Shown here: positions 1-64,000 of the stretch, one piece after another
Layout: each line of letters starts with the position of its first letter
Numbering within the stretch: position 1 is the first letter of the stretch
Assembly (NCBI GenBank): GCA_963829055.1
Contig: CAWHHI010000020.1
Coordinates: 1 to 64,000, forward strand
Source: an uncultured Gemmatimonadaceae bacterium
GTDB lineage: Bacteria; Gemmatimonadota; Gemmatimonadetes; Gemmatimonadales; Gemmatimonadaceae
Direction: 5' to 3'
Length of the DNA: 64,000 nt
The notes under the pieces: generated by a model
Told to the model about the DNA's origin: nothing
Databases searched by the model: none
What the model saw: only the letters and a program-made list of their open reading frames with translations
Made by a program: the position numbers and the translations under genes

Positions 1-187
1 CAACGGGCTTCTTCGTCTTCGAGAACGCTTCGAAGACCTGGGCGACGACGGCGCCCGACGTTAGGCCAGTGAGAGCGCCGGCAGTGCACGCCGCGCAGTT
101 GAGGGAACGGAAATCGACTTCGACGTTGTCCGCCATGGCGACCGTCGCCGCGGTGTTGACTGGTACCGTCACCGGGAATTTCGCCAT
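1..187 (-). CDS. Possible partial hypothetical protein running off the window edge
   Basis: ATG at 187 opens a stop-free frame to base 1 (MAKFPVTVPVNTAATVAMADNVEVDFRSLNCAAC...). No family recognised. Confidence 0.35.
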   Translation of the reverse strand, partial: MAKFPVTVPVNTAATVAMADNVEVDFRSLNCAACTAGALTGLTSGAVVAQVFEAFSKTKKPV

Positions 188-376
188 TGCTGGTCTTGTC
201 TTGCAAAGTGTCCATGATCCGACGGTCGCCCGAACATACGGACGTTCGTTCCCCGCCTGCCAGTGGTGCCCGATGCCCCGGAGGCGCGTCGGTCGCGGCA
301 CACGTGTGCGCCACCGAGCACTCGACGTTGGCGTTAGGCGCCCCGGCCTCGCGCGCGGCTGTCCTCCGACCCGGTT

Positions 377-460
377 GGGGTCAGACTCGAGTCTGACTCC
401 CGGACGGGCACTGGACGGTGCGTTCGAACGACCGATTGGGGTCAGACTCGAGTCTGACCC
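377..460. repeat. REP family A doublet (GGGGTCAGACTCGAGTCTGACCCC palindrome)
   Basis: Two copies of the palindrome at 377-400 and 437-460, with CGGTGCGTTCGAACGA in the spacer. Same motif flanks the RAYT gene. Confidence 0.9.
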
Positions 461-583
461 CAATTGCTCAAGGTCCCCAAGTTCCACGAAAGTGTCCGGA
501 TCGGGGCCCGGACGTGTACGCGCGCTGCACCCGGAGTGACCTTTCCCGCCATTCCAAAACCCCCACCCGTCACGGTGTTTACA

Positions 584-1183
584 ATGCGCTCCGTTCCCTA
601 CCTGACCGTCATTATCGCGCTCACCGGTGCCGCCGAGGCACTCGCGGCGCAGCCGACGCTGCGCCCGGCACTCAGTGGCCGAGCCACGAGCGTCGTCACG
701 CTCGCCGTTCCGCGCGATCCAGCGCAGCCCGCCGCCCAGCCGGCTGCCGCCCCGACCACGCCACCCATCACCATCGCGCTCGACTACGGCCAGCCCCACC
801 TCCGCGGACGCACGCTGCACACCGACAGCCTCGTGCCGTATGGCACACCGTGGCGCACCGGCGCCAACGACCCGACGACGCTCACGACCGGCGTCGATCT
901 CGTAGTCGGAGGCGCGACCCTCCCCGCCGGCAAGTACGTGCTCTACACGATCCCCAGTCGCGACGACTGGAAGCTCATCATCCAGAAGAGCGCCGGCCAG
1001 ACGGCGGAGTACGATCCCAAGCACGACGTCGCCCGCGTGGACCTCCGCCGCCAGTCGCTCACCGAGCCGGTCGAGAGCCTAACGATGTGGCTCATCCCGT
1101 CCTCCGCGCCCGGGAAGGCCCGCGGCGAGCTGCGGCTGGCCTGGGGACGAACCGTCGTCTCCACAGACTGGTCGGTGAAGTAA
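584..1183 (+). CDS. DUF2911 domain-containing secreted protein
   Basis: Signal peptide from ATG 584; motif DYGQPHLRGR...LVPYGTPWRTGANDPTTL...AGKYVLYTIP. Confidence 0.85.
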   Translation: MRSVPYLTVIIALTGAAEALAAQPTLRPALSGRATSVVTLAVPRDPAQPAAQPAAAPTTPPITIALDYGQPHLRGRTLHTDSLVPYGTPWRTGANDPTTLTTGVDLVVGGATLPAGKYVLYTIPSRDDWKLIIQKSAGQTAEYDPKHDVARVDLRRQSLTEPVESLTMWLIPSSAPGKARGELRLAWGRTVVSTDWSVK

Positions 1184-1328
1184 CCGAACCTCGGGGGACG
1201 AGCCGTCTGGCGCGTGCCGGTGTGGCGAGACAAGCTGTAGACGCCTGTGCCCGCCTGTTACAGGCGGGCACGAGCTGTAGGGCGGCTCGAACCACCTCCG
1301 CTATCCCGGTATCCCGGCGAGGAACGGC

Positions 1329-3807
1329 ATGGAAACCCTGATGCAGGACATTCGCTACGCGGTGCGAGGCCTCCGCAAGGCGCCCGCGTTCACGCTCGTC
1401 GCGCTCCTGACGCTCGCCCTCGGCATCGGCGTCAACAGCTCGATCTTCAGCGTCGTCAACGCGATTCTGTTTCGGCCGCTGCCCGTCGACCGGCCTAACG
1501 AGCTGGTCGACATCTACGGCCACGAGGCCACGTCGTCCGAGCACGAGACGCACTCGTACCCGAACTACGTGACGTACCGGAGCCAGACGACCACGCTCTC
1601 GGACCTCATCGGGTACTCGAACTTCTTCGCGCACCTGTCGATCGGCGGGAGCTCCGACCTCGTCGTCGGCGAGCTCGTGACCGACAACTACTTCCGCACG
1701 CTCGGCGTTCGGCCCGCGCTCGGGCGCGTCTTCGCCGGCGACGAGGCGTCGGCCATCAGCGCCTCGGCACTCGCCGTCCTGAGCGACCGCTTCTGGAAGA
1801 CCAAGTTCGCGGGTGCGCCGGACGTCGTCGGCAAGACGTTCAAGATGAACGGGATCGTCTACACCGTGATCGGGGTCGCGCCGCCGGAGTTCCGCGGAAT
1901 GATGCCCGCCGTCACGGCGCAGATGTGGATCCCGGTCACGATGGCCGAGAAGGTCGAGACGTTCGGAAATCAGCGCACGTCCGGGCGGTCCACCGGCGAC
2001 ACACGCTTCGAGCGCCGCGGCCAGGGCTGGATGTGGCTCAAGGGCCGCATGAAGCCGGGCATCGAGCCTGCACAGGTGCGCGCCGAGTTCGACGGGCTGG
2101 TGCGCCGTCTGGGCGAGGACGTACCCGGAGACCATGGCAAAGGAGCGGATCTCCGTCGTCCCGACGCGCGACGTACGCATCAATCCGGACTTCGACTCTA
2201 CCCTCACGCCCGCGGGACTACTGCTGGTCGCCGCCGTCGGACTGGTGCTCGTGGTCGCGTGCGCGAATCTCGCGAATCTCATGCTCGCGCGCGCCGCGGG
2301 GCGTCGGCGCGAGATCGCGGTGCGCGTGGCGTTAGGCGCCGAGCGCGCGAGGCTCATCCGTCAGCTGCTCACGGAGAGCGTTCTGCTCGCGCTGCTCGGT
2401 GGCGCGCTCGCGCTGCCGCTCGCCGTCGTGCTCTCGGGAGTCATTGCGCGGGTGCAACCACCGCTGCCCATCGACCTCGGGCTGGCGGTGAGTCCCGACT
2501 GGCGCGTCCTGGTCTTCACGTTCGTGGTCGCGATCGTCACCGGCGTCGTGTTCGGGCTCGTCCCCGCGCTGCGAGCGTCGCGGCCTGATCTCGTGCCGGC
2601 GCTCAAGGACGCGAGCGCGACCGGCAAGCGGCGGCATTTCGAGCTGCGCGACACGCTCGTCGTCGTGCAGGTCGCCGTGTCGCTCGTGCTCGTCGTCGGC
2701 GGCGCGCTGCTCGTGCGCAGTCTGGCGGCCGCGGGGCGCGTGCCCCTCGGCTACGACGGCGACCGCACGGCATACCTATCGCTGGCGCTCGAGATGAACG
2801 GGTACGATCGCGTGCGCGGCGGACAGTTCCTCGAGGACGGGCGTGCAGCGTCTCGAGGCGCGTGCCGCAGGTCCAGGCGGTCGCGCTGACGAGTCGGCTC
2901 CCGCTCTCGCTCAACAACAACGGCTTCTCCCTGTACATCCCCGGCCACGAGACGGCGGACAACCGGCCGATAGCGATCGACGGCGCCTACGTGGACGAAC
3001 GCTACTTCGACGCGCTCGGCCTAACGATGCTGGCGGGACGAGACATCGAGCCGGCGGATCGCGACGAGTCGCGCCGCGTGGCCGTGATCACGAACACGAT
3101 GGCGCAACGCTACTGGCCCGGGTCGGCGGACGAACGCACTGAGTCGCGAGTTTCGACTCCGCGAGGGCGACGAACCGTATCGTGTGATCGGCGTCGTCGC
3201 GGACTACAAGGTGGACACGCCCGGGGAGAAGTCGAAGTCGTACATCCACCTGCCGCTCGGCCGGCAGGACTCGTTCGGCAACTTCGTCGTGCGGACGTCG
3301 GGCGCGGCGAATGGGATGGTGCCCGTGCTGCAACGCGAGCTGCGCGCGCTCGATCCTGAGCTCGTGTTCCTCGACCGCGGCACGATGCGCGATCTGGCGG
3401 ACGTTAGGCTCTTCGCGGTGCGGGCCGGTGCGTGGCTGATCGGTGCGTTCGGGGCGTTCGCGCTCGTCGTGGCGGCGGTCGGGCTCTACGGCGTCATCGG
3501 GTACTCGGTCAGCCGCCGCGTCCGCGAGATCGGCATCCGCAAGGCGCTCGGCGCACGGCCGGGCCAGCTGCTGGGAATGGTGCTCGGTGAAGGCATGGTG
3601 CTCGTGGCCATCGGCGGCGTGATCGGCGCCGTCCTGGCAGGGGCGACGGCGCGCGTGCTGTCGAGTGTGTTGTTCGTGGGTCCGTTCGACGCGGTCAGCT
3701 TTGCCCTGGCCTTCGGCGTTCTCGCGTTCGTCGCGCTGCTGGCCAACGCGGTGCCGGCGCTCCGGGCGGCACGGGTCGATCCGATGGTCGCGTTACGGTC
3801 GACCTAG
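1329..3807 (+). CDS. ABC transporter permease, duplicated MacB-PCD/FtsX (ADOP type); about 3 frameshifts
   Basis: MQDIRYAVRGLRKAPAFT..LALGIG, ACANLANLMLAR..RRREIAVRVALGA, GLYGVIGYSVSRRVREIGIRKALGA and RAARVDPMVALR lie in consecutive ORFs 1329, 2134, 2862 and 3184. Confidence 0.9.
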
Positions 3808-4007
3808 GACTGGGCGCTCACGGCTCGCGAGCCGTGAGCGCACGGTCGTCTTGCCCGGCGCACCCACATTGTGACTAGCGCTCTGGTGCGCGAGCCCCAT
3901 ACTTGATGTCCCGTCACGTCTTCCACGATGAAGGCGGGCGTACGGCTCGCGGGCACCGGCGATGGTGAGCGCGAAGAGCATTCATTGCCAACGCGGATGA
4001 GTTTCGC

Positions 4008-5622
4008 ATGCGTCGTCTCGCCGCCGCTCTTCTTGCTCCTGTGTTCACCGCGGCCCTAACGGCGTGCGCGAGGCCGACCACGCAGGTCGGCACCGTCGCT
4101 CCGCAGGCCGTGAGTGCGGAGCAGCTCGAACACCAGCAGCTCGTCATCGAGAACCTTCGCCAGCAGCAGCGCGTCGAAGACGTCGGCCACGCCCTTCTGG
4201 CGGCGGCCACTCCGTTTTGCCCTGGTGGGCTCGCACCACGCGTGGGAGTTCGCTTCGCGAACGTCCACTCCTTCCCCCCCGAGGATCAGGAAGCCGCTCG
4301 CTCACTCGGATTCACCGACACGCTCGTCATCGTCGGCGTGGCCCGGGGCTCGACGGCGGCGCGCCATGGATTCTTGCCAGGCGACCGCGTCGTCGCGGTG
4401 GACGGTGGCCCACCACCCCGGGGGCCTAACGCGGTGTCGCAGCTCGCCAGCACGTTCGCGGGCCGGCCCACCTACGCCCCGAGGCTGACGCTCGAGCAGG
4501 GACCGGCCCGGTTCATCGCGGACGTCGGCTCGGCGGGCAACGCGGCCGTCGCGACCGCCGCGCGCGACGGAGGACAACTTCGCGTCGCGATGCCGGCAGA
4601 CACGGTCGTGCGGGTTCAACCTCGTTGTGGCACGAAACGATGATCTCGACGCCTGGGCCGACGGCGTGAACGTCACGGTCACCTCGGCAATGCTTCGCTT
4701 CGTCGCCGACGATGATGAGCTGGCGGCGGTCCTCGCACACGAGATCGCGCATACCGCGTTGCGTCACGTGCCGGCGCAGCAGAAGAACCCGGCCACGGAC
4801 GGCCAGCCCAGCGCGATCGGTGACGGCGCGACGGTGTACTCCCAGGACTTCGAGGGCGATGCGGACTACGCGGCCATGTATGTGCTCGCGCGCGCGGGAC
4901 GGCCGATCGCGACGGTGGCGAATCTCTGGCGACGGCTGGCGCAGGGGAATCCCGCCGGCATGAAGTACGCGTCCGCGCACCCGACGACGCCCGACCGATT
5001 CGTTAGGCTCGAGGTTGTCTCGCGCGAGATCGAGCAGCAGATCGCACGGGGCGCGGAGCTGCGGCCGGCGATGCGCGATGGGTCTCCGTCACCAGGGTCA
5101 CCAGGGAGCGCGGTCGCGCAGGCACCGGCGAAAACCGGTGCCGCCGCGCGCCGCGCCGCGTCAGCTACAGCGGCCGTGCTCGTCGACAGGGGGACTCAGT
5201 CGACCGCGTTGGTGCAGGTGCCCAGAGAGTCGGCGCCAACCCGGCCCTCGAGCGCCGGCGACGTAGCACTGATCAGCACCACGACGATCGTCCGCGGGGA
5301 CACGGTGTCGTACACCTTCGGTCCGCCAACGTCGAGAAACGGGTTGAGCGTCCCGCAGGTGCGACGCCATGCGCGTGAGGCATACGACGACGGGCGCGAG
5401 GCGCTGGAGCTCCGGCTGTACCAGCGGGCCGAGGACAAGTTTCGCGAGGCGATCCTCTACGACGGTAGCGACGCGCGCTACCACGCGGCACTCGGTGCCG
5501 TCCTCCTGAAGCGCGGCAAGCCCCTGGAGGCGGAGGCAGTGCTCAGCGCGGCAGTGCTGCTGGATGTCGAGAACGCCGGGTATCGGCAACTTCTGGTCGA
5601 GGCTCGGAAGCGCGACGAGTAG
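4008..5622 (+). CDS. M48-family metalloprotease lipoprotein with PDZ and C-terminal TPR; frameshift near 4610
   Basis: Lipobox LTAC, PDZ-like GFLPGDRVVAVDG, ELAAVLAHEIAH zinc motif, EGDADY, HPTTPDR and a TPR-like C-terminus. Confidence 0.8.
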
Positions 5623-5711
5623 TGGAGCAAATCAGAGATCAGGATAGCATGTCGGTGCGCGTCGCCTAACGTGACCGGTCTGCTTCCGGCGCCGGTCCAG
5701 CGGCAGCGGAA

Positions 5712-6066
5712 TTTTCACCGCGGAGGACGCAGAGCACTGCTTCAGCAGCCATCCAGAAGCGAGGGTGTGAACGGAAACGGCCGGAACCATCGGATCGGGC
5801 GGATGGGGCAGTGACCGGGCAGGCGGCGGGCAACGAGCCGTCATTGAAGGGGAACGGCCTCGGGGACGCAGTGATCTCGCGAGGCCGCTCCCCTTTTTCG
5901 ACGGCCCCGCGAGACGTCCGTCCGAGTCGCGATCGGATCGGGCCGTTTCAGTCGTTTCCGACCGTTTCCGTTCACACCCTCTGTTTTGGATGTCGTGTCG
6001 AAGTGGTTCGTCTGGATGGTTGCCGAAGCGGTCCTTGGCGTCCTCTGCGTCCTCCGCGGTGGAAAA
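5712..6066. repeat. Nested inverted-repeat element (MITE-like)
   Basis: Perfect 19-bp outer IR at 5716-5734/6043-6061 and perfect 20-bp inner IR at 5761-5780/5962-5981. Confidence 0.8.
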
Positions 6067-6130
6067 TGCTCCGTTGCACTGTCGAACCCAGCGGCGACAG
6101 CTGTAGGCGCGCCGCCAGCACAGCCGGGCC

Positions 6131-7556
6131 TCACCGCCGCTGGAACCTGAAGCCCGTAGCCCGTCCCGCCCCAATCGTGAACCCGGTCGCTGCTGCGCCG
6201 GGCGCGCTGCGTTCGAAACGAACCGTTTGCCCGCCGCCCCGGAACGTATCGGGACCGATCGGCACGAGCACCTGCATCGGGACGTGATGCCCCGCGTACG
6301 TGAGGCGACCGTCGCGCCAGGTGACGTGATACGTCGCGTCCACCTCTTCACTGTAATAGTCGCCAGCGAGACTCGCGAAGTCGGCGTTCGCGCCGCTCGT
6401 TAGGCCTCCGTCCGCGGGAGGGCGCTGCGGCGGCTGCGGCCGCACGTTGCGTCTTCGGACCCATCTTGTCGCCCAGGTAGACCTCAGCCACCGCCTCGGC
6501 GAGCGGTCCGGTATTGATCGCGCCAAGGTTGCAGGTCTCGAGCACCGTGAAGTGCTGCTCGGGAAAGCGGTAAATGTGCGCCTTGTACCCCATGAGCGCG
6601 CCGCCGTGCTCCGTCGTGCGCAGACCACGGTATGAGGCGACGTTGTTGCCGAATGCGTATGGGAGCGTGTCCCCCGAGGTCAGCACGCCGCGCGTGTGAA
6701 TCATCTTCTGCAGCGCCTCACCGCCCACCTTGTGCGTGTAGTAGTTCTCGTCCCACTTCCGCAGGTCGTCGAGAGTCGTATAGAGCCCCCCGGCACCGAT
6801 CTTGTCGAAATTCTGCATGTACGAGATGCGATAGGCACCCGCACTGTCGCGCTCGTAGCTCATCGCCCGCTTCTTCATCACGTGCCCGGGGTCGTCATGG
6901 AAATGCGTGTGCGTCATCCCGAGCGGCTGGAACATGCGCTCGTCCGCAAACACTCGCAGTGACTTTCCCGTCACGCGCCTAACGAGCTGCGCCATGAGGA
7001 AGTAGCCGGAGTTACTGTACAGATGCGCACTCCCCGGTGTGAAGTTGAGCGCCTTCTGACGCGCGATCAGCGCGACCGCCTCCGAGTCCGCGTACACATC
7101 CTCCATTCGGAGCCCCGCGATCCCCATGATCCCATACACGTCGCGAATGCCACTCGTGTGGTGCACGAGATGCCGGATCGTGATCGGCGATCCGTAGTCC
7201 GGCATCTCGGGGAAGTATTTTCGAATGTCGTCGTCGAGTGAGACCTTGCCGTCGAGCACGAGGAGCCCGAGGGCCGCGGCCGTGAACTGCTTCGAAACGG
7301 ACCCGACGTAATACACCATCTCCGGGCCATTCGGGATGTCGTAGTCGAGGTTCGCCATCCCGTAGCCGCGCTGATAGATGAACCGCCCGTTTTGAACGAC
7401 TCCGACCGCACAGCCAGGTGAGTCCGGCTTGTCCCACTCGGCGAAGATGCGATCGACCTTCGGATTCGGAGGAAACTGCTGCGCCTCGGCCGAACTGCCG
7501 GCTGCAATCAGGGCGCACACGGTCACGGTGAAGGCGACGCGGATCGTCGATACCAT
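6131..7556 (-). CDS. Serine hydrolase, beta-lactamase/AmpC-like family; frameshift near 6410
   Basis: Signal peptide, SVSKQF (SxxK), LVHHTSGIRD, YSNSGY and HGG. C-terminus continues in another frame. Confidence 0.88.
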
Positions 7557-7598
7557 GGGAGATCGCTCCTCTCGTTAGGCCTGCCGAGCGGGTCAGAT

Positions 7599-7674
7599 GT
7601 CATTCCGAGCGAAGCGAGGAATCCTTGCTCTCTTTATCGGGAGGCCAAGGATTCCTCACTGCGTTCGGAATGAC
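7599..7674. repeat. Repeat family B hairpin (GTCATTCCGAGC...GGAATGAC)
   Basis: Imperfect palindrome GTCATTCCGAGCGAAGCGAGGAATCC / GGATTCCTCACTGCGTTCGGAATGAC. Confidence 0.85.
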
Positions 7675-7680
7675 GACCGC

Positions 7681-8993
7681 TCAGCTCTTCGGGATGTTCG
7701 GGTTTCCGATTCGCTCCACGGTCGGCAGCGGGAAGCATTTCGTGTCGCCATACGGCAGACCCGTCGCGTCCACTCCAGTGGGGTGAATCGAGCCGGGCTC
7801 GCCCTTGAACGGGATCGCCCACGGCGTACCCCGGAAGCGGAGATGATCGTTCAGCCGGTGACCGCCTTCGGCGAACATCTCGCGCCGACGCTCCTCGATC
7901 ACCTGAGCGATGACCTCGGTCTGGGTCGCGGTGCCGCCCGCATCGTAACCCGGAATGCCGGCCGCCGCATGCATCGCGTTGATCAGCTGCCGGGCCGTCC
8001 CCAGGTCGTTCGTTCGCGCGGACGCCTCGGCGATGATCAGCCGTGCTTCCTTGAACGACGTGATCACGACCGGGAACGAGCGCGATGTGTGCTTGTTCGT
8101 GGGGAAGTAATGGATCTGGGCGTTGTCGAACGCCAGCTGGTTTTTCGTCGAGACGGCGACGCGCGGATCGGGCACACCAGCCCACGTGATCGCGCGGTAG
8201 TTAGGCGCGACGGTCGCGTGCCGGTTCGTTGCGCAGGTGACGTACTCGCAGAGCGCATTGTAGCGCCGCGTGTCGCTATCGTCGCGCGTGGCGTTCTTGA
8301 CGTAGGTGGCCGGAATGAGCCTCGCATCGGCGAGCGCTCCCGCATAGTTCCCGAGGTCCAGCCTGACGCGCGCCCGGCCGGCCAGCGACATGTTCAGAAT
8401 GTCCTGGTTGTTCGCCGCTGTCGCGAGCGCGATTGCCTCTGTGAAGCGTGTCTCGGCGAGCGGCGAGCACTTCCTTCGGCGTCATGAGTGGTCCGCCATC
8501 GATCGCCATCTCGCAGAAGCCTTCGCCGAGTGCGAGCAGCGCGTACGCGCCGTACGCCTTCACCGTCGCCTTGAGGAGCGTCCGGTTCGCCACCTGCGCG
8601 TCGGTGAACTTGTCGAGGCGATTGAACGAATCCTCGGCCTGGAACCGCGCCGTCTGCAGCGTCGTGTAGATGCCGTACTGGGTGCGGCAGCTTCCCTGCG
8701 CCATGTCGGCATCGTCCGCCGTGATCGCGGCGCGACGCCCAGTTGCGCTGGTTCAGGTTGCCCGACGCCTGAATGAACTCGTCGCCGATGAGCGCGGCCG
8801 CCGCGACGTAGTTGTTCCAGGCACACTCGAAGTCGGAGACCACGCTGGCCACCATGGTGGGCGCCAGTGCCGGGTCATTGAGCGCTTCTTCCTGCACGCG
8901 GCCTGGCACGTGCACGTCGAGGATGTCGCTGCAGGCAGCGATCGGGAGAAAGACGAGCGCGAGCCCGAGCGTCAGTGCGTGGCGGTTCGTCAT
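7681..8993 (-). CDS. RagB/SusD-family outer-membrane lipoprotein; frameshifts near 8460 and 8730
   Basis: Lipobox IAACSD, EARLIIAEA and IEERRREMFAEGGHRLNDHLR. Directly downstream of SusC. Confidence 0.88.
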
Positions 8994-11900
8994 GGCGTCA
9001 CCCGCAGTGCGAGAAGAACGCGACGGAGCTGCGGCCAGCCTTCCTGGTTGTAGCCGGTCAGGCCGCCGGGATCTGCGCCGGAGCCAGCGCTGTTACGTAC
9101 CTCGGGATCGGTCAGCTTCACGCCGAAGTCCGAGCGCTGCGCGACCCACAACGTGGCCATGTTCTGCGCCGACAGCGTCGCCGACGCGCGTGCCAAGCCG
9201 ATGGGGCGAAGCCACGACTGCGGGAACGTGTACGTCGCGCTCACCTGACGGAGCTTCGCGAACCCGCCGTCCACGATGCCCGGTTGGCGGCGCGTGTCGA
9301 GAATGTCGTACGCGAGGAGAATCGGATCCTTCGCCTCGAGAATGGAGCGCTGGTTACGGAACGACATGAGCGACGCGCGGATGTCACCACTCAGGATCTT
9401 GTTGCCGCCGAGGAAGTCGACGAGCGCGAACAGCTGGAGGTTCCGCCACAGCGTGAGTGTCCCGTTTGCGGACCCTTCCCACTCGGGCAGTGGATTCCCC
9501 CAGTACACGGCTGGTGCCTGCGCGCACGGTACCGCCGGCCCGCCGCCGGCAGAGAAGTTCGTTCCCGGCAGCACTGCTCCACTCTCGCACATCATGTTGG
9601 TGGCGCGAGGCGCACCATTCACCGTCGCGATGTCGGCCGAGAGCACTCGGCGCTGGAACATGCTGCCGAGTGGGAAGCCGGGAACGTGGTACTGCCCGAA
9701 CGTCGCATTCATCACGAGCGACGACGCGCCGCCGAGCGACGCGACCTCGTTCGTGTTGTGCGAGAACTTCATGCCGAGCCGGAGGTTGACGTTGCTCGAG
9801 CGCAACGCGTCGCCGGCGACATTGATCTCGTAGCCGTGATTGTCGACCTGGCCGATGTTCTGGAATTGCACGCCGGGGAAGCCTAACGACGGGAGCGCCG
9901 GGACCGATACGAGCGCGTCCTTCGTCTGCTTGCTGTACCAGGTGAACTCGAAGGCGACACGGTCCTTGAAGAGCGACGCGTCGAAGCCGGCTTCGATCTC
10001 CTCTCCGATCTCGGGCTTGAGATCGATGTTGCCGAGGTTCTGCGGCGTGAGCGTCGGTGTGCCGCCGGCGCCGGTCTCGGGTGCGTACGTGCGCAGCGCC
10101 GCGAACGCGTCGGGCTGCTGGCCGGCCTTCCCCCATGCCGACCGGAGCTTGAGCGACGACACGAACGGCACGTTCGCCGCGAACGACTCGTCGGTCACGA
10201 CCCAGGCCGCGCTCAGCTTCGGGTAACGTGTCGCCTTGTAGCTCTTGCCGAACGCACTGTTGTCGTCGCCGCGCATCGCCGCGGTGAGGTAGAGCCGGTC
10301 ACGCCACGAGAGCTGCTCCTGAATGTAGAGCCCCACGGTCTTGTTCTCGACGAAATTCTCCTGCGCCGTCTTGAGCGCGCCGGAGCTGATCGTCTCGAGG
10401 TCGTTGACGGGGAACGTCTCACCATGCGCCAGCACGGCCTCGGTCTGCTTTCGATAGTACTGCAGTCCGAACGCGGTCTCGAACTGGAGCGACGAGCGCA
10501 CCTTCGCCGTAGCGGTGGCCGAGTAGTCGGCGCTGACGAACGATGCGGATGAGTTCTCCACGTCGCGCCGGCCGAGCGGATTGAGGCTACCCACCGTGGT
10601 GATCTTCTTCCACAGGCTGCTGAGCTGCTGCTGCGTGAAGTCTCCGCCCACCGTGAGCCGATGCGAGAGCCAGCTGAGCGGCCGGTGGCGGAGCGTCGCG
10701 GTGAGCGTGCTGCGGTTCAGGTCCTCGTAGCCCTGGATGTCGTCCTCGAAGACTTCCGGTACGTACAGCAGGTAGCCGCGCAGCGGCCCGTCGAGACCGT
10801 TAGGCAGATTCTTCCCCGGCTCGCATCCCGGCGATGGGCACGACCAGAGGATGGCCGTGGTGATCGGCTGCTGCGCGCCGGCCGAGCGGAGCTGGCTCCG
10901 CTCGTAGCCCAGGCCGAAGTCGAAGGTGACCTTGTCGTTAGGCATGAACGTGAGGTTGCTCCGCCCGCTGAGCCGGTTCTTCCAGTTGTAATCCACGGCG
11001 CCCTCGTCCCGATCCCAGGCGCCGAAGAACATGTAGTTGAGAACGTCGGCGCCGCCGGAGACGGTCGCGTCGTACGACTGGGTGTGTCCGGTCGAGAACG
11101 GGCTGCCCTTGCACATGTCACCGGACTGCTCGTACGGTTTGGGGCAGCGCCCGTAGTAGCTCACGGGGAATCCCGACGGTACGGTCGTGCGCGAGCACGT
11201 TCGCATCCACGATCTCACCGGCTGCCGTCTTGTAGTACGAGTGCTGGAACAGGTTCTCCGGGTTCGGGAGCCAGTTCGCGCCCTGCTTCACCTGGTACGA
11301 GACGGTCGCGGCCCCGCGCACGCCGCGCTTCGTGAGCACGTTGATGACGCCGTTGGACGCCTCGGTGCCGTAGAGCGTCGCCGCGGCCGGCCCCTTGATG
11401 ATCTCGATGGATTCGATCTCTGAAGGATTGAGATCGTTGATGCGCGAGGGCGGATAGCGCGAATCGACGCCGACGCCCGGGAAGCTCCCGTTGTCGGCGG
11501 CCGCGTTGTTCACGCGCACGCCGTCGATGTAGAGCAGCGGCTCGGACATGAGCGTCATGCTGTTGGCGCCGCGAATGCGCGTGTTCCCGCCGGAGCCGAC
11601 GTCGCCGCCGGCCGACTGGACGCGCACGCCGGACACGCCATTCAGCAGCTGCTGCACGTTAGGCGGCGGCGCCAGCTTCGTGACCTCGGCGGCATTCACG
11701 AGGCCGATGGCGTTCCCGAGCTCTCGCTTGGTCTGCGCCTCCGGCGTCCCCGTGACGACGACCTGGTCGAGCGTCGTGGACGGTCCGCTCGAGGGAGAAG
11801 TTGACGGTCGCGGTTCCGTTGTCGCTGACGGTGACTTGTTGCGTCGCGCGCGCGTAGCCGAGTCGCCGGGCAACGAGCGTGTGGGTCCCGGCGGGCACGT

Positions 11901-12179
11901 TGGCGAGGCGGTACGCGCCTGCCGCGTTGGTGGAGGCGCCGAGCTGCGTGCCTTCGATCTGCACGGTCACGGCGTCGAGTGGCTCGTTCGTGTGCGCGAC
12001 GGTGACGGTGCCGGTGATGGTGCCCACCAGCTGTGGCGTTGTGGCTGCGCCGCGGCGCGGCTGCGTCGCGGTCGCGCGTCGGGTGGTCCGTTCGAGTCAC
12101 GATTCTGACCGGTCACCGCGAGCAGGGGCACGGCCATCAGGCCGGCGAGCAATGCGGGAACCCGAAGGAGACGATCCAT
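8990..12179 (-). CDS. SusC/RagA-family TonB-dependent receptor; about 3 frameshifts
   Basis: Carboxypeptidase-regulatory-like N-domain, plug (INDLNPSEIESIEIIKGPAAATLYGTEASNGVI) and barrel (RGDDNSAFG, LKLRSAWGKAG, GNIDLKPE). Confidence 0.92.
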
Positions 12180-12395
12180 GCGTTACCTCCGTGAGGTGTG
12201 CAGGGCGTGCGTTCCGAAATCGAGGCTCCGATCATTCTACGCCGCCGGGTGCGCGGGACAAGAGCGGTGCCGTGTCGGCCGCGCATGGCGCGCTATCCGG
12301 GGACTCGCCCGTCGATCCGGCCGGACGACGAAAATCGACACTGACCCCCAGTGGTGCAACGATGCGCCTAACGGCAAGAAGCGCACGCCTAACGT

Positions 12396-13121
12396 TCACG
12401 TGGAGCGAAGCCGCGCCACGAGCGCCGTGGTTTCGGCCGACGGCTCGGTCTGGAGCTCGAACCTGAGCCGCCGCGCGAAGCCGTCGAAGAGACTGATCGC
12501 GCCAGCCCGGTCGCCAATGCGGTCGAGCATGAGGAGCGCGCGCCGAAGGACGCGCTCGTCCGTCCACGCCCGACGCGCGGCCAGGCGCGCCCAACCGCCT
12601 GCATCGGTCAGCTGCTGGTTCTCCTCGCACGCGCAGGCCAGTGCCCACACCGCCGCGACCACGCGCTCGAGCGCCGCTGCTCGCATCTCCTCCAGCCAGA
12701 GATCGAACTCTCCGCACTCGGGGAGGTGGAAGCCGGGCATGAGGTCGCCGCGATAGAGCTCGAGCGCGCGACCGAGGCGTCCCGCCTCGATCTCGCTCGT
12801 GAACTCGACGGCGTCACAAGAGAGGACGTCCGGCCCAATTACCAGCTCTTCATCGCCGAACGAAACAATCGCGTCCGCGCCGAGGACCGACCGCACCGCG
12901 TGCACGGTTTTGCGCAGCGCACTCCGGGCGTGTGCCTGATCCAGCGTCGGCCATAACAGGCCGGCCAGCCGGTCCCTCCGCTGGCGAAGACCAGCCTGCG
13001 CCAGCAGGAGGTAGGCGAGGAAGCCCACCGTCTTCGACTGTCCGAGCAGAAGGCGCGCACCCTCCGGCGGGACACCGTCCAACGCGGTGCCCCCGAGCAG
13101 ACGAAGAGTGGGGCGCGTCAC
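12396..13121 (-). CDS. SARP/BTAD-domain transcriptional regulator
   Basis: LRLLGG, LAYLLL, RRDRLAGLLWP, ALELYRGDLMPGF and EPSAET. GTG start at 13121 preceded by GGAGG. Confidence 0.85.
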   Translation of the reverse strand: MTRPTLRLLGGTALDGVPPEGARLLLGQSKTVGFLAYLLLAQAGLRQRRDRLAGLLWPTLDQAHARSALRKTVHAVRSVLGADAIVSFGDEELVIGPDVLSCDAVEFTSEIEAGRLGRALELYRGDLMPGFHLPECGEFDLWLEEMRAAALERVVAAVWALACACEENQQLTDAGGWARLAARRAWTDERVLRRALLMLDRIGDRAGAISLFDGFARRLRFELQTEPSAETTALVARLRST

Positions 13122-13373
13122 TGGAGCACCTCCGCGCGAAGACCGTGAGCCGGGGCGACTCCGGACCCAAGGTAGATGGCGCTGTTCCCGTCGAACAGAG
13201 GGCATCTCGCGAACCGCGATGATTGCCCGACGGAACGCGAAAAGAACGCGAAAGAGCTACTGCGCGAACGGCTCCGGAACGGCGACGGAACCACCGGCAA
13301 ATACGGTTGAGTCACCAACGTCGCTCGTATCTCAGTCCGTTAGTGACATCAGCCTGGCTGGAGGACCCGTACA

Positions 13374-13931
13374 ATGACTCGCGCACAACTACTGACCGCG
13401 GCAGTTCTGATCGCCTGCGGATGCACGGAATCATCGGTGGGGCCCGGGTATTCCGGCGGAGGGACTCCTCCTCCTCCTCCTCCCAATCTCGGACTCACGG
13501 TGATCACAGGGACCGTCTCGATCGACGGCTCGGCGTCACCCGTTGCGGTATCACTGCAACTCGAATCCGGCGCGGTGGTCGCACTCGTCGGCGGGGAAGC
13601 GCAGCGGCTCGGCATCCTTGACGGTGCCGAAGTTGAACTGCGCGGCGCCTGGACGGTCGTGGACTCGCGGCACTTCGAGACCGACGACGCTATCGACACG
13701 GTCATACCGACCTTCGAGGTTGACAGGTTTCAGGTGCTGGTCGTGGGGGGGCGTGCCGCCATCGACGGTATGCTGGCGGAGGAAGATGGCACATACTACG
13801 TCGAGCTCCTGGACGGCGACCTCGTCTGGCTCGATTCGGCGCCGTCCGATTTCCAGTCCTGCCTCGGCAAACGGGTCTGGGTGACTGGCTCGGTGGACGA
13901 TCCGCCGTTCATGATCGGAGTGATCGACTAG
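13374..13931 (+). CDS. Hypothetical lipoprotein
   Basis: GGAGG RBS, lipoprotein-like signal, poly-Pro linker and two beta-rich segments. Confidence 0.7.
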   Translation: MTRAQLLTAAVLIACGCTESSVGPGYSGGGTPPPPPPNLGLTVITGTVSIDGSASPVAVSLQLESGAVVALVGGEAQRLGILDGAEVELRGAWTVVDSRHFETDDAIDTVIPTFEVDRFQVLVVGGRAAIDGMLAEEDGTYYVELLDGDLVWLDSAPSDFQSCLGKRVWVTGSVDDPPFMIGVID

Positions 13932-14060
13932 CACGAACAGAGGATCGCCGGTGGCGGTTGCACCAGCGTGACATGCGAGCGGGCCCGCGAAAGCGGGTCC
14001 GCTCGGTTTTCCTGTTCCGGATCATCCGAGAGATGTCGGAATGAGCCACGACAACTTCCA

Positions 14061-15008
14061 CTAATACTCACGCTCGCGATCGACCGTACGTGCCGGGGTC
14101 TCCCCGCGCTCGATCTCCTCGAGGCACTCGAGGAAGCCGACGATCGCTCCTTCTGCCGTCGTCGGTCCCGAGCTGTGTGGCGAGATCATCACGCGCGGGT
14201 CATCCCACAGCGGCGAATCGCTCGGCAGCGGCTCGACCGTGAACACGTCGAGCATCGCCGCCGCGAGCCAGCCGTTGTCGAGCGCTTCGGGAATGAGCGC
14301 CTCATCGACCACTGCCCCACGTCCCGCGTTCATCAACACCGCGCCGCGACAGGCGCTCAACACGTCACGCCCGATGAGCCCGCGCGTCTCCGACGTCAGC
14401 GGCACGGTGACGATGAGCCAGTCGGCCATCGCCGCGAGCCGCGGAAGCTCCGACACCTTGGACGTCGACGCGTACACCCCGGCGTCGCCGGTGCCTGACC
14501 GGGACACGCCGTGCACCTCCGCGCCTAACGCCGCAAAGAGTCGCGCGATGTGCGACCCGACGTCGCCCGTGCCAACGACGACGGCGCGCGAGCCGCGGAC
14601 GTAGCTGGCGTCACGAGGCGCCCATTCGTGGCGTCGCTGCTTCTCCGCCAGATCCAGCAATTGCTGGCGAAACGCGAGCGCCCGCGCGAGCGCCCACTCG
14701 GCGATGTAGACGCCGAAGGATTCCGACGTGCGCGTCAGGAGAATCTCGCGCGGTAATCCAGGCGGCGAGAGCCATGAGTCCACGCCGGCGCCGGTGCAGT
14801 GCACCCACCGGACGTTGCCCATCGTCGGCAGCGGCGGACGCCTGAAGCCCATGTACGTGTCGGCCCACGCGAGGTCGTCCGCGGTGACGTCGGTATAGGC
14901 GCTGCCCCGGACTTCGAGGTCGCCACGTCGTGCACGCAGCCGGTTCGCCAGCTCGGCATGCGCACCGGCGCCAATCACGACCCGGCGCGGTTTGAGACGT
15001 GTGCTCAC
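14061..15008 (-). CDS. D-2-hydroxyacid dehydrogenase (GhrA-like)
   Basis: GAGVD, Rossmann GTGDVG, VPLTSETRGLI, NAGRGAVVDE, LDVFTVEPLP and SPHSSG. Confidence 0.9.
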   Translation of the reverse strand: MSTRLKPRRVVIGAGAHAELANRLRARRGDLEVRGSAYTDVTADDLAWADTYMGFRRPPLPTMGNVRWVHCTGAGVDSWLSPPGLPREILLTRTSESFGVYIAEWALARALAFRQQLLDLAEKQRRHEWAPRDASYVRGSRAVVVGTGDVGSHIARLFAALGAEVHGVSRSGTGDAGVYASTSKVSELPRLAAMADWLIVTVPLTSETRGLIGRDVLSACRGAVLMNAGRGAVVDEALIPEALDNGWLAAAMLDVFTVEPLPSDSPLWDDPRVMISPHSSGPTTAEGAIVGFLECLEEIERGETPARTVDREREY

Positions 15009-15056
15009 GTCGTGCTCCGATCCTTCTCCGATCCTTTGGTCGAGCTCACTGGTGGT

Positions 15057-15581
15057 TCACCGGCGACTCGACGGCGGAACCAGCTTGTTCAGCCGCATGT
15101 AGGTCACGATGTTGCCGTAATGCTCGCCGTCGTGCGCCGCGTTCGCGATGAGCGCGTAGAACCTCGGATGCTGCTGGCCGAAGATGTCCACGGGCGCCTT
15201 CAGGCTGGCGTCGGGCAGGGCGTAGGCGCGCTCGCAATACTGGTTCGACTCCTTGAGCGCGGCGACGATCGCCGCCTTCGTCTTGGCGCCCTTCTCCACG
15301 ACGTCCTCCTCCGGAGCTTTCTCGCCGAGTGCCATCGCGCAGTACATTTTTTGCGATCCCGCGACGTGGGCGAACAGCTCGCCGAAACTGCGCACGTCGG
15401 GCGTCGGCTTATACGCGTACATCGACTCCGAGATCTCGTCGGCGGATTGAGTGACGTTGACGATGATGCCCTTCCACAGAGCGCGGGCCTCACTGGCGTG
15501 CGACGGCGATTGCGCGGCTTGCGCGGCGGCGGTCGAGACGGCGAGGGGAAACGCGGCGACTGCGAGGATGTTTCTTAGCAT
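15057..15581 (-). CDS. DinB-family protein (exported)
   Basis: YAYKPTPDVRSFGELFAHVA and HDGEHYGNIVTYMRLNKLVPP. Signal peptide from ATG 15581. Confidence 0.88.
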   Translation of the reverse strand: MLRNILAVAAFPLAVSTAAAQAAQSPSHASEARALWKGIIVNVTQSADEISESMYAYKPTPDVRSFGELFAHVAGSQKMYCAMALGEKAPEEDVVEKGAKTKAAIVAALKESNQYCERAYALPDASLKAPVDIFGQQHPRFYALIANAAHDGEHYGNIVTYMRLNKLVPPSSRR

Positions 15582-15668
15582 GGTCGGATGGGATGAAGAG
15601 GTTGCGACCAACTTCGCACGAACGAGGTTGTCCCACCAGCGATGGTACCCACGCGGCGGGGCCAGGTG

Positions 15669-17965
15669 ATGGCGCGTCACCTTCGCGGCTGGGTGATCTT
15701 CGCCAGTGTCGTCGCGCTCGTGTTCCTGCTGGCGAACCGCCTCCTCATCACCGGACGCGCCGTAGGGATCTGGGACGTCGACGGCCAGTACTTTCCGCAG
15801 TTCGTCCTCGTCGCCGACCACGCGCGCGCCGGCCAGTTTCTTCGCTGGGACCCATGGTCGGATGGCGGACTCCCGTCGTTCAGCGAACCGCAGATCGGCG
15901 CGTTCTCGCCGATCGTGAATGCGTTCGGCCTTCTGCTCGGCGGGCGGCCGGCGTCGTTCATCGCGTACTGGCTGTTTCACTGGGCGCTCGGCGCCGCGGG
16001 AATCTTCGTTCTCGCACGTCACCTGCGCGCGCCCGCGTGGGGCGCGTGTGTCGTCGCGCTCGGCTACGTGTTCTCGGGGCTGTACACCGGCCATGCGCAG
16101 CACACGACCTTCGTCGCCGGATTCTCGTGGGTGCCGTGGATCATCTGGCAGTTGGATCTGGCGCTCCAGCGACGATCGCTGCGCCACGCTGCGCAGGCGG
16201 GAGCGCTCTGGGGCGTCGGGGCGCTCGCCGGTCATCCATCCGTCACGATACTGACGGGTTGCTTCGCCGCGCTCTGGGTTCTCGGGAAAGGTCCTGTTCG
16301 GAGTGGAGGCGCGAGGCGCGTCGTCGATCACCGAAGGATTGCGAAGGGAGCGTCGCAGCAGGGCGAAGCCGGCCGTGCACCCGGCGACGGATCGATCTGG
16401 CACTCGCGGTGGCTGCTCTCGGAACCCTGGCCGTTGTCGGTGTGATCGTGCTGTCCCCGACGTACGTCGGCGAGCTCCTCGAGGGACGCGGTGTGCACTC
16501 GCGGAGCCAGCCGCTGTCGCGCGCGCAGGCAGCGCATAACGAGCTTCCGCCCGCCGCCGTCGTCACCCTCGCGAGTGCGTATCCGGCGCGCATCAAGGCG
16601 TTCTTCCCCGACGTCGTGTGGCCCTGGACGCACGTCTCGATGGTCAGCGTGTATGCCGGCGTGCTCATTCCGCTGCTCGCGTTATGCGCGCTCGCGTCAG
16701 GCCGGTCTGACCGCTGGCTGTGGTGGCTCCTCGGGGTCGGACTGCTCAGCCTCGGCGCCGCCATGGGCGAGTCGCTTCCAGTCCGCGGCTGGCTGTACGA
16801 CGTGTTCTACCCGATGCGGTACTTTCGACACTCGGCGGTGTTCCGGCTGTTTTTCGTGTTCCCACTCGCCGTTCTCGCGCTGCACGGATCGAAGGTGGTG
16901 GATCGTGCCGTCCGCCTCGAGGCGGGAGCATCGTGGGGGAGATTCGTCGTCGGCGCGGCGGTCGCTGCCACTGCAGCCATTCTCGCCTATGAAGCGTTTC
17001 TGGCGACGCTCCCGGTTCCAACCGGGAGAGCGGGGCCTCTGGTGGTCTTGCTCTGGCTCGCGCCGGTCGCCGTCGGGCTCGTCGGAGTCATTCGACGCAG
17101 CCTTCGACGTTGGATACCAGTGATGCTCGTCGTCCTCGCATCCGCCGACGCCCTTCTCACGGAGCAGCTGTCACGACTCATGATGGTGGGCGTGGGCGAG
17201 GATGTGCGCCGCTGGCGCGACCTGGATGCGCGACATCAGCGATCGCTCGACCTAACGCGAACTGGCCTGTTCCGCACGGAGTCGACGTGTGAGCCATGGA
17301 CACCGGAGCAGTGCTGGCGGAACGACCAGTTGATCACGAAGGTGCCGTCGCTCCGTGCGTACGCGACGTTCACGAACGACTTTCATTACGCGATGAGCCG
17401 GCACCCGGTGCTCCGGGCCTCCGCCTCCGGGAACGATCGGATGTGGTTCGCATCGGTCGCGGCCATGGCGCCGGTTACCGATACCGCGTTCGCGGCATTC
17501 GTGCGTCGCACGGACTCGCTCGGCGCGCCGCCGCTGATCCTGCACACGCGAACGCAAATGCTCGGCGCCGGCTTGCACCGGGCAGACCCGCGCCGCTACC
17601 CGCGGATCGACAGCGTGCCGAGTGCGCGGCGCATCCCGGTCCGGGTGCTCGCTTACCTGCCTAACGAGTTGGCGGTACGCCTCTCGGCACCCGATACCGG
17701 GTGGCTGATGGTTACTGATCGCTGGGCGCCGGGCTGGCGTGCCACGGTGAACGGGCAGCCGGCGGCGACATTCGGCGCGGATTTCATCTTCCGCGCAGTC
17801 GCGGTGCGACGTGGCGAGAACGTCGTTCGCTTCACCTATCAGCCGGCCGGCTACCCGTGGCTCCTTGCTCTGAGTTGGCTGACGCTCGCGTGCGTCGTCG
17901 GCTGGAGCGCGGCGGCGGCCGCTCGTTCAAGAGCTCGTGGAAGTTGGGAACACCCTGAAACCTGA
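15669..17965 (+). CDS. YfhO-like multi-pass membrane protein (GT-C glycosyltransferase-like); frameshift near 16300-16390
   Basis: WDPWSDGGLP, many TM segments and the C-terminal LMVTDRWAPGWRATVNG..FRAVAVRRGENVVRFTYQP. Confidence 0.8.
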
Positions 17966-18093
17966 TGCCTGCACCTGAGTAGCTCAGTGCTGAGAACTGG
18001 GCGTGCTGCCGCCGGACGCCCGCCCGCTCCTCGAGCAGACCGGGCCAGTTTGGAGCAGATCAGCTACTCAGCTCGAGGTTTCAGGTGTCAGGG
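17953..18093. repeat. Repeat family C element
   Basis: CCCTGAAACCTGATGCC..CTGAGTAGCT...AGCTACTCAG..TCAGGG hairpin. 33 bp match 21284-21316 perfectly in inverted orientation. Confidence 0.75.
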
Positions 18094-18308
18094 TGAACCG
18101 CCAAGCGTGATTGTCCAATCAATAGCTCACGAGCTCACGGATGCGGCCGGTTCCTTGCGTCATGACGCCGCGCACGCTCCCTTTTGCACAGCGTCGGCGC
18201 CGAAACACGGTGCTGATCACACTTCCGACTCGAAGTCCCCTCGATCGATCCTCCCGTGACGGTTTTGCACCGGGATGTCAGGACCCGGGATTATCGCACC
18301 GAGGATCC

Positions 18309-20806
18309 ATGCACAATTCGCCAGGCAGGTCCGACGTCGATCGTCGTCGCGAGATCCGGGACGCTGAAGCGCTGCTGACCACCGGCGCGCTCCAGAGCGC
18401 GATCTTCAACAGCGCGAACTTCTCCAGCATCGCCACCGACGCCGCCGGCGTCATCCAGATTTTCAACGTCGGCGCCGAGCGCATGCTTGGTTATGCCGCC
18501 GCTGATGTCGTGAACAGGATCACGCCGGCCGACATCTCGGACCCGCAGGAGGTCGTCAGCCGCGCCAGGGCGTTGAGCGCGGAGCTTGGCACCGCCATCA
18601 CGCCGGGCTTCGAGGCACTGGTGTTCAAGGCGTCGCGTGGAATCGAGGACATCTACGAGCTCACCTACATCCGCAAGGACGGGAGCCGGTTCCCCGCCGT
18701 GGTCTCCGTAACGGCGCTGCGTGACGCGCAGGAGCGCATCATCGGCTATCTGCTGATCGGCACCGACAACACCGCGCGCAAGCAGATCGAGGACGAGCGC
18801 ATGAAGCTCGACCAGCGACTCCGCGACCAGCACTTCTACACGCGGTCGCTGATCGAGAGCAACATCGACGCGCTGATGACCACCGACCCGCGCGGCGTCA
18901 TCACGGACGTCAACAAGCAGATGGAAGCCCTGACGGGATGCACGCGCGATGAGCTGATCGGCGCGCCGTTCAAGGGCTACTTCACCGAGCCCGAGCGCGC
19001 CGAGCTCGCGATCAACCGCGTGCTGAGCGAAGGCAAGGTCACGAACTACGAGCTAACGGCGCGCGACCGCGACGGCACGCTGACGGTCGTCTCGTACAAC
19101 GCGACCACGTTCCACGATCGCGATCGGCGCCTGCAAGGCGTCTTCGCGTCCGCGCGTGACATGACGGAGCTCAAGGCGATCGAGCGAGCGCTCACGCAGA
19201 AGAACGCGGAGCTCGAGGACGCGAGCCGCATGAAGTCGGAGTTCCTCGCCAACATGTCGCACGAGTTGCGCACACCGCTCAACGCGATCATCGGCTTCTC
19301 CGAAGTGTTAGGCGACGGCCTGCTCGGCGACATGACGGAGAAGCAGCGCCGGTTCATCGGCGACATCTTCAAGAGCGGCAAGCATCTCCTCTCGCTGATC
19401 AACGACATCCTCGACCTGTCCAAGGTGGAAGCCGGGAAGATGCTGCTCGACCTGGACACGTTCGAGATCGCGCCGATGCTCAGCAACAGTCTCTCGATCG
19501 TGAAGGGACAGGCCGCGGTGCGGCACGTTAGGCTGGACATGCAGGTGGCGAGCGACCTGAGCGCGCTCACCGCTGACGCCCGGAAGGTCAAGCAGATCGT
19601 CTACAACCTGCTCTCCAACGCCGTGAAGTTCACGGCGGATGGCGGCGATGTCATTCTGCGCGCGGATCGCGTCACGCGTGACGATGTCGGCGCGTTGCCC
19701 GGCGATTGGGCTGGGCGAACGCTTCCCTCTGGCGACCAGCGACTTTTCGGAGTTCCTCCGGCTCAGCGTCAGGGACAACGGCATCGGCATCTCGCCGGAC
19801 GGCCTCGAGCAACTGTTCAAGCCGTTCAGCCAGGTCGATAGCGGCCTGTCGCGACAGTTCGAGGGGACGGGACTCGGGTTGGCGATGGTCAAGCTGCTCG
19901 TCGATCTGCACGGGGGCGTCGTCGCGGTCGAGAGCGCGGTCGGCACGGGCTCGTGCTTCACCGTGTGGATTCCGATGCGCGGGCGGAGCGGTGCAGACGT
20001 GGTGTCGCCGCCGCCACGCGTGCCTAACGCTCGCGAAGCAGCGGGAGGAACCCGCACCGCGCTCGTCGTCGAGAGCAACTACCGGTCGGCCGAATTGATC
20101 AGGGTGCAGCTCGAGGCGGAGAATTTCACGGTGATCCACGCTCGCAGCTCCGAGGACGCGATCATCGCCGCTCAGCGTGAGCCGCTGGCGCTGATCACAC
20201 TCGACATCATGATGCCCGACGTCGACGGATGGGCCTTCCTCGAGCAGCTCAAGAGCATTCCGTCGCTGCGTTCCGTCCCGGTGGTCATCATTTCGATCCT
20301 CGCCGATCGCACCAAGGGCTTCGCGCTCGGTGCGGCGGCGGTGATGCAGTCACCGGTTTCGCGACAGGAGCTGTACGACACGCTCGCGATGCTCGGCCTG
20401 TCGCCGCGTGTCCGGCGATCAGCGGATCCGGGTGCTCGTCGTGGACGACGACCCGAAGGCGGTGGACCTGATCGCCGTGCGCATTGGCGGCATGGCGAGC
20501 GAGATCTTCCGCGCGTCAGGCGGGCGCGAGGCCATCGAGATCGCGCAACGCGAGCTGCCCGACCTGATCGTGCTCGACCTGATGATGCCGGACGTGGACG
20601 GCTTCGACGTCGTGGAGGCGCTCAACACTCAGCCCGCCACAGCGAGCATCCCGGTGGTCGTCGTCACGGCGTCGGCGGTGACCGCCGACGAGCGAGCAAG
20701 GCTCAACGGCTTCGTGACGACCGTGATGGGCAAGGCCGGCTTCGACAGCGACCTGTTCATCGCTGAAGTCCGCCGCGCGATGGCCGACCATCCGGTGGGC
20801 GCCTGA
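18309..20806 (+). CDS. Hybrid sensor histidine kinase PAS-PAS-HisKA-HATPase-REC-REC; frameshifts near 19710 and 20410
   Basis: Two PAS domains, H-box FLANMSHELRTPLNAIIGF, NLLSNAVKFT, DNGIGIS, GTGLGL and two receiver domains. Confidence 0.92.
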
Positions 20807-20807
20807 C

Positions 20808-21173
20808 ATGGCGACGATCCTGGTCGTGGAGGACAACGCGACGAACATGAAGCTGTCGACGTTCCTCCTCGAGTCCGCGGACCACACCGTGATCGCGGCG
20901 ACGAGTGCGGAGATCGGCCTCACACTCGCCCGCGAGGCGCATCCCGACCTGATCCTGATGGACATCCAGCTGCCCGGCATGGACGGCCTGCAGGCGACGG
21001 CGCTGCTCAAGGCCGACGAGGCGACGCGCGACATTCCGGTGATCGCGCTGACGGCGCTGGCCATGAAGGGCGACGAGGAGCGCATTCTCGCCGCCGGCTG
21101 CGATGGCTACATCGCCAAGCCGCTCGACTACAAGGATTTCCTGGCGAGGATCAAGTCTCGCCTGACTACGTAA
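20808..21173 (+). CDS. Single-domain response regulator (DivK/CheY-like)
   Basis: ILVVEDN, PDLILMDIQLPGMDG, ALTALAMKGD and GYIAKP. Confidence 0.93.
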   Translation: MATILVVEDNATNMKLSTFLLESADHTVIAATSAEIGLTLAREAHPDLILMDIQLPGMDGLQATALLKADEATRDIPVIALTALAMKGDEERILAAGCDGYIAKPLDYKDFLARIKSRLTT

Positions 21174-21189
21174 CTGCGAATCCGCAATC

Positions 21190-21213
21190 GGGGTCAGACT
21201 CGAGTCTGACCCC
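21190..21213. repeat. REP family A copy
   Basis: Perfect palindrome GGGGTCAGACTCGAGTCTGACCCC. Confidence 0.9.
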
Positions 21214-21283
21214 AATGACGTAGTCGTGTCATCATTCCAACGCGGCGGCGGCCGCAACCAGAGTTGAGCTGTTTGTTCGTGCA

Positions 21284-21348
21284 TCCGGCGGCAGCACGCC
21301 CAGTTCTCAGCACTGACCTGCTTCAGGTCCGGATATCAGGTTTCAGGG
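21284..21348. repeat. Repeat family C half element
   Basis: Near reverse complement of 17953-18016. Confidence 0.8.
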
Positions 21349-21352
21349 TTAC

Positions 21353-24300
21353 TCAGTTCGAAATGACGTTAGGCACCTTCCGCTGCTGCAGCATGGCGTT
21401 GAACGCCGCCACCTCTCCCGCCATCACGCGATCGAACTCCGCCTTCACCGCCCGCACCTGCGTTCGCAGCAGATCCGCCACCTGACGCTGACTCGCCGTC
21501 GGCGCATAGTCGCTCGACTCGATCTCCCCAGCCAGATACTGCAGCTGCTCGCTGATCCGCTGTGGCCACCGCAGAATGTCCTGCCCACGTCCGGTGGCGC
21601 GCGTCTGAAACAGCTTCCGCTCCACCACACGCAGCTTCACGTCCAGTGAATCGGCCGCCGTCACTACATCCTTGCGCGTCGAATCGCTCGACATGGTCGA
21701 CTTCAACGCGGCGAGCTGTCCACGCACGTTCTCCAGCGCGTTGATCATCGTCACCGCGCTGTCGAGATCCGCCGCAATCCCCCGCACCGCCGCGACGTTC
21801 TCGGCCAGCGCCGCTTCGGTCGCATCCGCCGTGTTCGGGTCCTTTTTCAGCACCAGCGGCTGCGATTCGCTCGTCCCCGCGATCTTGACGGTGTAGGTGC
21901 CCGGCGGCATCAGAACCCCGAGCCGCCCGACCGTCGGTGCATCGCGTCCCTCCAGAGAGACCGAGAACCACGGCGCGTACTCCGGACTCGTGCGGATCTT
22001 CGCCTGCTTCGTGAGATCGCCCCGCAGGTTCCACCACACGCGGTTGATGCCCGCGTTCCGCGGCGCCTTCATCGTGCGCACGACCGCGCCGGACGCGTCC
22101 GAGATCGTTAGGCTCACGCTGTCCTTCGACACGAGCTTCGTGCCCGCGCTGTCCCGCACGGTGCTGTCGCTGCCGGTCTTGAGATAGAAGTTGATCGACG
22201 CCCCATACGGCGGGGCGTAGCCCGCGCTCGCGTCGTATCCCACCGAGAATGGTTGCTCGGTGCTCAGCAGCCGGTACGCGACCCTCGGCGTGAAGAGGTG
22301 TGCGTCCTTGGCCGTGACTGATGAGCCTAACGCGCGGAGCGGGGTGATGTCGTCCAGGATCCAGAAGCCACGGCCGTACGTCGCCACGACGAGATCGTTG
22401 AAGTGCGGCTGCACCACCATCCAGTACACGGGCGCGTGCGGCAGGTTGTTCTGCATCGGCTGCCAGCTGCGCACCGTCGTTGAACGAGACGTAGAGGCCG
22501 TTCTCGGTCCCGAGGTACAGGAGACCGCGCCTGACGGGATCCTCGCGCACGACGTGCGCGTACGACAGCGGCGACTTCGGGATCCCCGTGGTGATCAACT
22601 TCCACGTCTTGCCGAAGTCCGTCGTCCTGTAGACCCACGGATCGCGGTTGTTCACCTGATGACCGTCTACCGTCAGGTACGCCGTGCCAGCGTCATACCG
22701 CGACGCCTCGATGTTCGAGATCGTGCCCCATTCGAGCAATCCAGGAATATTCCTCGTCACGTTCGTCCATGTGGTGCCACCGTCGCGCGTGACGTGCACG
22801 AGACCGTCGTTCGTGCCCGCCCACAACACCTTCGCGTCCAGCGGCGACTCGCCGATCGCGAACACGACGCCGGCGTACTCGACGCCAATGTTGTCCGGCG
22901 TTAGGCCGCCCGAGATCTTCTGACGCGACTTGTCATTGCGCGTCAGATCAGGGGAGATCTCTTTCCAATGAGTCCCGCCGTCGCTTGTCGCGTGCACGTA
23001 CTGGCTGCCCACGTACAACACGTTGTGATCGTGGGCCGACAGCGTGAGCGGCGCGGTCCACACGAATCGATACTTGAGGCTGTCTGCCGGCCACCCGATC
23101 GTGGCTTGTGGCCAGATCTCCACGTTATGCACCAGCTTCGTCCGCCGATCGTAGCGCGTGATGATCCCGCCCATGGAACCGGACCCCGAGCCGCTCGACC
23201 AGATCAGATTCCCATCCACCGTGTCCGGAATAGCCCACCCGCTCTCGCCACCGCCGACGGTCTCCGAGTGGCCGCGACTGATTGTCGGTACGTCGAGGCC
23301 GACCGAAGTCGCCCTGTCGCGGGTTACTCGGCACCATTGCCGACGGGCCGTCCTGACGATTGCCGTACACGTTGTACGGGATGCGGTTGTCGACCGTGGC
23401 GTGGTACATCTGCGCGAGCGGCAGCTGCGTCACGTTCCACGACTTGCCGCGGTTGATCGAGACCGACACGCCGCCGTCGTGACTCACGATCATGCGGTTG
23501 CCGTTGGTCGGGATCGATCCAGATGTCGTGGTGATCGCCGCCGGGAGTCTCCGTGAACGGCGGATCGATGATGGTCGCACCGCCGTCGAGCGTCTTCGAC
23601 CAGTTCGAGGTGAGGAAGTACGCCTCGTTAGGGTTGTCCGGCGACACGCCCATGCGGTTGTAGTAGTGCGTGCGCCCCGCGACCTGGCGGTCGTGATTGA
23701 CGAGCTGCCACGTGGCGCCCGCGTCGTCGGATCGAAAGAGACGACCGCTGTCCGTCGGCTTCCCATCCGGTGTCGGCACGCCGTCGCCGGTCTCGATGAG
23801 CGCGTAGATGCGGGTCGGATCCGACTTGCTGATGCCGAGTCCGATCTTGCCCACGGTCTTCGACGGCATGCCGGAGCCGGTGAGCTTCGTCCATTTCGTG
23901 CCACCGTCCGTCGACTTCCAGATCCCGCTGCCCGCGCCACCGCTGTTGCGCCCCCACGTCTTGATCTCGATCTGCCAGAAGCCCGCGTACAGGATGCGCG
24001 GATTCGTCGGATCCATCACGATGTCCGACGCGCCCGTGGAGTCGTTCACGAACAACACGCGCTCCCAGTTCTTGCCGCCGTCGGCCGAGCGGTAGATCCC
24101 GCGCTCGGGCTGCGGGCCGTACGCGAAGCCTAACGCGGCGGCGTACACGAGATCCGGATTCGTCGGATGCACCACCACGCGCGAGATGCGGCCCGTGTTC
24201 TCGAGACCCGCGCGCGACCACGTCTTGCCCGCGTCGGTCGACCGGAACATTCCCCAACCCGCGGAGATGTGACTGCGCGTGAACGGCTCACCCGTCCCGG

Positions 24301-24640
24301 CGTACACCACATTCGGGTCGCTGGGCGCCACCGCGAGCGCCCCGACGGACGACACGGGCTGCGCGTCGAAGACCGGGGTCCAGTGAATTCCACCATCGAC
24401 GGACTTCCAGAGTCCCCCTGAGGCGGCACCCGCGTAGTACGTGTTCGGATCGCCCGGAACGCCGGCAACCGAGGTCACGCGATTCCCTTCGGGGCCGATG
24501 TAGCGATACCGAAGCCGCTGATAGACCGCGGTGTCGACCTTCTCGGGGCTGACTTCCTTGAGCTCCCGTTGTGGCTTGTTCTGGGCCGCCGCGACAGACG
24601 CGGCTACGAGCAGCAGGACGGTCGCGACGACTCGGCGCAT
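21353..24640 (-). CDS. Large secreted BNR/Asp-box (VPS10/sialidase-like) beta-propeller protein; about 3 frameshifts
   Basis: YRYIGPEGNRV, repeated SxDGGxxW Asp-boxes, DHHDIWIDP and DLVVATYGRGFWILDD. Confidence 0.9.
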
Positions 24641-24691
24641 GGGACACCAGTGCGGTGACGGGTGCGAAGAACTTACGAAAGTCCGGCAACT

Positions 24692-24808
24692 GGGGTCAGA
24701 CTGACTCGGACTCGAGTCAGACTCGAGTCTGACTCGATTTGTAGCGTTCTATTGCTACGTCATTGCGTCATTGGAGTCAGAGTCGAGTCTGACTCGAGTC
24801 TGACTCCA
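24692..24808. repeat. REP family A cluster (REPIN-like)
   Basis: Tandem GACTCGAGTC(T/A) units on both sides of the spacer TTTGTAGCGTTCTATTGCTACGT, which recurs almost identically at 48110-48187. Confidence 0.9.
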
Positions 24809-24820
24809 ACGAAGGGAGGG

Positions 24821-25351
24821 CTACCAGGGGTCGAAGACCGCCTTGGACGTTCCGTGAGCGCGACTGTACGTGCCGCGGACGTAGCGCACCTGGAAGCGGT
24901 GCCCCGCCAGGTGCATCGCGTGCGTCTCGAGCAGACCCAATCCCGTCACGTTGTAGCGCGCGAAATAGCTCAGCTGTCGCGCGAGATCGGCATCACCGAG
25001 GTCTGTAAGGCGCGCTCGGTATCGTCTGCGCGCCGCGGCGAACCGCGCCATCACCTCCGGAATCGTGCCTTCCAGGCAGGCCGTCGGGTCGGCATCGACC
25101 AGATAACGCCCCTCGATCCCAAGCGCGTCGTGCGCCCATTCCTCGAACCACGCGAGGTGACCGAGCATCCACCGCACACTGTTCGCTGCAGGGTGTGGTC
25201 GCCAGTCGGCCTCCTCTTCCGTGAGCCCCGCGATGTTCTTCTGCAGCAGAGTCCACATCTGCTCGTCCATCTCGTCGAGAAGTCGGACAGGGTCCAGCAC
25301 GACGCCCTCGTGGTACGCTGTGAGTTTCGGAGCGGACAGCATCGCCGCCAT
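24821..25351 (-). CDS. DinB_2-family protein
   Basis: GLTEEEADWRPHPAANSVRWMLGHL and HLAGHRFQV. Start codon uncertain. Confidence 0.75.
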   Translation of the reverse strand: MAAMLSAPKLTAYHEGVVLDPVRLLDEMDEQMWTLLQKNIAGLTEEEADWRPHPAANSVRWMLGHLAWFEEWAHDALGIEGRYLVDADPTACLEGTIPEVMARFAAARRRYRARLTDLGDADLARQLSYFARYNVTGLGLLETHAMHLAGHRFQVRYVRGTYSRAHGTSKAVFDPW

Positions 25352-25427
25352 CGCCGCTATCGCATCGTGTAACACGCGATCGGCCGATGAATCCGGCCAC
25401 GCGACGCCCGACGAGCCACCGCTCGGA

Positions 25428-26579
25428 TCAGAGCTCACCGCCAGGCCGACGTCCCATACGCATGTCCGCCACCTGAGCGGCACTGTATGGTGCCGTGAAC
25501 AGCTCCGGTTTGGCGTGCCAGCACCGGAACAGCTCGGCGATGAAACGCATGCGCTCTCGTAGGTTCGCCCAGTCCGTCGCGCCGCTTCCAGTCGTCGCGT
25601 TTGGCGTCGGATCAATGCTCGCGAGCAACGCGCGAAGGGGCTGGTGCTCGATCTCGCGAAGCTCCGGCGGGAACTCGCCGCGCACATCGCGCCCGAGGTG
25701 CACCACAACGCCCGGCATCCGCAGCGTCATGAGCAGATCGGTGATGACGAGTCGCATGCGCCGGCGGACGGCGGCCACCAACGCGTCGATGGCGATGTCG
25801 GCGGGCATCGGGCGGCCTGTCAGCCGAGAGATCTGGGCGCGGGTGCGGAGCCACACGCCGGGCATCACCAACGGAAGGAGCGCCGCCCGTACGGCGTCGG
25901 CGTCGAGCCCGGCATCGAGCGACGCCTGGATCTCGGGCTGAAGTCGCGTCTGTTCGTGGAAGCCGACGAGCAGATTCCCGAACAACAGCAGGGTCGCTCG
26001 CTCCCGGTCGTTAGGCGCCCGGCACGCCGCGCCGTAGGCGACGAACGCCTCGCGCAGCAGCCGCTGCCCGTCAGGCGGCTCGCCGCCGCGGAGCGTGTTG
26101 CAGAACGCCGCCGTCGCGGCATCGTCGGGCGACCCCGTCGCGGCGGCCGTCCCGCGCCAGCGGGCGAACTCGCGCCCGATCTCGACGAACACCTTGCGGT
26201 TCCCGACGGCAACGGCGTCCGACGCACGTCGGAGCGCTGCCTCCACGTCGGTGACGCGACGGACCGTCTCGAGCACGGTCTCGCGGGTGAGCGCCCGCTC
26301 CGTGCGTATCGAGAGTCGCACGATGTCCGTAGCGATCGCGCCGACTTCGTGGGAGCCGAGGACGTCGTCGGCCGTGCGGGCGAAGTCCTCACCGCGGATG
26401 GTCTGCCCCGCCTGACGCGACGCCCACGTCGCGAACGTGCACCAGTTCGCGCCCGGCGACACCCGCTCGGCCACTGCGCGCGACAGATCGTGGTAGCACT
26501 GCGTGATGCGCAGGTTGCGGACGATCGGGTCGCTGATCGCTCCGATCTGTTCTACTTCGCTGACTGTGGGAACGCTCAC
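25428..26579 (-). CDS. Conserved hypothetical protein
   Basis: Long ORF with natural composition and motifs RNLRITQCYHDLS, ANWCTFATWAS, HEQTRLQP and DWANLRERM. Function unknown. Confidence 0.75.
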   Translation of the reverse strand: MSVPTVSEVEQIGAISDPIVRNLRITQCYHDLSRAVAERVSPGANWCTFATWASRQAGQTIRGEDFARTADDVLGSHEVGAIATDIVRLSIRTERALTRETVLETVRRVTDVEAALRRASDAVAVGNRKVFVEIGREFARWRGTAAATGSPDDAATAAFCNTLRGGEPPDGQRLLREAFVAYGAACRAPNDRERATLLLFGNLLVGFHEQTRLQPEIQASLDAGLDADAVRAALLPLVMPGVWLRTRAQISRLTGRPMPADIAIDALVAAVRRRMRLVITDLLMTLRMPGVVVHLGRDVRGEFPPELREIEHQPLRALLASIDPTPNATTGSGATDWANLRERMRFIAELFRCWHAKPELFTAPYSAAQVADMRMGRRPGGEL

Positions 26580-26810
26580 TGGCCGGTATCCGGAAAAGGC
26601 TCGTCGATAATGGAATACACACCGTCTGACTGCGCGAGGCCCGGGGCGTTACCGCGGTGTGTGCTGCCTAACACCTTCGGTCTCCTCCCGTGAAGGCGGT
26701 AACAGAGAAGATTGTCAGCCATGTGCCCTGTTCCCCCGGGTGGGGGAGCGCGCAGATTGTGGCACCGCGGTCCACCAGGCCCGCTCGCCGCTCACGCCGA
26801 CCAACACTCC

Positions 26811-27953
26811 ATGCGCGCTCTCACCGTCCTCACTGCCCTTCTGCTCGCCGCCCCTGCCACCGCGTCGGCGCAGGGCGCGGTCCTCGTATACCGGCTCGGC
26901 AAGGACACGCTCGCCGTCGAGCAGTACACGCGCACCCCCACCGGTATGTCGGGCGAGATGGTGCAGCGCAACGGACCGGCCGTCGTGCGCTTCACGTACT
27001 CGCTCACGCTTGGCAAGGACGGGCGCCCAACGGCGGCCAGCCTCACACGCATGCTCGGTGACGGAACGGCACAGCCGGGGGCGCCTCGCGAAGTGCGCTA
27101 CTCGTTAGGACCCGACTCGGCAGTCCGCGAAGTCGTCTTCGCCGACAGCACGCAGCGTCGCGCCGTCGCCGCTTCCCGGGCGATGGTGAACTTCCCCGTC
27201 TTCATCTACGGCCCCACGGAGCTCCTCGCCGCGCTGCGCAAAGGGAACGCCGCCGACTCGCTCCCGGCGATCGGCCAGGCCGGCGGGCTCGGCTTCACCG
27301 GTCTTTCGGCGTTAGGCGGCGACTCGGTGCGACTCCGCGGAGGGCCGTATGCGATGGTCCTGCGCTTCGACGCCGCCAACCGGCTGCAATCACTGGACGG
27401 TCGTGGGACGACGAACAAGGTCGTGGGCGAACGGGCGTCGGGCCGCGTGGACATCGCCGCGCTCGCCCGCGGGATGAAGCCGACCGGTGTCCTCTCTGCG
27501 CGCGAGGACGCGCGTGCCGCGTTCGGCCCCGGCGGGATGGTCGTGGTCGATTACGGCCGGCCGCAGGTGCGCGAACGCACGGTGTGGGGCGGGACGCTCG
27601 TCCCGTTCGATTCCGTCTGGCGCGCCGGCGCGAACGATGCCACGCACCTCTTCACGACGCGTCCGCTCACACTTGGCACGATGAATCTGGCGCCGGGGAT
27701 GTACACGCTCTGGGTGCAGCACACGCGTCAGGCGACGTTCCTGATCGTGAACCGTCAGACCGGCCAGTGGGGGACGCAGTACGACGCGACGCAGGACGTG
27801 GGACGCGTCGAGATGCAGTCGGCACCGGCGCCGTCGCACGTGGAGGAGATGACGATCGCCGTGCGCGCACTCGGACCCACGCGCGGCGCAATCGAGCTGG
27901 CGTGGGGTGACCGCGTCATGACCGCGCCGTTCGGGGTCGGGACCAGGCCGTAG
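26811..27953 (+). CDS. Secreted protein with C-terminal DUF2911 domain
   Basis: Signal peptide; VDYGRPQVRER..LVPFDSVWRAGANDAT..PGMYTLW..QTGQWGT. Confidence 0.85.
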   Translation: MRALTVLTALLLAAPATASAQGAVLVYRLGKDTLAVEQYTRTPTGMSGEMVQRNGPAVVRFTYSLTLGKDGRPTAASLTRMLGDGTAQPGAPREVRYSLGPDSAVREVVFADSTQRRAVAASRAMVNFPVFIYGPTELLAALRKGNAADSLPAIGQAGGLGFTGLSALGGDSVRLRGGPYAMVLRFDAANRLQSLDGRGTTNKVVGERASGRVDIAALARGMKPTGVLSAREDARAAFGPGGMVVVDYGRPQVRERTVWGGTLVPFDSVWRAGANDATHLFTTRPLTLGTMNLAPGMYTLWVQHTRQATFLIVNRQTGQWGTQYDATQDVGRVEMQSAPAPSHVEEMTIAVRALGPTRGAIELAWGDRVMTAPFGVGTRP

Positions 27954-27984
27954 CGCCCCGCGTATCGCGCGCCATATTCGCTAC

Positions 27985-30321
27985 GTGTCCATACGATACG
28001 AGCTGAGTCACGACGCGATCGCGCGCCTCGTGTTCGATCAGGCGTCGGCCGAGGCGCAGACACGGCGCAAGATCGAGAAGTACGTCCGCGATCGTCTCGC
28101 GATGCACCGCGAGCGGGGCCCACTGCTCACGCAGGATGACCTCGACTACATCCATCCGCACCTCGGCGCGATTCACGCGGACGCGGAGGAGCGTGCGTTC
28201 ATTCGCGAGAGTACGCGCGCGGTGCAACGGACGCGAAACCGACGGCGGTTGCTCGTCACGGGTGTGATCGCGGTGCTCGCGGTGTCGAGCGGTGTGAGCG
28301 CAGTGTTGGCCGTGAAGGCAACGCGGTCGACGCAGCTCGCGAACCGCGAGCGCGACCGGGCAGAGGCCGCGCGCCTCTTCAACGAAGCGCGGACGCAGCT
28401 CGCCAGCGGTTCGCTGCTCGACGCCGTGAAGACGGCTCGCGTCAGCGCACGCACGTACCCGACCGATCCGTCGTCGACCGAGACGCAGTACGCGGTGATG
28501 GCGGATCCAACGTCCGTGCTGGTGACGATCCGCGAGCCCTTGAACTCGAGCCCGCAGGTCCGCTTCTCGGCGGACGGTAGCCGCATCCTCAGTGTCTCGA
28601 AGAACGCCTTCGGCAGCTTCGCGGCTCGCATCTGGGATTGGAATCGCACGGAGCTGTTCTCGATTCCGCAAACCATCCGGGCCGACTATGCGAAGCGGTC
28701 GACAGCACTGATCGCGGCGGAACCTGGGGCCCCGGCATTGACCGCGAATGACGACGGGTCCAGCTGCGGGAACGAAATCAGGCTCGACGATCAGACGTTA
28801 GGCGGTGTCGGCACGTTGTTCGTCGTCGACCTCGCAGAGCCGGCGAAACGCGAGAGCCTCCCTTTTGGCTTTCAGTCGATGGCGCCTAACGGCACGCGCG
28901 TGTCCGTGTGCGGGAACACCGTCTCGATCGACGACGACAGCGGGAAGAGTCTCAAGGCTCTGAGCATCCCCGGCGCGAGAGCGGCGGCGTTCACGCCGGA
29001 CGGAACGCGGATCGTCGTGTCGACCAATTCACGCAGTGCCATCTACGACCTGACCGGGGAGAAGCTGCTCGACGTCGACGGGGCATCACTCACGGTATCC
29101 GACGATGGAGAGCGGCTCGCCACCGTCGAGGGTGCGACGACGATCATCCGCGATGCGACGGGACGCGAGCTCGCCCGACGGCAAGGTGTGGCGCCCGTGT
29201 TCGGACCGAACGGCATCGTGCTGACGGTGGTGGGCGAGACGAGCCGGCTACGGCGGCCTGACGCCGACGGGACCACTGCGATGGTCAACTATCCGGGCAC
29301 CGATCCGCGCCTGTCACCCGATGGGAAATGGGTGATGACCACGATGACGGACCGCACGCGAATCGCGGACGTGGCGGGCCACGAGCTCACGACGCTCCCC
29401 GGCGTGTCGGGACGCTTCTCGCCCATCGCGCCCGTGGCGATGACGGCGACGGAGAGCGGCGTGATCAGGTTGTGGGATCTGCGGCGGACTCCCGTCGCGA
29501 CCGAGGAGGCAGCGGCCGGCATCTGGGGACTCGACGAGCAGTCCGTGAAATCGTTGGCAGCGCTCAACGGCCCGACCGACTGTCGGTTCAGGTGCGTGTC
29601 TCCAGACAGCTCGTTGCGCGCATCAGTGATCGCGGCTCCTCTCGTCACACCCGGCGCACGCTCAAGTGCGAGCCTGATGCTCGAAGCCCGTGATCCCGGC
29701 GGCGCCGCCGCCGACGAGCAGGGATGGCGGGCACTGCCAGGGGGCGAAAAGCGCGGGTGCCCGACACCCGTTGCCATGGACATTTCGCCCGTGGCCGGCG
29801 GCGACATCGTGCTCGGGTGCGGCGACGGACCCGTCCGCGTGTTCGACCGCACCGGCGCGGTGCGCTGGGAAGGAAAACACGCCGGCGCCGTTACGCGCGC
29901 GGCATTCTCGCCAGACGGCCGGTACGTGTTGACGGGATCGGCCGACCGTACCGCACGCCTGTGGAACGCGGCGACCGGCGCCGTGATCACGACGTTCGCC
30001 GGCCACGAAGGCGACGTCACGGCGGTGATCGTGTCGAGAGACGCGACGCGAGCCGCGACGCTCACGACGCGGGGCACGCTGCGACTGTGGCAGCCTAACG
30101 CGCCGAGTGCGACGCTGCTCTCCAGCGTCACGCTCGATGACTGGATGATCACGGCCATCGCGTTCAGCGCCGATGGGTCACAGATCCTGGCGCGCACGCT
30201 GCGCGGCCAACTTCGCCGCTGGCTCACGGACGCCACCCAGCTCGACAAGGAGTTCGCGTGGGTACGCACTCGGCCCGACACGACGACGGCGCCTAACGCC
30301 AGCGCGGGCTCCCGCCCATGA
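27985..30321 (+). CDS. Membrane-anchored WD40-repeat protein beginning with a STAND winged-helix tail
   Basis: N-terminal YELSHDAIAR, one TM helix (LLVTGVIAVLAVSSGVSAVLAV) and WD40 blades (AFSPDGRYVLTGSADRTARLWN, GHEGDV). Confidence 0.85.
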   Translation: MSIRYELSHDAIARLVFDQASAEAQTRRKIEKYVRDRLAMHRERGPLLTQDDLDYIHPHLGAIHADAEERAFIRESTRAVQRTRNRRRLLVTGVIAVLAVSSGVSAVLAVKATRSTQLANRERDRAEAARLFNEARTQLASGSLLDAVKTARVSARTYPTDPSSTETQYAVMADPTSVLVTIREPLNSSPQVRFSADGSRILSVSKNAFGSFAARIWDWNRTELFSIPQTIRADYAKRSTALIAAEPGAPALTANDDGSSCGNEIRLDDQTLGGVGTLFVVDLAEPAKRESLPFGFQSMAPNGTRVSVCGNTVSIDDDSGKSLKALSIPGARAAAFTPDGTRIVVSTNSRSAIYDLTGEKLLDVDGASLTVSDDGERLATVEGATTIIRDATGRELARRQGVAPVFGPNGIVLTVVGETSRLRRPDADGTTAMVNYPGTDPRLSPDGKWVMTTMTDRTRIADVAGHELTTLPGVSGRFSPIAPVAMTATESGVIRLWDLRRTPVATEEAAAGIWGLDEQSVKSLAALNGPTDCRFRCVSPDSSLRASVIAAPLVTPGARSSASLMLEARDPGGAAADEQGWRALPGGEKRGCPTPVAMDISPVAGGDIVLGCGDGPVRVFDRTGAVRWEGKHAGAVTRAAFSPDGRYVLTGSADRTARLWNAATGAVITTFAGHEGDVTAVIVSRDATRAATLTTRGTLRLWQPNAPSATLLSSVTLDDWMITAIAFSADGSQILARTLRGQLRRWLTDATQLDKEFAWVRTRPDTTTAPNASAGSRP

Positions 30322-32222
30322 CGACGCCCGTTCTCTTCCTCGCGTTCGCGAACGACGACTCCGCTCATCTGCAGCTGCTCAAGACCGAGAGCTCCGAAAT
30401 CTGGCGCAGGCTGGCGGACATCGACCGGCAGGAGTTCGTGAAGGTGCATCGTGAGGAGAGCGCGAGCGTCGACGAGCTGTTCGAGGCGCTCGTCCGCTTC
30501 AAGGACCGCGTCGCGATCTTCCATTACGGCGGACACGCCGACGGAACGATGCTCCAGCTCGAAGGCGGAGCCGGACACGCCAACGGGATTGCCGGACTCC
30601 TCGGCGAGCAGGCGAACCTCAAGCTCGTCTTCCTCAACGGCTGCGCCACTCGGCCGCAGGTCGAACAGCTGCTCGCCGCCGGCGTCAAGGCGGTCATCGC
30701 CACGTCGGTCCCGATTCGCGACGACAAGGCCACCGCGTTCTCTGTCCGATTCTACGAGGCACTCGCCAACCGACGCACCATCGCTCAGGCGTTCGCGCTC
30801 GCCCAGCACTACCTCCAGACCCGCTTCGGCGACGTCCGCGATGTCAGCATCGTCCCAATGCGCGACATCCGCGCGAAACATTCCGTCGACGCGGGCGAGC
30901 GCATTCCCTGGGGGCTCTACATCAAGGAGGAGTGCCAGCGCGAAGTGCTCGACTGGACGCTCCCCTACTATCACGCGATCGGGCTCCCGCAGGAGATGAT
31001 CCAGTACATCGGGAGCAGCTTCAGCGCGAACCGCTACATCATGCTGGTGCTCGATGAGATGGCCCGCTACAACCCGGACATCTACTCGCAGATGACGGAG
31101 CAGCGGGGCGGCGAGACGGTGCGGCGTGACTCGCGCGAGTACCCCGAGCTCATCGTGCGGAATCTCCCGTGGCCGTTAGGCTCGCAGATCCGCCTTCTCC
31201 GCCTGCACGACGCACCGGACATGGAGCGGCTCGAGCTGCTCGTGAGCGCCTACGTGCGCACGACGCAGCTGCTGTACTTCATTCTCCTCTCCGATCTCTG
31301 GGAGCAGCGGCGACACGGAACGATCGACGTTCCGGCCACGTTCGATGCCGCGCTCCCGGCAGGTGCCAGCGCATTCTCTTCGTTCGACTTCCTCGCGCGG
31401 ACGATCGAGCTATACCGGCTCTTCACCGCACAGGCGGCGCACCCCTACGTCGCCGAATTCGAGCGAGTGGCGGAGATGTGGGACGCGACGCCGTCGCCCC
31501 TGCAGAGCGCGCACACATACCTCGAGCAACTTCGCGCCGAGTTGCTAGCGGGGACGCCGATCGCCGAGCTCGCCCAGCGATGCCTAACGACCGAGCAGGC
31601 GCTGTCGGTCGTCCTCCGTTCAGCGGCATTCCTCGCGCGCTACCGGATGATGACGGTGCGGAACATCACGGTGGAGGCCCCGCGCTTCGAGACGGTGTCG
31701 TACGAGCTGGACATGGGGCCGCTCAACGCCGTCGACAACAGCGCGCTCAACCTGTATCAGGATGCGGCGCGCCGCCGGAAGGCGCATTACGGCAACAGCC
31801 AGTCGATCGTGCTGGTACGGGACGAGAACGCGCTCGACGACTGCCTCAACCTCTCGCCCTTCATCGTCGACAAGAACACGTTCGTCAGCGTCAAGAAGAG
31901 CGAGACGACGGACAAGGACCGGCTCGCGCACATCTTCGTCCTCTCGTACGTGGAAGACGGACGCCTCGTCTACCTCGCGGTCGACCATGGTCTCCGCTAC
32001 GCGCTCGACAACGCGCGCGACCGCATCCACACGGATATGACGCGCGAGGACTTCACGGAGGGACGCAACCTCGCCCCGAGCATCCCCGCCGCTGATCCGT
32101 TCGGCGTCGGCGCGACGTTCGGCTTCGAGCCGCAGCCTGCCGCTGACGACGGCGTGAAGGTCTTCCAGGTGCTGCGCAATCAGCTCGAGGGATTCATGGC
32201 TGACGTCGGGATACCGCGATGA
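30318..32222 (+). CDS. CHAT (caspase-like) domain protein
   Basis: LFLAFAND, IFHYGGHA (catalytic His), LVFLNGC (catalytic Cys) and AFSVRFYEAL. ATGA overlap with the upstream gene. Confidence 0.88.
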   Translation: MTTPVLFLAFANDDSAHLQLLKTESSEIWRRLADIDRQEFVKVHREESASVDELFEALVRFKDRVAIFHYGGHADGTMLQLEGGAGHANGIAGLLGEQANLKLVFLNGCATRPQVEQLLAAGVKAVIATSVPIRDDKATAFSVRFYEALANRRTIAQAFALAQHYLQTRFGDVRDVSIVPMRDIRAKHSVDAGERIPWGLYIKEECQREVLDWTLPYYHAIGLPQEMIQYIGSSFSANRYIMLVLDEMARYNPDIYSQMTEQRGGETVRRDSREYPELIVRNLPWPLGSQIRLLRLHDAPDMERLELLVSAYVRTTQLLYFILLSDLWEQRRHGTIDVPATFDAALPAGASAFSSFDFLARTIELYRLFTAQAAHPYVAEFERVAEMWDATPSPLQSAHTYLEQLRAELLAGTPIAELAQRCLTTEQALSVVLRSAAFLARYRMMTVRNITVEAPRFETVSYELDMGPLNAVDNSALNLYQDAARRRKAHYGNSQSIVLVRDENALDDCLNLSPFIVDKNTFVSVKKSETTDKDRLAHIFVLSYVEDGRLVYLAVDHGLRYALDNARDRIHTDMTREDFTEGRNLAPSIPAADPFGVGATFGFEPQPAADDGVKVFQVLRNQLEGFMADVGIPR

Positions 32223-33298
32223 CGGTGGCGACCACGAGCCCGTTCAAATATCTGGACGCGTACCAGAAGGAGGACGCGGACCGTTTCTTCGGGCGCGAGC
32301 GCGAGACGGCGCAGCTCTACAACGTGGTGCACGCCTCCAACCTGGTCCTCATCTACGGCGCCTCCGGCACCGGCAAGTCGAGCCTCGTCAACTGCGGACT
32401 CGGCAACCAGTTCGTCGACACGGACTGGCTGCCGCTATTCGTTAGGCGCGGCACGGATCTCAACCGGTCGCTGGAACGCACCATGGCCGGCGCGATGAAG
32501 GGAGACGCGCCACCGGATGACGTGGCCGTCGGCGAGCGTCTGCGGGCGCTGTATCTCGAGCACTACCGCCCGATCTACCTGATCTTCGACCAGTTCGAGG
32601 AGCTCTTCATCCTCGGGACCCGCGACGAGCAGCGGCTGTTCTACGAGACGGTTCGGCAACTCCTCGACGCGAGCGCGGGATGCAAGCTGCTCATCATCAT
32701 CAGAGAGGAGTACATCGCCTATCTCTCGGACTTCGAGAAGGCGGTGCCCTCCCTCTTCGACAACCGGCTCCGCATCGAGAAGCTCAACGATGCCAATCTC
32801 GCCCGGATCATTGTCGGGACGGCGCACGCGGCCGGTATTCGGGTAGACCAGCCTAACGTCACCGTGCCGGCGATCCTGGAGAACATCCGTGATCGCCGCA
32901 CGGGCGTCGATCTCGCCAATCTCCAGATCTACCTCGACCGACTCTGGCGCGCCGATCTCGAGCGGCAGGGCACCGCGACGCCGGCCGTGGTGACGTTCGA
33001 TCCTGCACTCACCGAACGAGTGGGCAAGTTGAGCGACGTGCTGCGCGACTTTCTCTCCAATCAGCTCAAGGCAATCGAGCAGGGCCTCACGTCGCAGCGA
33101 GGTGTCGCGAAGCCCGAGGGCATTCCGCTGGAGGTCCTGTTCGCGCTGGTGACCGAGGAGGGTACGAAGCGGAACCTCGACGTGTCAGCGATCCTCGAGG
33201 CGCTTCCCGGGAACCGCGAGATCCAGGAGTCGCACGTGCGATTCTGCCTCGACGAGTTCGAGCGCCTGCGGCTCGTGCGTCCGCTCGCCGTCGCGTGA
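32219..33298 (+). CDS. nSTAND1-type STAND P-loop NTPase (no C-terminal sensor)
   Basis: SPFKYLDAY..DADRFFGRERE, Walker A GASGTGKSS, Walker B LIFDQFEELF, IREEY and LVTEEGTK. ATGA overlap. Confidence 0.9.
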   Translation: MTVATTSPFKYLDAYQKEDADRFFGRERETAQLYNVVHASNLVLIYGASGTGKSSLVNCGLGNQFVDTDWLPLFVRRGTDLNRSLERTMAGAMKGDAPPDDVAVGERLRALYLEHYRPIYLIFDQFEELFILGTRDEQRLFYETVRQLLDASAGCKLLIIIREEYIAYLSDFEKAVPSLFDNRLRIEKLNDANLARIIVGTAHAAGIRVDQPNVTVPAILENIRDRRTGVDLANLQIYLDRLWRADLERQGTATPAVVTFDPALTERVGKLSDVLRDFLSNQLKAIEQGLTSQRGVAKPEGIPLEVLFALVTEEGTKRNLDVSAILEALPGNREIQESHVRFCLDEFERLRLVRPLAVA

Positions 33299-33321
33299 CG
33301 CTGACCCGCCAGTGGAACGAG

Positions 33322-33457
33322 GTTGAGATGTTGATGGCAGGCGAGGCAGGCCCTATAGCCAGAATTGGCAAAGGGCAGACTTCCCTGACAGGTGAGAGGC
33401 GGAGCGCGTTTGCCAGTTCTGGCTCTGGGCCGGAATCGCCCACCATCAACATTTAAC
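33322..33457. other. Long imperfect hairpin downstream of the STAND operon
   Basis: GTTGAGATGTTGATGG/CCATCAACATTTAAC outer arms and AGCCAGAATTGGCAAA/TTTGCCAGTTCTGGCT inner arms. Confidence 0.75.
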
Positions 33458-33475
33458 GCGCAGTCCACCTCACGC

Positions 33476-33505
33476 TTGACATGTGACCTTTTGGTCACCT
33501 ATTAT
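33476..33505 (+). promoter_or_regulatory. Sigma70 promoter with overlapping ArsR operator
   Basis: TTGACA (33476-81), 18-bp spacer, TATTAT (33500-05); palindrome GTGACC-TTTT-GGTCAC at 33483-33498; GTG start 5 nt after the -10 box. Confidence 0.75.
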
Positions 33506-33510
33506 CCGGT

Positions 33511-33834
33511 GTGACAGACGACGATCGCGTGTTCAAGGCGCTCGCTGATTCGACGCGGCGCTCCCTCCTCGACCGGCTCTTCGTGCGTGACGGCCGCACG
33601 CTCACGGAGCTCGAGTCCGAGCTGGCGATGACCCGCTTCGGTGTCATGAAGCACCTCCGCGTCCTCGAGGACGCGGGGCTCGTGGTGACCAAGCGCTCGG
33701 GACGCGAGAAGCTGCACTTCCTCAACCCCGTTCCGATCCGGCTCATCCACGATCGATGGATCGACAAGTTCACCGAGCGCCGCGTATCGGCGCTCACTGA
33801 CCTCAAGCGACAATTGGAGGAGGAGTCCGCATGA
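33511..33834 (+). CDS. ArsR/SmtB-family regulator
   Basis: VFKALADSTRRSLLDRL and MTRFGVMKHLRVLEDAGLV..RSGREKLHFLNPVPI. Confidence 0.93.
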   Translation: MTDDDRVFKALADSTRRSLLDRLFVRDGRTLTELESELAMTRFGVMKHLRVLEDAGLVVTKRSGREKLHFLNPVPIRLIHDRWIDKFTERRVSALTDLKRQLEEESA

Positions 33835-34353
33835 CGAGCACCGCACCGTCCGGCACGAGCGTCACGACGCAGATCTATCGCGTCTTCATCAAGGCAACGC
33901 CGCAGGCGATCTGGGACGCGATCACCACGCCGGAGTGGACGCAGCGCTTCGGCTACGGGTTGCGCGACGTGTACGAGTTGCGTCCCGGCGGGTCGTACCG
34001 CGGGTACGCGAACGCAGGGATGACCGCCATGGGGATGCCGGAAGTTGTCGACGGACGGCGAGGTCATAGAGGCGGATCCGCCGCGGAAGCTGGTGGTCAC
34101 CTGGCGCATGGCGATGGACCCCAGCATGGCCGCCGAAGGCCATACGCGCCTAACGTATGAGATCGTGGAGGGGAGGAACGGTGTGAGCCGCCTCAGCGTG
34201 ATCCACGATCTCACGGGAACGCCCGGCCATGCGGCGATGGTCGCCGGCGATCAGCAGGGCCCCGGAGCCGGCGGTGGCTGGACCTGGATCCTGAGCGATC
34301 TCAAGACGCTGCTCGAGAGCGGAACGCAGATGGTAACGGGCGGCGCGTGGTAG
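33831..34353 (+). CDS. SRPBCC/AHSA1-domain protein; frameshift near 34045
   Basis: IKATPQAIWDAITTPEWT, GEVIEADPPRKLV and GGGWTWILSDLKTLLE. Typical ArsR partner. Confidence 0.88.
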
Positions 34354-34642
34354 TGAATGGAAGTGAAAAGGCCTCGCGCATTCGCGCGAGGCCCGGAGCC
34401 AATCTCGCTCGCGCGACGCGCGCCGACTAGTCGTGTGAGCCAGGCCTCGCCGGGTCGGTACCGCGAACGAACCGGATGATCTGCACCGGCCGCTTTCGGC
34501 GCGCGACGTCCTCGTACAACACGAGGAACTGGTCACCGGTCGTCCGGCTCACCGCGTACACCTTCACGAAGGCGCGCCCGCCGACGGAGCTCGATGTAGT
34601 TTCGCCGCCGGATACTTCGGCGAATGTGGTGGCCGGGGCCGT

Positions 34643-34692
34643 TTGGAGTCAGACTCGGCCGTTTGGAGTCAGACTCGAGTCTGACTCCAAAC
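34643..34692. repeat. REP family A cluster downstream of RAYT
   Basis: TTTGGAGTCAGACTCGAGTCTGACTCCAAA plus a partial copy. Confidence 0.9.
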
Positions 34693-34698
34693 GGATCA

Positions 34699-35385
34699 TT
34701 ACAACGAGGGCGACAACCCTTTCGTCGCCGGGTCGGTGTGCCGCGCTAGCAGTGTCGTGATCTCGTCACGGAACCGCTTGCTGCCAAGCGCCCAACCCGT
34801 GTGGGTCGCGTTGCGAATGTCCGCGAGCACCGAATCGGGAAGCGCGGCCCGAAAGAGCGCGCGGTATGCCGCCTGACGCGTGCATGCGTCGCGGTCGAGC
34901 GCCAGATACCGCTCGTGGGGCGTCACCAGCGGATCGCTTGCGCCGAGGGCGTTCGCTCCGTGGCTCGACCACGGGTAGTGACGCGGGTCGGTGACGAGCC
35001 CGGCGCGCACCGGATTGAGCTCGATGTACCGATGGCACGCGAAGAGATACTGATCGGTGTCCACGACAGTGGCCTTGTAGCGTCCCTGGCACAAGGTGCC
35101 AGTGCGTTCATACGTGTCGTTGAAACGCCTAACGTATCGTCGGCAGACCGATTGCAGCATCCGTCCGATGCCGGAGGCGGTCGTCGGCGTCAGGAGAAGG
35201 TGCACGTGGTTGGTCATGAGCACGTATGCGTGCACGTGACAGCCGTACTTTTCGCACGCGGTGCGGAGACAGTCGAGGAAGAACCGATAGTCCGAATCCG
35301 CGACGAAGAGCACCGAGCGATTCGTGCCGCGCTGGATGACGTGCTGTGGCATGCCAGGAGCGGCGTAGCGTGGTATGCGTGCCAA
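34699..35385 (-). mobile_element. REP-associated tyrosine transposase (RAYT / TnpA-REP, Y1 HUH family)
   Basis: ARIPR..PGMPQHVIQRGTNR, HAYVLMTNHVHLL (HUH), RYIELNPVRAGL (catalytic Tyr) and YPWSS. Probable TTG start at 35385. Flanked by REPs. Confidence 0.92.
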
Positions 35386-35547
35386 ACTCACCTCGTGGAG
35401 CGCGTGGTTGGTCGCGACACGTGTGCGGCCGCGGCCGACCTACATGGTGGCACGCACAACGCGCCCGGGCGCCATCAACCTGTCGCTGGCTGGGACCGTT
35501 CCAACGCGGACTGATCACCGTTGTAGATGTGCCGCACCGATGGCCGC

Positions 35548-35626
35548 CGGTGCGTTCGAACGATGAAAATCGGATGAAAATCGAGTCGACTCGAGTCTGA
35601 CTCGAGTCTGACTCCGAGTCTGACTC
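35548..35626. repeat. REP family A cluster upstream of RAYT
   Basis: CGGTGCGTTCGAACGA followed by tandem GACTCGAGTCT units. Confidence 0.88.
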
Positions 35627-37410
35627 AGCGGCCGCTCGTTCCCCTCGTGATACCGGAGCGCGGCTCCGACACCCCCTCCCAGCCACCGCGCACTCGCATG
35701 ACCGCGTTGACCGTCGCGAGCGCCGGTTGGTAGCGGATGCCGTGCCCCATCGCCCGCAACGAGTCCTCGACTTCCTTCGTGAGCCCGTCGGTCTCCACGA
35801 CGAGCGTGTCGGGAAGAGCCTGATGGTGCAGGCGAGGCGCGCGCATCGCGTCAGCGAGCGACATCCGGTGGTCGATGACGTTGAGAATCACCTGTGAGGT
35901 CGCGGTGATGATGCGCGGGCCGCCGGCCGCCCCGACGACCAGCAGCAGTTGCCCTTTCGGGTCGAGGACGATGGTCGGCGACATCGCGCTCAGCATCCGC
36001 TTGCCCGGCGCGATCGCGTTCTGCTCGCCCTGCACGAGCCCGAACAAATTCGGCTTGCCCGGCGACGCCGCAAAGTCGTCCATCTCGTCGTTCATGAAGA
36101 AGCCGAGGTTCTTCAGGTAGACGGCCGAGCCATAACCGCTCCCAGGCCCGTTGATCGTCGTGGTCGTCGCGACAGCGTTCCCCTTGTCATCGACGACGGA
36201 GTAATGCGTCGTGTGGTTACCGTCCGTGATCTGCTTCGCGTCCGGTGGCGTGGGAGTGGCGCGGTCGGGTCGGATCGTCGCGGCCAGCGTGCGTGCGTAG
36301 GTCTTGCTCGTGAGCTCGGCCTGCGGGACCGGCACGAAGTCCGGGTCGGCGAGCTTGCTGTTACGATCGATGAACGCGCGCTGATACGTGGAGCTCAGAA
36401 CGTGGGCATACGCCGCGCTCCCCCAGGATGGCAAGCGAGTCCCACGACTCCAGGATGTTGAGCGACTGCGTGACGACGATGCCGCCTGACGACGCCGGCG
36501 GCATCGTGAACATCGTGTAACCGCGGTAGGTGCTTTGGATGGGAGTGCGCCAGAGTGGACGGTACCGGCGGAGGTCCTCCGTCGTGATGTTGCCGCCACC
36601 GCGTTGCATCGCCGCCACCAGCGAGTCGCCAACCTCTCCTTCGTAGAACGCGCGTGCTCCACCGGCGGCGATGAGCTCGAGCGTCCGTGCGAGTGCCGGC
36701 TGGCGGAAGCGCGTGCCCGGCTCGAGCGCGGTTCCGCCGGGGAAGAACACGTCCTTCGCGTCGAAGCGCTCGATGTGCTCTCGATTGCCCAGGAGGGAGC
36801 GCTGCAGGAACGAGTCGACGACGAAGCCGTCGCGCGCGAGCCGGATCGCCGGTGCCATCACCTGCGAGAGCGTCATCGTCCCGTACTTCGCGAGCGCCTC
36901 CGACATTCCCGCCACCGACCCCGGGATCCCGGAGGCCCGGTAGCCGATGATGCTCGCGTCGGTCGGGTTGCCGTTCGCGTCGAGGTACATGTCGCGGCTG
37001 GCAGAGAGCGGCGCGACTTCGCGATAGTCGATCGCCGCCGTGCGCCCGTCAGCCATGCGGATGACCATGAACCCCCCACCCCCAACGTTGCCGGCCGCCG
37101 GATAGGTCACGGCGAGCGCAAAGCCAACGGCGACCGCGGCATCGACCGCGTTCCCGCCAGCGCTGATGATCTCGCTCCCCGCGTCGGAGGCGAGCCCGTT
37201 GATCGAGGCGATCATGGAGCGCTCGCCGAAGTCCGCCTTCTCGCCCGCCTTGAAGCGCCACCCATCGGGAAAGACAACGACGCGGCGAGCCGGGATCGCC
37301 GGCTCGGCTGCCGCGGCCGACGTCGACGGCGAGTCGTTAGGCCCGGTGCGGCAAGCGACGGAGGCGAGGAGCAGAGCCAGACGGCTGACGCTGGCGACAG
37401 AACGCGGCAT
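35625..37410 (-). CDS. ggt: Gamma-glutamyltransferase; frameshift near 36420
   Basis: GGNAVDAAVA, GNVGGGGFM, IDYREVAP, HTTHYSVVD (catalytic Thr), NDEMDDF, SAMSPT and GGPRIIT. Confidence 0.93.
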
Positions 37411-37547
37411 CAATGATAGAAGGAAGTGATCGTGGCCCGGACACTCCATGCAGGGCAACGGCAGTACGGAGGAACTTATCAAAGTTCAGGTACATTCGAA
37501 CGCTCACGGACTTGCGGAGCGAGGACGTGCAGCACGAGAATCGACCG

Positions 37548-37617
37548 TCGGTGCGTTCAAACGATACAATTGGGGTCAGACTCGAGTCAGGCTCGAGCCT
37601 GACTCGAGTCTGACCCC
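37548..37617. repeat. REP family A cluster
   Basis: CGGTGCGTTCAAACGA flank, then GGGGTCAGACTCGAGTCAGGCTCGAGCCTGACTCGAGTCTGACCCC. Confidence 0.9.
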
Positions 37618-37658
37618 ACGCGTTGCGGACCGAAACAGCGGGCACCATGTTCGCAGTC

Positions 37659-39377
37659 ATGAGACACCTCCTACTCCTGACCTGCGCCCTGACGGCGTCT
37701 GCGTGCGCGCCTTCCACGAAGGACGCGCCCGATTCCAAGTCCTATCCCTCCTCGTACGAGACCGTCATTTCCGGCGGCAGACTCGTCGACGGCACCGGCA
37801 ACGCGTGGTACTACGGCGACGTGGGGATCGCCAATGGCCGCATCGCCCGGATCACGCCACCCGGCATGCTCGCCCAGGTGTCGGCCAAGCAACGCATCGA
37901 CGCGCGCGGCCTCGTCGTCGCGCCCGGCGTCATCGACATTCAGGCCCACTCGGAAGAGCAACTGCTCTACGGCGATAGCCGAGTGATGGGGATGATCACC
38001 CAGGGCGTGACGACGATGATCATGGGCGAAGGAGAGACGCCCGGACAGCTGTCAGCCACGATGCTCTCCAACTATCTCAAGTCCGACGACACGTCGCACG
38101 CGGCACTGTATCGCACCTTCGTCGGGCCGAAGGGGTTCGGTGAGTGGCTGCACGCCATGGAGACTCACACCGCGTCCGTCAACTTCGGCTCGTTCCTCGG
38201 CGCCGGTGGCGTTAGGCAGTACGCGAAGAACATGACGCAGGGCGCGCCGACGCCGGCCGAGCTGGATACGATGCGGACCGTCGTCAGGCAGGCCATGCGG
38301 GACGGCGCGTTCGGCGTGGCCAGCGCGCTGATCTATCCGCCGGGCAATTACGCCGGGACGGAAGAGCTCATCGAGGAAGCGAAGGCGATGGCGCCGTACG
38401 GCGGCGTCTATATCACCCACATGCGGTCGGAAGGCGATCGTTTCCTCGAAGCCGTCGACGAAGCGATGCGTATCGGGCGCGAGGGTGGCGTGCCGGTCGA
38501 GATCTATCATCTCAAGGCAGCGGGCGTGAAGAACTGGCCGAAGATGAAGACCGCGATCGCGAAGATCGATTCGGCGCGCGCGGCCGGTCAGGACGTAGCG
38601 GTCGATCAGTACCCGTACACCGCGGGCGGGAACAACCTGTCGTCGTGCATTCCGCCGTGGGCGCACGCCGATGGCAAGCTTCTCGACCGGCTGCGCGACC
38701 CGGCGACGCGCGCGAAGATCAAGGCCGAGATGACGGATGAGAACGCGAACTTCGAGAGTCTCTGTCTCGGCGCGACGCCACAGGGCGTCGAGGTGGTCGG
38801 CTTCAAGGTCGACTCGCTCAAGAAGTACGAGGGCAAGCGCCTGCCGGAGATCGCATCGGCGTGGAAGAAGGACTGGCCTGACGCGTTGATGGACCTGACG
38901 CTGGCGGAAAAGAATCGGCTTGGGCAGATCATCTTCATCGCGTCGGACTCGAACATCGCCGTGCAGGTGAAGCTGCCGTACATGAAGTTCGGCACGGACG
39001 CGGCCGGCTACGATCCGGACAGCACGCATGAGTCGGTGCATCCACGGTCGTACGGGACGTATCCGAAGATTCTCGGCCAGTTCGTACGTGAGCAGAAGCT
39101 GCTCACGCTCGAGGATGCGGTGCGCAAGATGACGGGCGCGACGGCGGCTCGGCTGTCGATTCGCGATCGCGGCGAGCTCAAGGAAGGGTGGTACGCGGAC
39201 ATCATGATCTTCGATCCGAACACGATCATCGACCGTGCGACGTACGAGCAGCCGCACCAGCTGTCCGTCGGCGTTAGGAACGTGCTGGTGAATGGCGTGC
39301 CGGTCGTCACCGACGGAAAGGTGACGGGCGCGAAACCCGGTCGCGTCGTGCGCGGGCCGGGGTACGGGCTGCCGTAA
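37659..39377 (+). CDS. N-acyl-D-amino-acid deacylase (D-aminoacylase-like amidohydrolase)
   Basis: VDGTGN, VAPGVIDIQAHS, YITHMRSEG, YHLK, HPRSYGTYPKILG and DRGELKEGWYADIMIFD. Confidence 0.92.
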   Translation: MRHLLLLTCALTASACAPSTKDAPDSKSYPSSYETVISGGRLVDGTGNAWYYGDVGIANGRIARITPPGMLAQVSAKQRIDARGLVVAPGVIDIQAHSEEQLLYGDSRVMGMITQGVTTMIMGEGETPGQLSATMLSNYLKSDDTSHAALYRTFVGPKGFGEWLHAMETHTASVNFGSFLGAGGVRQYAKNMTQGAPTPAELDTMRTVVRQAMRDGAFGVASALIYPPGNYAGTEELIEEAKAMAPYGGVYITHMRSEGDRFLEAVDEAMRIGREGGVPVEIYHLKAAGVKNWPKMKTAIAKIDSARAAGQDVAVDQYPYTAGGNNLSSCIPPWAHADGKLLDRLRDPATRAKIKAEMTDENANFESLCLGATPQGVEVVGFKVDSLKKYEGKRLPEIASAWKKDWPDALMDLTLAEKNRLGQIIFIASDSNIAVQVKLPYMKFGTDAAGYDPDSTHESVHPRSYGTYPKILGQFVREQKLLTLEDAVRKMTGATAARLSIRDRGELKEGWYADIMIFDPNTIIDRATYEQPHQLSVGVRNVLVNGVPVVTDGKVTGAKPGRVVRGPGYGLP

Positions 39378-39396
39378 TCGTCCCAAACAGACCTGC

Positions 39397-39535
39397 GTCA
39401 TCCCGCAGCGTTGTCATCCCGAGCGGACGAGCTGTATGTCATCCCGAGCGGCAGCGAGGGATCTCTCGAAGGTCATCGTGGCTTGGCCGGCCACGATGAC
39501 CTTACAACAGGTCCCTCGCTGCCGCTCGGGATGAC
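39397..39535. repeat. Repeat family B hairpin
   Basis: GTCATCCCGAGCGGCAGCGAGGGA / TCCCTCGCTGCCGCTCGGGATGAC plus partial upstream copies. Confidence 0.85.
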
Positions 39536-39570
39536 ACTCGGTTCCCCCCCTCACACCGGAGTGTTTCGTC

Positions 39571-40637
39571 ATGCTGAATCGACGCAGGTCGGCCCTGGCG
39601 CTCGTTGTCGTTCTCGCGGCGTGCGGCACCGCTCCCGACTCCCCGACCGCGCCTAACGCGACTCCTCCCACCACCGGCGTCTCGTTCGCCAAGCCCGTCG
39701 ACCCCGGCTACAAGGTCTATCAGGATGGCAGCACCACCGACGCCGTGACGCAGCCCGTGGGCGGCGCGTATCTGGCCGGTGGTGGCACCGACGTCGACGC
39801 GGGCATGGTGTGGCTGATGGGACAGGGCGGGACGCGTAGCCCCGGGAAGTACGGCGACGTCGTCGTGCTGCGCACGACCGGCAGCAATGGCTACAACAAG
39901 TATCTCGTCGGGCTCGGCGCGAATTCCGTGACGAGCATTGTCATCACGTCCGTGGCCGGCGCGAACAGCGCCGTCGTGACCAACGCGATCGCGAAGGCCG
40001 AGGTGGTGTTCCTCGCCGGCGGGGATCAGTCGACGTACGTGAATCTGTGGCGCGGGACGGCGCTTCAGACCGCGGTGAACGCGCGCGTGGCGCAGGGATA
40101 CCCGATCGGCGGGACGAGCGCCGGACTGGCGGTCATGGGGCAGTACGTGTACGCGGCGCTCAACGCGTCATCCGAGTCGGCGATCGTGTTGCAGAATCCG
40201 TTCGACGCGTCGGTGACGTTGCAGACTGCGCTGTTCAACGTGCCGCTGCTAACGAACGTCATCACTGACTCGCATTTCAAGACGCGCGATCGCATGGGAC
40301 GACTGCTCGTTTTCCTGGCGCGCTTGCAGCAGGACAACATGGCGACGTCGCGCCGCGCGCGATCGCGATCGACGAAGGGTCTGGTGTTGGGGTGACGGCG
40401 AACGGGTCGACGACGACGTTCGGCACCGGCGCCGGCGCGTACTACCTGAGCGTGCCTGCGAACGCCACGCGCACATGTGCCCCGAATACTCCGCTCTCGT
40501 ACAGCGCGGTGAGTACCGTACACGTCCAGAACGGCCAGAACTTCACGTTAGGCAGCTGGACGAGCAGCAATGCCTCGCCGTATACGCTCAGCGTCGCGAG
40601 CGGCGTCGTTTCGTCATCGACGGGGTCGATCTACTGA
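39571..40637 (+). CDS. Cyanophycinase-like peptidase S51 lipoprotein; frameshift near 40350
   Basis: LAGGG, VFLAGGDQ, GGTSAG (catalytic Ser) and TDSHFKTRDRMGRL. Confidence 0.88.
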
Positions 40638-40660
40638 GCTGTCGTTTCGAGCGAAGCCGT

Positions 40661-40783
40661 GTCATTCCGAGCGGAGGCCGAAGGCCGGAGTCGAGGAATC
40701 GCGCGGGTACCGGTAGCGGGCCCTCTATCGTGCAGGGTCTCGATTCCTCGACTGCGCCGCTCCTCGGCTTCGCTCGGAATGAC
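40661..40783. repeat. Repeat family B hairpin
   Basis: GTCATTCCGAGCG..GTCGAGGAATC / GATTCCTCGAC..CGCTCGGAATGAC. Confidence 0.85.
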
Positions 40784-40835
40784 ACGGGTCAGGGCTTGCC
40801 CCTGTTCGGCGACGTGTCGACAGGTTGTCGAAGAA

Positions 40836-41822
40836 TCAGCGCTTGTCCACGCTCCGCAGGAACTCGCGCACGTCCTTCACGTTCGCGTCAGGTGCATCCC
40901 ACGAGGTGACGTGGCTCGCACCCTTGTAGAGGACGAACTTGGCGCCTGGGATCAGCTTCGCGTGCGCCTCGACCGTCTTCGGCCCGACCTCGTCGAACTC
41001 GCCCGTCGTCGAGAGGACCGGCACCTTGATCTTCGGGAGGTCCGCGCGCGCATCGTAGTCCTTGAGCGTGCCGGTGACGACGTACTCGTACGCACCCTGC
41101 ATGTAGTTGTACTGCTCGGTGCCAAACCCCGCGTTCGTCGAGTCGAGGTCGGCCTGCACCGGACGCCGCCACACGTGTTTCGCGTAGAACTCATCCGTCG
41201 CGGCTTTGAAGGCCGGCGTCTCTGCGCTTCCGCCGGCTTTCCACGCCGCGATCGCGCGCTGCGACGAGTCGCTCATCTGCTTCACCCACGCGTTGGCCTC
41301 GCGCACGTAGGCGTGCCAATCGAACACCGATCCTCCGAAAACGATGCCGGCAACGTGCTCGGGGTGCGCCTTGTAGTACTCGAGCGCGAGGACCGTTCCC
41401 CACGACTGCCCGTTGAGGAACCACTTGTCGATTGCGAGCGCGCGGCGCAGTGAGTCGAGCTCCTCGACGAAGCGCGGGATGTTCATGAGCGTCGTGTCAG
41501 TGAGCCGAGTCGACTTCCCTGCTCCGAGCTGGTCGTAGCGGATGACCGGGCGATCATCGCCGATGGCTTCGAATGGCTTGAGATAGTAGCTGCCCGCGCC
41601 CGGACCGCCGTGCAGGAGCACCATTGGCGTTCCCGTCCCGGTACCGGACTTCTTGTACCAGATGCTGCCGCCGCGGACGGGAAGCATCGCCTCACCGGGG
41701 CCGAGTGCGGGAGTGGTCGCGGCGGTTGCGGCGTTAGGCGCCGCAGTGTCGGTCCGCTTGGACTCGGTCCCGGCGCAGGCAGCGAGGAGCGGCGTCGCGA
41801 AGATGAAATGACGGATGCGCAT
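40836..41822 (-). CDS. Proline iminopeptidase-family alpha/beta hydrolase
   Basis: LLHGGPG, YDQLGAGKS, GQSWG nucleophile and GEFDE; lipoprotein signal. Confidence 0.9.
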   Translation of the reverse strand: MRIRHFIFATPLLAACAGTESKRTDTAAPNAATAATTPALGPGEAMLPVRGGSIWYKKSGTGTGTPMVLLHGGPGAGSYYLKPFEAIGDDRPVIRYDQLGAGKSTRLTDTTLMNIPRFVEELDSLRRALAIDKWFLNGQSWGTVLALEYYKAHPEHVAGIVFGGSVFDWHAYVREANAWVKQMSDSSQRAIAAWKAGGSAETPAFKAATDEFYAKHVWRRPVQADLDSTNAGFGTEQYNYMQGAYEYVVTGTLKDYDARADLPKIKVPVLSTTGEFDEVGPKTVEAHAKLIPGAKFVLYKGASHVTSWDAPDANVKDVREFLRSVDKR

Positions 41823-41924
41823 GTGAGGAGGAGGCGGGTATGATGGAGGCGAGCTCTGGACGCCGGCGGTGGAGTATGCAGTCCGCGGGCCCGTCGAGTA
41901 AGCACCCGTTCGCTACGTGGTTTG

Positions 41925-42070
41925 CCCTGATGCCTCAAACCTCTTGCTGAGTAGCTCGAGTGCTGACGCACTGGCCCCTGCCGCCGCGTGATGGCTAGCC
42001 CGGTCACTCGGCGGCAGCAAGGCCAGTTCGACGTGCGTCAGCAAGTCAGTACGAGGTATCAGGCATCAGG
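41925..42070. repeat. Repeat family C element (diverged)
   Basis: CCCTGATGCCT..CTGAGTAGCTC..CTGCCGCCG / CGGCGGCAG..AGGCATCAGG. Confidence 0.65.
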
Positions 42071-42097
42071 ATGTGCTGCATGCCTAACGATCATGGA

Positions 42098-42230
42098 TTA
42101 CCGCAGCACGTCGTTGAGCCGCGGGCAGTAGAGCTCCTCTATCGCGCGCAGATGACGCAGCTCGTGGCCGGCGATATGGAACGCCAGGCCGCGCACGGAC
42201 GCCTCGTTGCCGTTCCCAGCGACGTGAGCC
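42098..42230 (-). pseudogene. C-terminal fragment of a DinB-family gene
   Basis: GNEASVRGLAFHIAGHELRHLRAIEELY resembles DinB C-termini. No matching N-terminal part upstream. Confidence 0.55.
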
Positions 42231-42427
42231 ACGTCCTCCGCCGCGGACGATGCGAACTCGCCGGGAAGTGGTCGCCCACTCGGCATCCGGGAATATGTCG
42301 TCGTCATTGAGTGTCTTTGTCCGTAACGCCGCTGCGTTTCGCGTTCTTGAAGGGAGGCCACGTCACACGCGTTGAAGCGCGAAGGCGAAGGCGATCAGCA
42401 ACGACCACCAACGACTGGACCATACGT

Positions 42428-42811
42428 ATGCTACACATGCTCACTCATTCTCGCGGCCCGCACCTCCTCGTCGCATCGTTCGTCGCCGTGGCACTCGCCG
42501 CGTGCGGTGGCGACGGCTCGGTCACTGGCCCGGTAGATCAGACGCCGGTGTCAGCAGCAACCGTGCAGGCCACACCGGCGGAGAAGTTCACGCCCGGAAC
42601 GGTGACGGTCGTGCCTGGGGGCACGGTAACGTTCGCCTTCGGGAGCTTGGAGCACAACGTCTTCTTCGACAACGCACCAGCCGGTGCGCCGGCGAACATC
42701 ACGGCGCCGAGCGCGAACAAGAACGTGACGCTCACGTTTCCGACGACGGGGACGTACGCCTACAACTGCCACATCCATCCGGGGATGAAAGGCACGATCA
42801 CAGTGAAGTAG
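42428..42811 (+). CDS. Plastocyanin/azurin-like cupredoxin lipoprotein
   Basis: Lipobox LAACG; type-1 Cu ligands HNV..YNCHIHPGM. Confidence 0.88.
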   Translation: MLHMLTHSRGPHLLVASFVAVALAACGGDGSVTGPVDQTPVSAATVQATPAEKFTPGTVTVVPGGTVTFAFGSLEHNVFFDNAPAGAPANITAPSANKNVTLTFPTTGTYAYNCHIHPGMKGTITVK

Positions 42812-42900
42812 CACCCGCGTCGCTCGCGGCGGCTCGTGGCTCGTTAGGGCTGTGCCCGGTAGGTGCGGCTCGGGCTGACTCGGACGAATTGGTGCGCGCT

Positions 42901-43116
42901 TCAGGCAGCGACTTCCACGTAGGAAGCGGAAGTACTTGGCGCTGGCACTGGCTGGCCGTTCGCGCGGAGCCCCTCGACGTGGAACGCGATAGCATCTCGC
43001 ATGCTGAGCTCAACGTCGGCGCGCGTGGCGCCGGTTGCGATGCACCCCGGGATGTCGGGCGAGTAGGCGGAGAATCCGGAGGGGGTTGGTTCGATCAGGA
43101 TGACGTAGCGGCGCAT
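42901..43116 (-). CDS. hicB: HicB-family antitoxin
   Basis: YVILIEPTPSGFSAYSPDIPGCIATGATRADVELSMRDAIAFHVEGL. Confidence 0.9.
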   Translation of the reverse strand: MRRYVILIEPTPSGFSAYSPDIPGCIATGATRADVELSMRDAIAFHVEGLRANGQPVPAPSTSASYVEVAA

Positions 43117-43120
43117 CGGC

Positions 43121-43320
43121 TTACTCCTGCTGGCGGGCGCTGAGGCCTGCTTGCTCGAGGATACTCATCAAGGTACGTCGGGCGAGGTCGTCGTTGCCAG
43201 AGCCCGCGATCGTGACGAGGCCGGGTTTGGTGGGATGCTGAACTGGCGGTGACTACCGCGTGTGCGATCCAAGACCCAGCCGTCATCCGCGAGCAAACGA
43301 AGTACGTCGCGCACTTTCAT
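43121..43320 (-). CDS. hicA: HicA-family toxin with a 1-nt frameshift near 43238 (absent from ORF track)
   Basis: Manual translation: MKVRDVLRLLADDGWVLDRTRGSHRQF/HPTKPGLVTIAGSGNDDLARRTLMSILEQAGL. 200-bp span. Confidence 0.85.
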
Positions 43321-43343
43321 GGGATCCCTCGTGACTGGTGCCT

Positions 43344-43919
43344 TTACCTGGTAGGCGAAAATCGGTCGCCATCGGGGCTCGGGACGACGACCGGCGCCTC
43401 GGCGCTCGGCGGGCCCGCGACACCATCGAATATGACGTTGTACGTGACATTCGATGTGGACGGATCAGGCTTTGCGGCGACGAACTAGACGTGTCGGTCG
43501 TTAGGCGTGAACGAGAGCCGCGAGACAGGTATCGTACCTGCGCCCGTTGCCGATCCACGTCCGAGCTCCTTGCCGTCGACGATCACGACATATTCCTGTC
43601 CGTTGCGACCCGCGTACGCGAAGCGGGTGCCATCGGGCGTCATCACGACTTCGGCGTTGTTGAGAATCTCGTCGAACGGGGGGCCTTCGACGCCATCAAC
43701 GAGCACGACGAATCGGCTTCCCTTGCGGCTGATTGCGGCGACGTGTGCGCCACTGTCGCTCACCAGGAACTTGATTGCGTTCCCTGATGTGGCGACGATC
43801 TGCTCCTCGACCTTCGCGTTGCCAGGCGTCCCCTGTGCATCCGCGTACGAGAAAGCCGACACGAGCCCTGCGGTGATTAGCGCCATACGCGTCGCGTACG
43901 ACCGGATGCGGCGGTTCAT
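43344..43919 (-). pseudogene. Truncated secreted beta-propeller-like protein with in-frame TAG
   Basis: Signal peptide and repeats (VVLVDGVEG, TPDGTRFAY). Frame continues after TAG at 43485-87 (FVAAKPD..VIFDGVAG..SPDGDRF) and then ends. Confidence 0.6.
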
Positions 43920-44018
43920 TGGTGGCGGGGTTGCAGGTGTGGGCTAGCGCGAAAAGCGCCGTCTGGTTCTCTCTTCACCATGCGGAGAACCTGGGCCGAA
44001 CCTGTCAACCGGATTTTT

Positions 44019-44429
44019 TCAGACCCGGCGTTTGCTCGCGGTTGGCTTCGTCGTGGTCGGCGCATCGAGCGCCGCCACCGCACGCTTCGGTGCCACCGCC
44101 CGATAGCTCTCGTCGATCCAGAGCATGCACTGGTCCGTCAGTGCCTTGGTCGCTTTGCCGAGTCGCACGGTCACCCAGCCACTCTTTCCGAGGCCGTACT
44201 CCGTCGGCTTCGCGAACGGCAGCGCGAGCGCCTGGAATCCGGTGCGCGGCAGCTTCACCGAGAAGCTCAGCTCCGTGTCGCCGAGTCGCATGAAGAGGAA
44301 CGTCTTGCCCTTCACCTTGATCGCGCGTTCGCCCCAGGGAAACGCTTCCTCCGACTGCGGATAGCCTAGCGCCCGATCACGCATCGCAGCTTCGAGCTTC
44401 ACGAGTGAGGCGGGAACAGGCATAGTCAT
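44019..44429 (-). CDS. MmcQ/YjbR-family protein
   Basis: EEAFPWGERAIKVKGKTFLF, YGLGKSGWV and WIDESYRAVAPK. Confidence 0.88.
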   Translation of the reverse strand: MTMPVPASLVKLEAAMRDRALGYPQSEEAFPWGERAIKVKGKTFLFMRLGDTELSFSVKLPRTGFQALALPFAKPTEYGLGKSGWVTVRLGKATKALTDQCMLWIDESYRAVAPKRAVAALDAPTTTKPTASKRRV

Positions 44430-44460
44430 GAACTGATTCAGGTAGGACAGAAATAGCGGC

Positions 44461-44545
44461 GCGAAATGCCGAACGGCGCCGAATCCCAGAAAGCGCGGAA
44501 TCCCGAACGGCGCGAAATCCCAGACAGCGCGAAATCCCGAAGAGC
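44461..44545. repeat. Tandem 17-bp minisatellite, 5 units
   Basis: GCGAAATGCCGAACGGC, GCCGAATCCCAGAAAGC, GCGGAATCCCGAACGGC, GCGAAATCCCAGACAGC, GCGAAATCCCGAAGAGC. Confidence 0.85.
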
Positions 44546-44623
44546 GACAAAGAGCGAAAAGGCACCGCCGTTGGGTACCGTCTGGCACTTCGCGCTCTTG
44601 TTGCCCTGCGCCGTATACAATCT

Positions 44624-45942
44624 CTATGCTACTCCGTTTTTCATTGCTTTGATGACCCGATCCGCGAACAGATCCACCTCGTCGACCGTCGTGTAGACGT
44701 TCGGCGTGATGCGCATGCCCTTGAACTCGTCCGTCACCATCGGCGTCGTCACGATGTTGTGCTTGCGACAGGAGCCAGCCGCCGAGCTTGCCCATGTCCA
44801 TGCCGTCGATGCCGAAGACGCCGATCGCGCCGCTCGTCGTTCGGGCCGATCGGCGTGATCATCTGCACGCGGTCGCTCGCCGCGAGGAGCTGCTTCGCCC
44901 ACCGGTCGCGCAGGTAGCGCAGCCGCGCGATCTTCCGCTCCATGCCGATACCGCGGTTGAACGCGATCGCGACCGCGATCGCGTTGTGGTTCGCGGCCGG
45001 ATGCGTGCCGATCTCCTCGTACTTCCGGATGTTGTCTTCCTGCTCGACGCCGCCCGCCATGAGCGGCCAGAGCGACTTGATCTTGTCGCGCCGCACGTAG
45101 AGGAAGCCGGTGCCGATCGGCGCGTGCAGCCATTTGTGGAGGCTCGTGCCGTAGTAGTCGGCGCCGAGCTCGTCGCGCGTGAACGGGAAGTGCGCGAACG
45201 CGTGCGCGCCGTCGACGAACACCTGAATGCCCTTCGGCTTCGCGAGCTCGACGATCTCGCGCACCGGCGCGATGTAGCCGGTCATGAAGCTGATGTGCAT
45301 CACCTCGATCACGCGCGTGCGCGGCGTGATCGCGGCCGCGATCTGGCTCGACGTACGACTCCGTGCTCTTCACCGGCGTCTCGATCTTCACCGGCTTGAG
45401 CACGATGCCGTCGCGCCGCTGCGCGCTGCTTCCACGCGTTCTGCATGCGCGGGTAGTTCTGCGTCGTGATAGATCGACTTCGTCGCCGGCCTTGAGGTCG
45501 AGACCGAAGATCATCGTCTCGTTGCGCCTCGGACGCGTTGCGCGTGATCGCCATCTCCTCCGGATCGCAGCCGAACTCCTTCGCCAGGTCGCGGCGCACC
45601 GACTCGATGCGCGGCTCGAGCACGCGCCACATGTGCTCCGATCGGCAGCTCGTTCGAGAACCGGAGGTCTCGAATCATCTGCTCGAGCACGTGCGTCGGC
45701 GCGGGGCTGCAGCCGCCGTTGTTCAGGTTGATCATCGTGCGGTCGAGATCGAACGCGCGCTGGATCTCGCGCCAGTACGTCTCGTCCTCCGCCACCGACA
45801 CGTTCGGCCGACCGGCGGCAATGGGCTCGGCCTGGAGGAGCCGGCGGAAGGCCGATTCGCGCATGACGGGTAGCGACGCGCCCGCACCGATCATCGACGA
45901 GACGAAGGTTCGACGTGTAGTCACAGTAGTCCTTGTGGTCAT
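44624..45942 (-). CDS. Class V PLP-dependent enzyme (isopenicillin-N-epimerase-like), Tat signal; several frameshifts
   Basis: TRRTFV Tat motif, INLNNGGCSPAP, VDGAHAFAH and SLHKWLHAPIGTG (PLP Lys). Confidence 0.9.
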
Positions 45943-46128
45943 GCACCACGTTCGGACGGAAAGGCCGCTCGATCAAGGGTGGTACGCGTGTATCGGGTGT
46001 TACGACGGGACCCACGCTGACTGTCCTATTCCCAACCGTCTGGCGGTGCCCCCCTCGCGCCCGTAACGTTGGCGCTACCCAAACTGGTCGAACTTACGGC
46101 CAGTTACCCGAACGAGCGAGTCAGTCCT

Positions 46129-48062
46129 ATGACGCGATGGATCTCCTACGCCGCTGTCGCTGTCCTCGCCGTTGCACGCCCGACACCACCACCACTCGAC
46201 ACCGTCTCACCTAACGACAATCGACGAGCCGCCGGCACGCTCGACAGGGGAGTGCTCACCGTCGCGCTCGAGGCACGATCCGGCGAGTGGCGTCCCGAAG
46301 GCGAGAACGGACGAGCGGTGGACGTGGCCGCGTTCGCCGAGGAGGGCAAGCCACTCTCGACGCCAGGGCCGCTGATTCGTGTGCCGGTCGGGACGCAGAT
46401 TCACGCGACCATCCGCAACCGCCTCGACAAGCCGCTCATCGTCTACGGCTTCGGCAAGACGCGCGGCCTCTCGGATAGCGTCATCGTGCCCGTGGGCACG
46501 TCCATGCCGGTGTCCTTCACGGCCGACGCCGCGGGGACCTACTACTATCTGGCCAAACGGGGAGTGGACATCGTCGGCGGCCGTCCGTCCGAGGATACTC
46601 AGCTCCACGGGTTGATTGTCGTGGAACCGGCCGGCGCGCGACGTGACGCCGCCGACCGCATCATGGCGCTCTCGTGGTGGTGCAACGTCAATCCGGCGAG
46701 CCGCACCGGCCTGTCGCGCTGCACGATGACGATGAACGGTCTGTCGTGGCCGCACACCGAACGCCTCGAATACACGCAGGGCGATTCCATTCGCTGGCGG
46801 GTGGCGAACTTCACGGAGCTCGACCACCCGATGCATCTCCACGGATTCTTCTTCCGTGCCGATGCGAAGGGCGACGGCGTGCGCGACACGGTCTACGCGC
46901 CGAGTCAGCGCCGGATGGGCGTGACCGAAGTGATGAAGCCGTTCCAGACACTGTCGCTCGCGTGGAAGGCGGACCGCCCGGGCAACTGGATCTATCACTG
47001 CCACTACGCGGTGCACCTCTCGGGGCTCGTCGCACTCGACACCGAGGACGGTGGCCTCGACACGACGATGCTGTCGCATCACGAATCGGACCGACCGCAT
47101 CAGAATGTTCGGGCTCGTCATGGGGATTACCGTCGCGCCGAAGGGCCCGCAGGCGCGCCTATACCGGCCCGACCCGCGAGATCCGCATTCTGCAGCGCGA
47201 GAAGCCTAACGTGTACGGCGATCAGCCGGGAATGTCGTTCGTGCTCGACGGGACGCCTGACGCGACGAACCCCGACGCGCTGACCATTCCCGGCCCGACA
47301 CTCGTGCTCGAGCGCGGCAAGCGCGTGGCCGTGACGATCGTCAACCAGTCGAACGATCACGCCGCCGTGCACTGGCACGGCATCGAGCTCGAGAGCTATC
47401 CCGACGGCGTGCCCGGATGGAGTGGATCGGGCACGAACATCCTCCCGGCGATCGCGCCACACGACTCGCTCACGGTGCGGTGGGTTCCGCCGCACAGTGG
47501 GTCATTCATGTACCACTCGCATTTCGCGGAAGTGAAGCAGATGGGCAGCGGGTTGTACGGTCCGATCATCGTGGTGGAACCGGGACAACGGTTCGATCCC
47601 GAGACGGACAAGGTGCTGTTCTTCGGCACGGCGGGCTCGCCGCAGAACGTCGTGTTCGGGCCTTTCCCCGAGTTCGTCATGAACGGGAAGCGGCAGCCGG
47701 ACGCAATGACCTTCAAGGCGGGAACGCGCTATCGGTTCCGTCTGTTCAATCTGGCGGGTGACAGTCCAATGGAAGTGTCGCTGAACGCGGGCGGTGCGCC
47801 GGTCAAATGGCGCGCGGTGGCGAAGGACGGCTATGCGTTGCCGCCGTCGCAGGCGACGGTGCGGCCGGCGACGCTGATCTTCGACCCGGGGGAGATCTAT
47901 GATTTCGAGATCACACCGTCGGCCGCGGGCGAGCTGGTGCTGAAGTTCGGCGTGCCGTCGTACATGATCCCGCCGCCGCCCGCGCCGGGCGCACCGCCCC
48001 CTCAGGGCCCGGTCCCGGCGCCACCGCCACCGATCATCAGCGTGCCGATCCACGTGCGGTGA
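46129..48062 (+). CDS. Multicopper oxidase with permuted domain order; indels near 47105-47160
   Basis: HPMHLHG and YHCHYAVH come before VHWHG and MYHSH. Confidence 0.85.
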
Positions 48063-48109
48063 TTGCCTGAGGACGAAATGGAAGGTATGGGAAGGTATGG
48101 GGAAGGTAT

Positions 48110-48187
48110 GGAGTCAGACTCGAGTCTGACTCGATTTGTAGCGTTCTGTTGCTACGTAATTGGGGTCAGACTCGAGTCTGACCCCAA
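48110..48187. repeat. REP family A doublet (REPIN-like)
   Basis: Two palindromes around TTTGTAGCGTTCTGTTGCTACGT; preceded by three GGAAGGTATG units. Confidence 0.9.
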
Positions 48188-48218
48188 ACTCCCAAACTCC
48201 TGCGATGATACGGTACCG

Positions 48219-48935
48219 TTAGGCGATCCGCTCGTACCACGCCAACGGCTCCGGAAGCTCCTCGGCCGCGAAGTCCAGGTGCACCACCCGACGGTGGCCC
48301 GGCACCGTCGCCTGCGACGACGCGTGCAGGATCAACGGACGCAGCGCGAGGATCGCGCCCCGTTCCGCGACGCAATCGACTGACGGGCTTCCGTTGCGCC
48401 AGGCGTCGATCGCCGACGCCGACAGTTGGCCCACACGGTGCGACCGCGCGAGTACGCGCACGGGACCATTCTCAGGACCACAGTCGTCCAGATGAATACG
48501 GACGGCGAGCATCCGCTCGAGAATCTCGATCGGCGGCTGCACGTGCGTGACGCCCGCCTTCTCGCTCCACGGCCCGAAGCCGGCGGTGATGACGCGCGAG
48601 TGAACCGCGATCGTCAGGTCCTGATGCCACATGACCTTCGAATTCGCGGCCGCTGTCGTGTCGAACAGGATCCCGCGGACCGCGAAACAGTGCGGGCCCA
48701 GCACCGCCTCGGCTACCTGCCTCACCGCCGCCGACGTCGCGAGATCGCGCACCGCAGCAGACACCTCGAACAGGTTGCGGATGCCACCGCGTGCGACCTC
48801 CGGATCGGTCAACCCCGACAGCTCCGCCGCGAGCCGATCGACCATGAGTTGAGGAACCACCGGTCCCGTCCTCGCGAACCCGTCCTGCTCGATCGCGGCC
48901 GCGACCTGTGATTGCTCCACCGTACTCAACTCCAC
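48219..48935 (-). CDS. Phytanoyl-CoA dioxygenase-family 2OG-Fe(II) oxygenase
   Basis: WHQDLTIAV, RIHLDDCGPENGPVRV and LILHASS..RRVVHL. Confidence 0.9.
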   Translation of the reverse strand: MELSTVEQSQVAAAIEQDGFARTGPVVPQLMVDRLAAELSGLTDPEVARGGIRNLFEVSAAVRDLATSAAVRQVAEAVLGPHCFAVRGILFDTTAAANSKVMWHQDLTIAVHSRVITAGFGPWSEKAGVTHVQPPIEILERMLAVRIHLDDCGPENGPVRVLARSHRVGQLSASAIDAWRNGSPSVDCVAERGAILALRPLILHASSQATVPGHRRVVHLDFAAEELPEPLAWYERIA

Positions 48936-49010
48936 GCGGCACTCCGGCTGGCGGTATGACGAAGCTTAGTGCTTCTTCTCTTGTTCGGGGTCCGATGGAG
49001 CAGAGCGATC

Positions 49011-50360
49011 ATGGCCATCTCGAATTTTTCTGTAGACGATACGATACGCGGATCCCTTGCGCCCGGGTACGAGCGCGTGGGCGACGTGTTCCGCGGCTTC
49101 ATCGACAACAGGTGGGACACGGGCGCGGGCGTGTCGGTCTACGTCCGCGGTGAGCCCGTCGTGCGGCTCACCGGCGGCGCGCGCATCTCGGCCACCACCG
49201 CCGGCGTCGGCAACGATATCGCTCACGCGCTTCCTTATGACGACCAGACCATCCAACTCGTCGCGTCGGCCACGAAGTTCGTCGAGTCGCTCTGCGTGAT
49301 GATGCTCGTCGACCGCGGCCTTCTGAGCTACGACGACCGCATCGTCGACCACTGGCCGGGGTTCGCCGGGGGCCATGCAGGAAAGGAGCAGGTCACTGTC
49401 CGCCAGCTCATGATGCACCGCGCTGGCCTCCCGGTATTCGAACGAAAGCTCGGCGACGAGGAGCTGTTCGATCACAACGCGCGCGCCCGCTTCCTCGAGC
49501 GGCAGCCGCAGGTCGCGGAGCTGTTCGAGCCCGAGCCGGGTGACGGGACGTGGCGGACGCAGCACCCTGCCCCGCCGCAGGCCTATCACGCGGTGTCGCG
49601 CGGACTCTACTCGTCCGAGCTGCTGCGCTGCGTCGATCCCCAGCATCGCCGCCTTGGGGTCTTCTTCCGCGACGAGATCGCTGAGCCGCTCGGCATCGAC
49701 TTCTGGATCGGCCTGCCTGACGAGAACGCCGCGCGCATCTCGGCGACCCGTCCCGATCCGACGGTGATCATGCGTCTCATGTCAGGCGACGTGGGGTCAC
49801 TGATCGGATCGGGAGATCCGCGTTATGCGCTGCATAACTACGAGGTCGCGTTTCTGACGCAGCTGCTCACGGCACCAGACTCGATCCCGAGCCGAGCGCT
49901 CAATTGTCTGGCGCCGAGTGGTGTGGCGCCGCAGGAGCTGGCGAATCATCCGAAGTTACGCGGGTGCGAGCTCGCGTCTTCGAGCGGCTTCGGCAGTGCG
50001 GACGCGCTCGCCCGACTGGCGGTACTCGTCGCGTCGGGTGGATCGTTAGGCAGCGTGCGGATCTTCTCGTCCGACCGTACGCTTCGCGACGCGATCGAGC
50101 CGGCGGGCGGGTACGCAGCGGACGGCATGATGCTCACTCCGGTCGCGTTCACGCAGGGCGGCTTCGGGCGCTTCGTGCACGAGACGACACAGACGACGAG
50201 CATCGGCTGGGGTGGCGCGGGCGGGCAGATGGTGCGCTTCGTCCCTGATCTGGACCTGGCGATCGGGTACGTGACGAACACGCTGGGCTCGCGCATGGCG
50301 ATGAACGATCCGCGCGGGCTCATGCTGCTCGCTGCGGCAACCCAGTGCGCGAGTGCGTGA
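49011..50360 (+). CDS. Serine hydrolase (EstA/beta-lactamase family)
   Basis: SATK (SxxK), VRQLMMHRAGL, YHA, EIAEPLGIDFWIG and GWGGAGG. Confidence 0.88.
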   Translation: MAISNFSVDDTIRGSLAPGYERVGDVFRGFIDNRWDTGAGVSVYVRGEPVVRLTGGARISATTAGVGNDIAHALPYDDQTIQLVASATKFVESLCVMMLVDRGLLSYDDRIVDHWPGFAGGHAGKEQVTVRQLMMHRAGLPVFERKLGDEELFDHNARARFLERQPQVAELFEPEPGDGTWRTQHPAPPQAYHAVSRGLYSSELLRCVDPQHRRLGVFFRDEIAEPLGIDFWIGLPDENAARISATRPDPTVIMRLMSGDVGSLIGSGDPRYALHNYEVAFLTQLLTAPDSIPSRALNCLAPSGVAPQELANHPKLRGCELASSSGFGSADALARLAVLVASGGSLGSVRIFSSDRTLRDAIEPAGGYAADGMMLTPVAFTQGGFGRFVHETTQTTSIGWGGAGGQMVRFVPDLDLAIGYVTNTLGSRMAMNDPRGLMLLAAATQCASA

Positions 50361-50902
50361 CATTGTAATGGCGAGCGTCATCCATCGCGCCGCGGGCAGA
50401 GGCGAACGCGCGACTCCAACAGGACGCAGAACTCGCAGACGCTGTCGCGCCCGAAGCAGAAGGAGCGACAACGGACCGCTCTGGGACATGTCGCGGTCCG
50501 CCAAGCTTCTGGCCACAGGGATCACCTTCGGGACGCATCGGCCTGCGCGATCGCTTCGCTATCGCTCGGGATGACACACACGGCCGCGGGCAGGCGAATG
50601 CGTCCCGAGCGGCGGGTTTCTGCGTTCCTCTGCGTTACGGCCGCGTCAGCGGCGCCTGCGCATTCTGCGTGCGCTGTCGGACCCGAGACCCACCTGTATT
50701 CGCATGAAGGGCACGCCAACGAGAACGATCGAGAAGCTCTCTCGTCATGCACCGCCCGCGGCTGGTTCCCGCGCTCCTCGGAATGACATTGCCGCTCTGA
50801 CTCGCCTATGACCACGATCTGACAGCCGACGCTGGCGAGCGCGTTCGCGGACGACGACGTTGCGTAGACCACCCCGTGACGCGTGCGTCAGGAGGCAACC
50901 TC

Positions 50903-53410
50903 ATGAACTCCGTCCTCGTGCAGCTTCGCCTCGCCAGTCGGCGCCTCGGGCGCGCGCCCGCGTTCGCGCTCGCCGCCGTGCTCACGCTCACGCTCGGCAT
51001 CGGTGCGACGACCGCGGTGTTCAGCGTCATCAATGGTGTGCTGCTGCAGCCGCTGCCGTATGTGCGGCCCGAGCGACTCGTCGATCTGTCACACACGATC
51101 ACGATTTCCGGCGCGTCTCGCATCGAGCAGTCCGACGCGACGTATCTCTACTACCGGCGAGCGAACCACGCCTTCAGTGGCATCGCGGCCTATCGCGTTG
51201 CCGACGTGAACGTCGGCAGCTTGAGTGCCACCGCCGGTGGCACCGCAGGCGATGACAATCGCGCGGAACGCGTCGCCGCCGGACGTGTGAGCGCGACCCT
51301 GTTCGGCGTGTTAGGCGTGCCGGCGCTCCGCGGCCGAGCGCTCACGGACGACGACGATCGCCCAGGCGCTCCGCCAGTCGTCGTACTCGGCCAGCGCCTG
51401 TGGGAGCGCAAATTCGGCGGCGATCCGGCGGTCGTCGGACGCCGGCTTCAGATCGACGGCGTGTCGCGCGAAGTCGTCGGTGTGATGCCAGCCCGCTTTC
51501 GACTCCCGACGGCGAAGAGCGACCTGTGGGTGCCGCTCGGCATCGATCCGGCGAACACCGCATCGGCCGCGTTCGACTACCGCGGCGTCGCGCGCCTCCG
51601 AGACGGTGTGTCGCTCCAGGCCGCGGCGGCTGATCTGCAGCGGCTGCTCCCCGAAGTTCCCGTGGCCTTTCCTGGCCGTCTGACCGTGTCCTCGATCTCG
51701 CAGATTCGCATGCAGGCCGTGGTCACGCCGCTCCGCGACGTCGTCGTCGGCGATGTCGGCCGCGTGCTGTGGGTGGTGCTCGGCGCTGTGGGGTGCGTGC
51801 TGCTCGTCGCGTGTGCAAACGTCATGAACCTGTTTCTCGTGCGGGCGGAAGGCCGGCAACACGAGGTCGCGGTGCGGCGGGCGTTAGGCGCCGGGCGCTG
51901 GGCGCTCGTCATGGAGTTCATGTCCGAAGGAATCGTGCTGGCGGCGATCGGTGGCACGCTCGCGATCGGGCTCGCGGCTGTCGGCGTGCGCGTCCTGCGG
52001 TCGCTCGAGGGCGCGATCGACATCCCGCGCGTGGGCGACGTCGGCATCGATGGCGCTGTGCTCGCGGTGGCGGGCGGCGTGACGATCCTGGCCGCGTTGC
52101 TCGTGAGCGCGCTCCCGTCACTCAGATCGGCCTCCGTCGCGCCCGCGGGATTGCTGAGCGACGCTGGTCGCTCGACCACCGCCGGGCGGAGACGCCATCA
52201 CGTTAGGCACGGCCTCGTCGTCGCCCAGTTGGCGCTCGCGCTCGTGTTGCTCGCCGGCGCCGGACTCATGGCGCGGAGCTTCGCCAGTCTGCGCGCTGTC
52301 CCTGCAGGATTCGACGCGACGAACGCCTTCACCGTGCGAGTCGCGCTGCCGAGATCGAACTATTCCGCGCCGGGCGCGGCGGCGCGCTACATCATCCGCG
52401 CCACCGACGAGATCGCGGCACTCCCGGGCGTGCAGGGCGTGGGCGTCGCGACCAAGCTGCCTCTCGTGGCCGAAGCGAGGCAGGATACCGCGGCATTCGT
52501 GGAGGGTCGACCGCTGGCGCCGGGCACGATGCCCGCGTTGCATCAGGTCGTGTTCGCGAGCCCCGGCTACTTCCGCGCCCTGGGAGTGCCGCTCATCGCG
52601 GGACGCGCGTTCGAGCGTCCGGATCCAGAGCGCGCCGTTCGCGAGGTGATCGTGAGCCGCTCGGTGGCTGATCGCTACTGGCGTGGCGAAGCAGCGATCG
52701 GCAAGCGGCTGCGGTTGGCGCCTGTGGGGGATTTGTACACGGTCGTTGGAGTCGCCGGTGACGTGCGCGGCACGGCGCTCGATCAGCCGCCGGACGAGAT
52801 CATCTACGTTCCGCTCGTCGTCGCGTTAGGCGCGAGCCGCCCCGGTGTTCCGGACACACGGTGGACGCCGCGAGAAGTTGCGTTCGTCGTGCGCACCGAC
52901 CGCGACGTGGCGACGATCGCACCGCGTGTCGAAGCGGCGGTGCGTGCGATCGACCCGAGCGTCCCGACGTACGGTGCACGCGCGGTGACGGAGATCGTCG
53001 CCCAGGCGTCGGCACGGACGTCGTTCACGCTCGTGCTCCTCGGTATCGCGTCGACGCTGGCGCTGGTGCTCGGTGCCGTGGGGATCTATGGGGTGATCTC
53101 GTACGTGGTGAGTCTCCGGACACGCGAGATCGCGATCCGGATGGCGTTAGGCGCTCGACCTCAGGACGTTCGGCGCATGGTCTCGCGGCAGGCGGCGTCG
53201 GTGGCAGCCGTCGGAATCGTAGTGGGCCTGGTTGGTGCGCTGGCGCTCATGCGTCTGCTGCGCGCGCTGCTGTTCGGGGTGAGTCCGACGGATCCGGTGG
53301 CACTCGCGGGGGCTGCTGTGTTGCTGATCGCCGTCAGTGCGGCGGCGAGTTGGATCCCGGCGCGCCGAGCGGCGAGCCTGGATCCGGCGCAGGCGCTGCG
53401 GGCGGAATGA
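50903..53410 (+). CDS. ABC transporter permease, duplicated MacB-PCD/FtsX (ADOP type)
   Basis: LTLGIGATTAVFSVINGVLLQPLPY, ACANVMNL, RTREIAIRMALGA and PARRAASLDPAQALRAE. Intact ORF. Confidence 0.93.
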   Translation: MNSVLVQLRLASRRLGRAPAFALAAVLTLTLGIGATTAVFSVINGVLLQPLPYVRPERLVDLSHTITISGASRIEQSDATYLYYRRANHAFSGIAAYRVADVNVGSLSATAGGTAGDDNRAERVAAGRVSATLFGVLGVPALRGRALTDDDDRPGAPPVVVLGQRLWERKFGGDPAVVGRRLQIDGVSREVVGVMPARFRLPTAKSDLWVPLGIDPANTASAAFDYRGVARLRDGVSLQAAAADLQRLLPEVPVAFPGRLTVSSISQIRMQAVVTPLRDVVVGDVGRVLWVVLGAVGCVLLVACANVMNLFLVRAEGRQHEVAVRRALGAGRWALVMEFMSEGIVLAAIGGTLAIGLAAVGVRVLRSLEGAIDIPRVGDVGIDGAVLAVAGGVTILAALLVSALPSLRSASVAPAGLLSDAGRSTTAGRRRHHVRHGLVVAQLALALVLLAGAGLMARSFASLRAVPAGFDATNAFTVRVALPRSNYSAPGAAARYIIRATDEIAALPGVQGVGVATKLPLVAEARQDTAAFVEGRPLAPGTMPALHQVVFASPGYFRALGVPLIAGRAFERPDPERAVREVIVSRSVADRYWRGEAAIGKRLRLAPVGDLYTVVGVAGDVRGTALDQPPDEIIYVPLVVALGASRPGVPDTRWTPREVAFVVRTDRDVATIAPRVEAAVRAIDPSVPTYGARAVTEIVAQASARTSFTLVLLGIASTLALVLGAVGIYGVISYVVSLRTREIAIRMALGARPQDVRRMVSRQAASVAAVGIVVGLVGALALMRLLRALLFGVSPTDPVALAGAAVLLIAVSAAASWIPARRAASLDPAQALRAE

Positions 53411-53461
53411 GGCCAGATAGGCCGTAGGAAGGAGGCCTTAGGAAGGAGGGAGCAGCGGCGT

Positions 53462-53593
53462 GTCATCCCGAGCGTCAGCGAGGGATCTTCTCGAGACGTC
53501 ATCGTGGCCAGTCCGGCTACGATGCCATCACAGCAGGTCCCTCCATTCGTCGCTGCGCTCCTCAGGGCAGGCTCTGGCGCTCCTCAGGCTGAC
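53462..53593. repeat. Repeat family B copy (degenerate right arm)
   Basis: GTCATCCCGAGCGTCAGCGAGGGATC..., with an internal segment similar to the 39397 copy. Confidence 0.75.
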
Positions 53594-53641
53594 ACGCCGT
53601 TTGAGCTGATGGCCGATGGCCGATGGCTGGTAGCTGCAGTT

Positions 53642-55464
53642 TTAGAATCCGGGCGGGTGCTCGCCGGCCACATTGAACGATCGCTCCATCGCGAGCCCCA
53701 CGCGCGCGATCGTTCCCTCGTCGAACATGCGGCCGATCAGCGTCACCCCGTGCGGCACGCGACGCGGCGGGTTGAACTTCGGCAGCGGATTCGCCGGATC
53801 GGGGGCCCAGTCGCTCCGTGCCTCGCCGACCTCGACGAACCCCGCCCGCAGCGTCAGCGACGGATGCCCGGTGAAGTTCGTGACCGTGAGGATCTCGTCG
53901 CGCAGTGATGGCACGAGCATGAGGTCGACCTGCGACATCATGCGCTGCATTTCCATCGCGAACTTCCGTCGCAGGCGATCCCCCTGCACGAAGTCGACCG
54001 CCGAGAGGAACCGCGCCTCGCGGAACAGGTTCGGCCACGCGTCAGGCACCTGGACCTTGAGCTGATCGTCCTGGCCACTCAGCGTCAGCTCCTCGAACGC
54101 CGCCGCGGCCTCGGCGAAGAGGACGGGCATGAGCGAGCTGTGCGGCCAGTTCGGCCAGCGTCAGCTCCATCGGCGACATGCCTAACGTCTTGACTCGATC
54201 GAGCGCGGCGCGATCGACATCCGTGGCCGGCGCCTCCTTCATCCACACCGGGAAGTAGCCCACCTTGAGACCGGCGACCGATCCGCCCGCATCGAAATCC
54301 AGATGGCTCGGCACACTCGCCACGTCGCCGGCATCCGGGCCCGTGATCGCCTGCAGCACGAGCATCGCGTCCTCGACGCTGCGCGTCATGGGCCCGAGCT
54401 TGTCGAGCGACCAGCACAGCGTCATCGCGCCGGTGCGCGGAACGCGACCGTACGTCGGACGCAAGCCGGTGACGCCACAGCGCATCGCCGGCGCGACGAT
54501 GCTGCCGCCCGGTCTCGCTGCCGATCGAGAAGCCGACGAGCCCCGCGGCCGTTGCGGCGCCCGGGCCAGCGCTCGATCCGGACGCGCCCTCCTCGAGCAG
54601 CCACGGGTTCATCGTCTGACCGCCGAACCAGATGTCGTTGAGCGCCAGCGCGCCCAGGCTCAGCTTCGCGATGAGCACCGCGCCGGCATCGGTGAGTCGC
54701 TTGACGACGGCACTGTCGGCGTTAGGCACGCGATTGCGGTACGGCTCGGCGCCCCACGTCGTGGGAATCCCGGCGGTGTCGAGCAGATCCTTCACGCCGA
54801 ACGGAATGCCATGCAGCGGACCTCGATACTTTCCAGCCGCGATCTCCGCGTCGGCCTGCTTCGCTTTCGCGAGTGCCTGCTCGCGTGTGAGCGTGATGAT
54901 GCAGCGGATCTTCGGATCGAGCCGCTCGATACGTGCGAGGTAGATCCCCGTGAGTCGTTCGGACGTGAGCTTTCGGCTCTGAATCCATCGAGAGAGCCGG
55001 GTGACGGGTGCGAACGCGATCTCGTCGTCGGTCGCGGGGAGTGGCCCAGCGATCGGCGGCTGACCGCACGAACCGATCGCGCTGGTGGTCAGCGTTAGGC
55101 CCGGCAGCATCGGATCCCACACCGTCGCCGGCGCGAGCTCGGGCTCGAGCGCGACCTTTCTCGGACCCGTGCGACGCTCCAGCATCGGCGCCATCGCCCG
55201 CCGCCAACTGCCGACGGCCATCGCGCGCTCGGCCTCCGTCATCGTCACCTGCATCAGCTTCTCGGCCTCGGCGAACGTCGTCGCGGTGACCTCGGGGCCG
55301 GCGGCGGGTGCGGTGTTGAACGCGACGGGCGCGCCGGGCGTCGTCGGCGTCCCTGACGGCGTCGCGGGAGACTGCTTGGCGGTCTCGCCTTCACCACGAC
55401 AGGCGGCGACGGCGCCGAGTACCCCGAGCGGGGCGCGGATGAGGAATTGTCTGCGAGTGTTCAC
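53642..55464 (-). CDS. Amidase signature-family enzyme, Tat signal; frameshifts near 54510 and 54140
   Basis: TRRQFL, GPLHGIPFGVKDL, GSSAG, GSET(G) and CGVTGLRPTYGRV. Confidence 0.92.
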
Positions 55465-55561
55465 GGCGGCTCCGAGAGTGGACGTCGAACGGCGCGACGA
55501 ATCTATCGAGCCGCTGCTCGTCGCCGTGAGCAGTCACGCTCGTGCACGCTCGGCGTGCGTT

Positions 55562-55585
55562 GGGGTCAGACTCGAGTCTGACCCC
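55562..55585. repeat. REP family A copy overlapping the 3' end of the LLM gene
   Basis: GGGGTCAGACTCGAGTCTGACCCC supplies the last codons and the stop of the LLM ORF. Confidence 0.88.
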
Positions 55586-56573
55586 AACTCCGCGCACGAC
55601 TCGCCTCCATCGCGAGCTCGTACGACGCCAGCCGCGCCGCATGATCGAAGATCTGCGACGCGACCATCAGCTCATCCGCGCCTGTGCGCGCGACGATCTC
55701 GTCCAGACCTGCTCGCACCTGGTCGCGCGTGCCCACGACGCTGTACGACAGCATGTCGTCGAGCATCGCCCGCTCGAACGGCGCGAGCGACTGCTCGAAT
55801 CCATCCGCTGGTGGCTTGAGCGGACCCGGACGACCGCGACGCAGGTTGATGAACGCCTGCTGCAACGACGTAAATAGCCGGCGCGCCTCCGCCTCCGACT
55901 CGGCCGCGAAGACGTTGACCCCGAGCATCGCGTACGGCTGCTCCAACTGCGGCGACGGCCGGAATTGCGTGCGGTACACATCGAGCGCTTGCTCGAGCAT
56001 CGCCGGCGCGAAGTGCGACGCGAACGCGAATGGCAGGCCGAGCGCGGCCGCCAACTGTGCGCCGAACAGGCTCGAGCCAAGGATCCAGATCGGCACCTCG
56101 AGGCCGGCGCCGGGCACCGCTCGCACCGCTTGCCCCGGCTCCGCCGGCCGGAAGTACGCCATGAGCTCGAGAACGTCCTGCGGAAATGTGTCGCCAGCGG
56201 CCGGTGAACGCCGCAGGGCTCGCGCGGTGATCTGATCTGACCCAGGTGCACGGCCGAGCCCGAGGTCGATCCTGCCAGGATAGAGTGAGGCCAGCGTGCC
56301 GAACTGTTCGGCGATGACGAGCGGCGGGTGGTTAGGCAGCATGATGCCACCGGCGCCGACTCTGATGGTCGACGTTCCTCCGGCGACGTAACCGATGAGC
56401 ACGGACGTCGCCGCGCTCGCCACGCTCGGAATGTTGTGATGCTCCGCCAGCCAGAACCGGCGGTAGCCCAGCCGTTCCGCGTGACGCGCGAGGTCGAGAC
56501 TGTTCCGGAATGAAGCGGCCGCGTCGCCACCCTCGACGATCGGGGCGAGGTCGAGCACTGACAGCGGAATCAT
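55566..56573 (-). CDS. Luciferase-like (LLM class) flavin-dependent oxidoreductase
   Basis: [37 protein letters not shown] and [11 protein letters not shown]. Confidence 0.93.
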
Positions 56574-56741
56574 GGTGATACCGTCGTTCGCGTTAGGTAG
56601 CGTGGGGTTGCACGTCGCACCAGGGAACGGCGAACGCAGCGATCATTCCAGACGCCTGCATGCGGTCCGATCCGTACCGACGTCCGCCGGGTGAGCGGTG
56701 GCTCATGCGGCAGGGAACCAGACCGTCTCTGGTGCGGAATC

Positions 56742-56830
56742 GTCACCCGAGCCGCAGCGAGGGATCTTTTGAAGTCATGTAGCCAGTCGGCCACAAGACT
56801 CAGAAGGTCCCTCGCTGCCGCTCGGATGAC
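56742..56830. repeat. Repeat family B hairpin
   Basis: GTCACCCGAGCCGCAGCGAGGGA / TCCCTCGCTGCCGCTCGGATGAC. Confidence 0.8.
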
Positions 56831-56850
56831 ACTGCGCTATGCATGCGCCC

Positions 56851-57553
56851 TCACCCGTCCAGGCGCCAGAACGCTCCCGTCAAACCCGCCTGCTCGAAGA
56901 TCGCGTGCGCCTCGTCCATCGTCGCACGGCGCCACGTTGACGACAGCCGATTGTGAAACCACGGCTGTGCCAGACGCCATAACGCGTCCAGGCTGAACAC
57001 CGCGCCCACCGGGATCCCCGACGTCGCGCTCCATTGCCTGACGTGCTCCTCCGACCGGAAGAGTCGCATCGTGCTTCACGTGAAGACGATGTCAGCCCAC
57101 CAGCGGGCAGCAGGCACCGCGAAGTGGACCACGGCGTCGGGCTCGTGCGCTCGTTAGGCGACCATCCCGAACCTCGAGGCCGAGCGGCGCAGCACAGTCC
57201 GCACACCGGGTCGCGATCGTGGCGTCCATCGGCCGTCCCGCGCCTGCCAGCATCGCCGGAACACCCACCGCGTCCCAGATGCAGTTCGCGTAGACCGACC
57301 GATCGCCGAGGCGCACCGAGAAGTCGGTGGGCACGCCCGCCAGCGGCGCCGCCATGAGGATGTCGCGCGAGCTCGGCTCGAGCACGATCGCGCGTCCCGC
57401 CGCCAGCCTATCGAACGCCGCCGCAACGTCGTTGTCCCCTAATCCGAGATCACGAGCGACGCTCGCGACCGACGGCGCTCGCCCATCCAGAAAACCGTTC
57501 AGTATGGTTAGGCGCACGCTCGCGTCGAGATCCGTCACGGCACGGTCGCTCAC
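56851..57553 (-). CDS. MerB-like organomercurial lyase, probable selenoprotein; one indel near 57148
   Basis: MAAPL, YANCIWDA, CADC, then VVHFAVPAARWWADIVFT-TGA-STMRLFRSEEHV. TGA at 57078-57076 is in frame with ORF 56851..57069. Confidence 0.82.
57046..57063 (-). promoter_or_regulatory. Putative bacterial SECIS element
   Basis: Starts after 12 nt downstream of the UGA: stem CUCUUCC/GGAGGAG with GGUC loop, resembling the E. coli fdhF SECIS apex. Confidence 0.7.
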
Positions 57554-59175
57554 TGCACGACCGCCCCGCGCGCCTCGGGCTTCGCCTTCCGCGGCAGCTT
57601 CTCATCGCGCTGCGCCGCCATGAACGCGAACGCGGCGGACACCGTCGCCTGCTGCACGAGGTCCTCGCGCTGGACGCGATCCACGAAGTCCATGTTCGAG
57701 TGATGCGTGCGCGAGTTGTACTCGAGACGCTCCTGCACGAACTGGAAACCGGGCAAGCCAACCGCGTCGAACGACGCATGGTCCGTCGAGCCGACCGCGC
57801 GCGGGCCCAGGATCTCGACACCGAGATCCTTCAACGGCTCGATCCACTGCTCGAAGATCGGACGCGTGCCAAGATTTCCCTGATACCAGATGCCGCGGAT
57901 CTTGCCCGTGCCGTTGTCGAGGTTGAAGTAGGCCGCGAGCTTGTCCCACTCCGGCTTCGTCTGCATGGTCGCCGGGTCGGCGTAGTGCTGCGCGACGTAC
58001 GCGCGCGATCCCATCAGCCCTTCCTCCTCGCCGCCCCAGAGTGCGATGCGGATCGTGCGTCGCGGCTTGATGCCACTCGCCTTGAGAATGCGCATCGCCT
58101 CGATCATCGCGACGCTGCCCGTCGCGTTGTCCGTCGCGCCCGTGGCACCGTGATGCGAGTCGAAGTGGGCGCCGAGCATGACGACTTCGTCCTTCAACTT
58201 CGGGTCAGTCCCCGGAATCTCGGCCACGATGTTGAAGCCGCCCTTCCCTTCCGGCTCGTCGAGGAACTTCGTCTCTACGTGTAGCTCCATCTTGACCGGC
58301 ACGCCACGATCGAGAATGCGCACCATGCGGTTGTAGTGCTCGACGGCGATCGTGATGTTCGGCAATCCCTTGCCGGCGTTCTCATCGCGAGTGCCGCCGG
58401 TGCCGACGAAGATCGTTCCGCCGTCCACGCGCTGCGCCTGCCACGAGAGGTCACTGCCGCCGGCGCTCAGGTCGCTGTCGGCCCCGCGATCGATGAGCGC
58501 GATCGCGCCCTCGCTCTGGTAGAATTGCGCGACGCGCTGCGCGAACTGCTGGCCCTGCGCGAATCCGCCCGGGCCGCCGCGACCGCCACTCGCCTGCGCG
58601 GGGACGGGCGTCGTCTTCGCCTCGGCGACATCGTCGTCGTTCATGCGCAGGACGATGCGGCCGTCGAGCATGCGGACGGCGCGCGCAGGCTGCGTGAGCA
58701 CGATCTTGCCCTGCAGCTTGCCCTTGTACTTGTCGAAGTCCGCGGCGGTGACGATCGGCGCCAGCACGACTTCAGCCTGCACGGTGCCGTTCGTGCTCGA
58801 CGTCCACGACTTCGGAAGTCCGATGATGGGCATGATCTGCGGCTCGATCATGTGCGCGTGGAAGCGCACGAGCTGCCATCCCTTGCCGAACGCCCACGGC
58901 TCCTCGTGAATGTTCGAGAGGCCCCACTCGCCGAACTTCTTCTTGGTCCAGTCCGCCGCCTGACGGATACCGGGGCCACCCGTTAGGCGCGGGCCGTACA
59001 CGTCGGCGATCCACGAGATGTGGTCCATCGCCTGCGATCGCTGCAGTCCCTCATCCTTGATGCGCGCGAGCGTGGCGTAGTCGATCTTCTCCGGATTCGC
59101 GGGGGCGCCGGTCTGCGCCCCGGCGGCGGAGAAGGCGACAACGCAGGAGAAGGCGAAGTAACGGATCGTGTTCAT
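57550..59175 (-). CDS. M28-family secreted metallopeptidase
   Basis: YGPRLTG, GAHFDS, GATDNATG, WGGEEEGLMGS, NLDNG and STDH. Confidence 0.92.
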   Translation of the reverse strand: MNTIRYFAFSCVVAFSAAGAQTGAPANPEKIDYATLARIKDEGLQRSQAMDHISWIADVYGPRLTGGPGIRQAADWTKKKFGEWGLSNIHEEPWAFGKGWQLVRFHAHMIEPQIMPIIGLPKSWTSSTNGTVQAEVVLAPIVTAADFDKYKGKLQGKIVLTQPARAVRMLDGRIVLRMNDDDVAEAKTTPVPAQASGGRGGPGGFAQGQQFAQRVAQFYQSEGAIALIDRGADSDLSAGGSDLSWQAQRVDGGTIFVGTGGTRDENAGKGLPNITIAVEHYNRMVRILDRGVPVKMELHVETKFLDEPEGKGGFNIVAEIPGTDPKLKDEVVMLGAHFDSHHGATGATDNATGSVAMIEAMRILKASGIKPRRTIRIALWGGEEEGLMGSRAYVAQHYADPATMQTKPEWDKLAAYFNLDNGTGKIRGIWYQGNLGTRPIFEQWIEPLKDLGVEILGPRAVGSTDHASFDAVGLPGFQFVQERLEYNSRTHHSNMDFVDRVQREDLVQQATVSAAFAFMAAQRDEKLPRKAKPEARGAVVQ

Positions 59176-60305
59176 CAGCGATCACCGTGAAATGTCTTGT
59201 TGCCGCGAGGTGTTGGCGGCGCCGGCTGCCAGCGACCGGACTCGTAGTCCATCCAGCGCATGAACAGCGCGTCCGAGTAGTCGGCCAGAATCTTCTTGCC
59301 GTCCGGCAGCTTCGCCACCGTCTCGCGCAGTACGTCCGGGTACGAGCCGCGCGCCGCACCGACGAGCGCGATCACGCCATCGTACGCCGCGCGATAGTCC
59401 TTCGCGGTGAACGTGACGGTCTGATCAGCGTACGTGATCCCCGGAAGGTCTTTGAGCGACGCGAGACTGGCGGGCGGAACCGCGTGCAGCCCGGCCTTCA
59501 TTGGCGTTGCCAGCGTCATGATCTTCGCCTTCGAGATGTTGCGCACCGCACGCGCGGCTTTCTCGCGCATCTCGGCGTGCACTTCATCCACCGGACGCAG
59601 CTCTACCGTGGAAGCGCTCGTCGCCTTCTTCGTCACGACGAACTCGACCCACGGCAGGATCTTCAGGTCGTTCTGCAGCCGATCGTCGCCGGAGACGAAG
59701 ATGATCGGCACGCCGACGCGACCCCACGAGTAGCCGACGATCTCGCTCTCCGTGATCGACTTGCCGTTGAGCAGCATGTCCATGCCGAGCGTGATCGTGT
59801 GCGACGCGAAGCCGCGACTCCCGGTCTTCGCGTGCATGGCGACCGCGACCACGGCGTCGTACACGTTAGGCTCCGTGATGTCCACGTACGGATCGAACGC
59901 CTTGTCGCGGATCACCTGCTTGGCGCGCTTGTCGAGCAGGTCGCGCCGCACGTCCGGATCGGGATTGCCGCTCCCGTGCGCGTCGACGACGTCCACCTGC
60001 GTCGCGCCGCCGGCGTAGAGGCCCTCGATCACGGCGTTGATGTCCGCCGCGAGCATCTTCTGCCCCTCGGGATACTTCTCCGGGTGACTGAAGAGGAACG
60101 TGCGCCAGTCGTCCTGGCCGGCGAGTCCCTCCATGTCGTGATACAGGAGAATCCGGACGGGGGCCGCGGGCGGACGTCGGGATGGCGACGGGGAGGCGTG
60201 GGTGCGCGCCGGCTCGAACGCATCACCGAGCGTGGCTGTCGCCGCAGCCGCGATGACGAGCGTGAGGAGGGCGGCAGTGAGGTGTACGACGCGTCGGTTC
60301 GTCAT
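59175..60305 (-). CDS. M55-family (DppA-like) D-aminopeptidase, exported
   Basis: HDMEG, VVDAHGSG, MHAK..FASHT and VSGDD. Confidence 0.88.
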   Translation of the reverse strand: MTNRRVVHLTAALLTLVIAAAATATLGDAFEPARTHASPSPSRRPPAAPVRILLYHDMEGLAGQDDWRTFLFSHPEKYPEGQKMLAADINAVIEGLYAGGATQVDVVDAHGSGNPDPDVRRDLLDKRAKQVIRDKAFDPYVDITEPNVYDAVVAVAMHAKTGSRGFASHTITLGMDMLLNGKSITESEIVGYSWGRVGVPIIFVSGDDRLQNDLKILPWVEFVVTKKATSASTVELRPVDEVHAEMREKAARAVRNISKAKIMTLATPMKAGLHAVPPASLASLKDLPGITYADQTVTFTAKDYRAAYDGVIALVGAARGSYPDVLRETVAKLPDGKKILADYSDALFMRWMDYESGRWQPAPPTPRGNKTFHGDR

Positions 60306-60360
60306 GGAGACACAGGAGAAAGTGGATGCGGCACAATACGGCGCGGGGTCCACCGCGACA

Positions 60361-60425
60361 ACCGCGCTGGCCGAGCGTTATCGGGTCATCCGGGAGATCG
60401 GTCAGTCGGGATGGCGAGCGTTTAG
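60361..60425 (+). pseudogene. Remnant of a Ser/Thr protein kinase N-terminus
   Basis: TALAERYRVIREIGQSG/MASV* resembles kinase subdomain I (LADRYRIERELGQGGMATV). Nothing follows it. Confidence 0.5.
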
Positions 60426-60471
60426 GCAGTCAGCGCAGACGAGTTGCCGGCTCCCTCGCTGCGCGCACCAC

Positions 60472-61338
60472 TCACGCGAGCTTGTCCGGATTCACCACGA
60501 TGAACACCTGCGCCACGCGCCCGGCGGCGGCATTGATAGTGATAACGCCGCGCAGTCGTCCACCGGTGTGGTGCGACAGCCCGAGCCCTCCGTTGACCGG
60601 ATCGACGCGCACCTCGCCCGCCGAGCGCCACTTGCGCACCACTGCGGCCAGGAAGCGCGCGACGTGCTCCGCACCGAGCACCGGCCGACGTGCCGCCGCG
60701 AACTTTCCGCCGCCGTCCGCCCATGCGACGGCGTCGTTGGCCAGCAGCGCGAGGAGACCGTCCATGTCGCCCGTAGTGCAGGCATCCAGAAAGCGGCGCG
60801 CGAGGTCCTGCGCGGCGTCGGCGTCCCGGTTGAACCGCGGACGCCCGCTGGCAATCCCCTGCTTCGCTCGCTGCACGAGCTGCCGGCAGTTGGCTTCGCT
60901 CGTGTCGAGCATGCCAGCGATGTCGGAATACTCGTAGCCGAACACCTCACGCAGCAGGTACGCGGCACGCTGGGTCGGCGTTAGGCGTTCGAGCAGCACC
61001 AGGAACGCCGTGGAAAGGGACTCCGCCAGCTCGGCCGACGCGATCGGGTCGCGCTGGTCCACACCCATGAGCGGCTCCGGCAGCCACGGGCCGACGTACA
61101 CCTCGCGGCGCACCCGGGCGGACCGGAGATGATCCACCGCCAGACGAGTCACCGTCGCGGCAAGGAAGTCCTTTGGCGAGCGCACTTCGGCCTGGTCTGC
61201 CCTGAGCCAGCGAAGATACGCTTCCTGAACGATGTCTTCCGCGTCCGCCGCACTGCCGAGCATCCGGTACGCGATGGAAAACAGGAGCGGGCGATGCTCG
61301 CGAAACACTTCGAGACGAGGATCGGTAGCGAAATCCAT
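60472..61338 (-). CDS. ECF41 (SigJ-type) RNA polymerase sigma factor with SnoaL-like extension
   Basis: LFSIAYRMLGSAADAEDIVQEA, YVGPWLPEP, ADGGGK and NPDKL. Confidence 0.93.
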   Translation of the reverse strand: MDFATDPRLEVFREHRPLLFSIAYRMLGSAADAEDIVQEAYLRWLRADQAEVRSPKDFLAATVTRLAVDHLRSARVRREVYVGPWLPEPLMGVDQRDPIASAELAESLSTAFLVLLERLTPTQRAAYLLREVFGYEYSDIAGMLDTSEANCRQLVQRAKQGIASGRPRFNRDADAAQDLARRFLDACTTGDMDGLLALLANDAVAWADGGGKFAAARRPVLGAEHVARFLAAVVRKWRSAGEVRVDPVNGGLGLSHHTGGRLRGVITINAAAGRVAQVFIVVNPDKLA

Positions 61339-61355
61339 CGTCGCACGTCGTGGCG

Positions 61356-62579
61356 TTAGGCGGCGGACCGTACGATACGGTCTGGCGCGATGGTGCGAGC
61401 CGCAGGCCAGCCAAACGGCGGCGGGTAGATCATCCAGGTGTTGATCGTCTGCTTCATGACCTTCCCCCAGAATCCCGTGAGGTGCACTTGTCGATCCCAC
61501 CCCTGGGTAAACAGCCCTCCCCAGTCGCCGAGGTCGAGGCAGGTGACGTAGTCCGGTTGCAGAAACCTGCTGGGTTCACGACCCGACAGCTCGGCCACGG
61601 CGTTACGGCCCGCACGCTCACCCATGGGGATGGCGTATTGACACGACATGGGTGCGACGTGCTCACCGTCCGCCAGCGCGTGGGCAACGTCGCCGGCGGC
61701 AAAGACGCCATCGACGCCACGCACGCGAAGGCATTCATCCACCATGGTGCGACCAAGGCCATCACGCTCCGCCGGAAGTTGCAGAGTGAGATCACTGGCG
61801 CACAAGCCGGCAGTCCACACCGCCGTCGCGGCGGCGATGCGCTCGCCACTCGTGAGGGTAACGTGGCCGCCATCGATCTCCGCGACGCTGGTGCCGACGC
61901 GGACAGCAACCCCGAGCTCGCGGAGCGCCGTCTCCACGATTGGCCGGGGATTCGACCCCAGGCCCGGTGCCACCGCCGACGCACGCTCGACCAGCACCAC
62001 CGCCGGCCGCTCGCCCGCACCGGCACGCGTCGCGAGGGAGCGCAGGCGGCTGACCATGGTGGTCGCGACTTCCAGCCCGGCGAATCCCGCCCCAACGACC
62101 ACGGCGGTGAAACGCCCGGCACGCGTGCGGTCCGACGGCCTCCTACCGAGCCCAGCGAGATGGCGGTCGAGGGACACGGCCTCGTCGTATGTGTCGACGC
62201 TGAACGCGTGCTCGCTGGCGCCCGGGATGTCGGGCCGGCGCAGACGACTGCCGGCGGCGAGGATCAGGCGGTCGTAGGACAGTATCGTGCGGCCGCGGAT
62301 CGCGTCTACCGCGACCGTTCGCGCGGCAGCGTCGATGCGCGTCACATTGCCGAGCATGAGCTCCACGCCGAGGGAGTCGAGAAGGTCGCCGAGAGGGACG
62401 CGCATCCCCTCGGGATCGGCCTCATAGAGTCGCGGGCGGATCGTGAGGTACGGCTCGCGGGTGACCAGGGTGATCCGCAGGTCCGCGGCCGCGCGGCGGA
62501 GCTCGGCGCGCGCCGCGGCCGCACCTAACGCGCTCCACACGCCGGCGAAGCCTCCGCCAATGATCAGTAGCTGCTGCAT
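61356..62579 (-). CDS. NAD(P)/FAD-dependent oxidoreductase (NDH-2-like)
   Basis: IIGGGFAG, YDRLILAAGS, VVGAGFAGLE, VFAAGD and MSCQYA. Confidence 0.9.
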   Translation of the reverse strand: MQQLLIIGGGFAGVWSALGAAAARAELRRAAADLRITLVTREPYLTIRPRLYEADPEGMRVPLGDLLDSLGVELMLGNVTRIDAAARTVAVDAIRGRTILSYDRLILAAGSRLRRPDIPGASEHAFSVDTYDEAVSLDRHLAGLGRRPSDRTRAGRFTAVVVGAGFAGLEVATTMVSRLRSLATRAGAGERPAVVLVERASAVAPGLGSNPRPIVETALRELGVAVRVGTSVAEIDGGHVTLTSGERIAAATAVWTAGLCASDLTLQLPAERDGLGRTMVDECLRVRGVDGVFAAGDVAHALADGEHVAPMSCQYAIPMGERAGRNAVAELSGREPSRFLQPDYVTCLDLGDWGGLFTQGWDRQVHLTGFWGKVMKQTINTWMIYPPPFGWPAARTIAPDRIVRSAA

Positions 62580-62922
62580 TGAACGAAACCGGTTGGAGTA
62601 CACGAACGAGAGGGGAACCTCACATGGGACGAGATTGGCCTCCGTTCTGTGACACTCCGTCGACACTCGCGCCGCTTCTCAGGTCGCGCGCGTCACGTCA
62701 AAGTACCAGCGCCCTACGGTCACTCCTCGCGCGACGTCGACGTACCACCGAAGCCCGGCTTCTTCGGACTCCCCTTCCTCGGTGCGACACCAGGAGGACG
62801 CTCGGCGCCTTTCGCCTTCGGGTGACTCCGTGGATTGTCGCGCCCCGCCGGATCGGAGCCGGAGCTCCGGCGCTTCCGCCCTGCCTTGCCTCCCTTCATT
62901 GCCTACCTCCGGGTGAGTGGTC

Positions 62923-63080
62923 GTCATTCCGAGCGGTCGTCATTCCGAGCGGAGCGCCGAAGGCGCGCAGTCGAGGAATCGTTGCTTTCAGGGTAGAGCG
63001 GCTTGCCCCTCTACCGGGAGGTCAAGGATTCCTCGACTCGCTGTCGCTCGCTCGGAATGACGACCGCTGCGCGGAATGAC
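62923..63080. repeat. Repeat family B hairpin with duplicated ends
   Basis: GTCATTCCGAGCGG twice, ..GTCGAGGAATC / GATTCCTCGAC..GGAATGAC twice. Confidence 0.85.
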
Positions 63081-63189
63081 AACAACGAATCTTACGTCCC
63101 CGGGCCCGGTTGAAACAGCCGGCCATGCCTAACGTACGGCGGGGTTCGAATCGCCTATCGGAATGAGCGCAGAGGCCCGACCTTACGTC

Positions 63190-64000
63190 ATGGAACCCAC
63201 CCGCGAGACCGGAACGAGCGAGCCACGAGCCTGGACGGGGGCCGAGCGCTTCGCGTTTCGCGCCGCAATCGCGTACTTCGGATGTGTTCTTCCTCGGCTC
63301 GCTCCTCGACTCGGCCCCAGGCCCGCGTAGGCTGCTCGCCGCGGCGAGTAGTCCCGTCGGCTGGTTCGGACACACGGTGATGCGGCTCGGTGGCTCACCT
63401 AACGATGGTGGCGCGCAGTGGGCGATCGCGCAGCAGATCGTGGCCGTGCTCGTGGCGCTCGCGATCGCGGCCGTCTGGTCACTCGCCAGTCGACGCCGTG
63501 AATACCGTCGCCCGTACGGCTGGTTCCGGATCGCGCTCCGCTATTACGTCGCCATCATCATGCTCGTCTACGGTGGCTTCAAGGTCATCGAGTCGCAGTT
63601 TCCCCCGCTGACGATCGACCAGCTCGTGCAACCGCTCGGCAACCTGGCGCCCATGGGACTGCTCTGGAGCTTCATGGGCTACTCCGCGGTCTACGCGTCG
63701 TTCACGGGGCTCGGCGAGACGATCGGCGCGTTGCTGCTCTTCTTCCGCCGTACGACAACGGCCGGTGCACTCATCCTCGTCGCGGTGCTGAGCAACGTCG
63801 CGCTGCTCAACTACACGTTCGACGTGCCGGTGAAGCAGCTCTCGTCGAACCTGCTGCTCGCGGCCATGGTGCTCGCCTTGCCGGACCTGCGACGCCTGCT
63901 CGACGTATTCGTGCTGAATCGCCCGACGGAGCCCGTGGATCTCACGTTCGACATACCACGCTGGCTATGCCGCGTGCGGCGGTTCTTGAAGCCCGTCGTC
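63190..64000 (+). CDS. DoxX-like membrane protein, partial; frameshift near 63280
   Basis: Manual translation: MEPTRET..ERFAFR / LRYYVAIIMLVYGGFKVIESQFP..PMGLLWSFMGYS..LLFFRRTT..LNYTFDVPVK. Open at the window end. Confidence 0.82.

What the first reader, a model, noticed from the sequence alone, without database searches (positions are those of the whole stretch)
60..63133. Dispersed non-palindromic motif (C)GTTAGGC/GCCTAAC(G) at about 1 per kb: candidate uptake, self-mark or chromosome signal
Seen: my manual scan found about 69 exact heptamers. About 42 are GTTAGGC (e.g. 60, 333, 2331, 3403, 5002, 6399, 10799, 19307, 27311, 38211, 52202, 60980) and about 27 are GCCTAAC (e.g. 1077, 1493, 3019, 9881, 12366, 12387, 20022, 30291, 47204). 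There are also about a dozen 1-mismatch variants. Most extend to the octamer CGTTAGGC. Assuming about 68% GC, base composition predicts about 7. Copies are isolated, lie on both strands, and mostly sit inside genes through codons that are rare here (TTA-GGC, GTT-AGG, CTA-ACG, CCT-AAC). The motif also supplies stop codons at 48219 and 61356. Known: Neisseria DUS, Pasteurellaceae USS and cyanobacterial HIP1 pervade coding DNA at comparable density, while Chi and KOPS are strongly strand-polarised. Inference: an undescribed lineage-specific signal, such as a DNA uptake sequence, a methylation/repair-driven motif or a nucleoid-protein site. I know of no such motif described for this group.
Basis: partly seen in the sequence, partly recalled or inferred. 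Interest (0 to 1): 0.9.

Follow-up and report, generated by a model that had tools for sequence, protein, structure and literature searches.

The report
Hyper-abundant genome word CGTTAGGC
This soil bacterium has written one eight-letter DNA word about five thousand times through its genes on both strands, against its own codon habits, much like the self tags by which Neisseria and Haemophilus recognise their own DNA, but what reads the word is still unknown.

Summary
GTTAGGC occurs 69 times in the window (42 +, 27 -; 2.4 expected), and 63 of the 69 are the octamer CGTTAGGC. Genome-wide there are 5004 octamers in 7.78 Mb. That is 17x base composition and 22x a synonymous-codon shuffle. Copies lie in all four stop-free frames, on both strands, without flank conservation. 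They arise in place by point substitutions and are kept in orthologues more often than other 8-mers: 26 of 50 versus 21%. There is no replichore polarity (53.5%, against 86.5% for a control word). The word is patchy. It is dense in 16 of 68 sampled genera of the family and in some Chthoniobacterales, another phylum, as the dialect TCGTTAGGC. Phages also carry it. It spells the integron attC core, but integron integrase does not track it. No reader was found, so every mechanism below is inferred. Best guess, at 0.35: an uptake or transfer self tag like DUS/USS. An intracellular tag of the HIP1 kind is nearly as likely. No paper describing it was found. This scan has met the same word before on other DNA: ten earlier notes turned up.

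The parts
60..66 (+). word copy, octamer CGTTAGGC
   Evidence: outside my ORF calls
333..339 (+). word copy, octamer
   Evidence: outside ORF calls
1077..1083 (-). word copy, octamer
   Evidence: gene strand reads GC-CTA-AC
1493..1499 (-). word copy, octamer; kept in 2 of 3 orthologues
2331..2337 (+). word copy, octamer; kept in all 6 species aligned
   Evidence: NNG-TTA-GGC
3019..3025 (-). word copy, octamer; only in this genome among 6 aligned
3403..3409 (+). word copy, octamer; kept in G001 and G002, one transition off in G005
   Evidence: GTT-AGG-C
4424..4430 (-). word copy, octamer
   Evidence: gene strand G-CCT-AAC
5002..5008 (+). word copy, octamer
   Evidence: GTT-AGG-C
5664..5670 (-). 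word copy, octamer
   Evidence: outside ORF calls
6399..6405 (+). word copy, octamer
   Evidence: gene strand G-CCT-AAC
6977..6983 (-). word copy, octamer
   Evidence: GTT-AGG-C
7574..7580 (+). word copy, octamer
   Evidence: outside ORF calls
8200..8206 (+). word copy, heptamer only (A before it)
9881..9887 (-). word copy, octamer; not in G005 orthologue
10799..10805 (+). word copy, octamer; kept in G005
10937..10943 (+). word copy, octamer; last letter T in G005
11658..11664 (+). word copy, octamer; one letter off in G005
12366..12372 (-). word copy, octamer; not in G005
12387..12393 (-). word copy, octamer; kept in G005; closest pair in the window (21 bases)
14523..14529 (-). word copy, octamer
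   Evidence: NNG-TTA-GGC
17659..17665 (-). word copy, octamer
19307..19313 (+). word copy, heptamer only (T before it)
19527..19533 (+). word copy, octamer
20022..20028 (-). word copy, octamer
21368..21374 (+). word copy, octamer; kept in 3 of 3 orthologues
22107..22113 (+). word copy, octamer; absent from 3 of 3 orthologues
22325..22331 (-). word copy, octamer; kept in 3 of 3
22900..22906 (+). word copy, octamer; absent from 3 of 3
24128..24134 (-). word copy, octamer; kept in 3 of 3
26010..26016 (+). word copy, octamer; absent from 2 of 2
26666..26672 (-). word copy, heptamer only (T before it)
27311..27317 (+). word copy, octamer
28797..28803 (+). word copy, octamer
28884..28890 (-). word copy, octamer
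30093..30099 (-). word copy, octamer
30291..30297 (-). word copy, octamer, at an ORF end
31175..31181 (+). word copy, octamer
31582..31588 (-). word copy, octamer
32441..32447 (+). word copy, octamer
32851..32857 (-). word copy, octamer
34148..34154 (-). word copy, octamer
35127..35133 (-). word copy, octamer
37336..37342 (+). word copy, octamer
38211..38217 (+). word copy, octamer; three letters off in 3 of 3 orthologues
39651..39657 (-). word copy, octamer
40547..40553 (+). word copy, octamer
41733..41739 (+). word copy, octamer
42082..42088 (-). word copy, octamer
43500..43506 (+). word copy, octamer
47204..47210 (-). word copy, octamer; kept in 2 of 2
48218..48224 (+). word copy, octamer; gives the TAA stop of minus-strand ORF 48219..48935
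50045..50051 (+). word copy, octamer; kept in G005
51310..51316 (+). word copy, heptamer only (T before it)
51883..51889 (+). word copy, octamer
52202..52208 (+). word copy, octamer
52825..52831 (+). word copy, octamer
53146..53152 (+). word copy, octamer
54180..54186 (-). word copy, octamer; kept in 2 of 3
54721..54727 (+). word copy, octamer; kept in 2 of 3
55094..55100 (+). word copy, octamer; kept in 1 of 3
56331..56337 (+). word copy, heptamer only (G before it)
57153..57159 (+). word copy, octamer
57507..57513 (+). word copy, heptamer only (G before it)
58982..58988 (+). word copy, octamer
59865..59871 (+). word copy, octamer
60980..60986 (+). word copy, octamer
61355..61361 (+). word copy, octamer; gives the TAA stop of minus-strand ORF 61356..62666
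63127..63133 (-). word copy, octamer

Best explanation
CGTTAGGC is a genomic self tag. It is a double-stranded, orientation-free word created in place by point substitutions. The force that keeps it acts on any DNA segment that carries it. The most likely reader is an unidentified DNA receptor of a transfer route, with natural-transformation uptake as the model. Alleles bearing the word would then be taken up and recombined more often, and the word would spread through the genome by molecular drive, as described for DUS in Neisseriaceae and USS in Pasteurellaceae. Shown here: the excess, the strand symmetry, the origin in place, the conservation, the phyletic patchiness and the dialects.
For: Density and symmetry: there are 5004 octamers in 7.78 Mb, 2547 forward and 2457 reverse. 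Average USS spacing in H. influenzae is about 1 kb (PMC7811141, passages).
DNA level, not protein level: copies use all four stop-free frames (1456, 442, 959 and 598) and only 35 sit in the two stop frames. 1456 of all 2819 TTA codons lie in the word. The octamer is 22x a synonymous-codon shuffle.
No flank conservation, so it is not a mobile element.
No polarity: neighbouring copies switch strand in 2720 of 5610 cases, and 53.5% lie on the G-rich strand, against 86.5% for GGGCAGGG.
Origin in place and retention: window copies are intact in orthologues in 26 of 50 comparisons, against 21% of 49,346 other 8-mers. Partner copies are intact here in 26 of 40.
Halo of one-off variants: 1051 per Mb, against 485 to 590 in two word-poor relatives.
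Permissive sites: density rises to about 0.6 per kb per orientation within 100 bases of stop codons, and 163 of 2741 stops lie in the word. USS also lean towards gene termini (PMC2346458, abstract).
Close copies are avoided in this genome: 0.16, 0.25 and 0.51 of expectation at 0-50, 50-100 and 100-200 bases, in all four orientation pairings. Fairly even USS spacing is an expected result of uptake drive (PMC7811141).
Word-free stretches of 30 to 50 kb have atypical codon usage. DUS are absent from recently acquired genes (PMC2397512, abstract).
Lineage dialects exist: T precedes the octamer in 97% of 469 copies in G167 and in 25% of copies here.
ComEC, a weak ComEA-like match and a secretin are present in this genome; a PilA-type pilin was seen only in G062.
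Against: No ComP-type receptor was found: PF16732 has no match in G000.
ComEC, ComEA-like genes and secretins are just as present in word-poor relatives: ComEC is in 141 of 151 genomes. Gene content therefore gives no support.
Phages carry the word at host-like density. A complete temperate phage has 35 copies in 45.6 kb. A phage with its own replication genes, and no integrase among 39 ORFs examined, has 16 copies in 41.7 kb. DUS and USS are reported as under-represented in newly acquired DNA.
The avoidance of close pairs is not seen in the Chthoniobacterales genome G167, where the ratios are 1.30, 0.60 and 1.28.
Inverted pairs of the terminator kind are not enriched: 44 pairs within 100 bases, where roughly 190 would be expected.
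Natural transformation was not found reported for these groups in one search.
Word density is flat across codon-adaptation quintiles, 0.55 to 0.61 per kb.
Confidence: 0.35

Rival explanations
1. An intracellular tag. The word is the binding or recognition site of a sequence-specific protein that works inside the cell, for example in nucleoid organisation or in sparing tagged DNA from a host nuclease or defence system. Selection keeps it on each stretch of DNA. This is the kind of role proposed for HIP1 in cyanobacteria.
For: Phages carry it, including a probably virulent one. That is easiest to explain if the word matters inside the cell. Copies are conserved above background, which is the argument used for HIP1 (PMC5861425, abstract). 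It is strand-symmetric. Its patchy, cross-phylum spread fits a mobile reader gene.
Against: No candidate reader was found. No known system of this kind uses an unpolarised 8-mer. The 30 to 50 kb stretches without the word are tolerated. The spacing rules differ between G000 and G167.
Confidence: 0.27
2. A neutral by-product of biased repair or gene conversion that favours the word, with no function.
For: Such a process would act on all DNA replicating in the cell, phages included. It would also keep existing copies.
Against: One-off variants are raised about twofold rather than swept away. Close pairs are avoided in G000, which a site-by-site bias does not predict. Vsr was not found in G000 or G062. 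By my own reasoning, a bias at one position can raise a word only about two- to threefold, not 20-fold.
Confidence: 0.12
3. Integron-linked. The copies act as R-box sites for integron integrase, for example as secondary sites for cassette insertion or capture.
For: The word fits the attC core GTTRRRY, and its complement fits RYYYAAC (PMC12901181, passages). Cassette arrays in the sister family end in exactly this octamer: 23 of 24 copies on one strand in G021:C95 and 8 of 8 in G019:C3. G000 has its own small integron. A core shared by integrons of many lineages could explain the same word in two phyla.
Against: Integron integrase is over the cut-off in 23 of 36 word-rich genomes and in 66 of 115 others, so there is no association (my reading of the tables). 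Dispersed copies lack the attC hairpin context. Genomic insertion by IntI needs only GWT (bioRxiv 10.1101/2022.09.11.507474, passages). Insertion sites inside genes would be harmful.
Confidence: 0.08
4. The target of a DNA methyltransferase or other modification system whose marks are needed at a minimum density.
For: The word is non-palindromic and highly specific: single changes at positions 2 and 7 leave only 9 to 58 copies each. It is patchy and cross-phylum, as mobile modification systems are.
Against: Known modification targets are not enriched in their hosts. No methylation data or candidate enzyme were examined here.
Confidence: 0.08
5. A Chi- or KOPS-like polar signal for recombination or chromosome segregation.
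For: It is an over-represented 8-mer that phages share. One phage-like record, G255, shows a strand flip together with its GC skew.
Against: It sits on the G-rich strand 53.5% of the time, like the control words, while GGGCAGGG reaches 86.5% in the same test. RecC was not found in G000, G062 or G167. No RecB-type nuclease domain was found in word-rich G062.
Confidence: 0.03

Closest known systems
DNA uptake sequences: DUS of Neisseriaceae (receptor ComP) and USS of Pasteurellaceae
   Same: A short specific word about once per kb. It lies on both strands equally, inside genes in several frames, at permissive sites and gene ends. It arises and is kept in place, has a halo of one-off variants and lineage dialects, and is lacking from foreign-looking DNA.
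   Different: No uptake bias is shown and no ComP homologue was found. There are no inverted terminator pairs. Phages carry it. It occurs in two phyla and only in some genera of each.
HIP1 (GCGATCGC) of cyanobacteria
   Same: A hyper-abundant octamer, 15- to 300-fold in HIP1. It is conserved between genomes and its function is unknown (PMC5861425, abstract).
   Different: HIP1 is a palindrome and is spread through most of its phylum. This word is asymmetric and patchy. Long-range periodicity was not tested here.
Integron attC core site (R' GTTRRRY, R'' RYYYAAC)
   Same: Identical spelling. Real attC sites of related genomes end in this octamer.
   Different: The dispersed copies have no partner box or hairpin, and they do not track the integron integrase.
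Chi sites and KOPS
   Same: Over-represented 8-mers that mark host DNA.
   Different: Those are strongly co-oriented with replication. This word is not.

Membership tests
DNA uptake sequences (DUS/USS) | Competent cells take up DNA with the word in preference to DNA without it | not testable with these tools
   Needs uptake or transformation assays in a cultured word-rich strain.
DNA uptake sequences (DUS/USS) | Hundreds to thousands of copies, about one per kb, on both strands equally | tested here: met
   5004 copies in 7.78 Mb, 2547 and 2457 by strand.
DNA uptake sequences (DUS/USS) | A dedicated receptor (ComP-type minor pilin in Neisseriaceae) | tested here: not met
   PF16732 has no match in G000. 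Sub-threshold hits in G062 and G152 are to pilin-like ORFs; the one read, in G062, is an ordinary PilA-like pilin. The receptor of USS is itself unknown, by my recollection.
DNA uptake sequences (DUS/USS) | DNA uptake machinery present | tested here: met
   ComEC at C16, a secretin at C12 and a weak ComEA-like match are present. The same genes occur in word-poor relatives, so this does not discriminate.
DNA uptake sequences (DUS/USS) | Copies conserved, and under-represented in newly acquired DNA | tested here: inconclusive
   Conserved in 26 of 50 comparisons against 21% background. Word-free stretches have atypical codon usage. But phages carry it at 0.4 to 1.05 per kb, and density is flat over codon-adaptation classes.
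DNA uptake sequences (DUS/USS) | Relatively even spacing | tested here: inconclusive
   Close pairs are 4- to 6-fold depleted in G000 but not in G167.
Chi / KOPS | Strong co-orientation with replication | tested here: not met
   53.5% (1285 to 1117), against 86.5% for GGGCAGGG.
Chi | A RecBCD or AddAB enzyme to read it | tested here: not met
   RecC was not found in G000, G062, G115 or G167. No PDDEXK_1 match was found in word-rich G062, which is 96% complete.
Integron attC site | R''-L''...L'-R' imperfect inverted repeat that folds as a hairpin | tested here: not met
   There is no conservation beyond one base on each side of the dispersed copies. True attC sites were seen only in arrays.
Integron attC site | Occurs together with an integron integrase | tested here: not met
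   23 of 36 word-rich and 66 of 115 other genomes have IntI over the cut-off.
HIP1-like hyper-abundant words | Palindromic octamer | tested here: not met
   The word is not its own reverse complement.
HIP1-like hyper-abundant words | Large excess plus conservation between genomes | tested here: met

The most novel reading that the evidence does not exclude
The word is the address label of an undescribed, horizontally mobile DNA-recognition system shared by some Gemmatimonadaceae and some Chthoniobacterales. Its reader is tuned to the integron R box. Tagged DNA would be favoured in uptake or spared inside the cell. That would include DNA of fellow tag-bearers in another phylum and integron gene cassettes, and their phages would have copied the tag to pass as self.
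Probability: 0.1. Interest if true: 0.95.

Novelty: new variant of a known kind. Interest (0 to 1): 0.8.

Why it matters
By my recollection, sequence-specific self tags of the uptake kind are known from only two bacterial families, both of animal hosts. HIP1 has lacked a function since its discovery. Here a tag of equal strength appears in abundant, little-studied soil bacteria of two phyla. It comes with natural contrasts: rich and poor species in one genus, dialects, and phages that carry the word. Those contrasts make its reader findable by association and testable in culture. If it governs DNA exchange, it would shape gene flow in soil, integron cassettes included. It is also a practical marker for assigning phages and contigs to hosts.

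Tried and rejected
1. Mobile element or repeat: rejected, because there is no flank conservation.
2. Codon or protein-level cause: rejected.
3. Local strand polarity, suggested by the window's run of + copies at 48-61 kb and by '+ only' listings: genome-wide switches are 0.485. The listings were an artefact of how orders rows, since the fetched stretches hold both strands.
4. A replacement word in word-poor relatives: none was seen in 200 kb each of G064 and G055.
5. Integrase association: none.
6. ComEC, ComEA-like, secretin and ComP_DUS as discriminators: none discriminates.
7. RecC, an AddAB-type nuclease and Vsr as readers: absent from word-rich genomes.
8. A hunt for a cross-phylum shared reader: ORFs from 391 kb of G167 were compared by blastp with all G000 ORFs. 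The 20 most similar hits I annotated were 19 ordinary metabolic, transport or cell-shape proteins and 1 with no family match. The best one, succinate dehydrogenase, is 70 to 75% identical to rich and poor Gemmatimonadaceae alike. Only about 12% of G167 was sampled, so this is no evidence of absence.
9. A reader gene on phage G255: 28 ORFs gave only HTH, HNH and Big_2 domains.
10. A prophage in G000 related to the tagged phages: none found by tblastn.
11. A maximal-order Markov model ranks the word low (TTAGGC ratio 1.27). That is only because its sub-words consist almost wholly of copies of the word: 5630 of 5719 TTAGGC follow G.

Full report
OBSERVATION. The 100 dinucleotide-preserving shuffles gave 2.38 +- 1.66, with a largest value of 7. 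63 of the 69 are the octamer CGTTAGGC. The next base is G in 31, A in 16, T in 13 and C in 9.

Genome-wide there are 5630 heptamers, 2878 and 2752 by strand, at 0.57 to 0.93 per kb on every contig. There are 5004 octamers. Against base composition this is the most over-represented octamer in the genome: 296.8 expected, 16.9-fold. The word is sharply defined. Changing the first G leaves 21 to 35 copies, and changing the second-to-last G leaves 48 to 96. Outside the octamer nothing is conserved except a mild preference for G or A after it. A three-base rhythm in the flanks shows that most copies lie in coding DNA.

IT IS A DNA-LEVEL SIGNAL. I built a crude gene set of 4807 stop-to-stop ORFs chosen by codon usage. 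It covers 68.7% of the genome. Among the 5630 heptamers:
- 1456 read NNG-TTA-GGC.
- 442 read GTT-AGG-C.
- 959 read G-CCT-AAC on the gene strand.
- 598 read GC-CTA-AC on the gene strand.
- 35 fall in the two frames that would create a stop.
- 2140 lie outside or at the edge of the calls.

So 1456 of all 2819 TTA codons in the gene set belong to the word. Shuffling synonymous codons within each gene keeps the protein and the gene's codon usage, including the rare codons the word itself brings. That gives 238 +- 11 heptamers against 3527 observed, and 142 +- 9.5 octamers against 3125.

The word often supplies the stop codon. Of 2741 long ORF-genes, 92 of 327 TAA stops and 71 of 727 TAG stops lie in it. 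Density within 100 bases of the stop is about 0.6 per kb per orientation, against 0.3 to 0.45 further inside genes.

NO POLARITY. Neighbouring copies differ in strand in 2720 of 5610 cases. Where the GC skew is clear, 1285 copies lie on the G-rich strand and 1117 on the other (53.5%). Control words of similar make-up do the same. GGGCAGGG gives 109 to 17 in the same test. The window's run of + copies at 48-61 kb is a local fluctuation.

SPACING. In G000, close copies are avoided. With the local density of each 20-kb piece as the null, pairs at 0-50, 50-100 and 100-200 bases are 0.16, 0.25 and 0.51 of expectation, and pairs at 400-1600 bases are in excess. All four orientation pairings are depleted alike. 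This does not hold in the Chthoniobacterales genome G167, where the ratios are 1.30, 0.60 and 1.28.

Three stretches of 31 to 50 kb hold no copy. They are C6:5441-55037, C11:7377-46790 and C6:591809-623330. They hold housekeeping-type genes with low codon-usage scores, and some of these match only part of a family model. They may be foreign DNA or assembly joins to another strain. I could not tell which. Elsewhere, density is flat across codon-adaptation quintiles at 0.55 to 0.61 per kb.

ORIGIN AND RETENTION. Orthologous stretches from same-genus genomes are 75 to 85% identical. They show copies appearing and disappearing by substitutions in place, with no insertions. The copy at 2331 is intact in all six species aligned. 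The copy at 3019 is unique to this genome.

Over 26 pairwise alignments covering 22 window octamers, the word is intact in the partner in 26 of 50 comparisons. Other 8-mers are intact in 21.0% of 49,346 cases. Partner copies are intact here in 26 of 40. The three partners are related, so these comparisons are not independent. Twelve of the 22 sites are kept in at least one partner. Several unique copies differ from the orthologous sequence at three or more of the eight letters. The same was reported for young DUS (PMC2397512, abstract).

One-off variants total 1051 per Mb here and 880 to 1030 in other word-rich samples. They total 485 to 590 in two word-poor relatives. The excess is concentrated at the two ends of the word and in CGTTATGC.

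WHO HAS IT. Named Gemmatimonadaceae assemblies match this genome at 66 to 77% DNA identity, which fits that family.
- Of 151 sampled genomes of the family (68 genera), 36 hold at least 0.19 copies per kb. They fall in 16 genera. Another 20 genomes are intermediate, and 95 hold fewer than 100 copies, which is below the reversed control word (my tally).
- All seven genomes of the window's genus hold 2500 to 5100 copies.
- One genus is split: G062 has 3896 and G152 has 4141, but G115 has 66.
- Two word-poor genomes show no other hyper-abundant word in 200 kb each.

Three flagged unpublished genomes, G013, G048 and G094, are among the rows, with 9, 13 and 138 copies. No claim depends on them.

A scan for two copies within 30 bases across one genome per species hit many Gemmatimonadaceae and many Chthoniobacterales (Verrucomicrobiota) assemblies. 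Whole-genome counts confirm 4562, 5186 and 2349 copies in three of the latter, balanced by strand. In a sample of 81 genomes of that order, four hold 948 to 4562 copies, two hold 352 to 472, and 75 hold at most 132. There the word is one letter longer. T precedes it in 97% of 469 copies in G167, against 25% here.

PHAGES. Of 67 viral-contig loci of at least 8 kb found by the same seed, 43 hold only the seed pair and 10 hold five or more copies. The whole records hold:

| Record | Size | CheckV completeness | Copies | Per kb |
|---|---|---|---|---|
| G252 | 45.6 kb | 100% | 35 | 0.77 |
| G253 (provirus) | 49.2 kb | 78% | 18 | 0.37 |
| G254 | 41.7 kb | 70% | 16 | 0.38 |
| G255 | 41.1 kb | 40% | 43 | 1.05 |

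The reversed control word occurs 0 to 4 times in these records. G252 has a terminase, portal, capsid, tail, endolysin and an integrase. G254 has its own DNA polymerase, primase, helicases and 7-deazaguanine genes, and no integrase among the 39 ORFs I examined. The flanks of the word in these phages match the Gemmatimonadaceae type.

THE INTEGRON COINCIDENCE. The lead came from earlier notes of this scan. I tested it. The word fits the attC core site GTTRRRY, and its complement fits RYYYAAC (PMC12901181, passages). In two word-poor genomes of a sister family, regularly spaced same-strand copies turned out to be cassette arrays. Each attC in them begins with the complement and ends with the octamer. 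G000 has an integrase-like gene at C20:208041-208958 (265.7 bits, cut-off 265) next to a few attC-like sites.

But integron integrase passes the cut-off in 89 of 151 family genomes: 23 of 36 word-rich and 66 of 115 others. Insertion by integrases into genomes needs only GWT (bioRxiv 10.1101/2022.09.11.507474, passages). The shared spelling stays unexplained.

SEARCH FOR A READER. None was found.
- ComEC is in 141 of 151 genomes. The ten without it are nine word-poor genomes and one fragmented rich one.
- ComEA-like genes and secretins occur in rich and poor genomes alike.
- ComP_DUS has no match here.
- RecC, Vsr and RecB-type nuclease domains are missing from one or more word-rich genomes.
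- A partial cross-phylum comparison gave only ordinary metabolic, transport and cell-shape proteins plus one with no family match.

READING. The excess is too large, too specific and too well kept for composition, codons or a one-position repair bias. Something recognises the whole word in either orientation.

Uptake-driven molecular drive is the one documented mechanism that produces this full pattern. I put it first at 0.35. The phage copies, the lack of any gene-content support and the different spacing rule in G167 weigh against it. An intracellular tag of the HIP1 kind stands close behind at 0.27.

No paper describing this word or uptake specificity in these groups was found. Four searches of the held library were run. 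Most subscription-journal papers are not in that library. This scan has reported the same word on other genomes and on a phage at least ten times.

Noticed in passing
G000:C20:202790-209018 (outside the window; locus L035): A small chromosomal integron. It has an integrase-like gene at 208041-208958 on the minus strand (265.7 bits, cut-off 265). attC-like sites start at 205102, 205717 and 207189. They begin with the complement of the word and end in ACGTTAG followed by GT or CC.
   Followed up: partly
L022 (G021:C95:1-20000) and L023 (G019:C3:1-9000): Integron cassette arrays in word-poor genomes of a sister family. G021:C95 has 23 cassette ends on one strand at 410 to 2270 base spacing, and G019:C3 has 8. 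The attC sites are about 85 bases long.
   Followed up: partly
151 genomes of the family: Integron integrase (TIGR02249) passes its cut-off in 89 of 151 sampled Gemmatimonadaceae genomes. That seems a high share for a soil family, by my impression; I did not check it against published surveys.
   Followed up: no
G000, whole genome: GGGCAGGG lies on the G-rich strand in 109 of 126 copies where skew is clear. It is a candidate KOPS-like polar word of this genome.
   Followed up: no
G000:C6:5441-55037, C11:7377-46790, C6:591809-623330: Stretches of 31 to 50 kb without a single copy. They hold housekeeping-type genes with low codon-usage scores, and some of these match only part of a family model. 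They may be foreign DNA or assembly joins to another strain.
   Followed up: partly
L349-L351 (viral record G255, 41 kb): Genes lie almost all on one strand, yet the word flips from 18+/5- to 5+/15- at about 20 kb, together with the sign of the GC skew. This is unexplained and was not seen in the other three phages.
   Followed up: partly
L346-L348 (viral record G254): A phage with QueC-, QueE-, GTP cyclohydrolase- and DpdA-like genes, which points to 7-deazaguanine DNA modification. It also has its own polymerase, primase and helicases.
   Followed up: no
G170:C4, e.g. 1248337-1271398: An Acidobacteriota genome is poor in the word overall but has many same-strand pairs exactly 25 bases apart. 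This is probably a small repeat element built around the word.
   Followed up: no
G000, whole genome: CTTAGGA/TCCTAAG occurs 71 times against 4.8 expected from its sub-words, the top heptamer under a maximal-order Markov model. Unexplained.
   Followed up: no
L035:14400-16400 (G000:C20:212400-214400): A gene region built of 135-base tandem units. This is a repeat-domain protein and has nothing to do with the word.
   Followed up: no
L181-L200 (G167, Chthoniobacterales): In this genome, same-strand copies 13 bases apart recur (7 of 46 close pairs), and flanks are A/T-rich. The local arrangement of the word differs from G000.
   Followed up: partly

Follow-up and report, generated by a model that had tools for sequence, protein, structure and literature searches.

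Three overlapping genes encode a receptor, a CHAT protein and a truncated NTPase

The window, a 64,000-nucleotide stretch of DNA from an uncultured Gemmatimonadaceae bacterium, contains three consecutive genes on the plus strand. Gene 1 (positions 27985-30321, GTG start) encodes a receptor of 778 amino acids, gene 2 (30318-32222) a CHAT protein of 634 amino acids, and gene 3 (32219-33298) a truncated nSTAND1 NTPase of 359 amino acids. Successive genes overlap by ATGA at 30318 and 32219, and the ORF coordinates bear out the coupling described in an earlier note on this sequence. The profile searches proposed in that note gave a Pfam match for each gene: WD40 for gene 1 (E 1.4e-19), CHAT for gene 2 (E 2.4e-10, 40.8 bits against a cut-off of 24) and nSTAND1 (PF20703) for gene 3 (E 3.3e-37, model positions 1-242 of 379, 129.5 bits against a gathering cut-off of 27.1). 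The catalytic motifs that it had read as intact are located at residues 47 (Walker A, GASGTGKSS) and 124 (Walker B, DQFEE) of the NTPase, and at residues 69 (HYGGH) and 106 (LNGC) of the CHAT protein. Gene 1 begins xSIRYELSHD and has the expected order of a membrane helix, here a hydrophobic segment near residue 90, followed by WD40 repeats. The exact start codon of gene 1 is uncertain, since no Shine-Dalgarno sequence was seen before the GTG and the starts of close relatives lie 0-7 codons from the usual methionine of the family. A promoter scan found none ahead of gene 1, the sole strong site belonging to the next gene.

The 86% completeness of the assembly and the weak start context of gene 1 might suggest a misassembly or a decaying pseudogene. 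Against this, an independent metagenome contig (L081) has the same gene order at 98% identity across 8.7 kb, and the link from the upstream gene to gene 1, both ATGA junctions (30318 and 32219) and the stop of the NTPase gene are bridged by contigs from public runs, each piece covering part of the stretch. The same cut is present at 50 loci, the catalytic motifs are intact, and conservation of the cut in two phyla refutes this explanation, to which we attach virtually no credence. The split gene arrangement is real and is not an assembly artefact, as the note had argued.

The NTPase is cut in the wing of its winged helix

The window NTPase has intact Walker A and Walker B (DxxEE) motifs, intact downstream arginine motifs (REE and RLR), a helical domain, and a winged helix that stops after the first wing strand. 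Its C-terminus is ..FERLRLVRPLAVA-stop, with more in-frame stops immediately beyond. Split NTPases of approximately 355 amino acids, all stopping at the wing, were found at 50 of the 155 loci fetched; Walker A, Walker B and REE are retained in 50 of 51 split NTPases. Aligned with hhalign to fused relatives, the split NTPase occupies positions 1-346 and the receptor positions 348-435 (probabilities of 100 and 99.6), and in profile alignments the two halves tile the fused proteins without gap or overlap. In a model of a fused relative (pLDDT 94.6), a strand at 342-344 is followed by a turn, a second strand at 350-352, and then H354-D355; the cut site is the turn joining these two wing strands. 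Residues E351, H354 and D355 are invariant in all 60 fused rows.

As judged from these alignments, an ancestral gene encoding nSTAND1, arm, TM and sensor as a single chain was interrupted at the turn of the wing hairpin, and a wide clade has retained this break. The earlier proposal of an NLR-like protein divided inside its winged helix is supported. A single-chain STAND or NLR carries its NTPase, full winged helix, arm and sensor in one polypeptide; the window system does not, because its NTPase stops after the first wing strand and the remainder is encoded by gene 1. The cut transfers the invariant H-D motif, probably an MHD-type nucleotide lock, to the receptor, an equation that rests on position within the winged helix rather than on residue-level superposition. 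The H-D motif is present in 146 of 147 receptor clusters.

A predicted complex places the receptor strand at the cut

We modelled the complex of the window's own NTPase and receptor. The first strand of the receptor docked at the NTPase cut with a score of 0.62, compared with a best score of 0.00 for three controls; of 157 solved complexes, 116 reach the mark used for this score, as do 2 of 215 mismatched pairs. Separate runs share at least 80% of their contacts, and partner pLDDT is at least 79. The modelled interface involves receptor residues 2-17, with Y5-L7 touching NTPase residues 319-322 and 352-355. The segment predicted to insert into the winged helix, a plug strand and first helix (receptor residues 1-17), is encoded at 27985-28035 on the plus strand. 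With this folding tool, split-gene halves tend to pass through their likeness to single-chain folds, and the score therefore partly restates homology. The docked N-terminal strand, which the earlier note had proposed to test with such a model, is thus support for complementation and for its idea of reassembly in trans, not proof. We consider it very probable that the two halves bind.

The nearest solved folds are ORC/Cdc6 and archaeal ATPases. Lower-ranking matches include MalT (8bob, model residues 13-429, Z 14.6, rmsd 8.1, 337 residues aligned) and NRC2 (Z 13.9). A sequence search of the PDB gave no solved nSTAND1 relative (best E 0.038).

Receptors share a conserved plug and carry divergent sensors

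Receptor genes of this family start with M-x-x-E-L-x-H-D and continue with a helical arm, one membrane helix and a variable domain. The variable domains include WD40, FGE lectin (15 of 62 receptors scanned), OmpA, carboxypeptidase-regulatory-like and peptidoglycan-binding domains, among others. In the window receptor, the last wing strand and H-D motif span residues 3-10, and the helical arm extends to approximately residue 88; a basic patch, one membrane helix (approximately 90-110) and a divergent WD40 propeller region follow. The N-terminal 85 residues are 73-76% identical to those of four Gemmatimonadota relatives, whereas the sensor region is only 25-27% identical. Conservation in the plug region matches that in the NTPase, whereas the sensors diverge. 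Among the best 150 receptor clusters (50% identity), 147 have the motif within their first 25 residues, 128 in the M-x-x-E form, and a membrane helix is present in 136 of the 144 that are sufficiently long. The receptor set was compiled without six double-NTPase loci (L047-51 and L053), L068, and the cut or broken ORFs at L103, L105 and L112. The topology suggests that the sensor probably faces the periplasm.

Receptor genes sit upstream or downstream of an NTPase gene, in tandem, or distant from any NTPase. Of 10 genomes searched, four have orphan receptors, up to 3.9 Mb from the NTPase, and in three the ratio of receptors to split NTPases is three to one; one genome (G003) has three receptors on other contigs and a single NTPase of the family. 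These orphans, with the variety of C-terminal domains, agree with the earlier suggestion that sensors are swappable. With the plug as a free N-terminus, a single core could serve several receptors, some of them encoded elsewhere, and we consider this likely. Sharing is not universal, since every receptor adjoins its own NTPase in six of the 10 genomes; the window's genome contains a single receptor and a single split NTPase.

An ordinary single chain could still arise if the halves were rejoined at the DNA, RNA or protein level by circularisation, back-splicing, trans-splicing or read-through. Circularisation of the locus would indeed give a fused gene from the sensor-first order, and a small number of downstream receptors lie in frame almost directly after the NTPase stop (gaps of 0, 3 and 9 nt). 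However, 19 of 25 downstream gaps shorter than 400 nt are out of frame (range -4 to 334 nt), the receptors have their own conserved start codon, and orphans lie megabases away. The repeats listed for 27000-34500 are at chance level and none pairs the locus ends, Rfam gave no match at the locus, and intein-like termini were not seen. No joint between the NTPase end and the gene 1 start was present among those listed for four public runs, where contigs drop rare forms; none of the sequencing runs listed as holding the locus is an RNA run. Rejoining is highly improbable.

Split NTPases form a clade within the single-chain family

Split NTPases were found in Bacteroidota and Gemmatimonadota. In a tree from which NTPases cut by contig ends were excluded, nearly all of them form one clade nested among single-chain relatives. 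A single origin of the cut is not proven, because fused rows occur among the split ones (four in one tree) and the placement of L099 differs between trees. The earlier note had emphasised that the sensor half is encoded first. This is true of the window, but the order is the mark of a single subclade, and sensor-last is commoner (26 against 11 loci). Adjacency to CHAT in 79 genome loci holds by construction, these having been fetched with a CHAT alignment; independently, all five split metagenome loci, of which two run into a contig end, have CHAT next to the NTPase.

The CHAT protein carries a recurring C-terminal module

The CHAT domain spans residues 1 to approximately 216 of gene 2 and has the caspase fold and His-Cys dyad that define the family (PF12770). 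H73 and C109 are invariant in 51 sequences, in line with the intact dyad noted earlier, and both motifs are present in all 49 full-length CHAT proteins directly upstream of split NTPases, the window's included. The closest solved fold is the SAVED-CHAT protein 8tl0 (Z 21.6, rmsd 2.3, 189 residues aligned). SAVED-CHAT is activated by assembly, a plausible parallel to the window protein; here, Pfam detects no SAVED domain in gene 2, and the partner is a STAND NTPase.

The remaining ~400 residues, helical and beta, had been described as an unrecognised region. It matches no Pfam family and has no PDB sequence match, but it is not unique: it is a recurring module encoded just upstream of nSTAND1 genes. 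Fold searches for it were filled by caspase-domain matches and give no evidence of a new fold. Its helical part (residues ~235-441, 31020-31640, plus strand) is possibly HEPN-derived. It matches the Roquin N-terminus (4txa) at Z 9.1 (rmsd 3.0, 131 residues aligned), below the level meaningful for helical bundles, in a module folded only within the whole protein. At the corresponding place, 25 CHAT-less relatives have RN(E/D)(I/V)GH, which we take to be the HEPN RNase motif RxxxxH; at this place the motif is absent from the window protein, in which the R-N of RNxxxH is missing. More broadly, relatives carry EAD11, a weak TIR match or the RNxxxH motif in the effector slot. In the ESM Atlas the nearest clusters are without a name, and an EAD11-bearing cluster at 0.80-0.81 offers no more than a lead.

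A model for signalling by the split system

These features suggest a three-protein, NLR-like STAND signalling system. In the modelled steps, the N-terminal strand of the receptor would complete the winged helix of a soluble NTPase, so that the NTPase module re-forms at the inner face of the membrane. The variable domain, probably periplasmic by its topology, would bind a ligand or sense the state of the envelope. By analogy with MalT, Apaf-1 and plant NLRs, the receptor would use its H-D motif and arm to hold the NTPase closed on ADP, and ligand binding or receptor clustering would open it for ATP exchange and oligomerisation. Gene order suggests that the NTPase is the docking partner of the CHAT protein's C-terminal module, and that clustering turns the protease on. 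We favour, with reasonable confidence, a two-piece NLR re-formed by strand complementation that senses outside the cytoplasm and activates a caspase-like protease. More tentatively, at just short of even confidence, receptors may act as plug-in cartridges, each donating the last winged-helix strand and an MHD-type lock to one cytoplasmic NTPase-caspase platform, with new sensors made by placing a domain behind a ~90-residue plug anywhere in the genome. Such a network would resemble animal death-receptor signalling, but would work through fold complementation and sense the periplasm.

The receptor could instead act as a guard, its plug and H-D motif holding the NTPase off until receptor loss, cleavage or turnover allows oligomerisation and protease firing, much like an antitoxin. 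The location of the H-D motif on the receptor fits this. So do the role of the plant NLR MHD motif, described as required for ADP binding and, when mutated, giving effector-independent death (PMC8813719), and the arm-NOD contacts described as stabilising the closed form of MalT (PMC4381067). Yet several receptors per core would buffer the loss of one, a winged helix that lacks one of its core strands may lose stability instead of becoming active, and fused relatives with the same parts cannot act by release. We regard activation by release as doubtful.

For the complemented switch, the likeliest output would be a conflict response in which an invader or an attack on the envelope leads to growth arrest or death; defence or death as the output is an even bet. 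A PADLOC 2023 search, as the note had advised, matched no catalogued anti-phage system; all hits were weak or confined to a short P-loop stretch, the best with E 2.2e-5 across 34 residues, and NCBIfam gave nothing above cut-off. Among 67 hand-picked neighbours, PADLOC matches are mostly to generic caspase/CHAT, ATPase or helicase domains. These neighbours do not form a defence island, and their support for phage defence is weak. Several are envelope proteins, including amidases, OmpA and LysM/SPOR proteins, which, with the OmpA, carboxypeptidase-regulatory-like and peptidoglycan-binding sensors, would suit use of the same split switch in envelope or developmental signalling, the protease processing a regulator on periplasmic or cell-contact cues. 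Defence and non-defence STAND clades are also described as interspersed (PMC13581612). Such a role nevertheless seems unlikely given the patchy spread of the system (2 of 401 host-phylum genomes searched), fast-diverging sensors, FGE lectins of the kind proposed as invader sensors in PMC8195603, extra caspase, CHAT and TIR genes close by, and the alternative effectors of relatives described above.

Comparison with known STAND and caspase systems

In existing descriptions, STAND and NLR switches are single polypeptides whose sensor keeps the attached NTPase in check. MalT and the plant NLR ZAR1 share the NBD-helical-winged helix-arm layout, and the H-D at the end of the window's winged helix resembles their MHD; however, their lock and arm form one covalent chain with the NTPase, whereas here they lie on another protein. 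With lock and arm placed on a separate protein by this natural, conserved cut, the lock can be added or withheld, which makes the question of activation testable, and the short plug could be used for receptor engineering.

The nSTAND1 conflict systems of Kaur et al. 2021 (PMC8195603) have the same NTPase family, TM and beta-propeller or FGE sensors, and a separate upstream effector gene. Their described operons include the two-gene 'TIR+DrHyd -> nSTAND1+TM+BetaPropeller' and the single-chain 'CASPASE+nSTAND1+BetaPropeller'. In most of the operon rows consulted, a small part of the 1,355 nSTAND1 mentions, NTPase and sensor form one chain, in contrast to the separate genes, fixed cut and receptors in trans found here. 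A few cyanobacterial rows list a beta-propeller gene preceded by a bare nSTAND1, in one case with a PSE element in between. Avs and other bacterial NLRs (Lee et al. 2026, PMC13581612), including Apaf-1-like WD40 STANDs with an N-terminal caspase, likewise combine a STAND switch, a repeat or lectin sensor and a caspase-like effector, and likely share activation by oligomerisation with the window system. As described there, they are single chains with C-terminal sensors for intracellular molecules, whereas the window sensor is probably periplasmic; split receptors point to transmembrane signalling by bacterial NLRs and offer a means by which a single effector core could take input from many sensors. 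That study clustered only C-terminal regions of at least 400 amino acids on the NTPase chain, so its sensor set would miss the split form. Surveys that read sensors off the NTPase chain would in general miss this receptor family, to which the best 150 hits contribute at least 147 clusters at 50% identity. The literature searched, with most subscription papers outside its range, contained no paper on this NTPase/receptor split. In the EACC1 two-gene caspase system (Kaur et al. 2020, PMC7159879), a membrane protein is likewise proposed to activate a separately encoded caspase; as described there, EACC1 itself is a small TM protein that stays constant, variability residing in the caspase, whereas the window receptor is itself variable and is predicted to complete the NTPase fold.

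The three-gene locus is genuine

The wing-split nSTAND1 system, encoded in the window by a receptor gene (27985–30321), a CHAT gene (30318–32222) and a split NTPase gene (32219–33298), is real and conserved. The three open reading frames, their ATGA overlaps and the catalytic and NTPase motifs described in an earlier note were confirmed on the window sequence, and Pfam assigns WD40, CHAT and nSTAND1 domains to the respective genes. The sensor-first order is not an assembly error. The gene order recurs on an independent contig that is 98% identical, and contigs of public sequencing runs bridge each gene junction, so misassembly of the locus is excluded. GC content is nearly equal at the locus (0.645–0.68) and in the genome (0.65–0.675), and the closest named relatives are from Gemmatimonadota, which makes a host of that phylum probable. 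Receptor and split NTPase each occur once in the genome, which also holds a single distant paralogue of single-chain type.

This paralogue (CHAT-nSTAND1-TM-WD40) lies at 5500–10144 of fetched locus L001 (G000:C11 ~140500–145140, minus strand), with a caspase-like gene nearby. Its CHAT part and the remainder occupy different, overlapping frames, reflecting a frameshift, a broken gene or an assembly error. Beyond the three genes, a palindromic intergenic repeat (33300–33470), with more than 20 partial copies genome-wide, is possibly a REP-type element, and we take the open reading frame at 34699–35391 to resemble a REP-associated transposase. A near-consensus sigma-70 promoter (33476–33505; 11/12) precedes the ArsR-type regulator gene at 33511 and delimits the system.

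The NTPase is cut within its winged helix

In a search limited to proteins of at most 629 aa, 118 of the best 120 listed homologues of the short NTPase are 350–384 aa long. We sampled 155 loci, 79 from genomes via the CHAT alignment and 76 from metagenomes via the NTPase alignment. The split inside the winged helix, previously proposed for the window, recurs in 50 of the 155, where the NTPase ends soon after a strand of the R-(I/L)-L-R type. The chain of fused relatives continues from this strand through a short turn into E-L-x-H-D. A separate gene that begins with this motif lies downstream of the split NTPase in 26 of the 50 loci and upstream in 11, with none in the fetched flank of 13; several loci have two or three. 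Separate receptor frames begin exactly with M-x-x-E in 35 of 46 cases, including the window (34 of these with ATG).

Profile alignments match fused-family positions 1–346 to the split NTPase and 348–435 to the receptor. The chain of a naturally occurring fused relative, modelled with AlphaFold2 (pLDDT 94.6), runs from a helix (326–338) through a strand (342–344), a turn, a second strand (350–352) and H354-D355 to the helical arm. Together, the alignment bounds and this modelled layout place the cut site in the turn of the wing hairpin. E351, H354 and D355 are invariant across 60 fused rows. The best fold matches of the model are AAA+-winged-helix proteins, then MalT (residues 13–429) and NRC2 (18–374). 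According to PMC8813719, the MHD motif of the plant NLR winged helix is required for ADP binding, and its mutation leads to effector-independent death. By analogy, we infer that H-D may be the counterpart of MHD.

A second split type, in which one NTPase is joined to another, truncated one, occurs in L047–L051, L053, L068 and L093. Except in L093, the next gene seen encodes ~100 extra residues ahead of a degenerate plug (E-L-x-H-D) motif and WD40 repeats.

The two halves are predicted to bind

Modelling the window's NTPase with receptor residues 1–90 scored 0.62 versus 0.00 for the best control. The mark used was passed by 116 of 157 solved complexes versus 2 of 215 mismatched pairs, rates that apply only roughly because we used our own alignments. 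The runs share at least 80% of contacts, with partner pLDDT of at least 79, and pack receptor residues 2–17 against NTPase residues 304–325 and 351–358, matching the fused-chain expectation. The score supports binding rather than demonstrating it, since split-gene halves tend to pass through likeness to a single-chain fold. Overall, the computational results give good support to binding in trans.

Receptors join a conserved plug to variable sensors

Searching 1.84 billion cluster representatives with a receptor profile yielded 1,429 matches at E 0.001. Among the best 150, the plug motif falls within the first 25 residues in 147, and a hydrophobic helix lies at 70–140 in 136 of the 144 that are sufficiently long. 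A basic patch precedes this helix. Such patches mark the cytoplasmic side of membrane helices (the positive-inside rule), so that the plug should be cytoplasmic and the variable domain probably periplasmic.

By our own screen, 78 of the best 150 matches are WD40-like. Scans of 62 of the remainder, with some hits below the Pfam cut-off, gave 15 FGE (lectin-type), five carboxypeptidase-regulatory-like and three WD40 domains, and single caspase, Lcl_C and peptidoglycan-binding domains; 36 received no assignment. One locus receptor has an OmpA domain. Compared with four Gemmatimonadota relatives, the window's plug is 73–76% identical and its sensor just 25–27%; the NTPase is 75–77% identical (in the three relatives having one) and the CHAT domain 73–74%.

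Four Gemmatimonadota loci (L002 389–922, L005 3269–3769, L019 3919–4419, L003 4791–5318) encode, immediately 5' of the receptor, a small acidic protein whose N-terminus is hydrophobic; tblastn against the window's genome gave no match to it. Tandem, apparently secreted paralogues of unassigned family lie between receptor genes in L009 (3209–7876) and L011 (3647–4954) and are possible periplasmic partners.

Receptors also occur far from the core

A whole-genome search for stand-alone receptors covered 10 genomes selected for carrying a split system, and four hold orphans, with no NTPase or CHAT homologue within the fetched 12–20 kb around the receptor gene. In G001, whose record is a single 8.87-Mb chromosome, the one split NTPase has two receptors beside it and another at a distance of 3.9 Mb. 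G003 combines one family NTPase in total with three receptors on other contigs, in G406 two further receptors lie 57 kb away from the split NTPase, and G410 has one orphan on another contig. The downstream side of two orphans is poorly seen because both lie near contig ends. The remaining six genomes have receptors and split NTPases in one-to-one pairs.

At L039 11142–17809 and L226 6047–10906, short receptors stand in tandem ahead of a large gene; this array is next to the core in one genome and 57 kb away in the other. The large gene encodes a caspase in L039, and its L226 counterpart looks alike.

Evolutionary history

A tree of 141 rows groups every one of the 51 split rows with four fused rows on a single branch (SH-aLRT 99), which itself sits inside the fused proteins. 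In a second tree the long-branch row L099 falls outside the split branch, and the sensor-first order is limited to one 16-row subclade. A single main origin followed by relocation of the receptor gene fits these phylogenies best, and additional origins or re-fusions may also have occurred. Seven Gemmatimonadota-type rows, including the window, are nested among Bacteroidota in the 141-row tree, which hints at a possible transfer from Bacteroidota. Within the phylum sample the system is rare, occurring in 2 of 401 genomes.

Relation to known systems and possible function

The nSTAND1 family is defined in PMC8195603, whose tables list fused forms that have an effector gene upstream. The window's system belongs to the same kind of conflict system but splits NTPase and sensor across genes. 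Its putative working is NLR-like, although NLRs are single chains. A conserved wing split or stand-alone receptor family was not found in the portions covered of PMC8195603, PMC7159879 and PMC13581612, whose supplements may hold such rows; the PMC13581612 supplements, as far as searchable, gave no matches. The covered portions of 10.1101/2023.09.22.558884, PMC8813719 and PMC4381067 likewise yielded no description. The system and its receptor family are apparently undescribed.

The earlier proposal of a defence or cell-death role stands at about even odds. Conflict is favoured by patchy spread, rapid divergence of the sensors, the FGE type among them and the presence nearby of caspase, CHAT or TIR genes. 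Against classical anti-phage defence, the PADLOC check returned no system for these genes, no defence-island neighbourhood appeared among 67 neighbours chosen from 130 listed, the sensors are probably periplasmic and several neighbours are envelope-related.

The protease and its C-terminal module

The intact CHAT dyad reported for the window extends to all 49 full-length CHATs directly upstream of split NTPases, which have both His and Cys motifs. Residues 1–216 of the window's CHAT protein adopt a caspase domain fold closest to SAVED-CHAT. Its C-terminal module is also found just upstream of fused nSTAND1 genes, either alone or after EAD11, a weak TIR match or other N-termini. This recurrence directly 5' of nSTAND1 genes, with varied N-termini, suggests a docking module.

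RN(E/D)(I/V)GH, present in 25 CHAT-less relatives of the module, resembles the HEPN RNase motif; the window protein has PSPLQSAH at this site. The helical part of the module has a weak match to the Roquin N-terminus (Z 9.1), which includes HEPN domains. HEPN ancestry is a tentative lead. Upstream of fused nSTAND1 genes in L088, L094–L096, L108, L110, L111 and others, a free-standing protein of ~345 aa that belongs to no Pfam family strictly conserves RN(E/D)(I/V)GH and is a candidate HEPN-like RNase effector.

Follow-up and report, generated by a model that had tools for sequence, protein, structure and literature searches.

A MerB-like gene with an in-frame TGA in an uncultured Gemmatimonadaceae bacterium very likely belongs to a large selenoprotein clade

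The MerB-like gene of the minus strand at 56851 to 57553 very likely belongs, from sequence comparison, to a large clade of MerB-like selenoproteins that is not SaoL and that is recurrent in soil bacteria. Its in-frame TGA (57078-57076) is predicted, with near certainty, to be read as selenocysteine (Sec). Positions are those of the window, i.e. the whole stretch of 64,000 nucleotides that was analysed. The gene is the sole PF03243 gene of the source genome (G000, 85.9% complete).

Duplicate loci (8), loci of unpublished genomes (4) and partial loci (2) were set aside before the relatives were counted, as were the gene's own locus and matches shorter than 120 aa. In a quick, midpoint-rooted IQ-TREE tree of 105 rows, none of which is a SaoL sequence, an 85-row clade (SH-aLRT 97) is separate from the MerBs of mer operons (11 rows). 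The column of the TGA codon contains TGA in 74 rows of this clade and TGC in 11; TAA, TAG or any other stop is never found there. The original prediction expected Cys or TGA at this column, in agreement with these counts. The features of the gene and of its surroundings are given below.

56851 to 57553, minus strand: MerB-like (PF03243) gene, with 233 codons and a stop if the extra base is removed.
57551 to 57553, minus strand: GTG start, with a 4-nt overlap with the stop of the M28 peptidase (GTGA, 57553-57550).
57281 to 57283, minus strand: Cys91, aligned with MerB Cys96; Cys in 74/74 TGA members.
57272 to 57274, minus strand: Asp94, aligned with MerB Asp99 (proton donor in MerB); 74/74.
57203 to 57205, minus strand: Cys117, aligned with the structural Cys117 of MerB; 74/74.
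57076 to 57078, minus strand: in-frame TGA, codon 159, predicted Sec159, at the position of MerB Cys159 in the profile alignment.
57046 to 57063, minus strand: hairpin resembling a bacterial SECIS (GGUC loop on a 7-bp stem), which encodes LFRSEE.
57146: extra, frame-shifting base, likely an assembly error according to contig comparison.
57550 to 59175, minus strand: M28 peptidase, an upstream neighbour only; the link is not conserved.
55566 to 56573, minus strand: LLM-class (TIGR03558) oxidoreductase, downstream neighbour, not conserved in the clade.

Architecture, active site and related families

The gene is carried, as had been proposed, by a single minus-strand frame through the TGA: WWADIVFT-TGA-STMRLFRSEEHV, with 74 further open codons until the TGA at 56853-56851. 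The proposed overlap with the stop of the M28 peptidase is also found. The product contains, in this order, a winged-helix N terminus, a MerB core and a Trp-rich C-terminal tail of ~35 aa. Its length from the GTG start matches that of the intact relatives L036-L038. In a profile search, the N half (57553 to ~57148) covers positions 4-59 of PF03243 (41.7 bits) and the C half (frame from ~57150, TGA read through) covers positions 62-125 (48.3 bits); both exceed the gathering cut-off (27 bits).

The family profile places the Cys, Asp and Cys residues on Cys96, Asp99 and Cys117 of MerB and the TGA column on Cys159, which is the catalytic Cys position at which Sec had been predicted. The register of the alignment was fixed by the C160S mutant chain of MerB. 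Cys91, Trp93, Asp94 and Cys117 are invariant in 74/74 TGA members. The residue that precedes Sec is generally Thr (TU 71, SU 2, NU 1). The AlphaFold2 model of the intact relative L037 (Sec modelled as Cys) has a pLDDT of 96.9. With this model as query, all 11 Foldseek matches at E <= 0.001 are MerB or MerB2 (TM ~0.6, 20-23% identity).

The clade shares with MerB (EC 4.99.1.2; PDB 3F0O, 3F2G, 1S6L; MerB2, 5C17) its fold (Foldseek E ~1e-10) and the equivalents of Cys96, Asp99, Cys117 and, with the TGA read as Sec, Cys159. It differs from MerB by a predicted Sec in place of Cys159, the lack of a Cys160 equivalent, an added Trp-rich C-terminal tail, ~22% identity, a separate position in the tree, and the absence of a mer operon and of merA enrichment. 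Scores against the MerB equivalogs are 18-49 bits for six intact relatives and 21-29 bits for the N half of the gene; the cut-offs are at least 200 (NF033555) and at least 193 (NF009710). Three residues of the four-residue MerB signature given in the available part of PMC8261052 are present; the fourth is the TGA, which agrees with the signature only if read as Sec.

SaoL (NF040728) is described, in the available part of 10.1101/2022.07.06.499078, as a MerB-like selenoprotein with a Cys-Sec motif encoded by a nine-gene locus of anaerobes; the same accession is listed in the accessible portion of PMC9312934. The earlier statement that Sec-containing MerB-like families are known holds for SaoL, but this is a different family from that of the present gene. 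As far as the available description of SaoL goes, both have a PF03243 domain, Sec at the position of MerB Cys159 and conserved Cys and Asp; both are truncated at the UGA by gene callers, and the function of both is predicted. The clade, when compared with the same description, has Thr-Sec instead of Cys-Sec and 74 residues after Sec instead of ~50, and it is found in Gemmatimonadota, Actinomycetota, Acidobacteriota and other hosts that are not among the anaerobes given for SaoL. Scores against the SaoL HMM are 23-50 bits (six relatives) and 32.6 bits (N half of the gene), for a cut-off of 140. The nine-gene SAO locus was not found; the neighbours here are the M28 and LLM genes. SaoB and SaoC were not detected in the source genome, in a search where no positive control responded. 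Identity with SaoL was ruled out from the Thr-Sec motif, the scores far below 140 and the lack of a detected SAO locus.

Genomic context and proposed function

No conserved operon was found: the 259 neighbour ORFs of 59 loci cluster only among close kin. A Pfam scan of 58 neighbours gave scattered families (GNAT 3, glyoxalase 2, DoxX 2, cation-efflux 1) and neither mer nor SAO genes. Relatives of M28, LLM, merA, merR, merT and merP were found at 0/85 clade loci (median locus 3.7 kb), the positive control of the mer tblastn search being weak (merR alone responded, at 2/7 outgroup loci). MerA was not detected above cut-off in the source genome. Above the same type of cut-off, merA was found in 1/22 TGA hosts versus 24/178 other genomes (7 candidates scored per genome). 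Canonical-type matches of genomes G101 and G125 are located 1-3 kb from merA. The clade is not tied to mer. The original prediction, which reported no mer operon nearby, is supported by the source genome and by the clade loci. It had also drawn on the overlap with the M28 gene for an indication of the substrate; this part is not upheld, since no clade locus carries an M28 relative and neighbours differ between loci. A substrate other than mercury is possible, on account of the lack of merA co-occurrence and not of the M28 neighbour.

The proposal that the gene encodes a MerB-fold selenoprotein that would capture and cut organomercury or a similar organometal(loid) independently of MerA is held with evenly balanced confidence. 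The broader assignment as a metal-carbon lyase or trap is slightly favoured as a prediction from sequence. It is doubtful that methylmercury would be the main natural substrate. In MerB, according to the available part of PMC10114901, R-Hg+ is held by Cys96 and Cys159, the carbon receives its proton from Asp99, and Hg(II) is taken up by MerA. By analogy, the S of Cys91 and the Se of Sec159 would bind R-M+ and Asp94 would protonate the carbon; the alignment and the model of the intact relative show a MerB fold in which the positions of the Cys-Asp-Cys/Sec triad are in register. Soft metals are bound more tightly by a selenolate, which could draw trace substrate from thiols; speculatively, the selenolate of Sec159 would take it from cellular thiols. 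Without MerA, the metal might stay bound or pass to small thiols or to selenide, and the protein might work as a lyase with slow turnover or as a sacrificial trap, these steps being equally speculative. Product removal is unexplained, since merA was found in only one of the 22 hosts.

A less likely reading, but one of some weight, is that the protein is a real selenoprotein that acts as a thiol/selenol redox enzyme or as a metal(loid) buffer or sensor, the MerB fold being used without metal-carbon cleavage. It could rely on selenenylsulfide cycling between Cys91 and Sec159 or provide a binding site only. The lack of a mer gene link agrees with this reading, as do wider-family proteins in which Cys replaces Asp (31/154 aligned rows), leading to a three-thiol site (C-x-x-C and a later Cys), and fusions of wider-family members to LuxR-HTH, GNAT, glyoxalase or PhzF domains. 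These Cys-for-Asp rows and four LuxR HTH fusions imply that plain metal binding or sensing fits too. Moreover, most uncharacterized selenoproteins are considered likely to be redox proteins in the available part of PMC13188914, and the D99S mutant of MerB binds Cu according to that of PMC10114901. However, Asp94, which corresponds to the general acid of MerB, is invariant in all 74 Sec members and this favours lyase-like chemistry; furthermore, no recurring thioredoxin or reductase was found among the 58 scanned neighbours or in the neighbour clustering. The lyase or trap reading is kept as the preferred one.

Integrity of the gene and decoding of the TGA

The original prediction proposed that an indel near 57148 hides the N-terminal join. 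A single gene with one extra base is indeed found, but the base maps to 57146. The region was aligned with contigs from four public DNA runs; one run (X2) has no cover at 57146, and the base is missing in 3/3 runs that cover the site (X1, X4, X11). The covering runs correspond to near-identical strains (~99% identity) and may not stem from the source sample. It is highly probable, from these alignments, that the extra base is an assembly error and that the gene is intact in the source strain. The spacer at 56766-56850 (85 nt), whose edge is the last base of the stop region of the gene, is replaced by 12 nt in the four runs; this difference corresponds either to strain variation or to a small insertion. 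The amidase gene (PF01425) at 53642-55464 (minus strand) is split over three frames (profile positions 2-152, then 162-274), likely by further assembly indels.

The family could be a real Sec family while the copy of the source strain is a pseudogene, inactivated by a genuine frameshift at 57146. The extra base is present in the assembly, and the compared contigs come from other samples, with a few letter differences and a different downstream spacer. This reading is nevertheless improbable: the base is absent in all covering runs at ~99% identity, the MerB-like gene has no other lesion, and the amidase gene of the window is likewise split across frames, as would be expected from indel errors.

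The hairpin of 18 nt predicted at 57063-57046, 12 bases past the TGA, is present, with a 7-bp stem, a GGUC loop and a folding energy of -8.8 kcal/mol. Its likeness to the SECIS of E. coli fdhF, also predicted, is supported: both have a short upper stem and a GGUC-containing apical loop, which begins 19 nt after the UGA here versus 18 nt in fdhF. The stem differs from that of fdhF in that it is a perfect 7-bp stem without bulge, and its binding by SelB is predicted. In the available part of PMC13188914, the bSECIS model is limited to a loop of 3-9 nt with G first, a stem of 4-16 bp, a distance of 16-37 nt from the UGA and an MFE <= -7.5; the hairpin is within all these limits (GGUC, 7 bp, 19 nt, -8.8 kcal/mol). 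No stability beyond chance was found (60-nt fold, z = -0.43 versus shuffles), and the source genome contains 43 cases of a TGA with a GG(U/A)C hairpin behind it within an open frame. Hairpin stability was consequently dropped as evidence for Sec. The window region 55000-60500 gave 0 matches in Rfam. A Sec-type formate dehydrogenase, sought above cut-off for SECIS comparison, was not found in the source genome.

As the hairpin alone does not exceed chance, the case for Sec is built on conservation in the clade. The GGUC loop is found in 69/74 TGA genes and the FRSE motif that the hairpin encodes in 68/74, versus 0/11 TGC genes for each. The Arg codon of the hairpin is CGG in 72/74 members (background elsewhere in 59 clade genes, 35%, 399/1149) and the Ser codon is TCG in 69/69 (background in the same genes, 33%, 191/579). 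Core stem pairs are kept in 69-74 of the 74 genes; they are mostly invariant or show U-A/U-G exchange, not compensatory change. Haft and Gwadz (available part of 10.1101/2022.07.06.499078) define a selenoprotein family by at least 10 examples, all with TGA, and homology through the Cys/Sec column; the clade provides 74 TGA and 11 TGC genes, with no other stop among the 85. SelB would bind the GGUC hairpin and insert Sec, which is strongly suggested by the sequence. The RNA runs (n=4) contain 6-9% of the words and do not constitute expression evidence.

The Sec machinery expected by the original prediction is encoded by the source genome: selA (548 bits), selB (315), selD (360) and tRNA-Sec (71) all score above cut-off. 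The selD gene (C16, 625106-626214, minus strand) is of the Sec form, with its own in-frame TGA, and lies directly upstream of the tRNA-Sec gene; selA and selB are located elsewhere on C16. A peroxiredoxin/BCP-like frame with TPGU (C12 near 377623, minus strand) is likely a second selenoprotein, of a known family. The hairpins of selD and of this peroxiredoxin are unlike that of the MerB-like gene in sequence. Among Gemmatimonadota, selA was found in 22/22 TGA hosts versus 161/200 genomes sampled overall (P ~0.006, kin not being independent). The 200-genome denominators include the unpublished genomes G013, G098 and G212, on which alone no claim is made. In the search that also gave relatives from Acidobacteriota, Chloroflexota and Eisenbacteria, 23/27 hosts have selA; selB was found in none of the four others, two of which have tRNA-Sec. 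The remaining two, the TGA hosts G238 and G263, for which genome completeness is not given, showed no selA, selB or tRNA-Sec. In Actinomycetota, selA was found in 19/20 hosts, in pieces in one of them; it was not found in the TGA host G490. Hosts of the Cys form have selA in 5/6, 2/2 and 1/3 cases in three genome sets. Since these Cys forms are mostly found in selA-positive genomes, presence of the Sec machinery does not by itself account for which hosts have TGA and which have TGC.

Termination at a true TGA stop, the C-terminal 72 aa being encoded by a second small gene that restarts at an ATG three codons on, is very improbable. An ATG is indeed found at +3 codons in 57/74 members, 100 of the best 120 public protein matches are short proteins whose last residues, at the column, form FT-like tetrapeptides, and 71/154 aligned public rows (50%-identity representatives) end there. 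However, 17/74 members have ATC, ATT or CTC at +3, no stop other than an in-frame TGA is found at the column, and the SECIS codons are fixed solely in the TGA genes; such a stop would also remove a catalytic residue that is kept as Cys in the 11/11 uninterrupted clade members. An altered genetic code with UGA read as Trp or Cys is barely conceivable: W is found at the column in some public proteins (P0001, P0125, sister clade), but ordinary genes end in TGA here (the M28 peptidase and the MerB-like gene), the only UCA tRNA found is tRNA-Sec, a CCA tRNA-Trp is present and homologues carry Cys, not Trp, at the column.

Distribution, annotation and significance

The closest named relatives, with 73-82% identity over the C half, are from Gemmatimonadaceae. 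The TGA form was found in 22/200 sampled Gemmatimonadota genomes (~11%). In Actinomycetota, a match that holds the TGA was found at E < 1e-40 in 31/351 genomes (4 of the 31 unpublished), and the position of the TGA at the column was checked in the 20 retained loci. The TGA form was further found in Acidobacteriota, Chloroflexota, Eisenbacteria and others. Among plasmids, the best matches are uninterrupted Cys forms from Ralstonia megaplasmids, followed by canonical MerBs; the single Ralstonia locus examined has TGC at the column. This locus (L102, 4001-4678) is annotated as hypothetical and follows a DUF2000 gene and a regulator gene. In the tree, Cys forms are nested within Sec forms, an arrangement that is no more than suggestive because this tree is quick and midpoint-rooted. 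Some members of a 9-row sister clade have TGA at both cysteines; those with TGA at both MerB cysteines include loci L062 and L063 and proteins P0015, P0068 and P0094, and the public proteins have W at the two positions. Three-thiol forms of the wider family include P0130, P0148 and P0162, and some of these forms carry an additional GNAT, glyoxalase or DUF3303 domain as a fusion. P0140, P0168, P0176 and P0229 have a MerB-like domain and a C-terminal LuxR HTH and could be metal(loid)-sensing regulators.

Public gene calls for the clade stop just short of the catalytic residue, and the fragments thus truncated are named 'organomercurial lyase' by NCBI. In the available part of the 2026 inventory of 119 selenoprotein families (PMC13188914), SaoL is the only MerB-like family and the present clade is absent. 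The term MerB is absent from the text and 4 supplements of PMC2398784, from the text of PMC5029168 and from that of deep-Sep (PMC12013277). It is also absent from the BSepDB text (PMC13326102) and the accessible part of one supplement; Gemmatimonadota genomes are covered by BSepDB, whose entries may include genes of the clade. With regard to what the 2026 inventory presents, a large selenoprotein subfamily of soil bacteria would be added.

The available part of the PMC8261052 survey indicates that MerBs are screened by four residues, including Cys159, that about half of the genomes with merB lack MerA, and that activity in these is unreported. Since merB surveys screen for Cys96, Asp99, Cys117 and Cys159, the clade would be dropped by them. 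It is unlikely, although conceivable, that widespread stand-alone Sec-MerB enzymes demethylate or trap trace methylmercury without MerA, the mercury being locked on selenium. If true, this would be a cryptic route of demethylation in soil, overlooked by merB surveys that need Cys159, and would answer why MerB frequently occurs without MerA. Natural Sec and Cys versions within one clade would allow a direct test of the effect of selenium at the MerB site, and the same pair bears on the role of MerB in cells without MerA.
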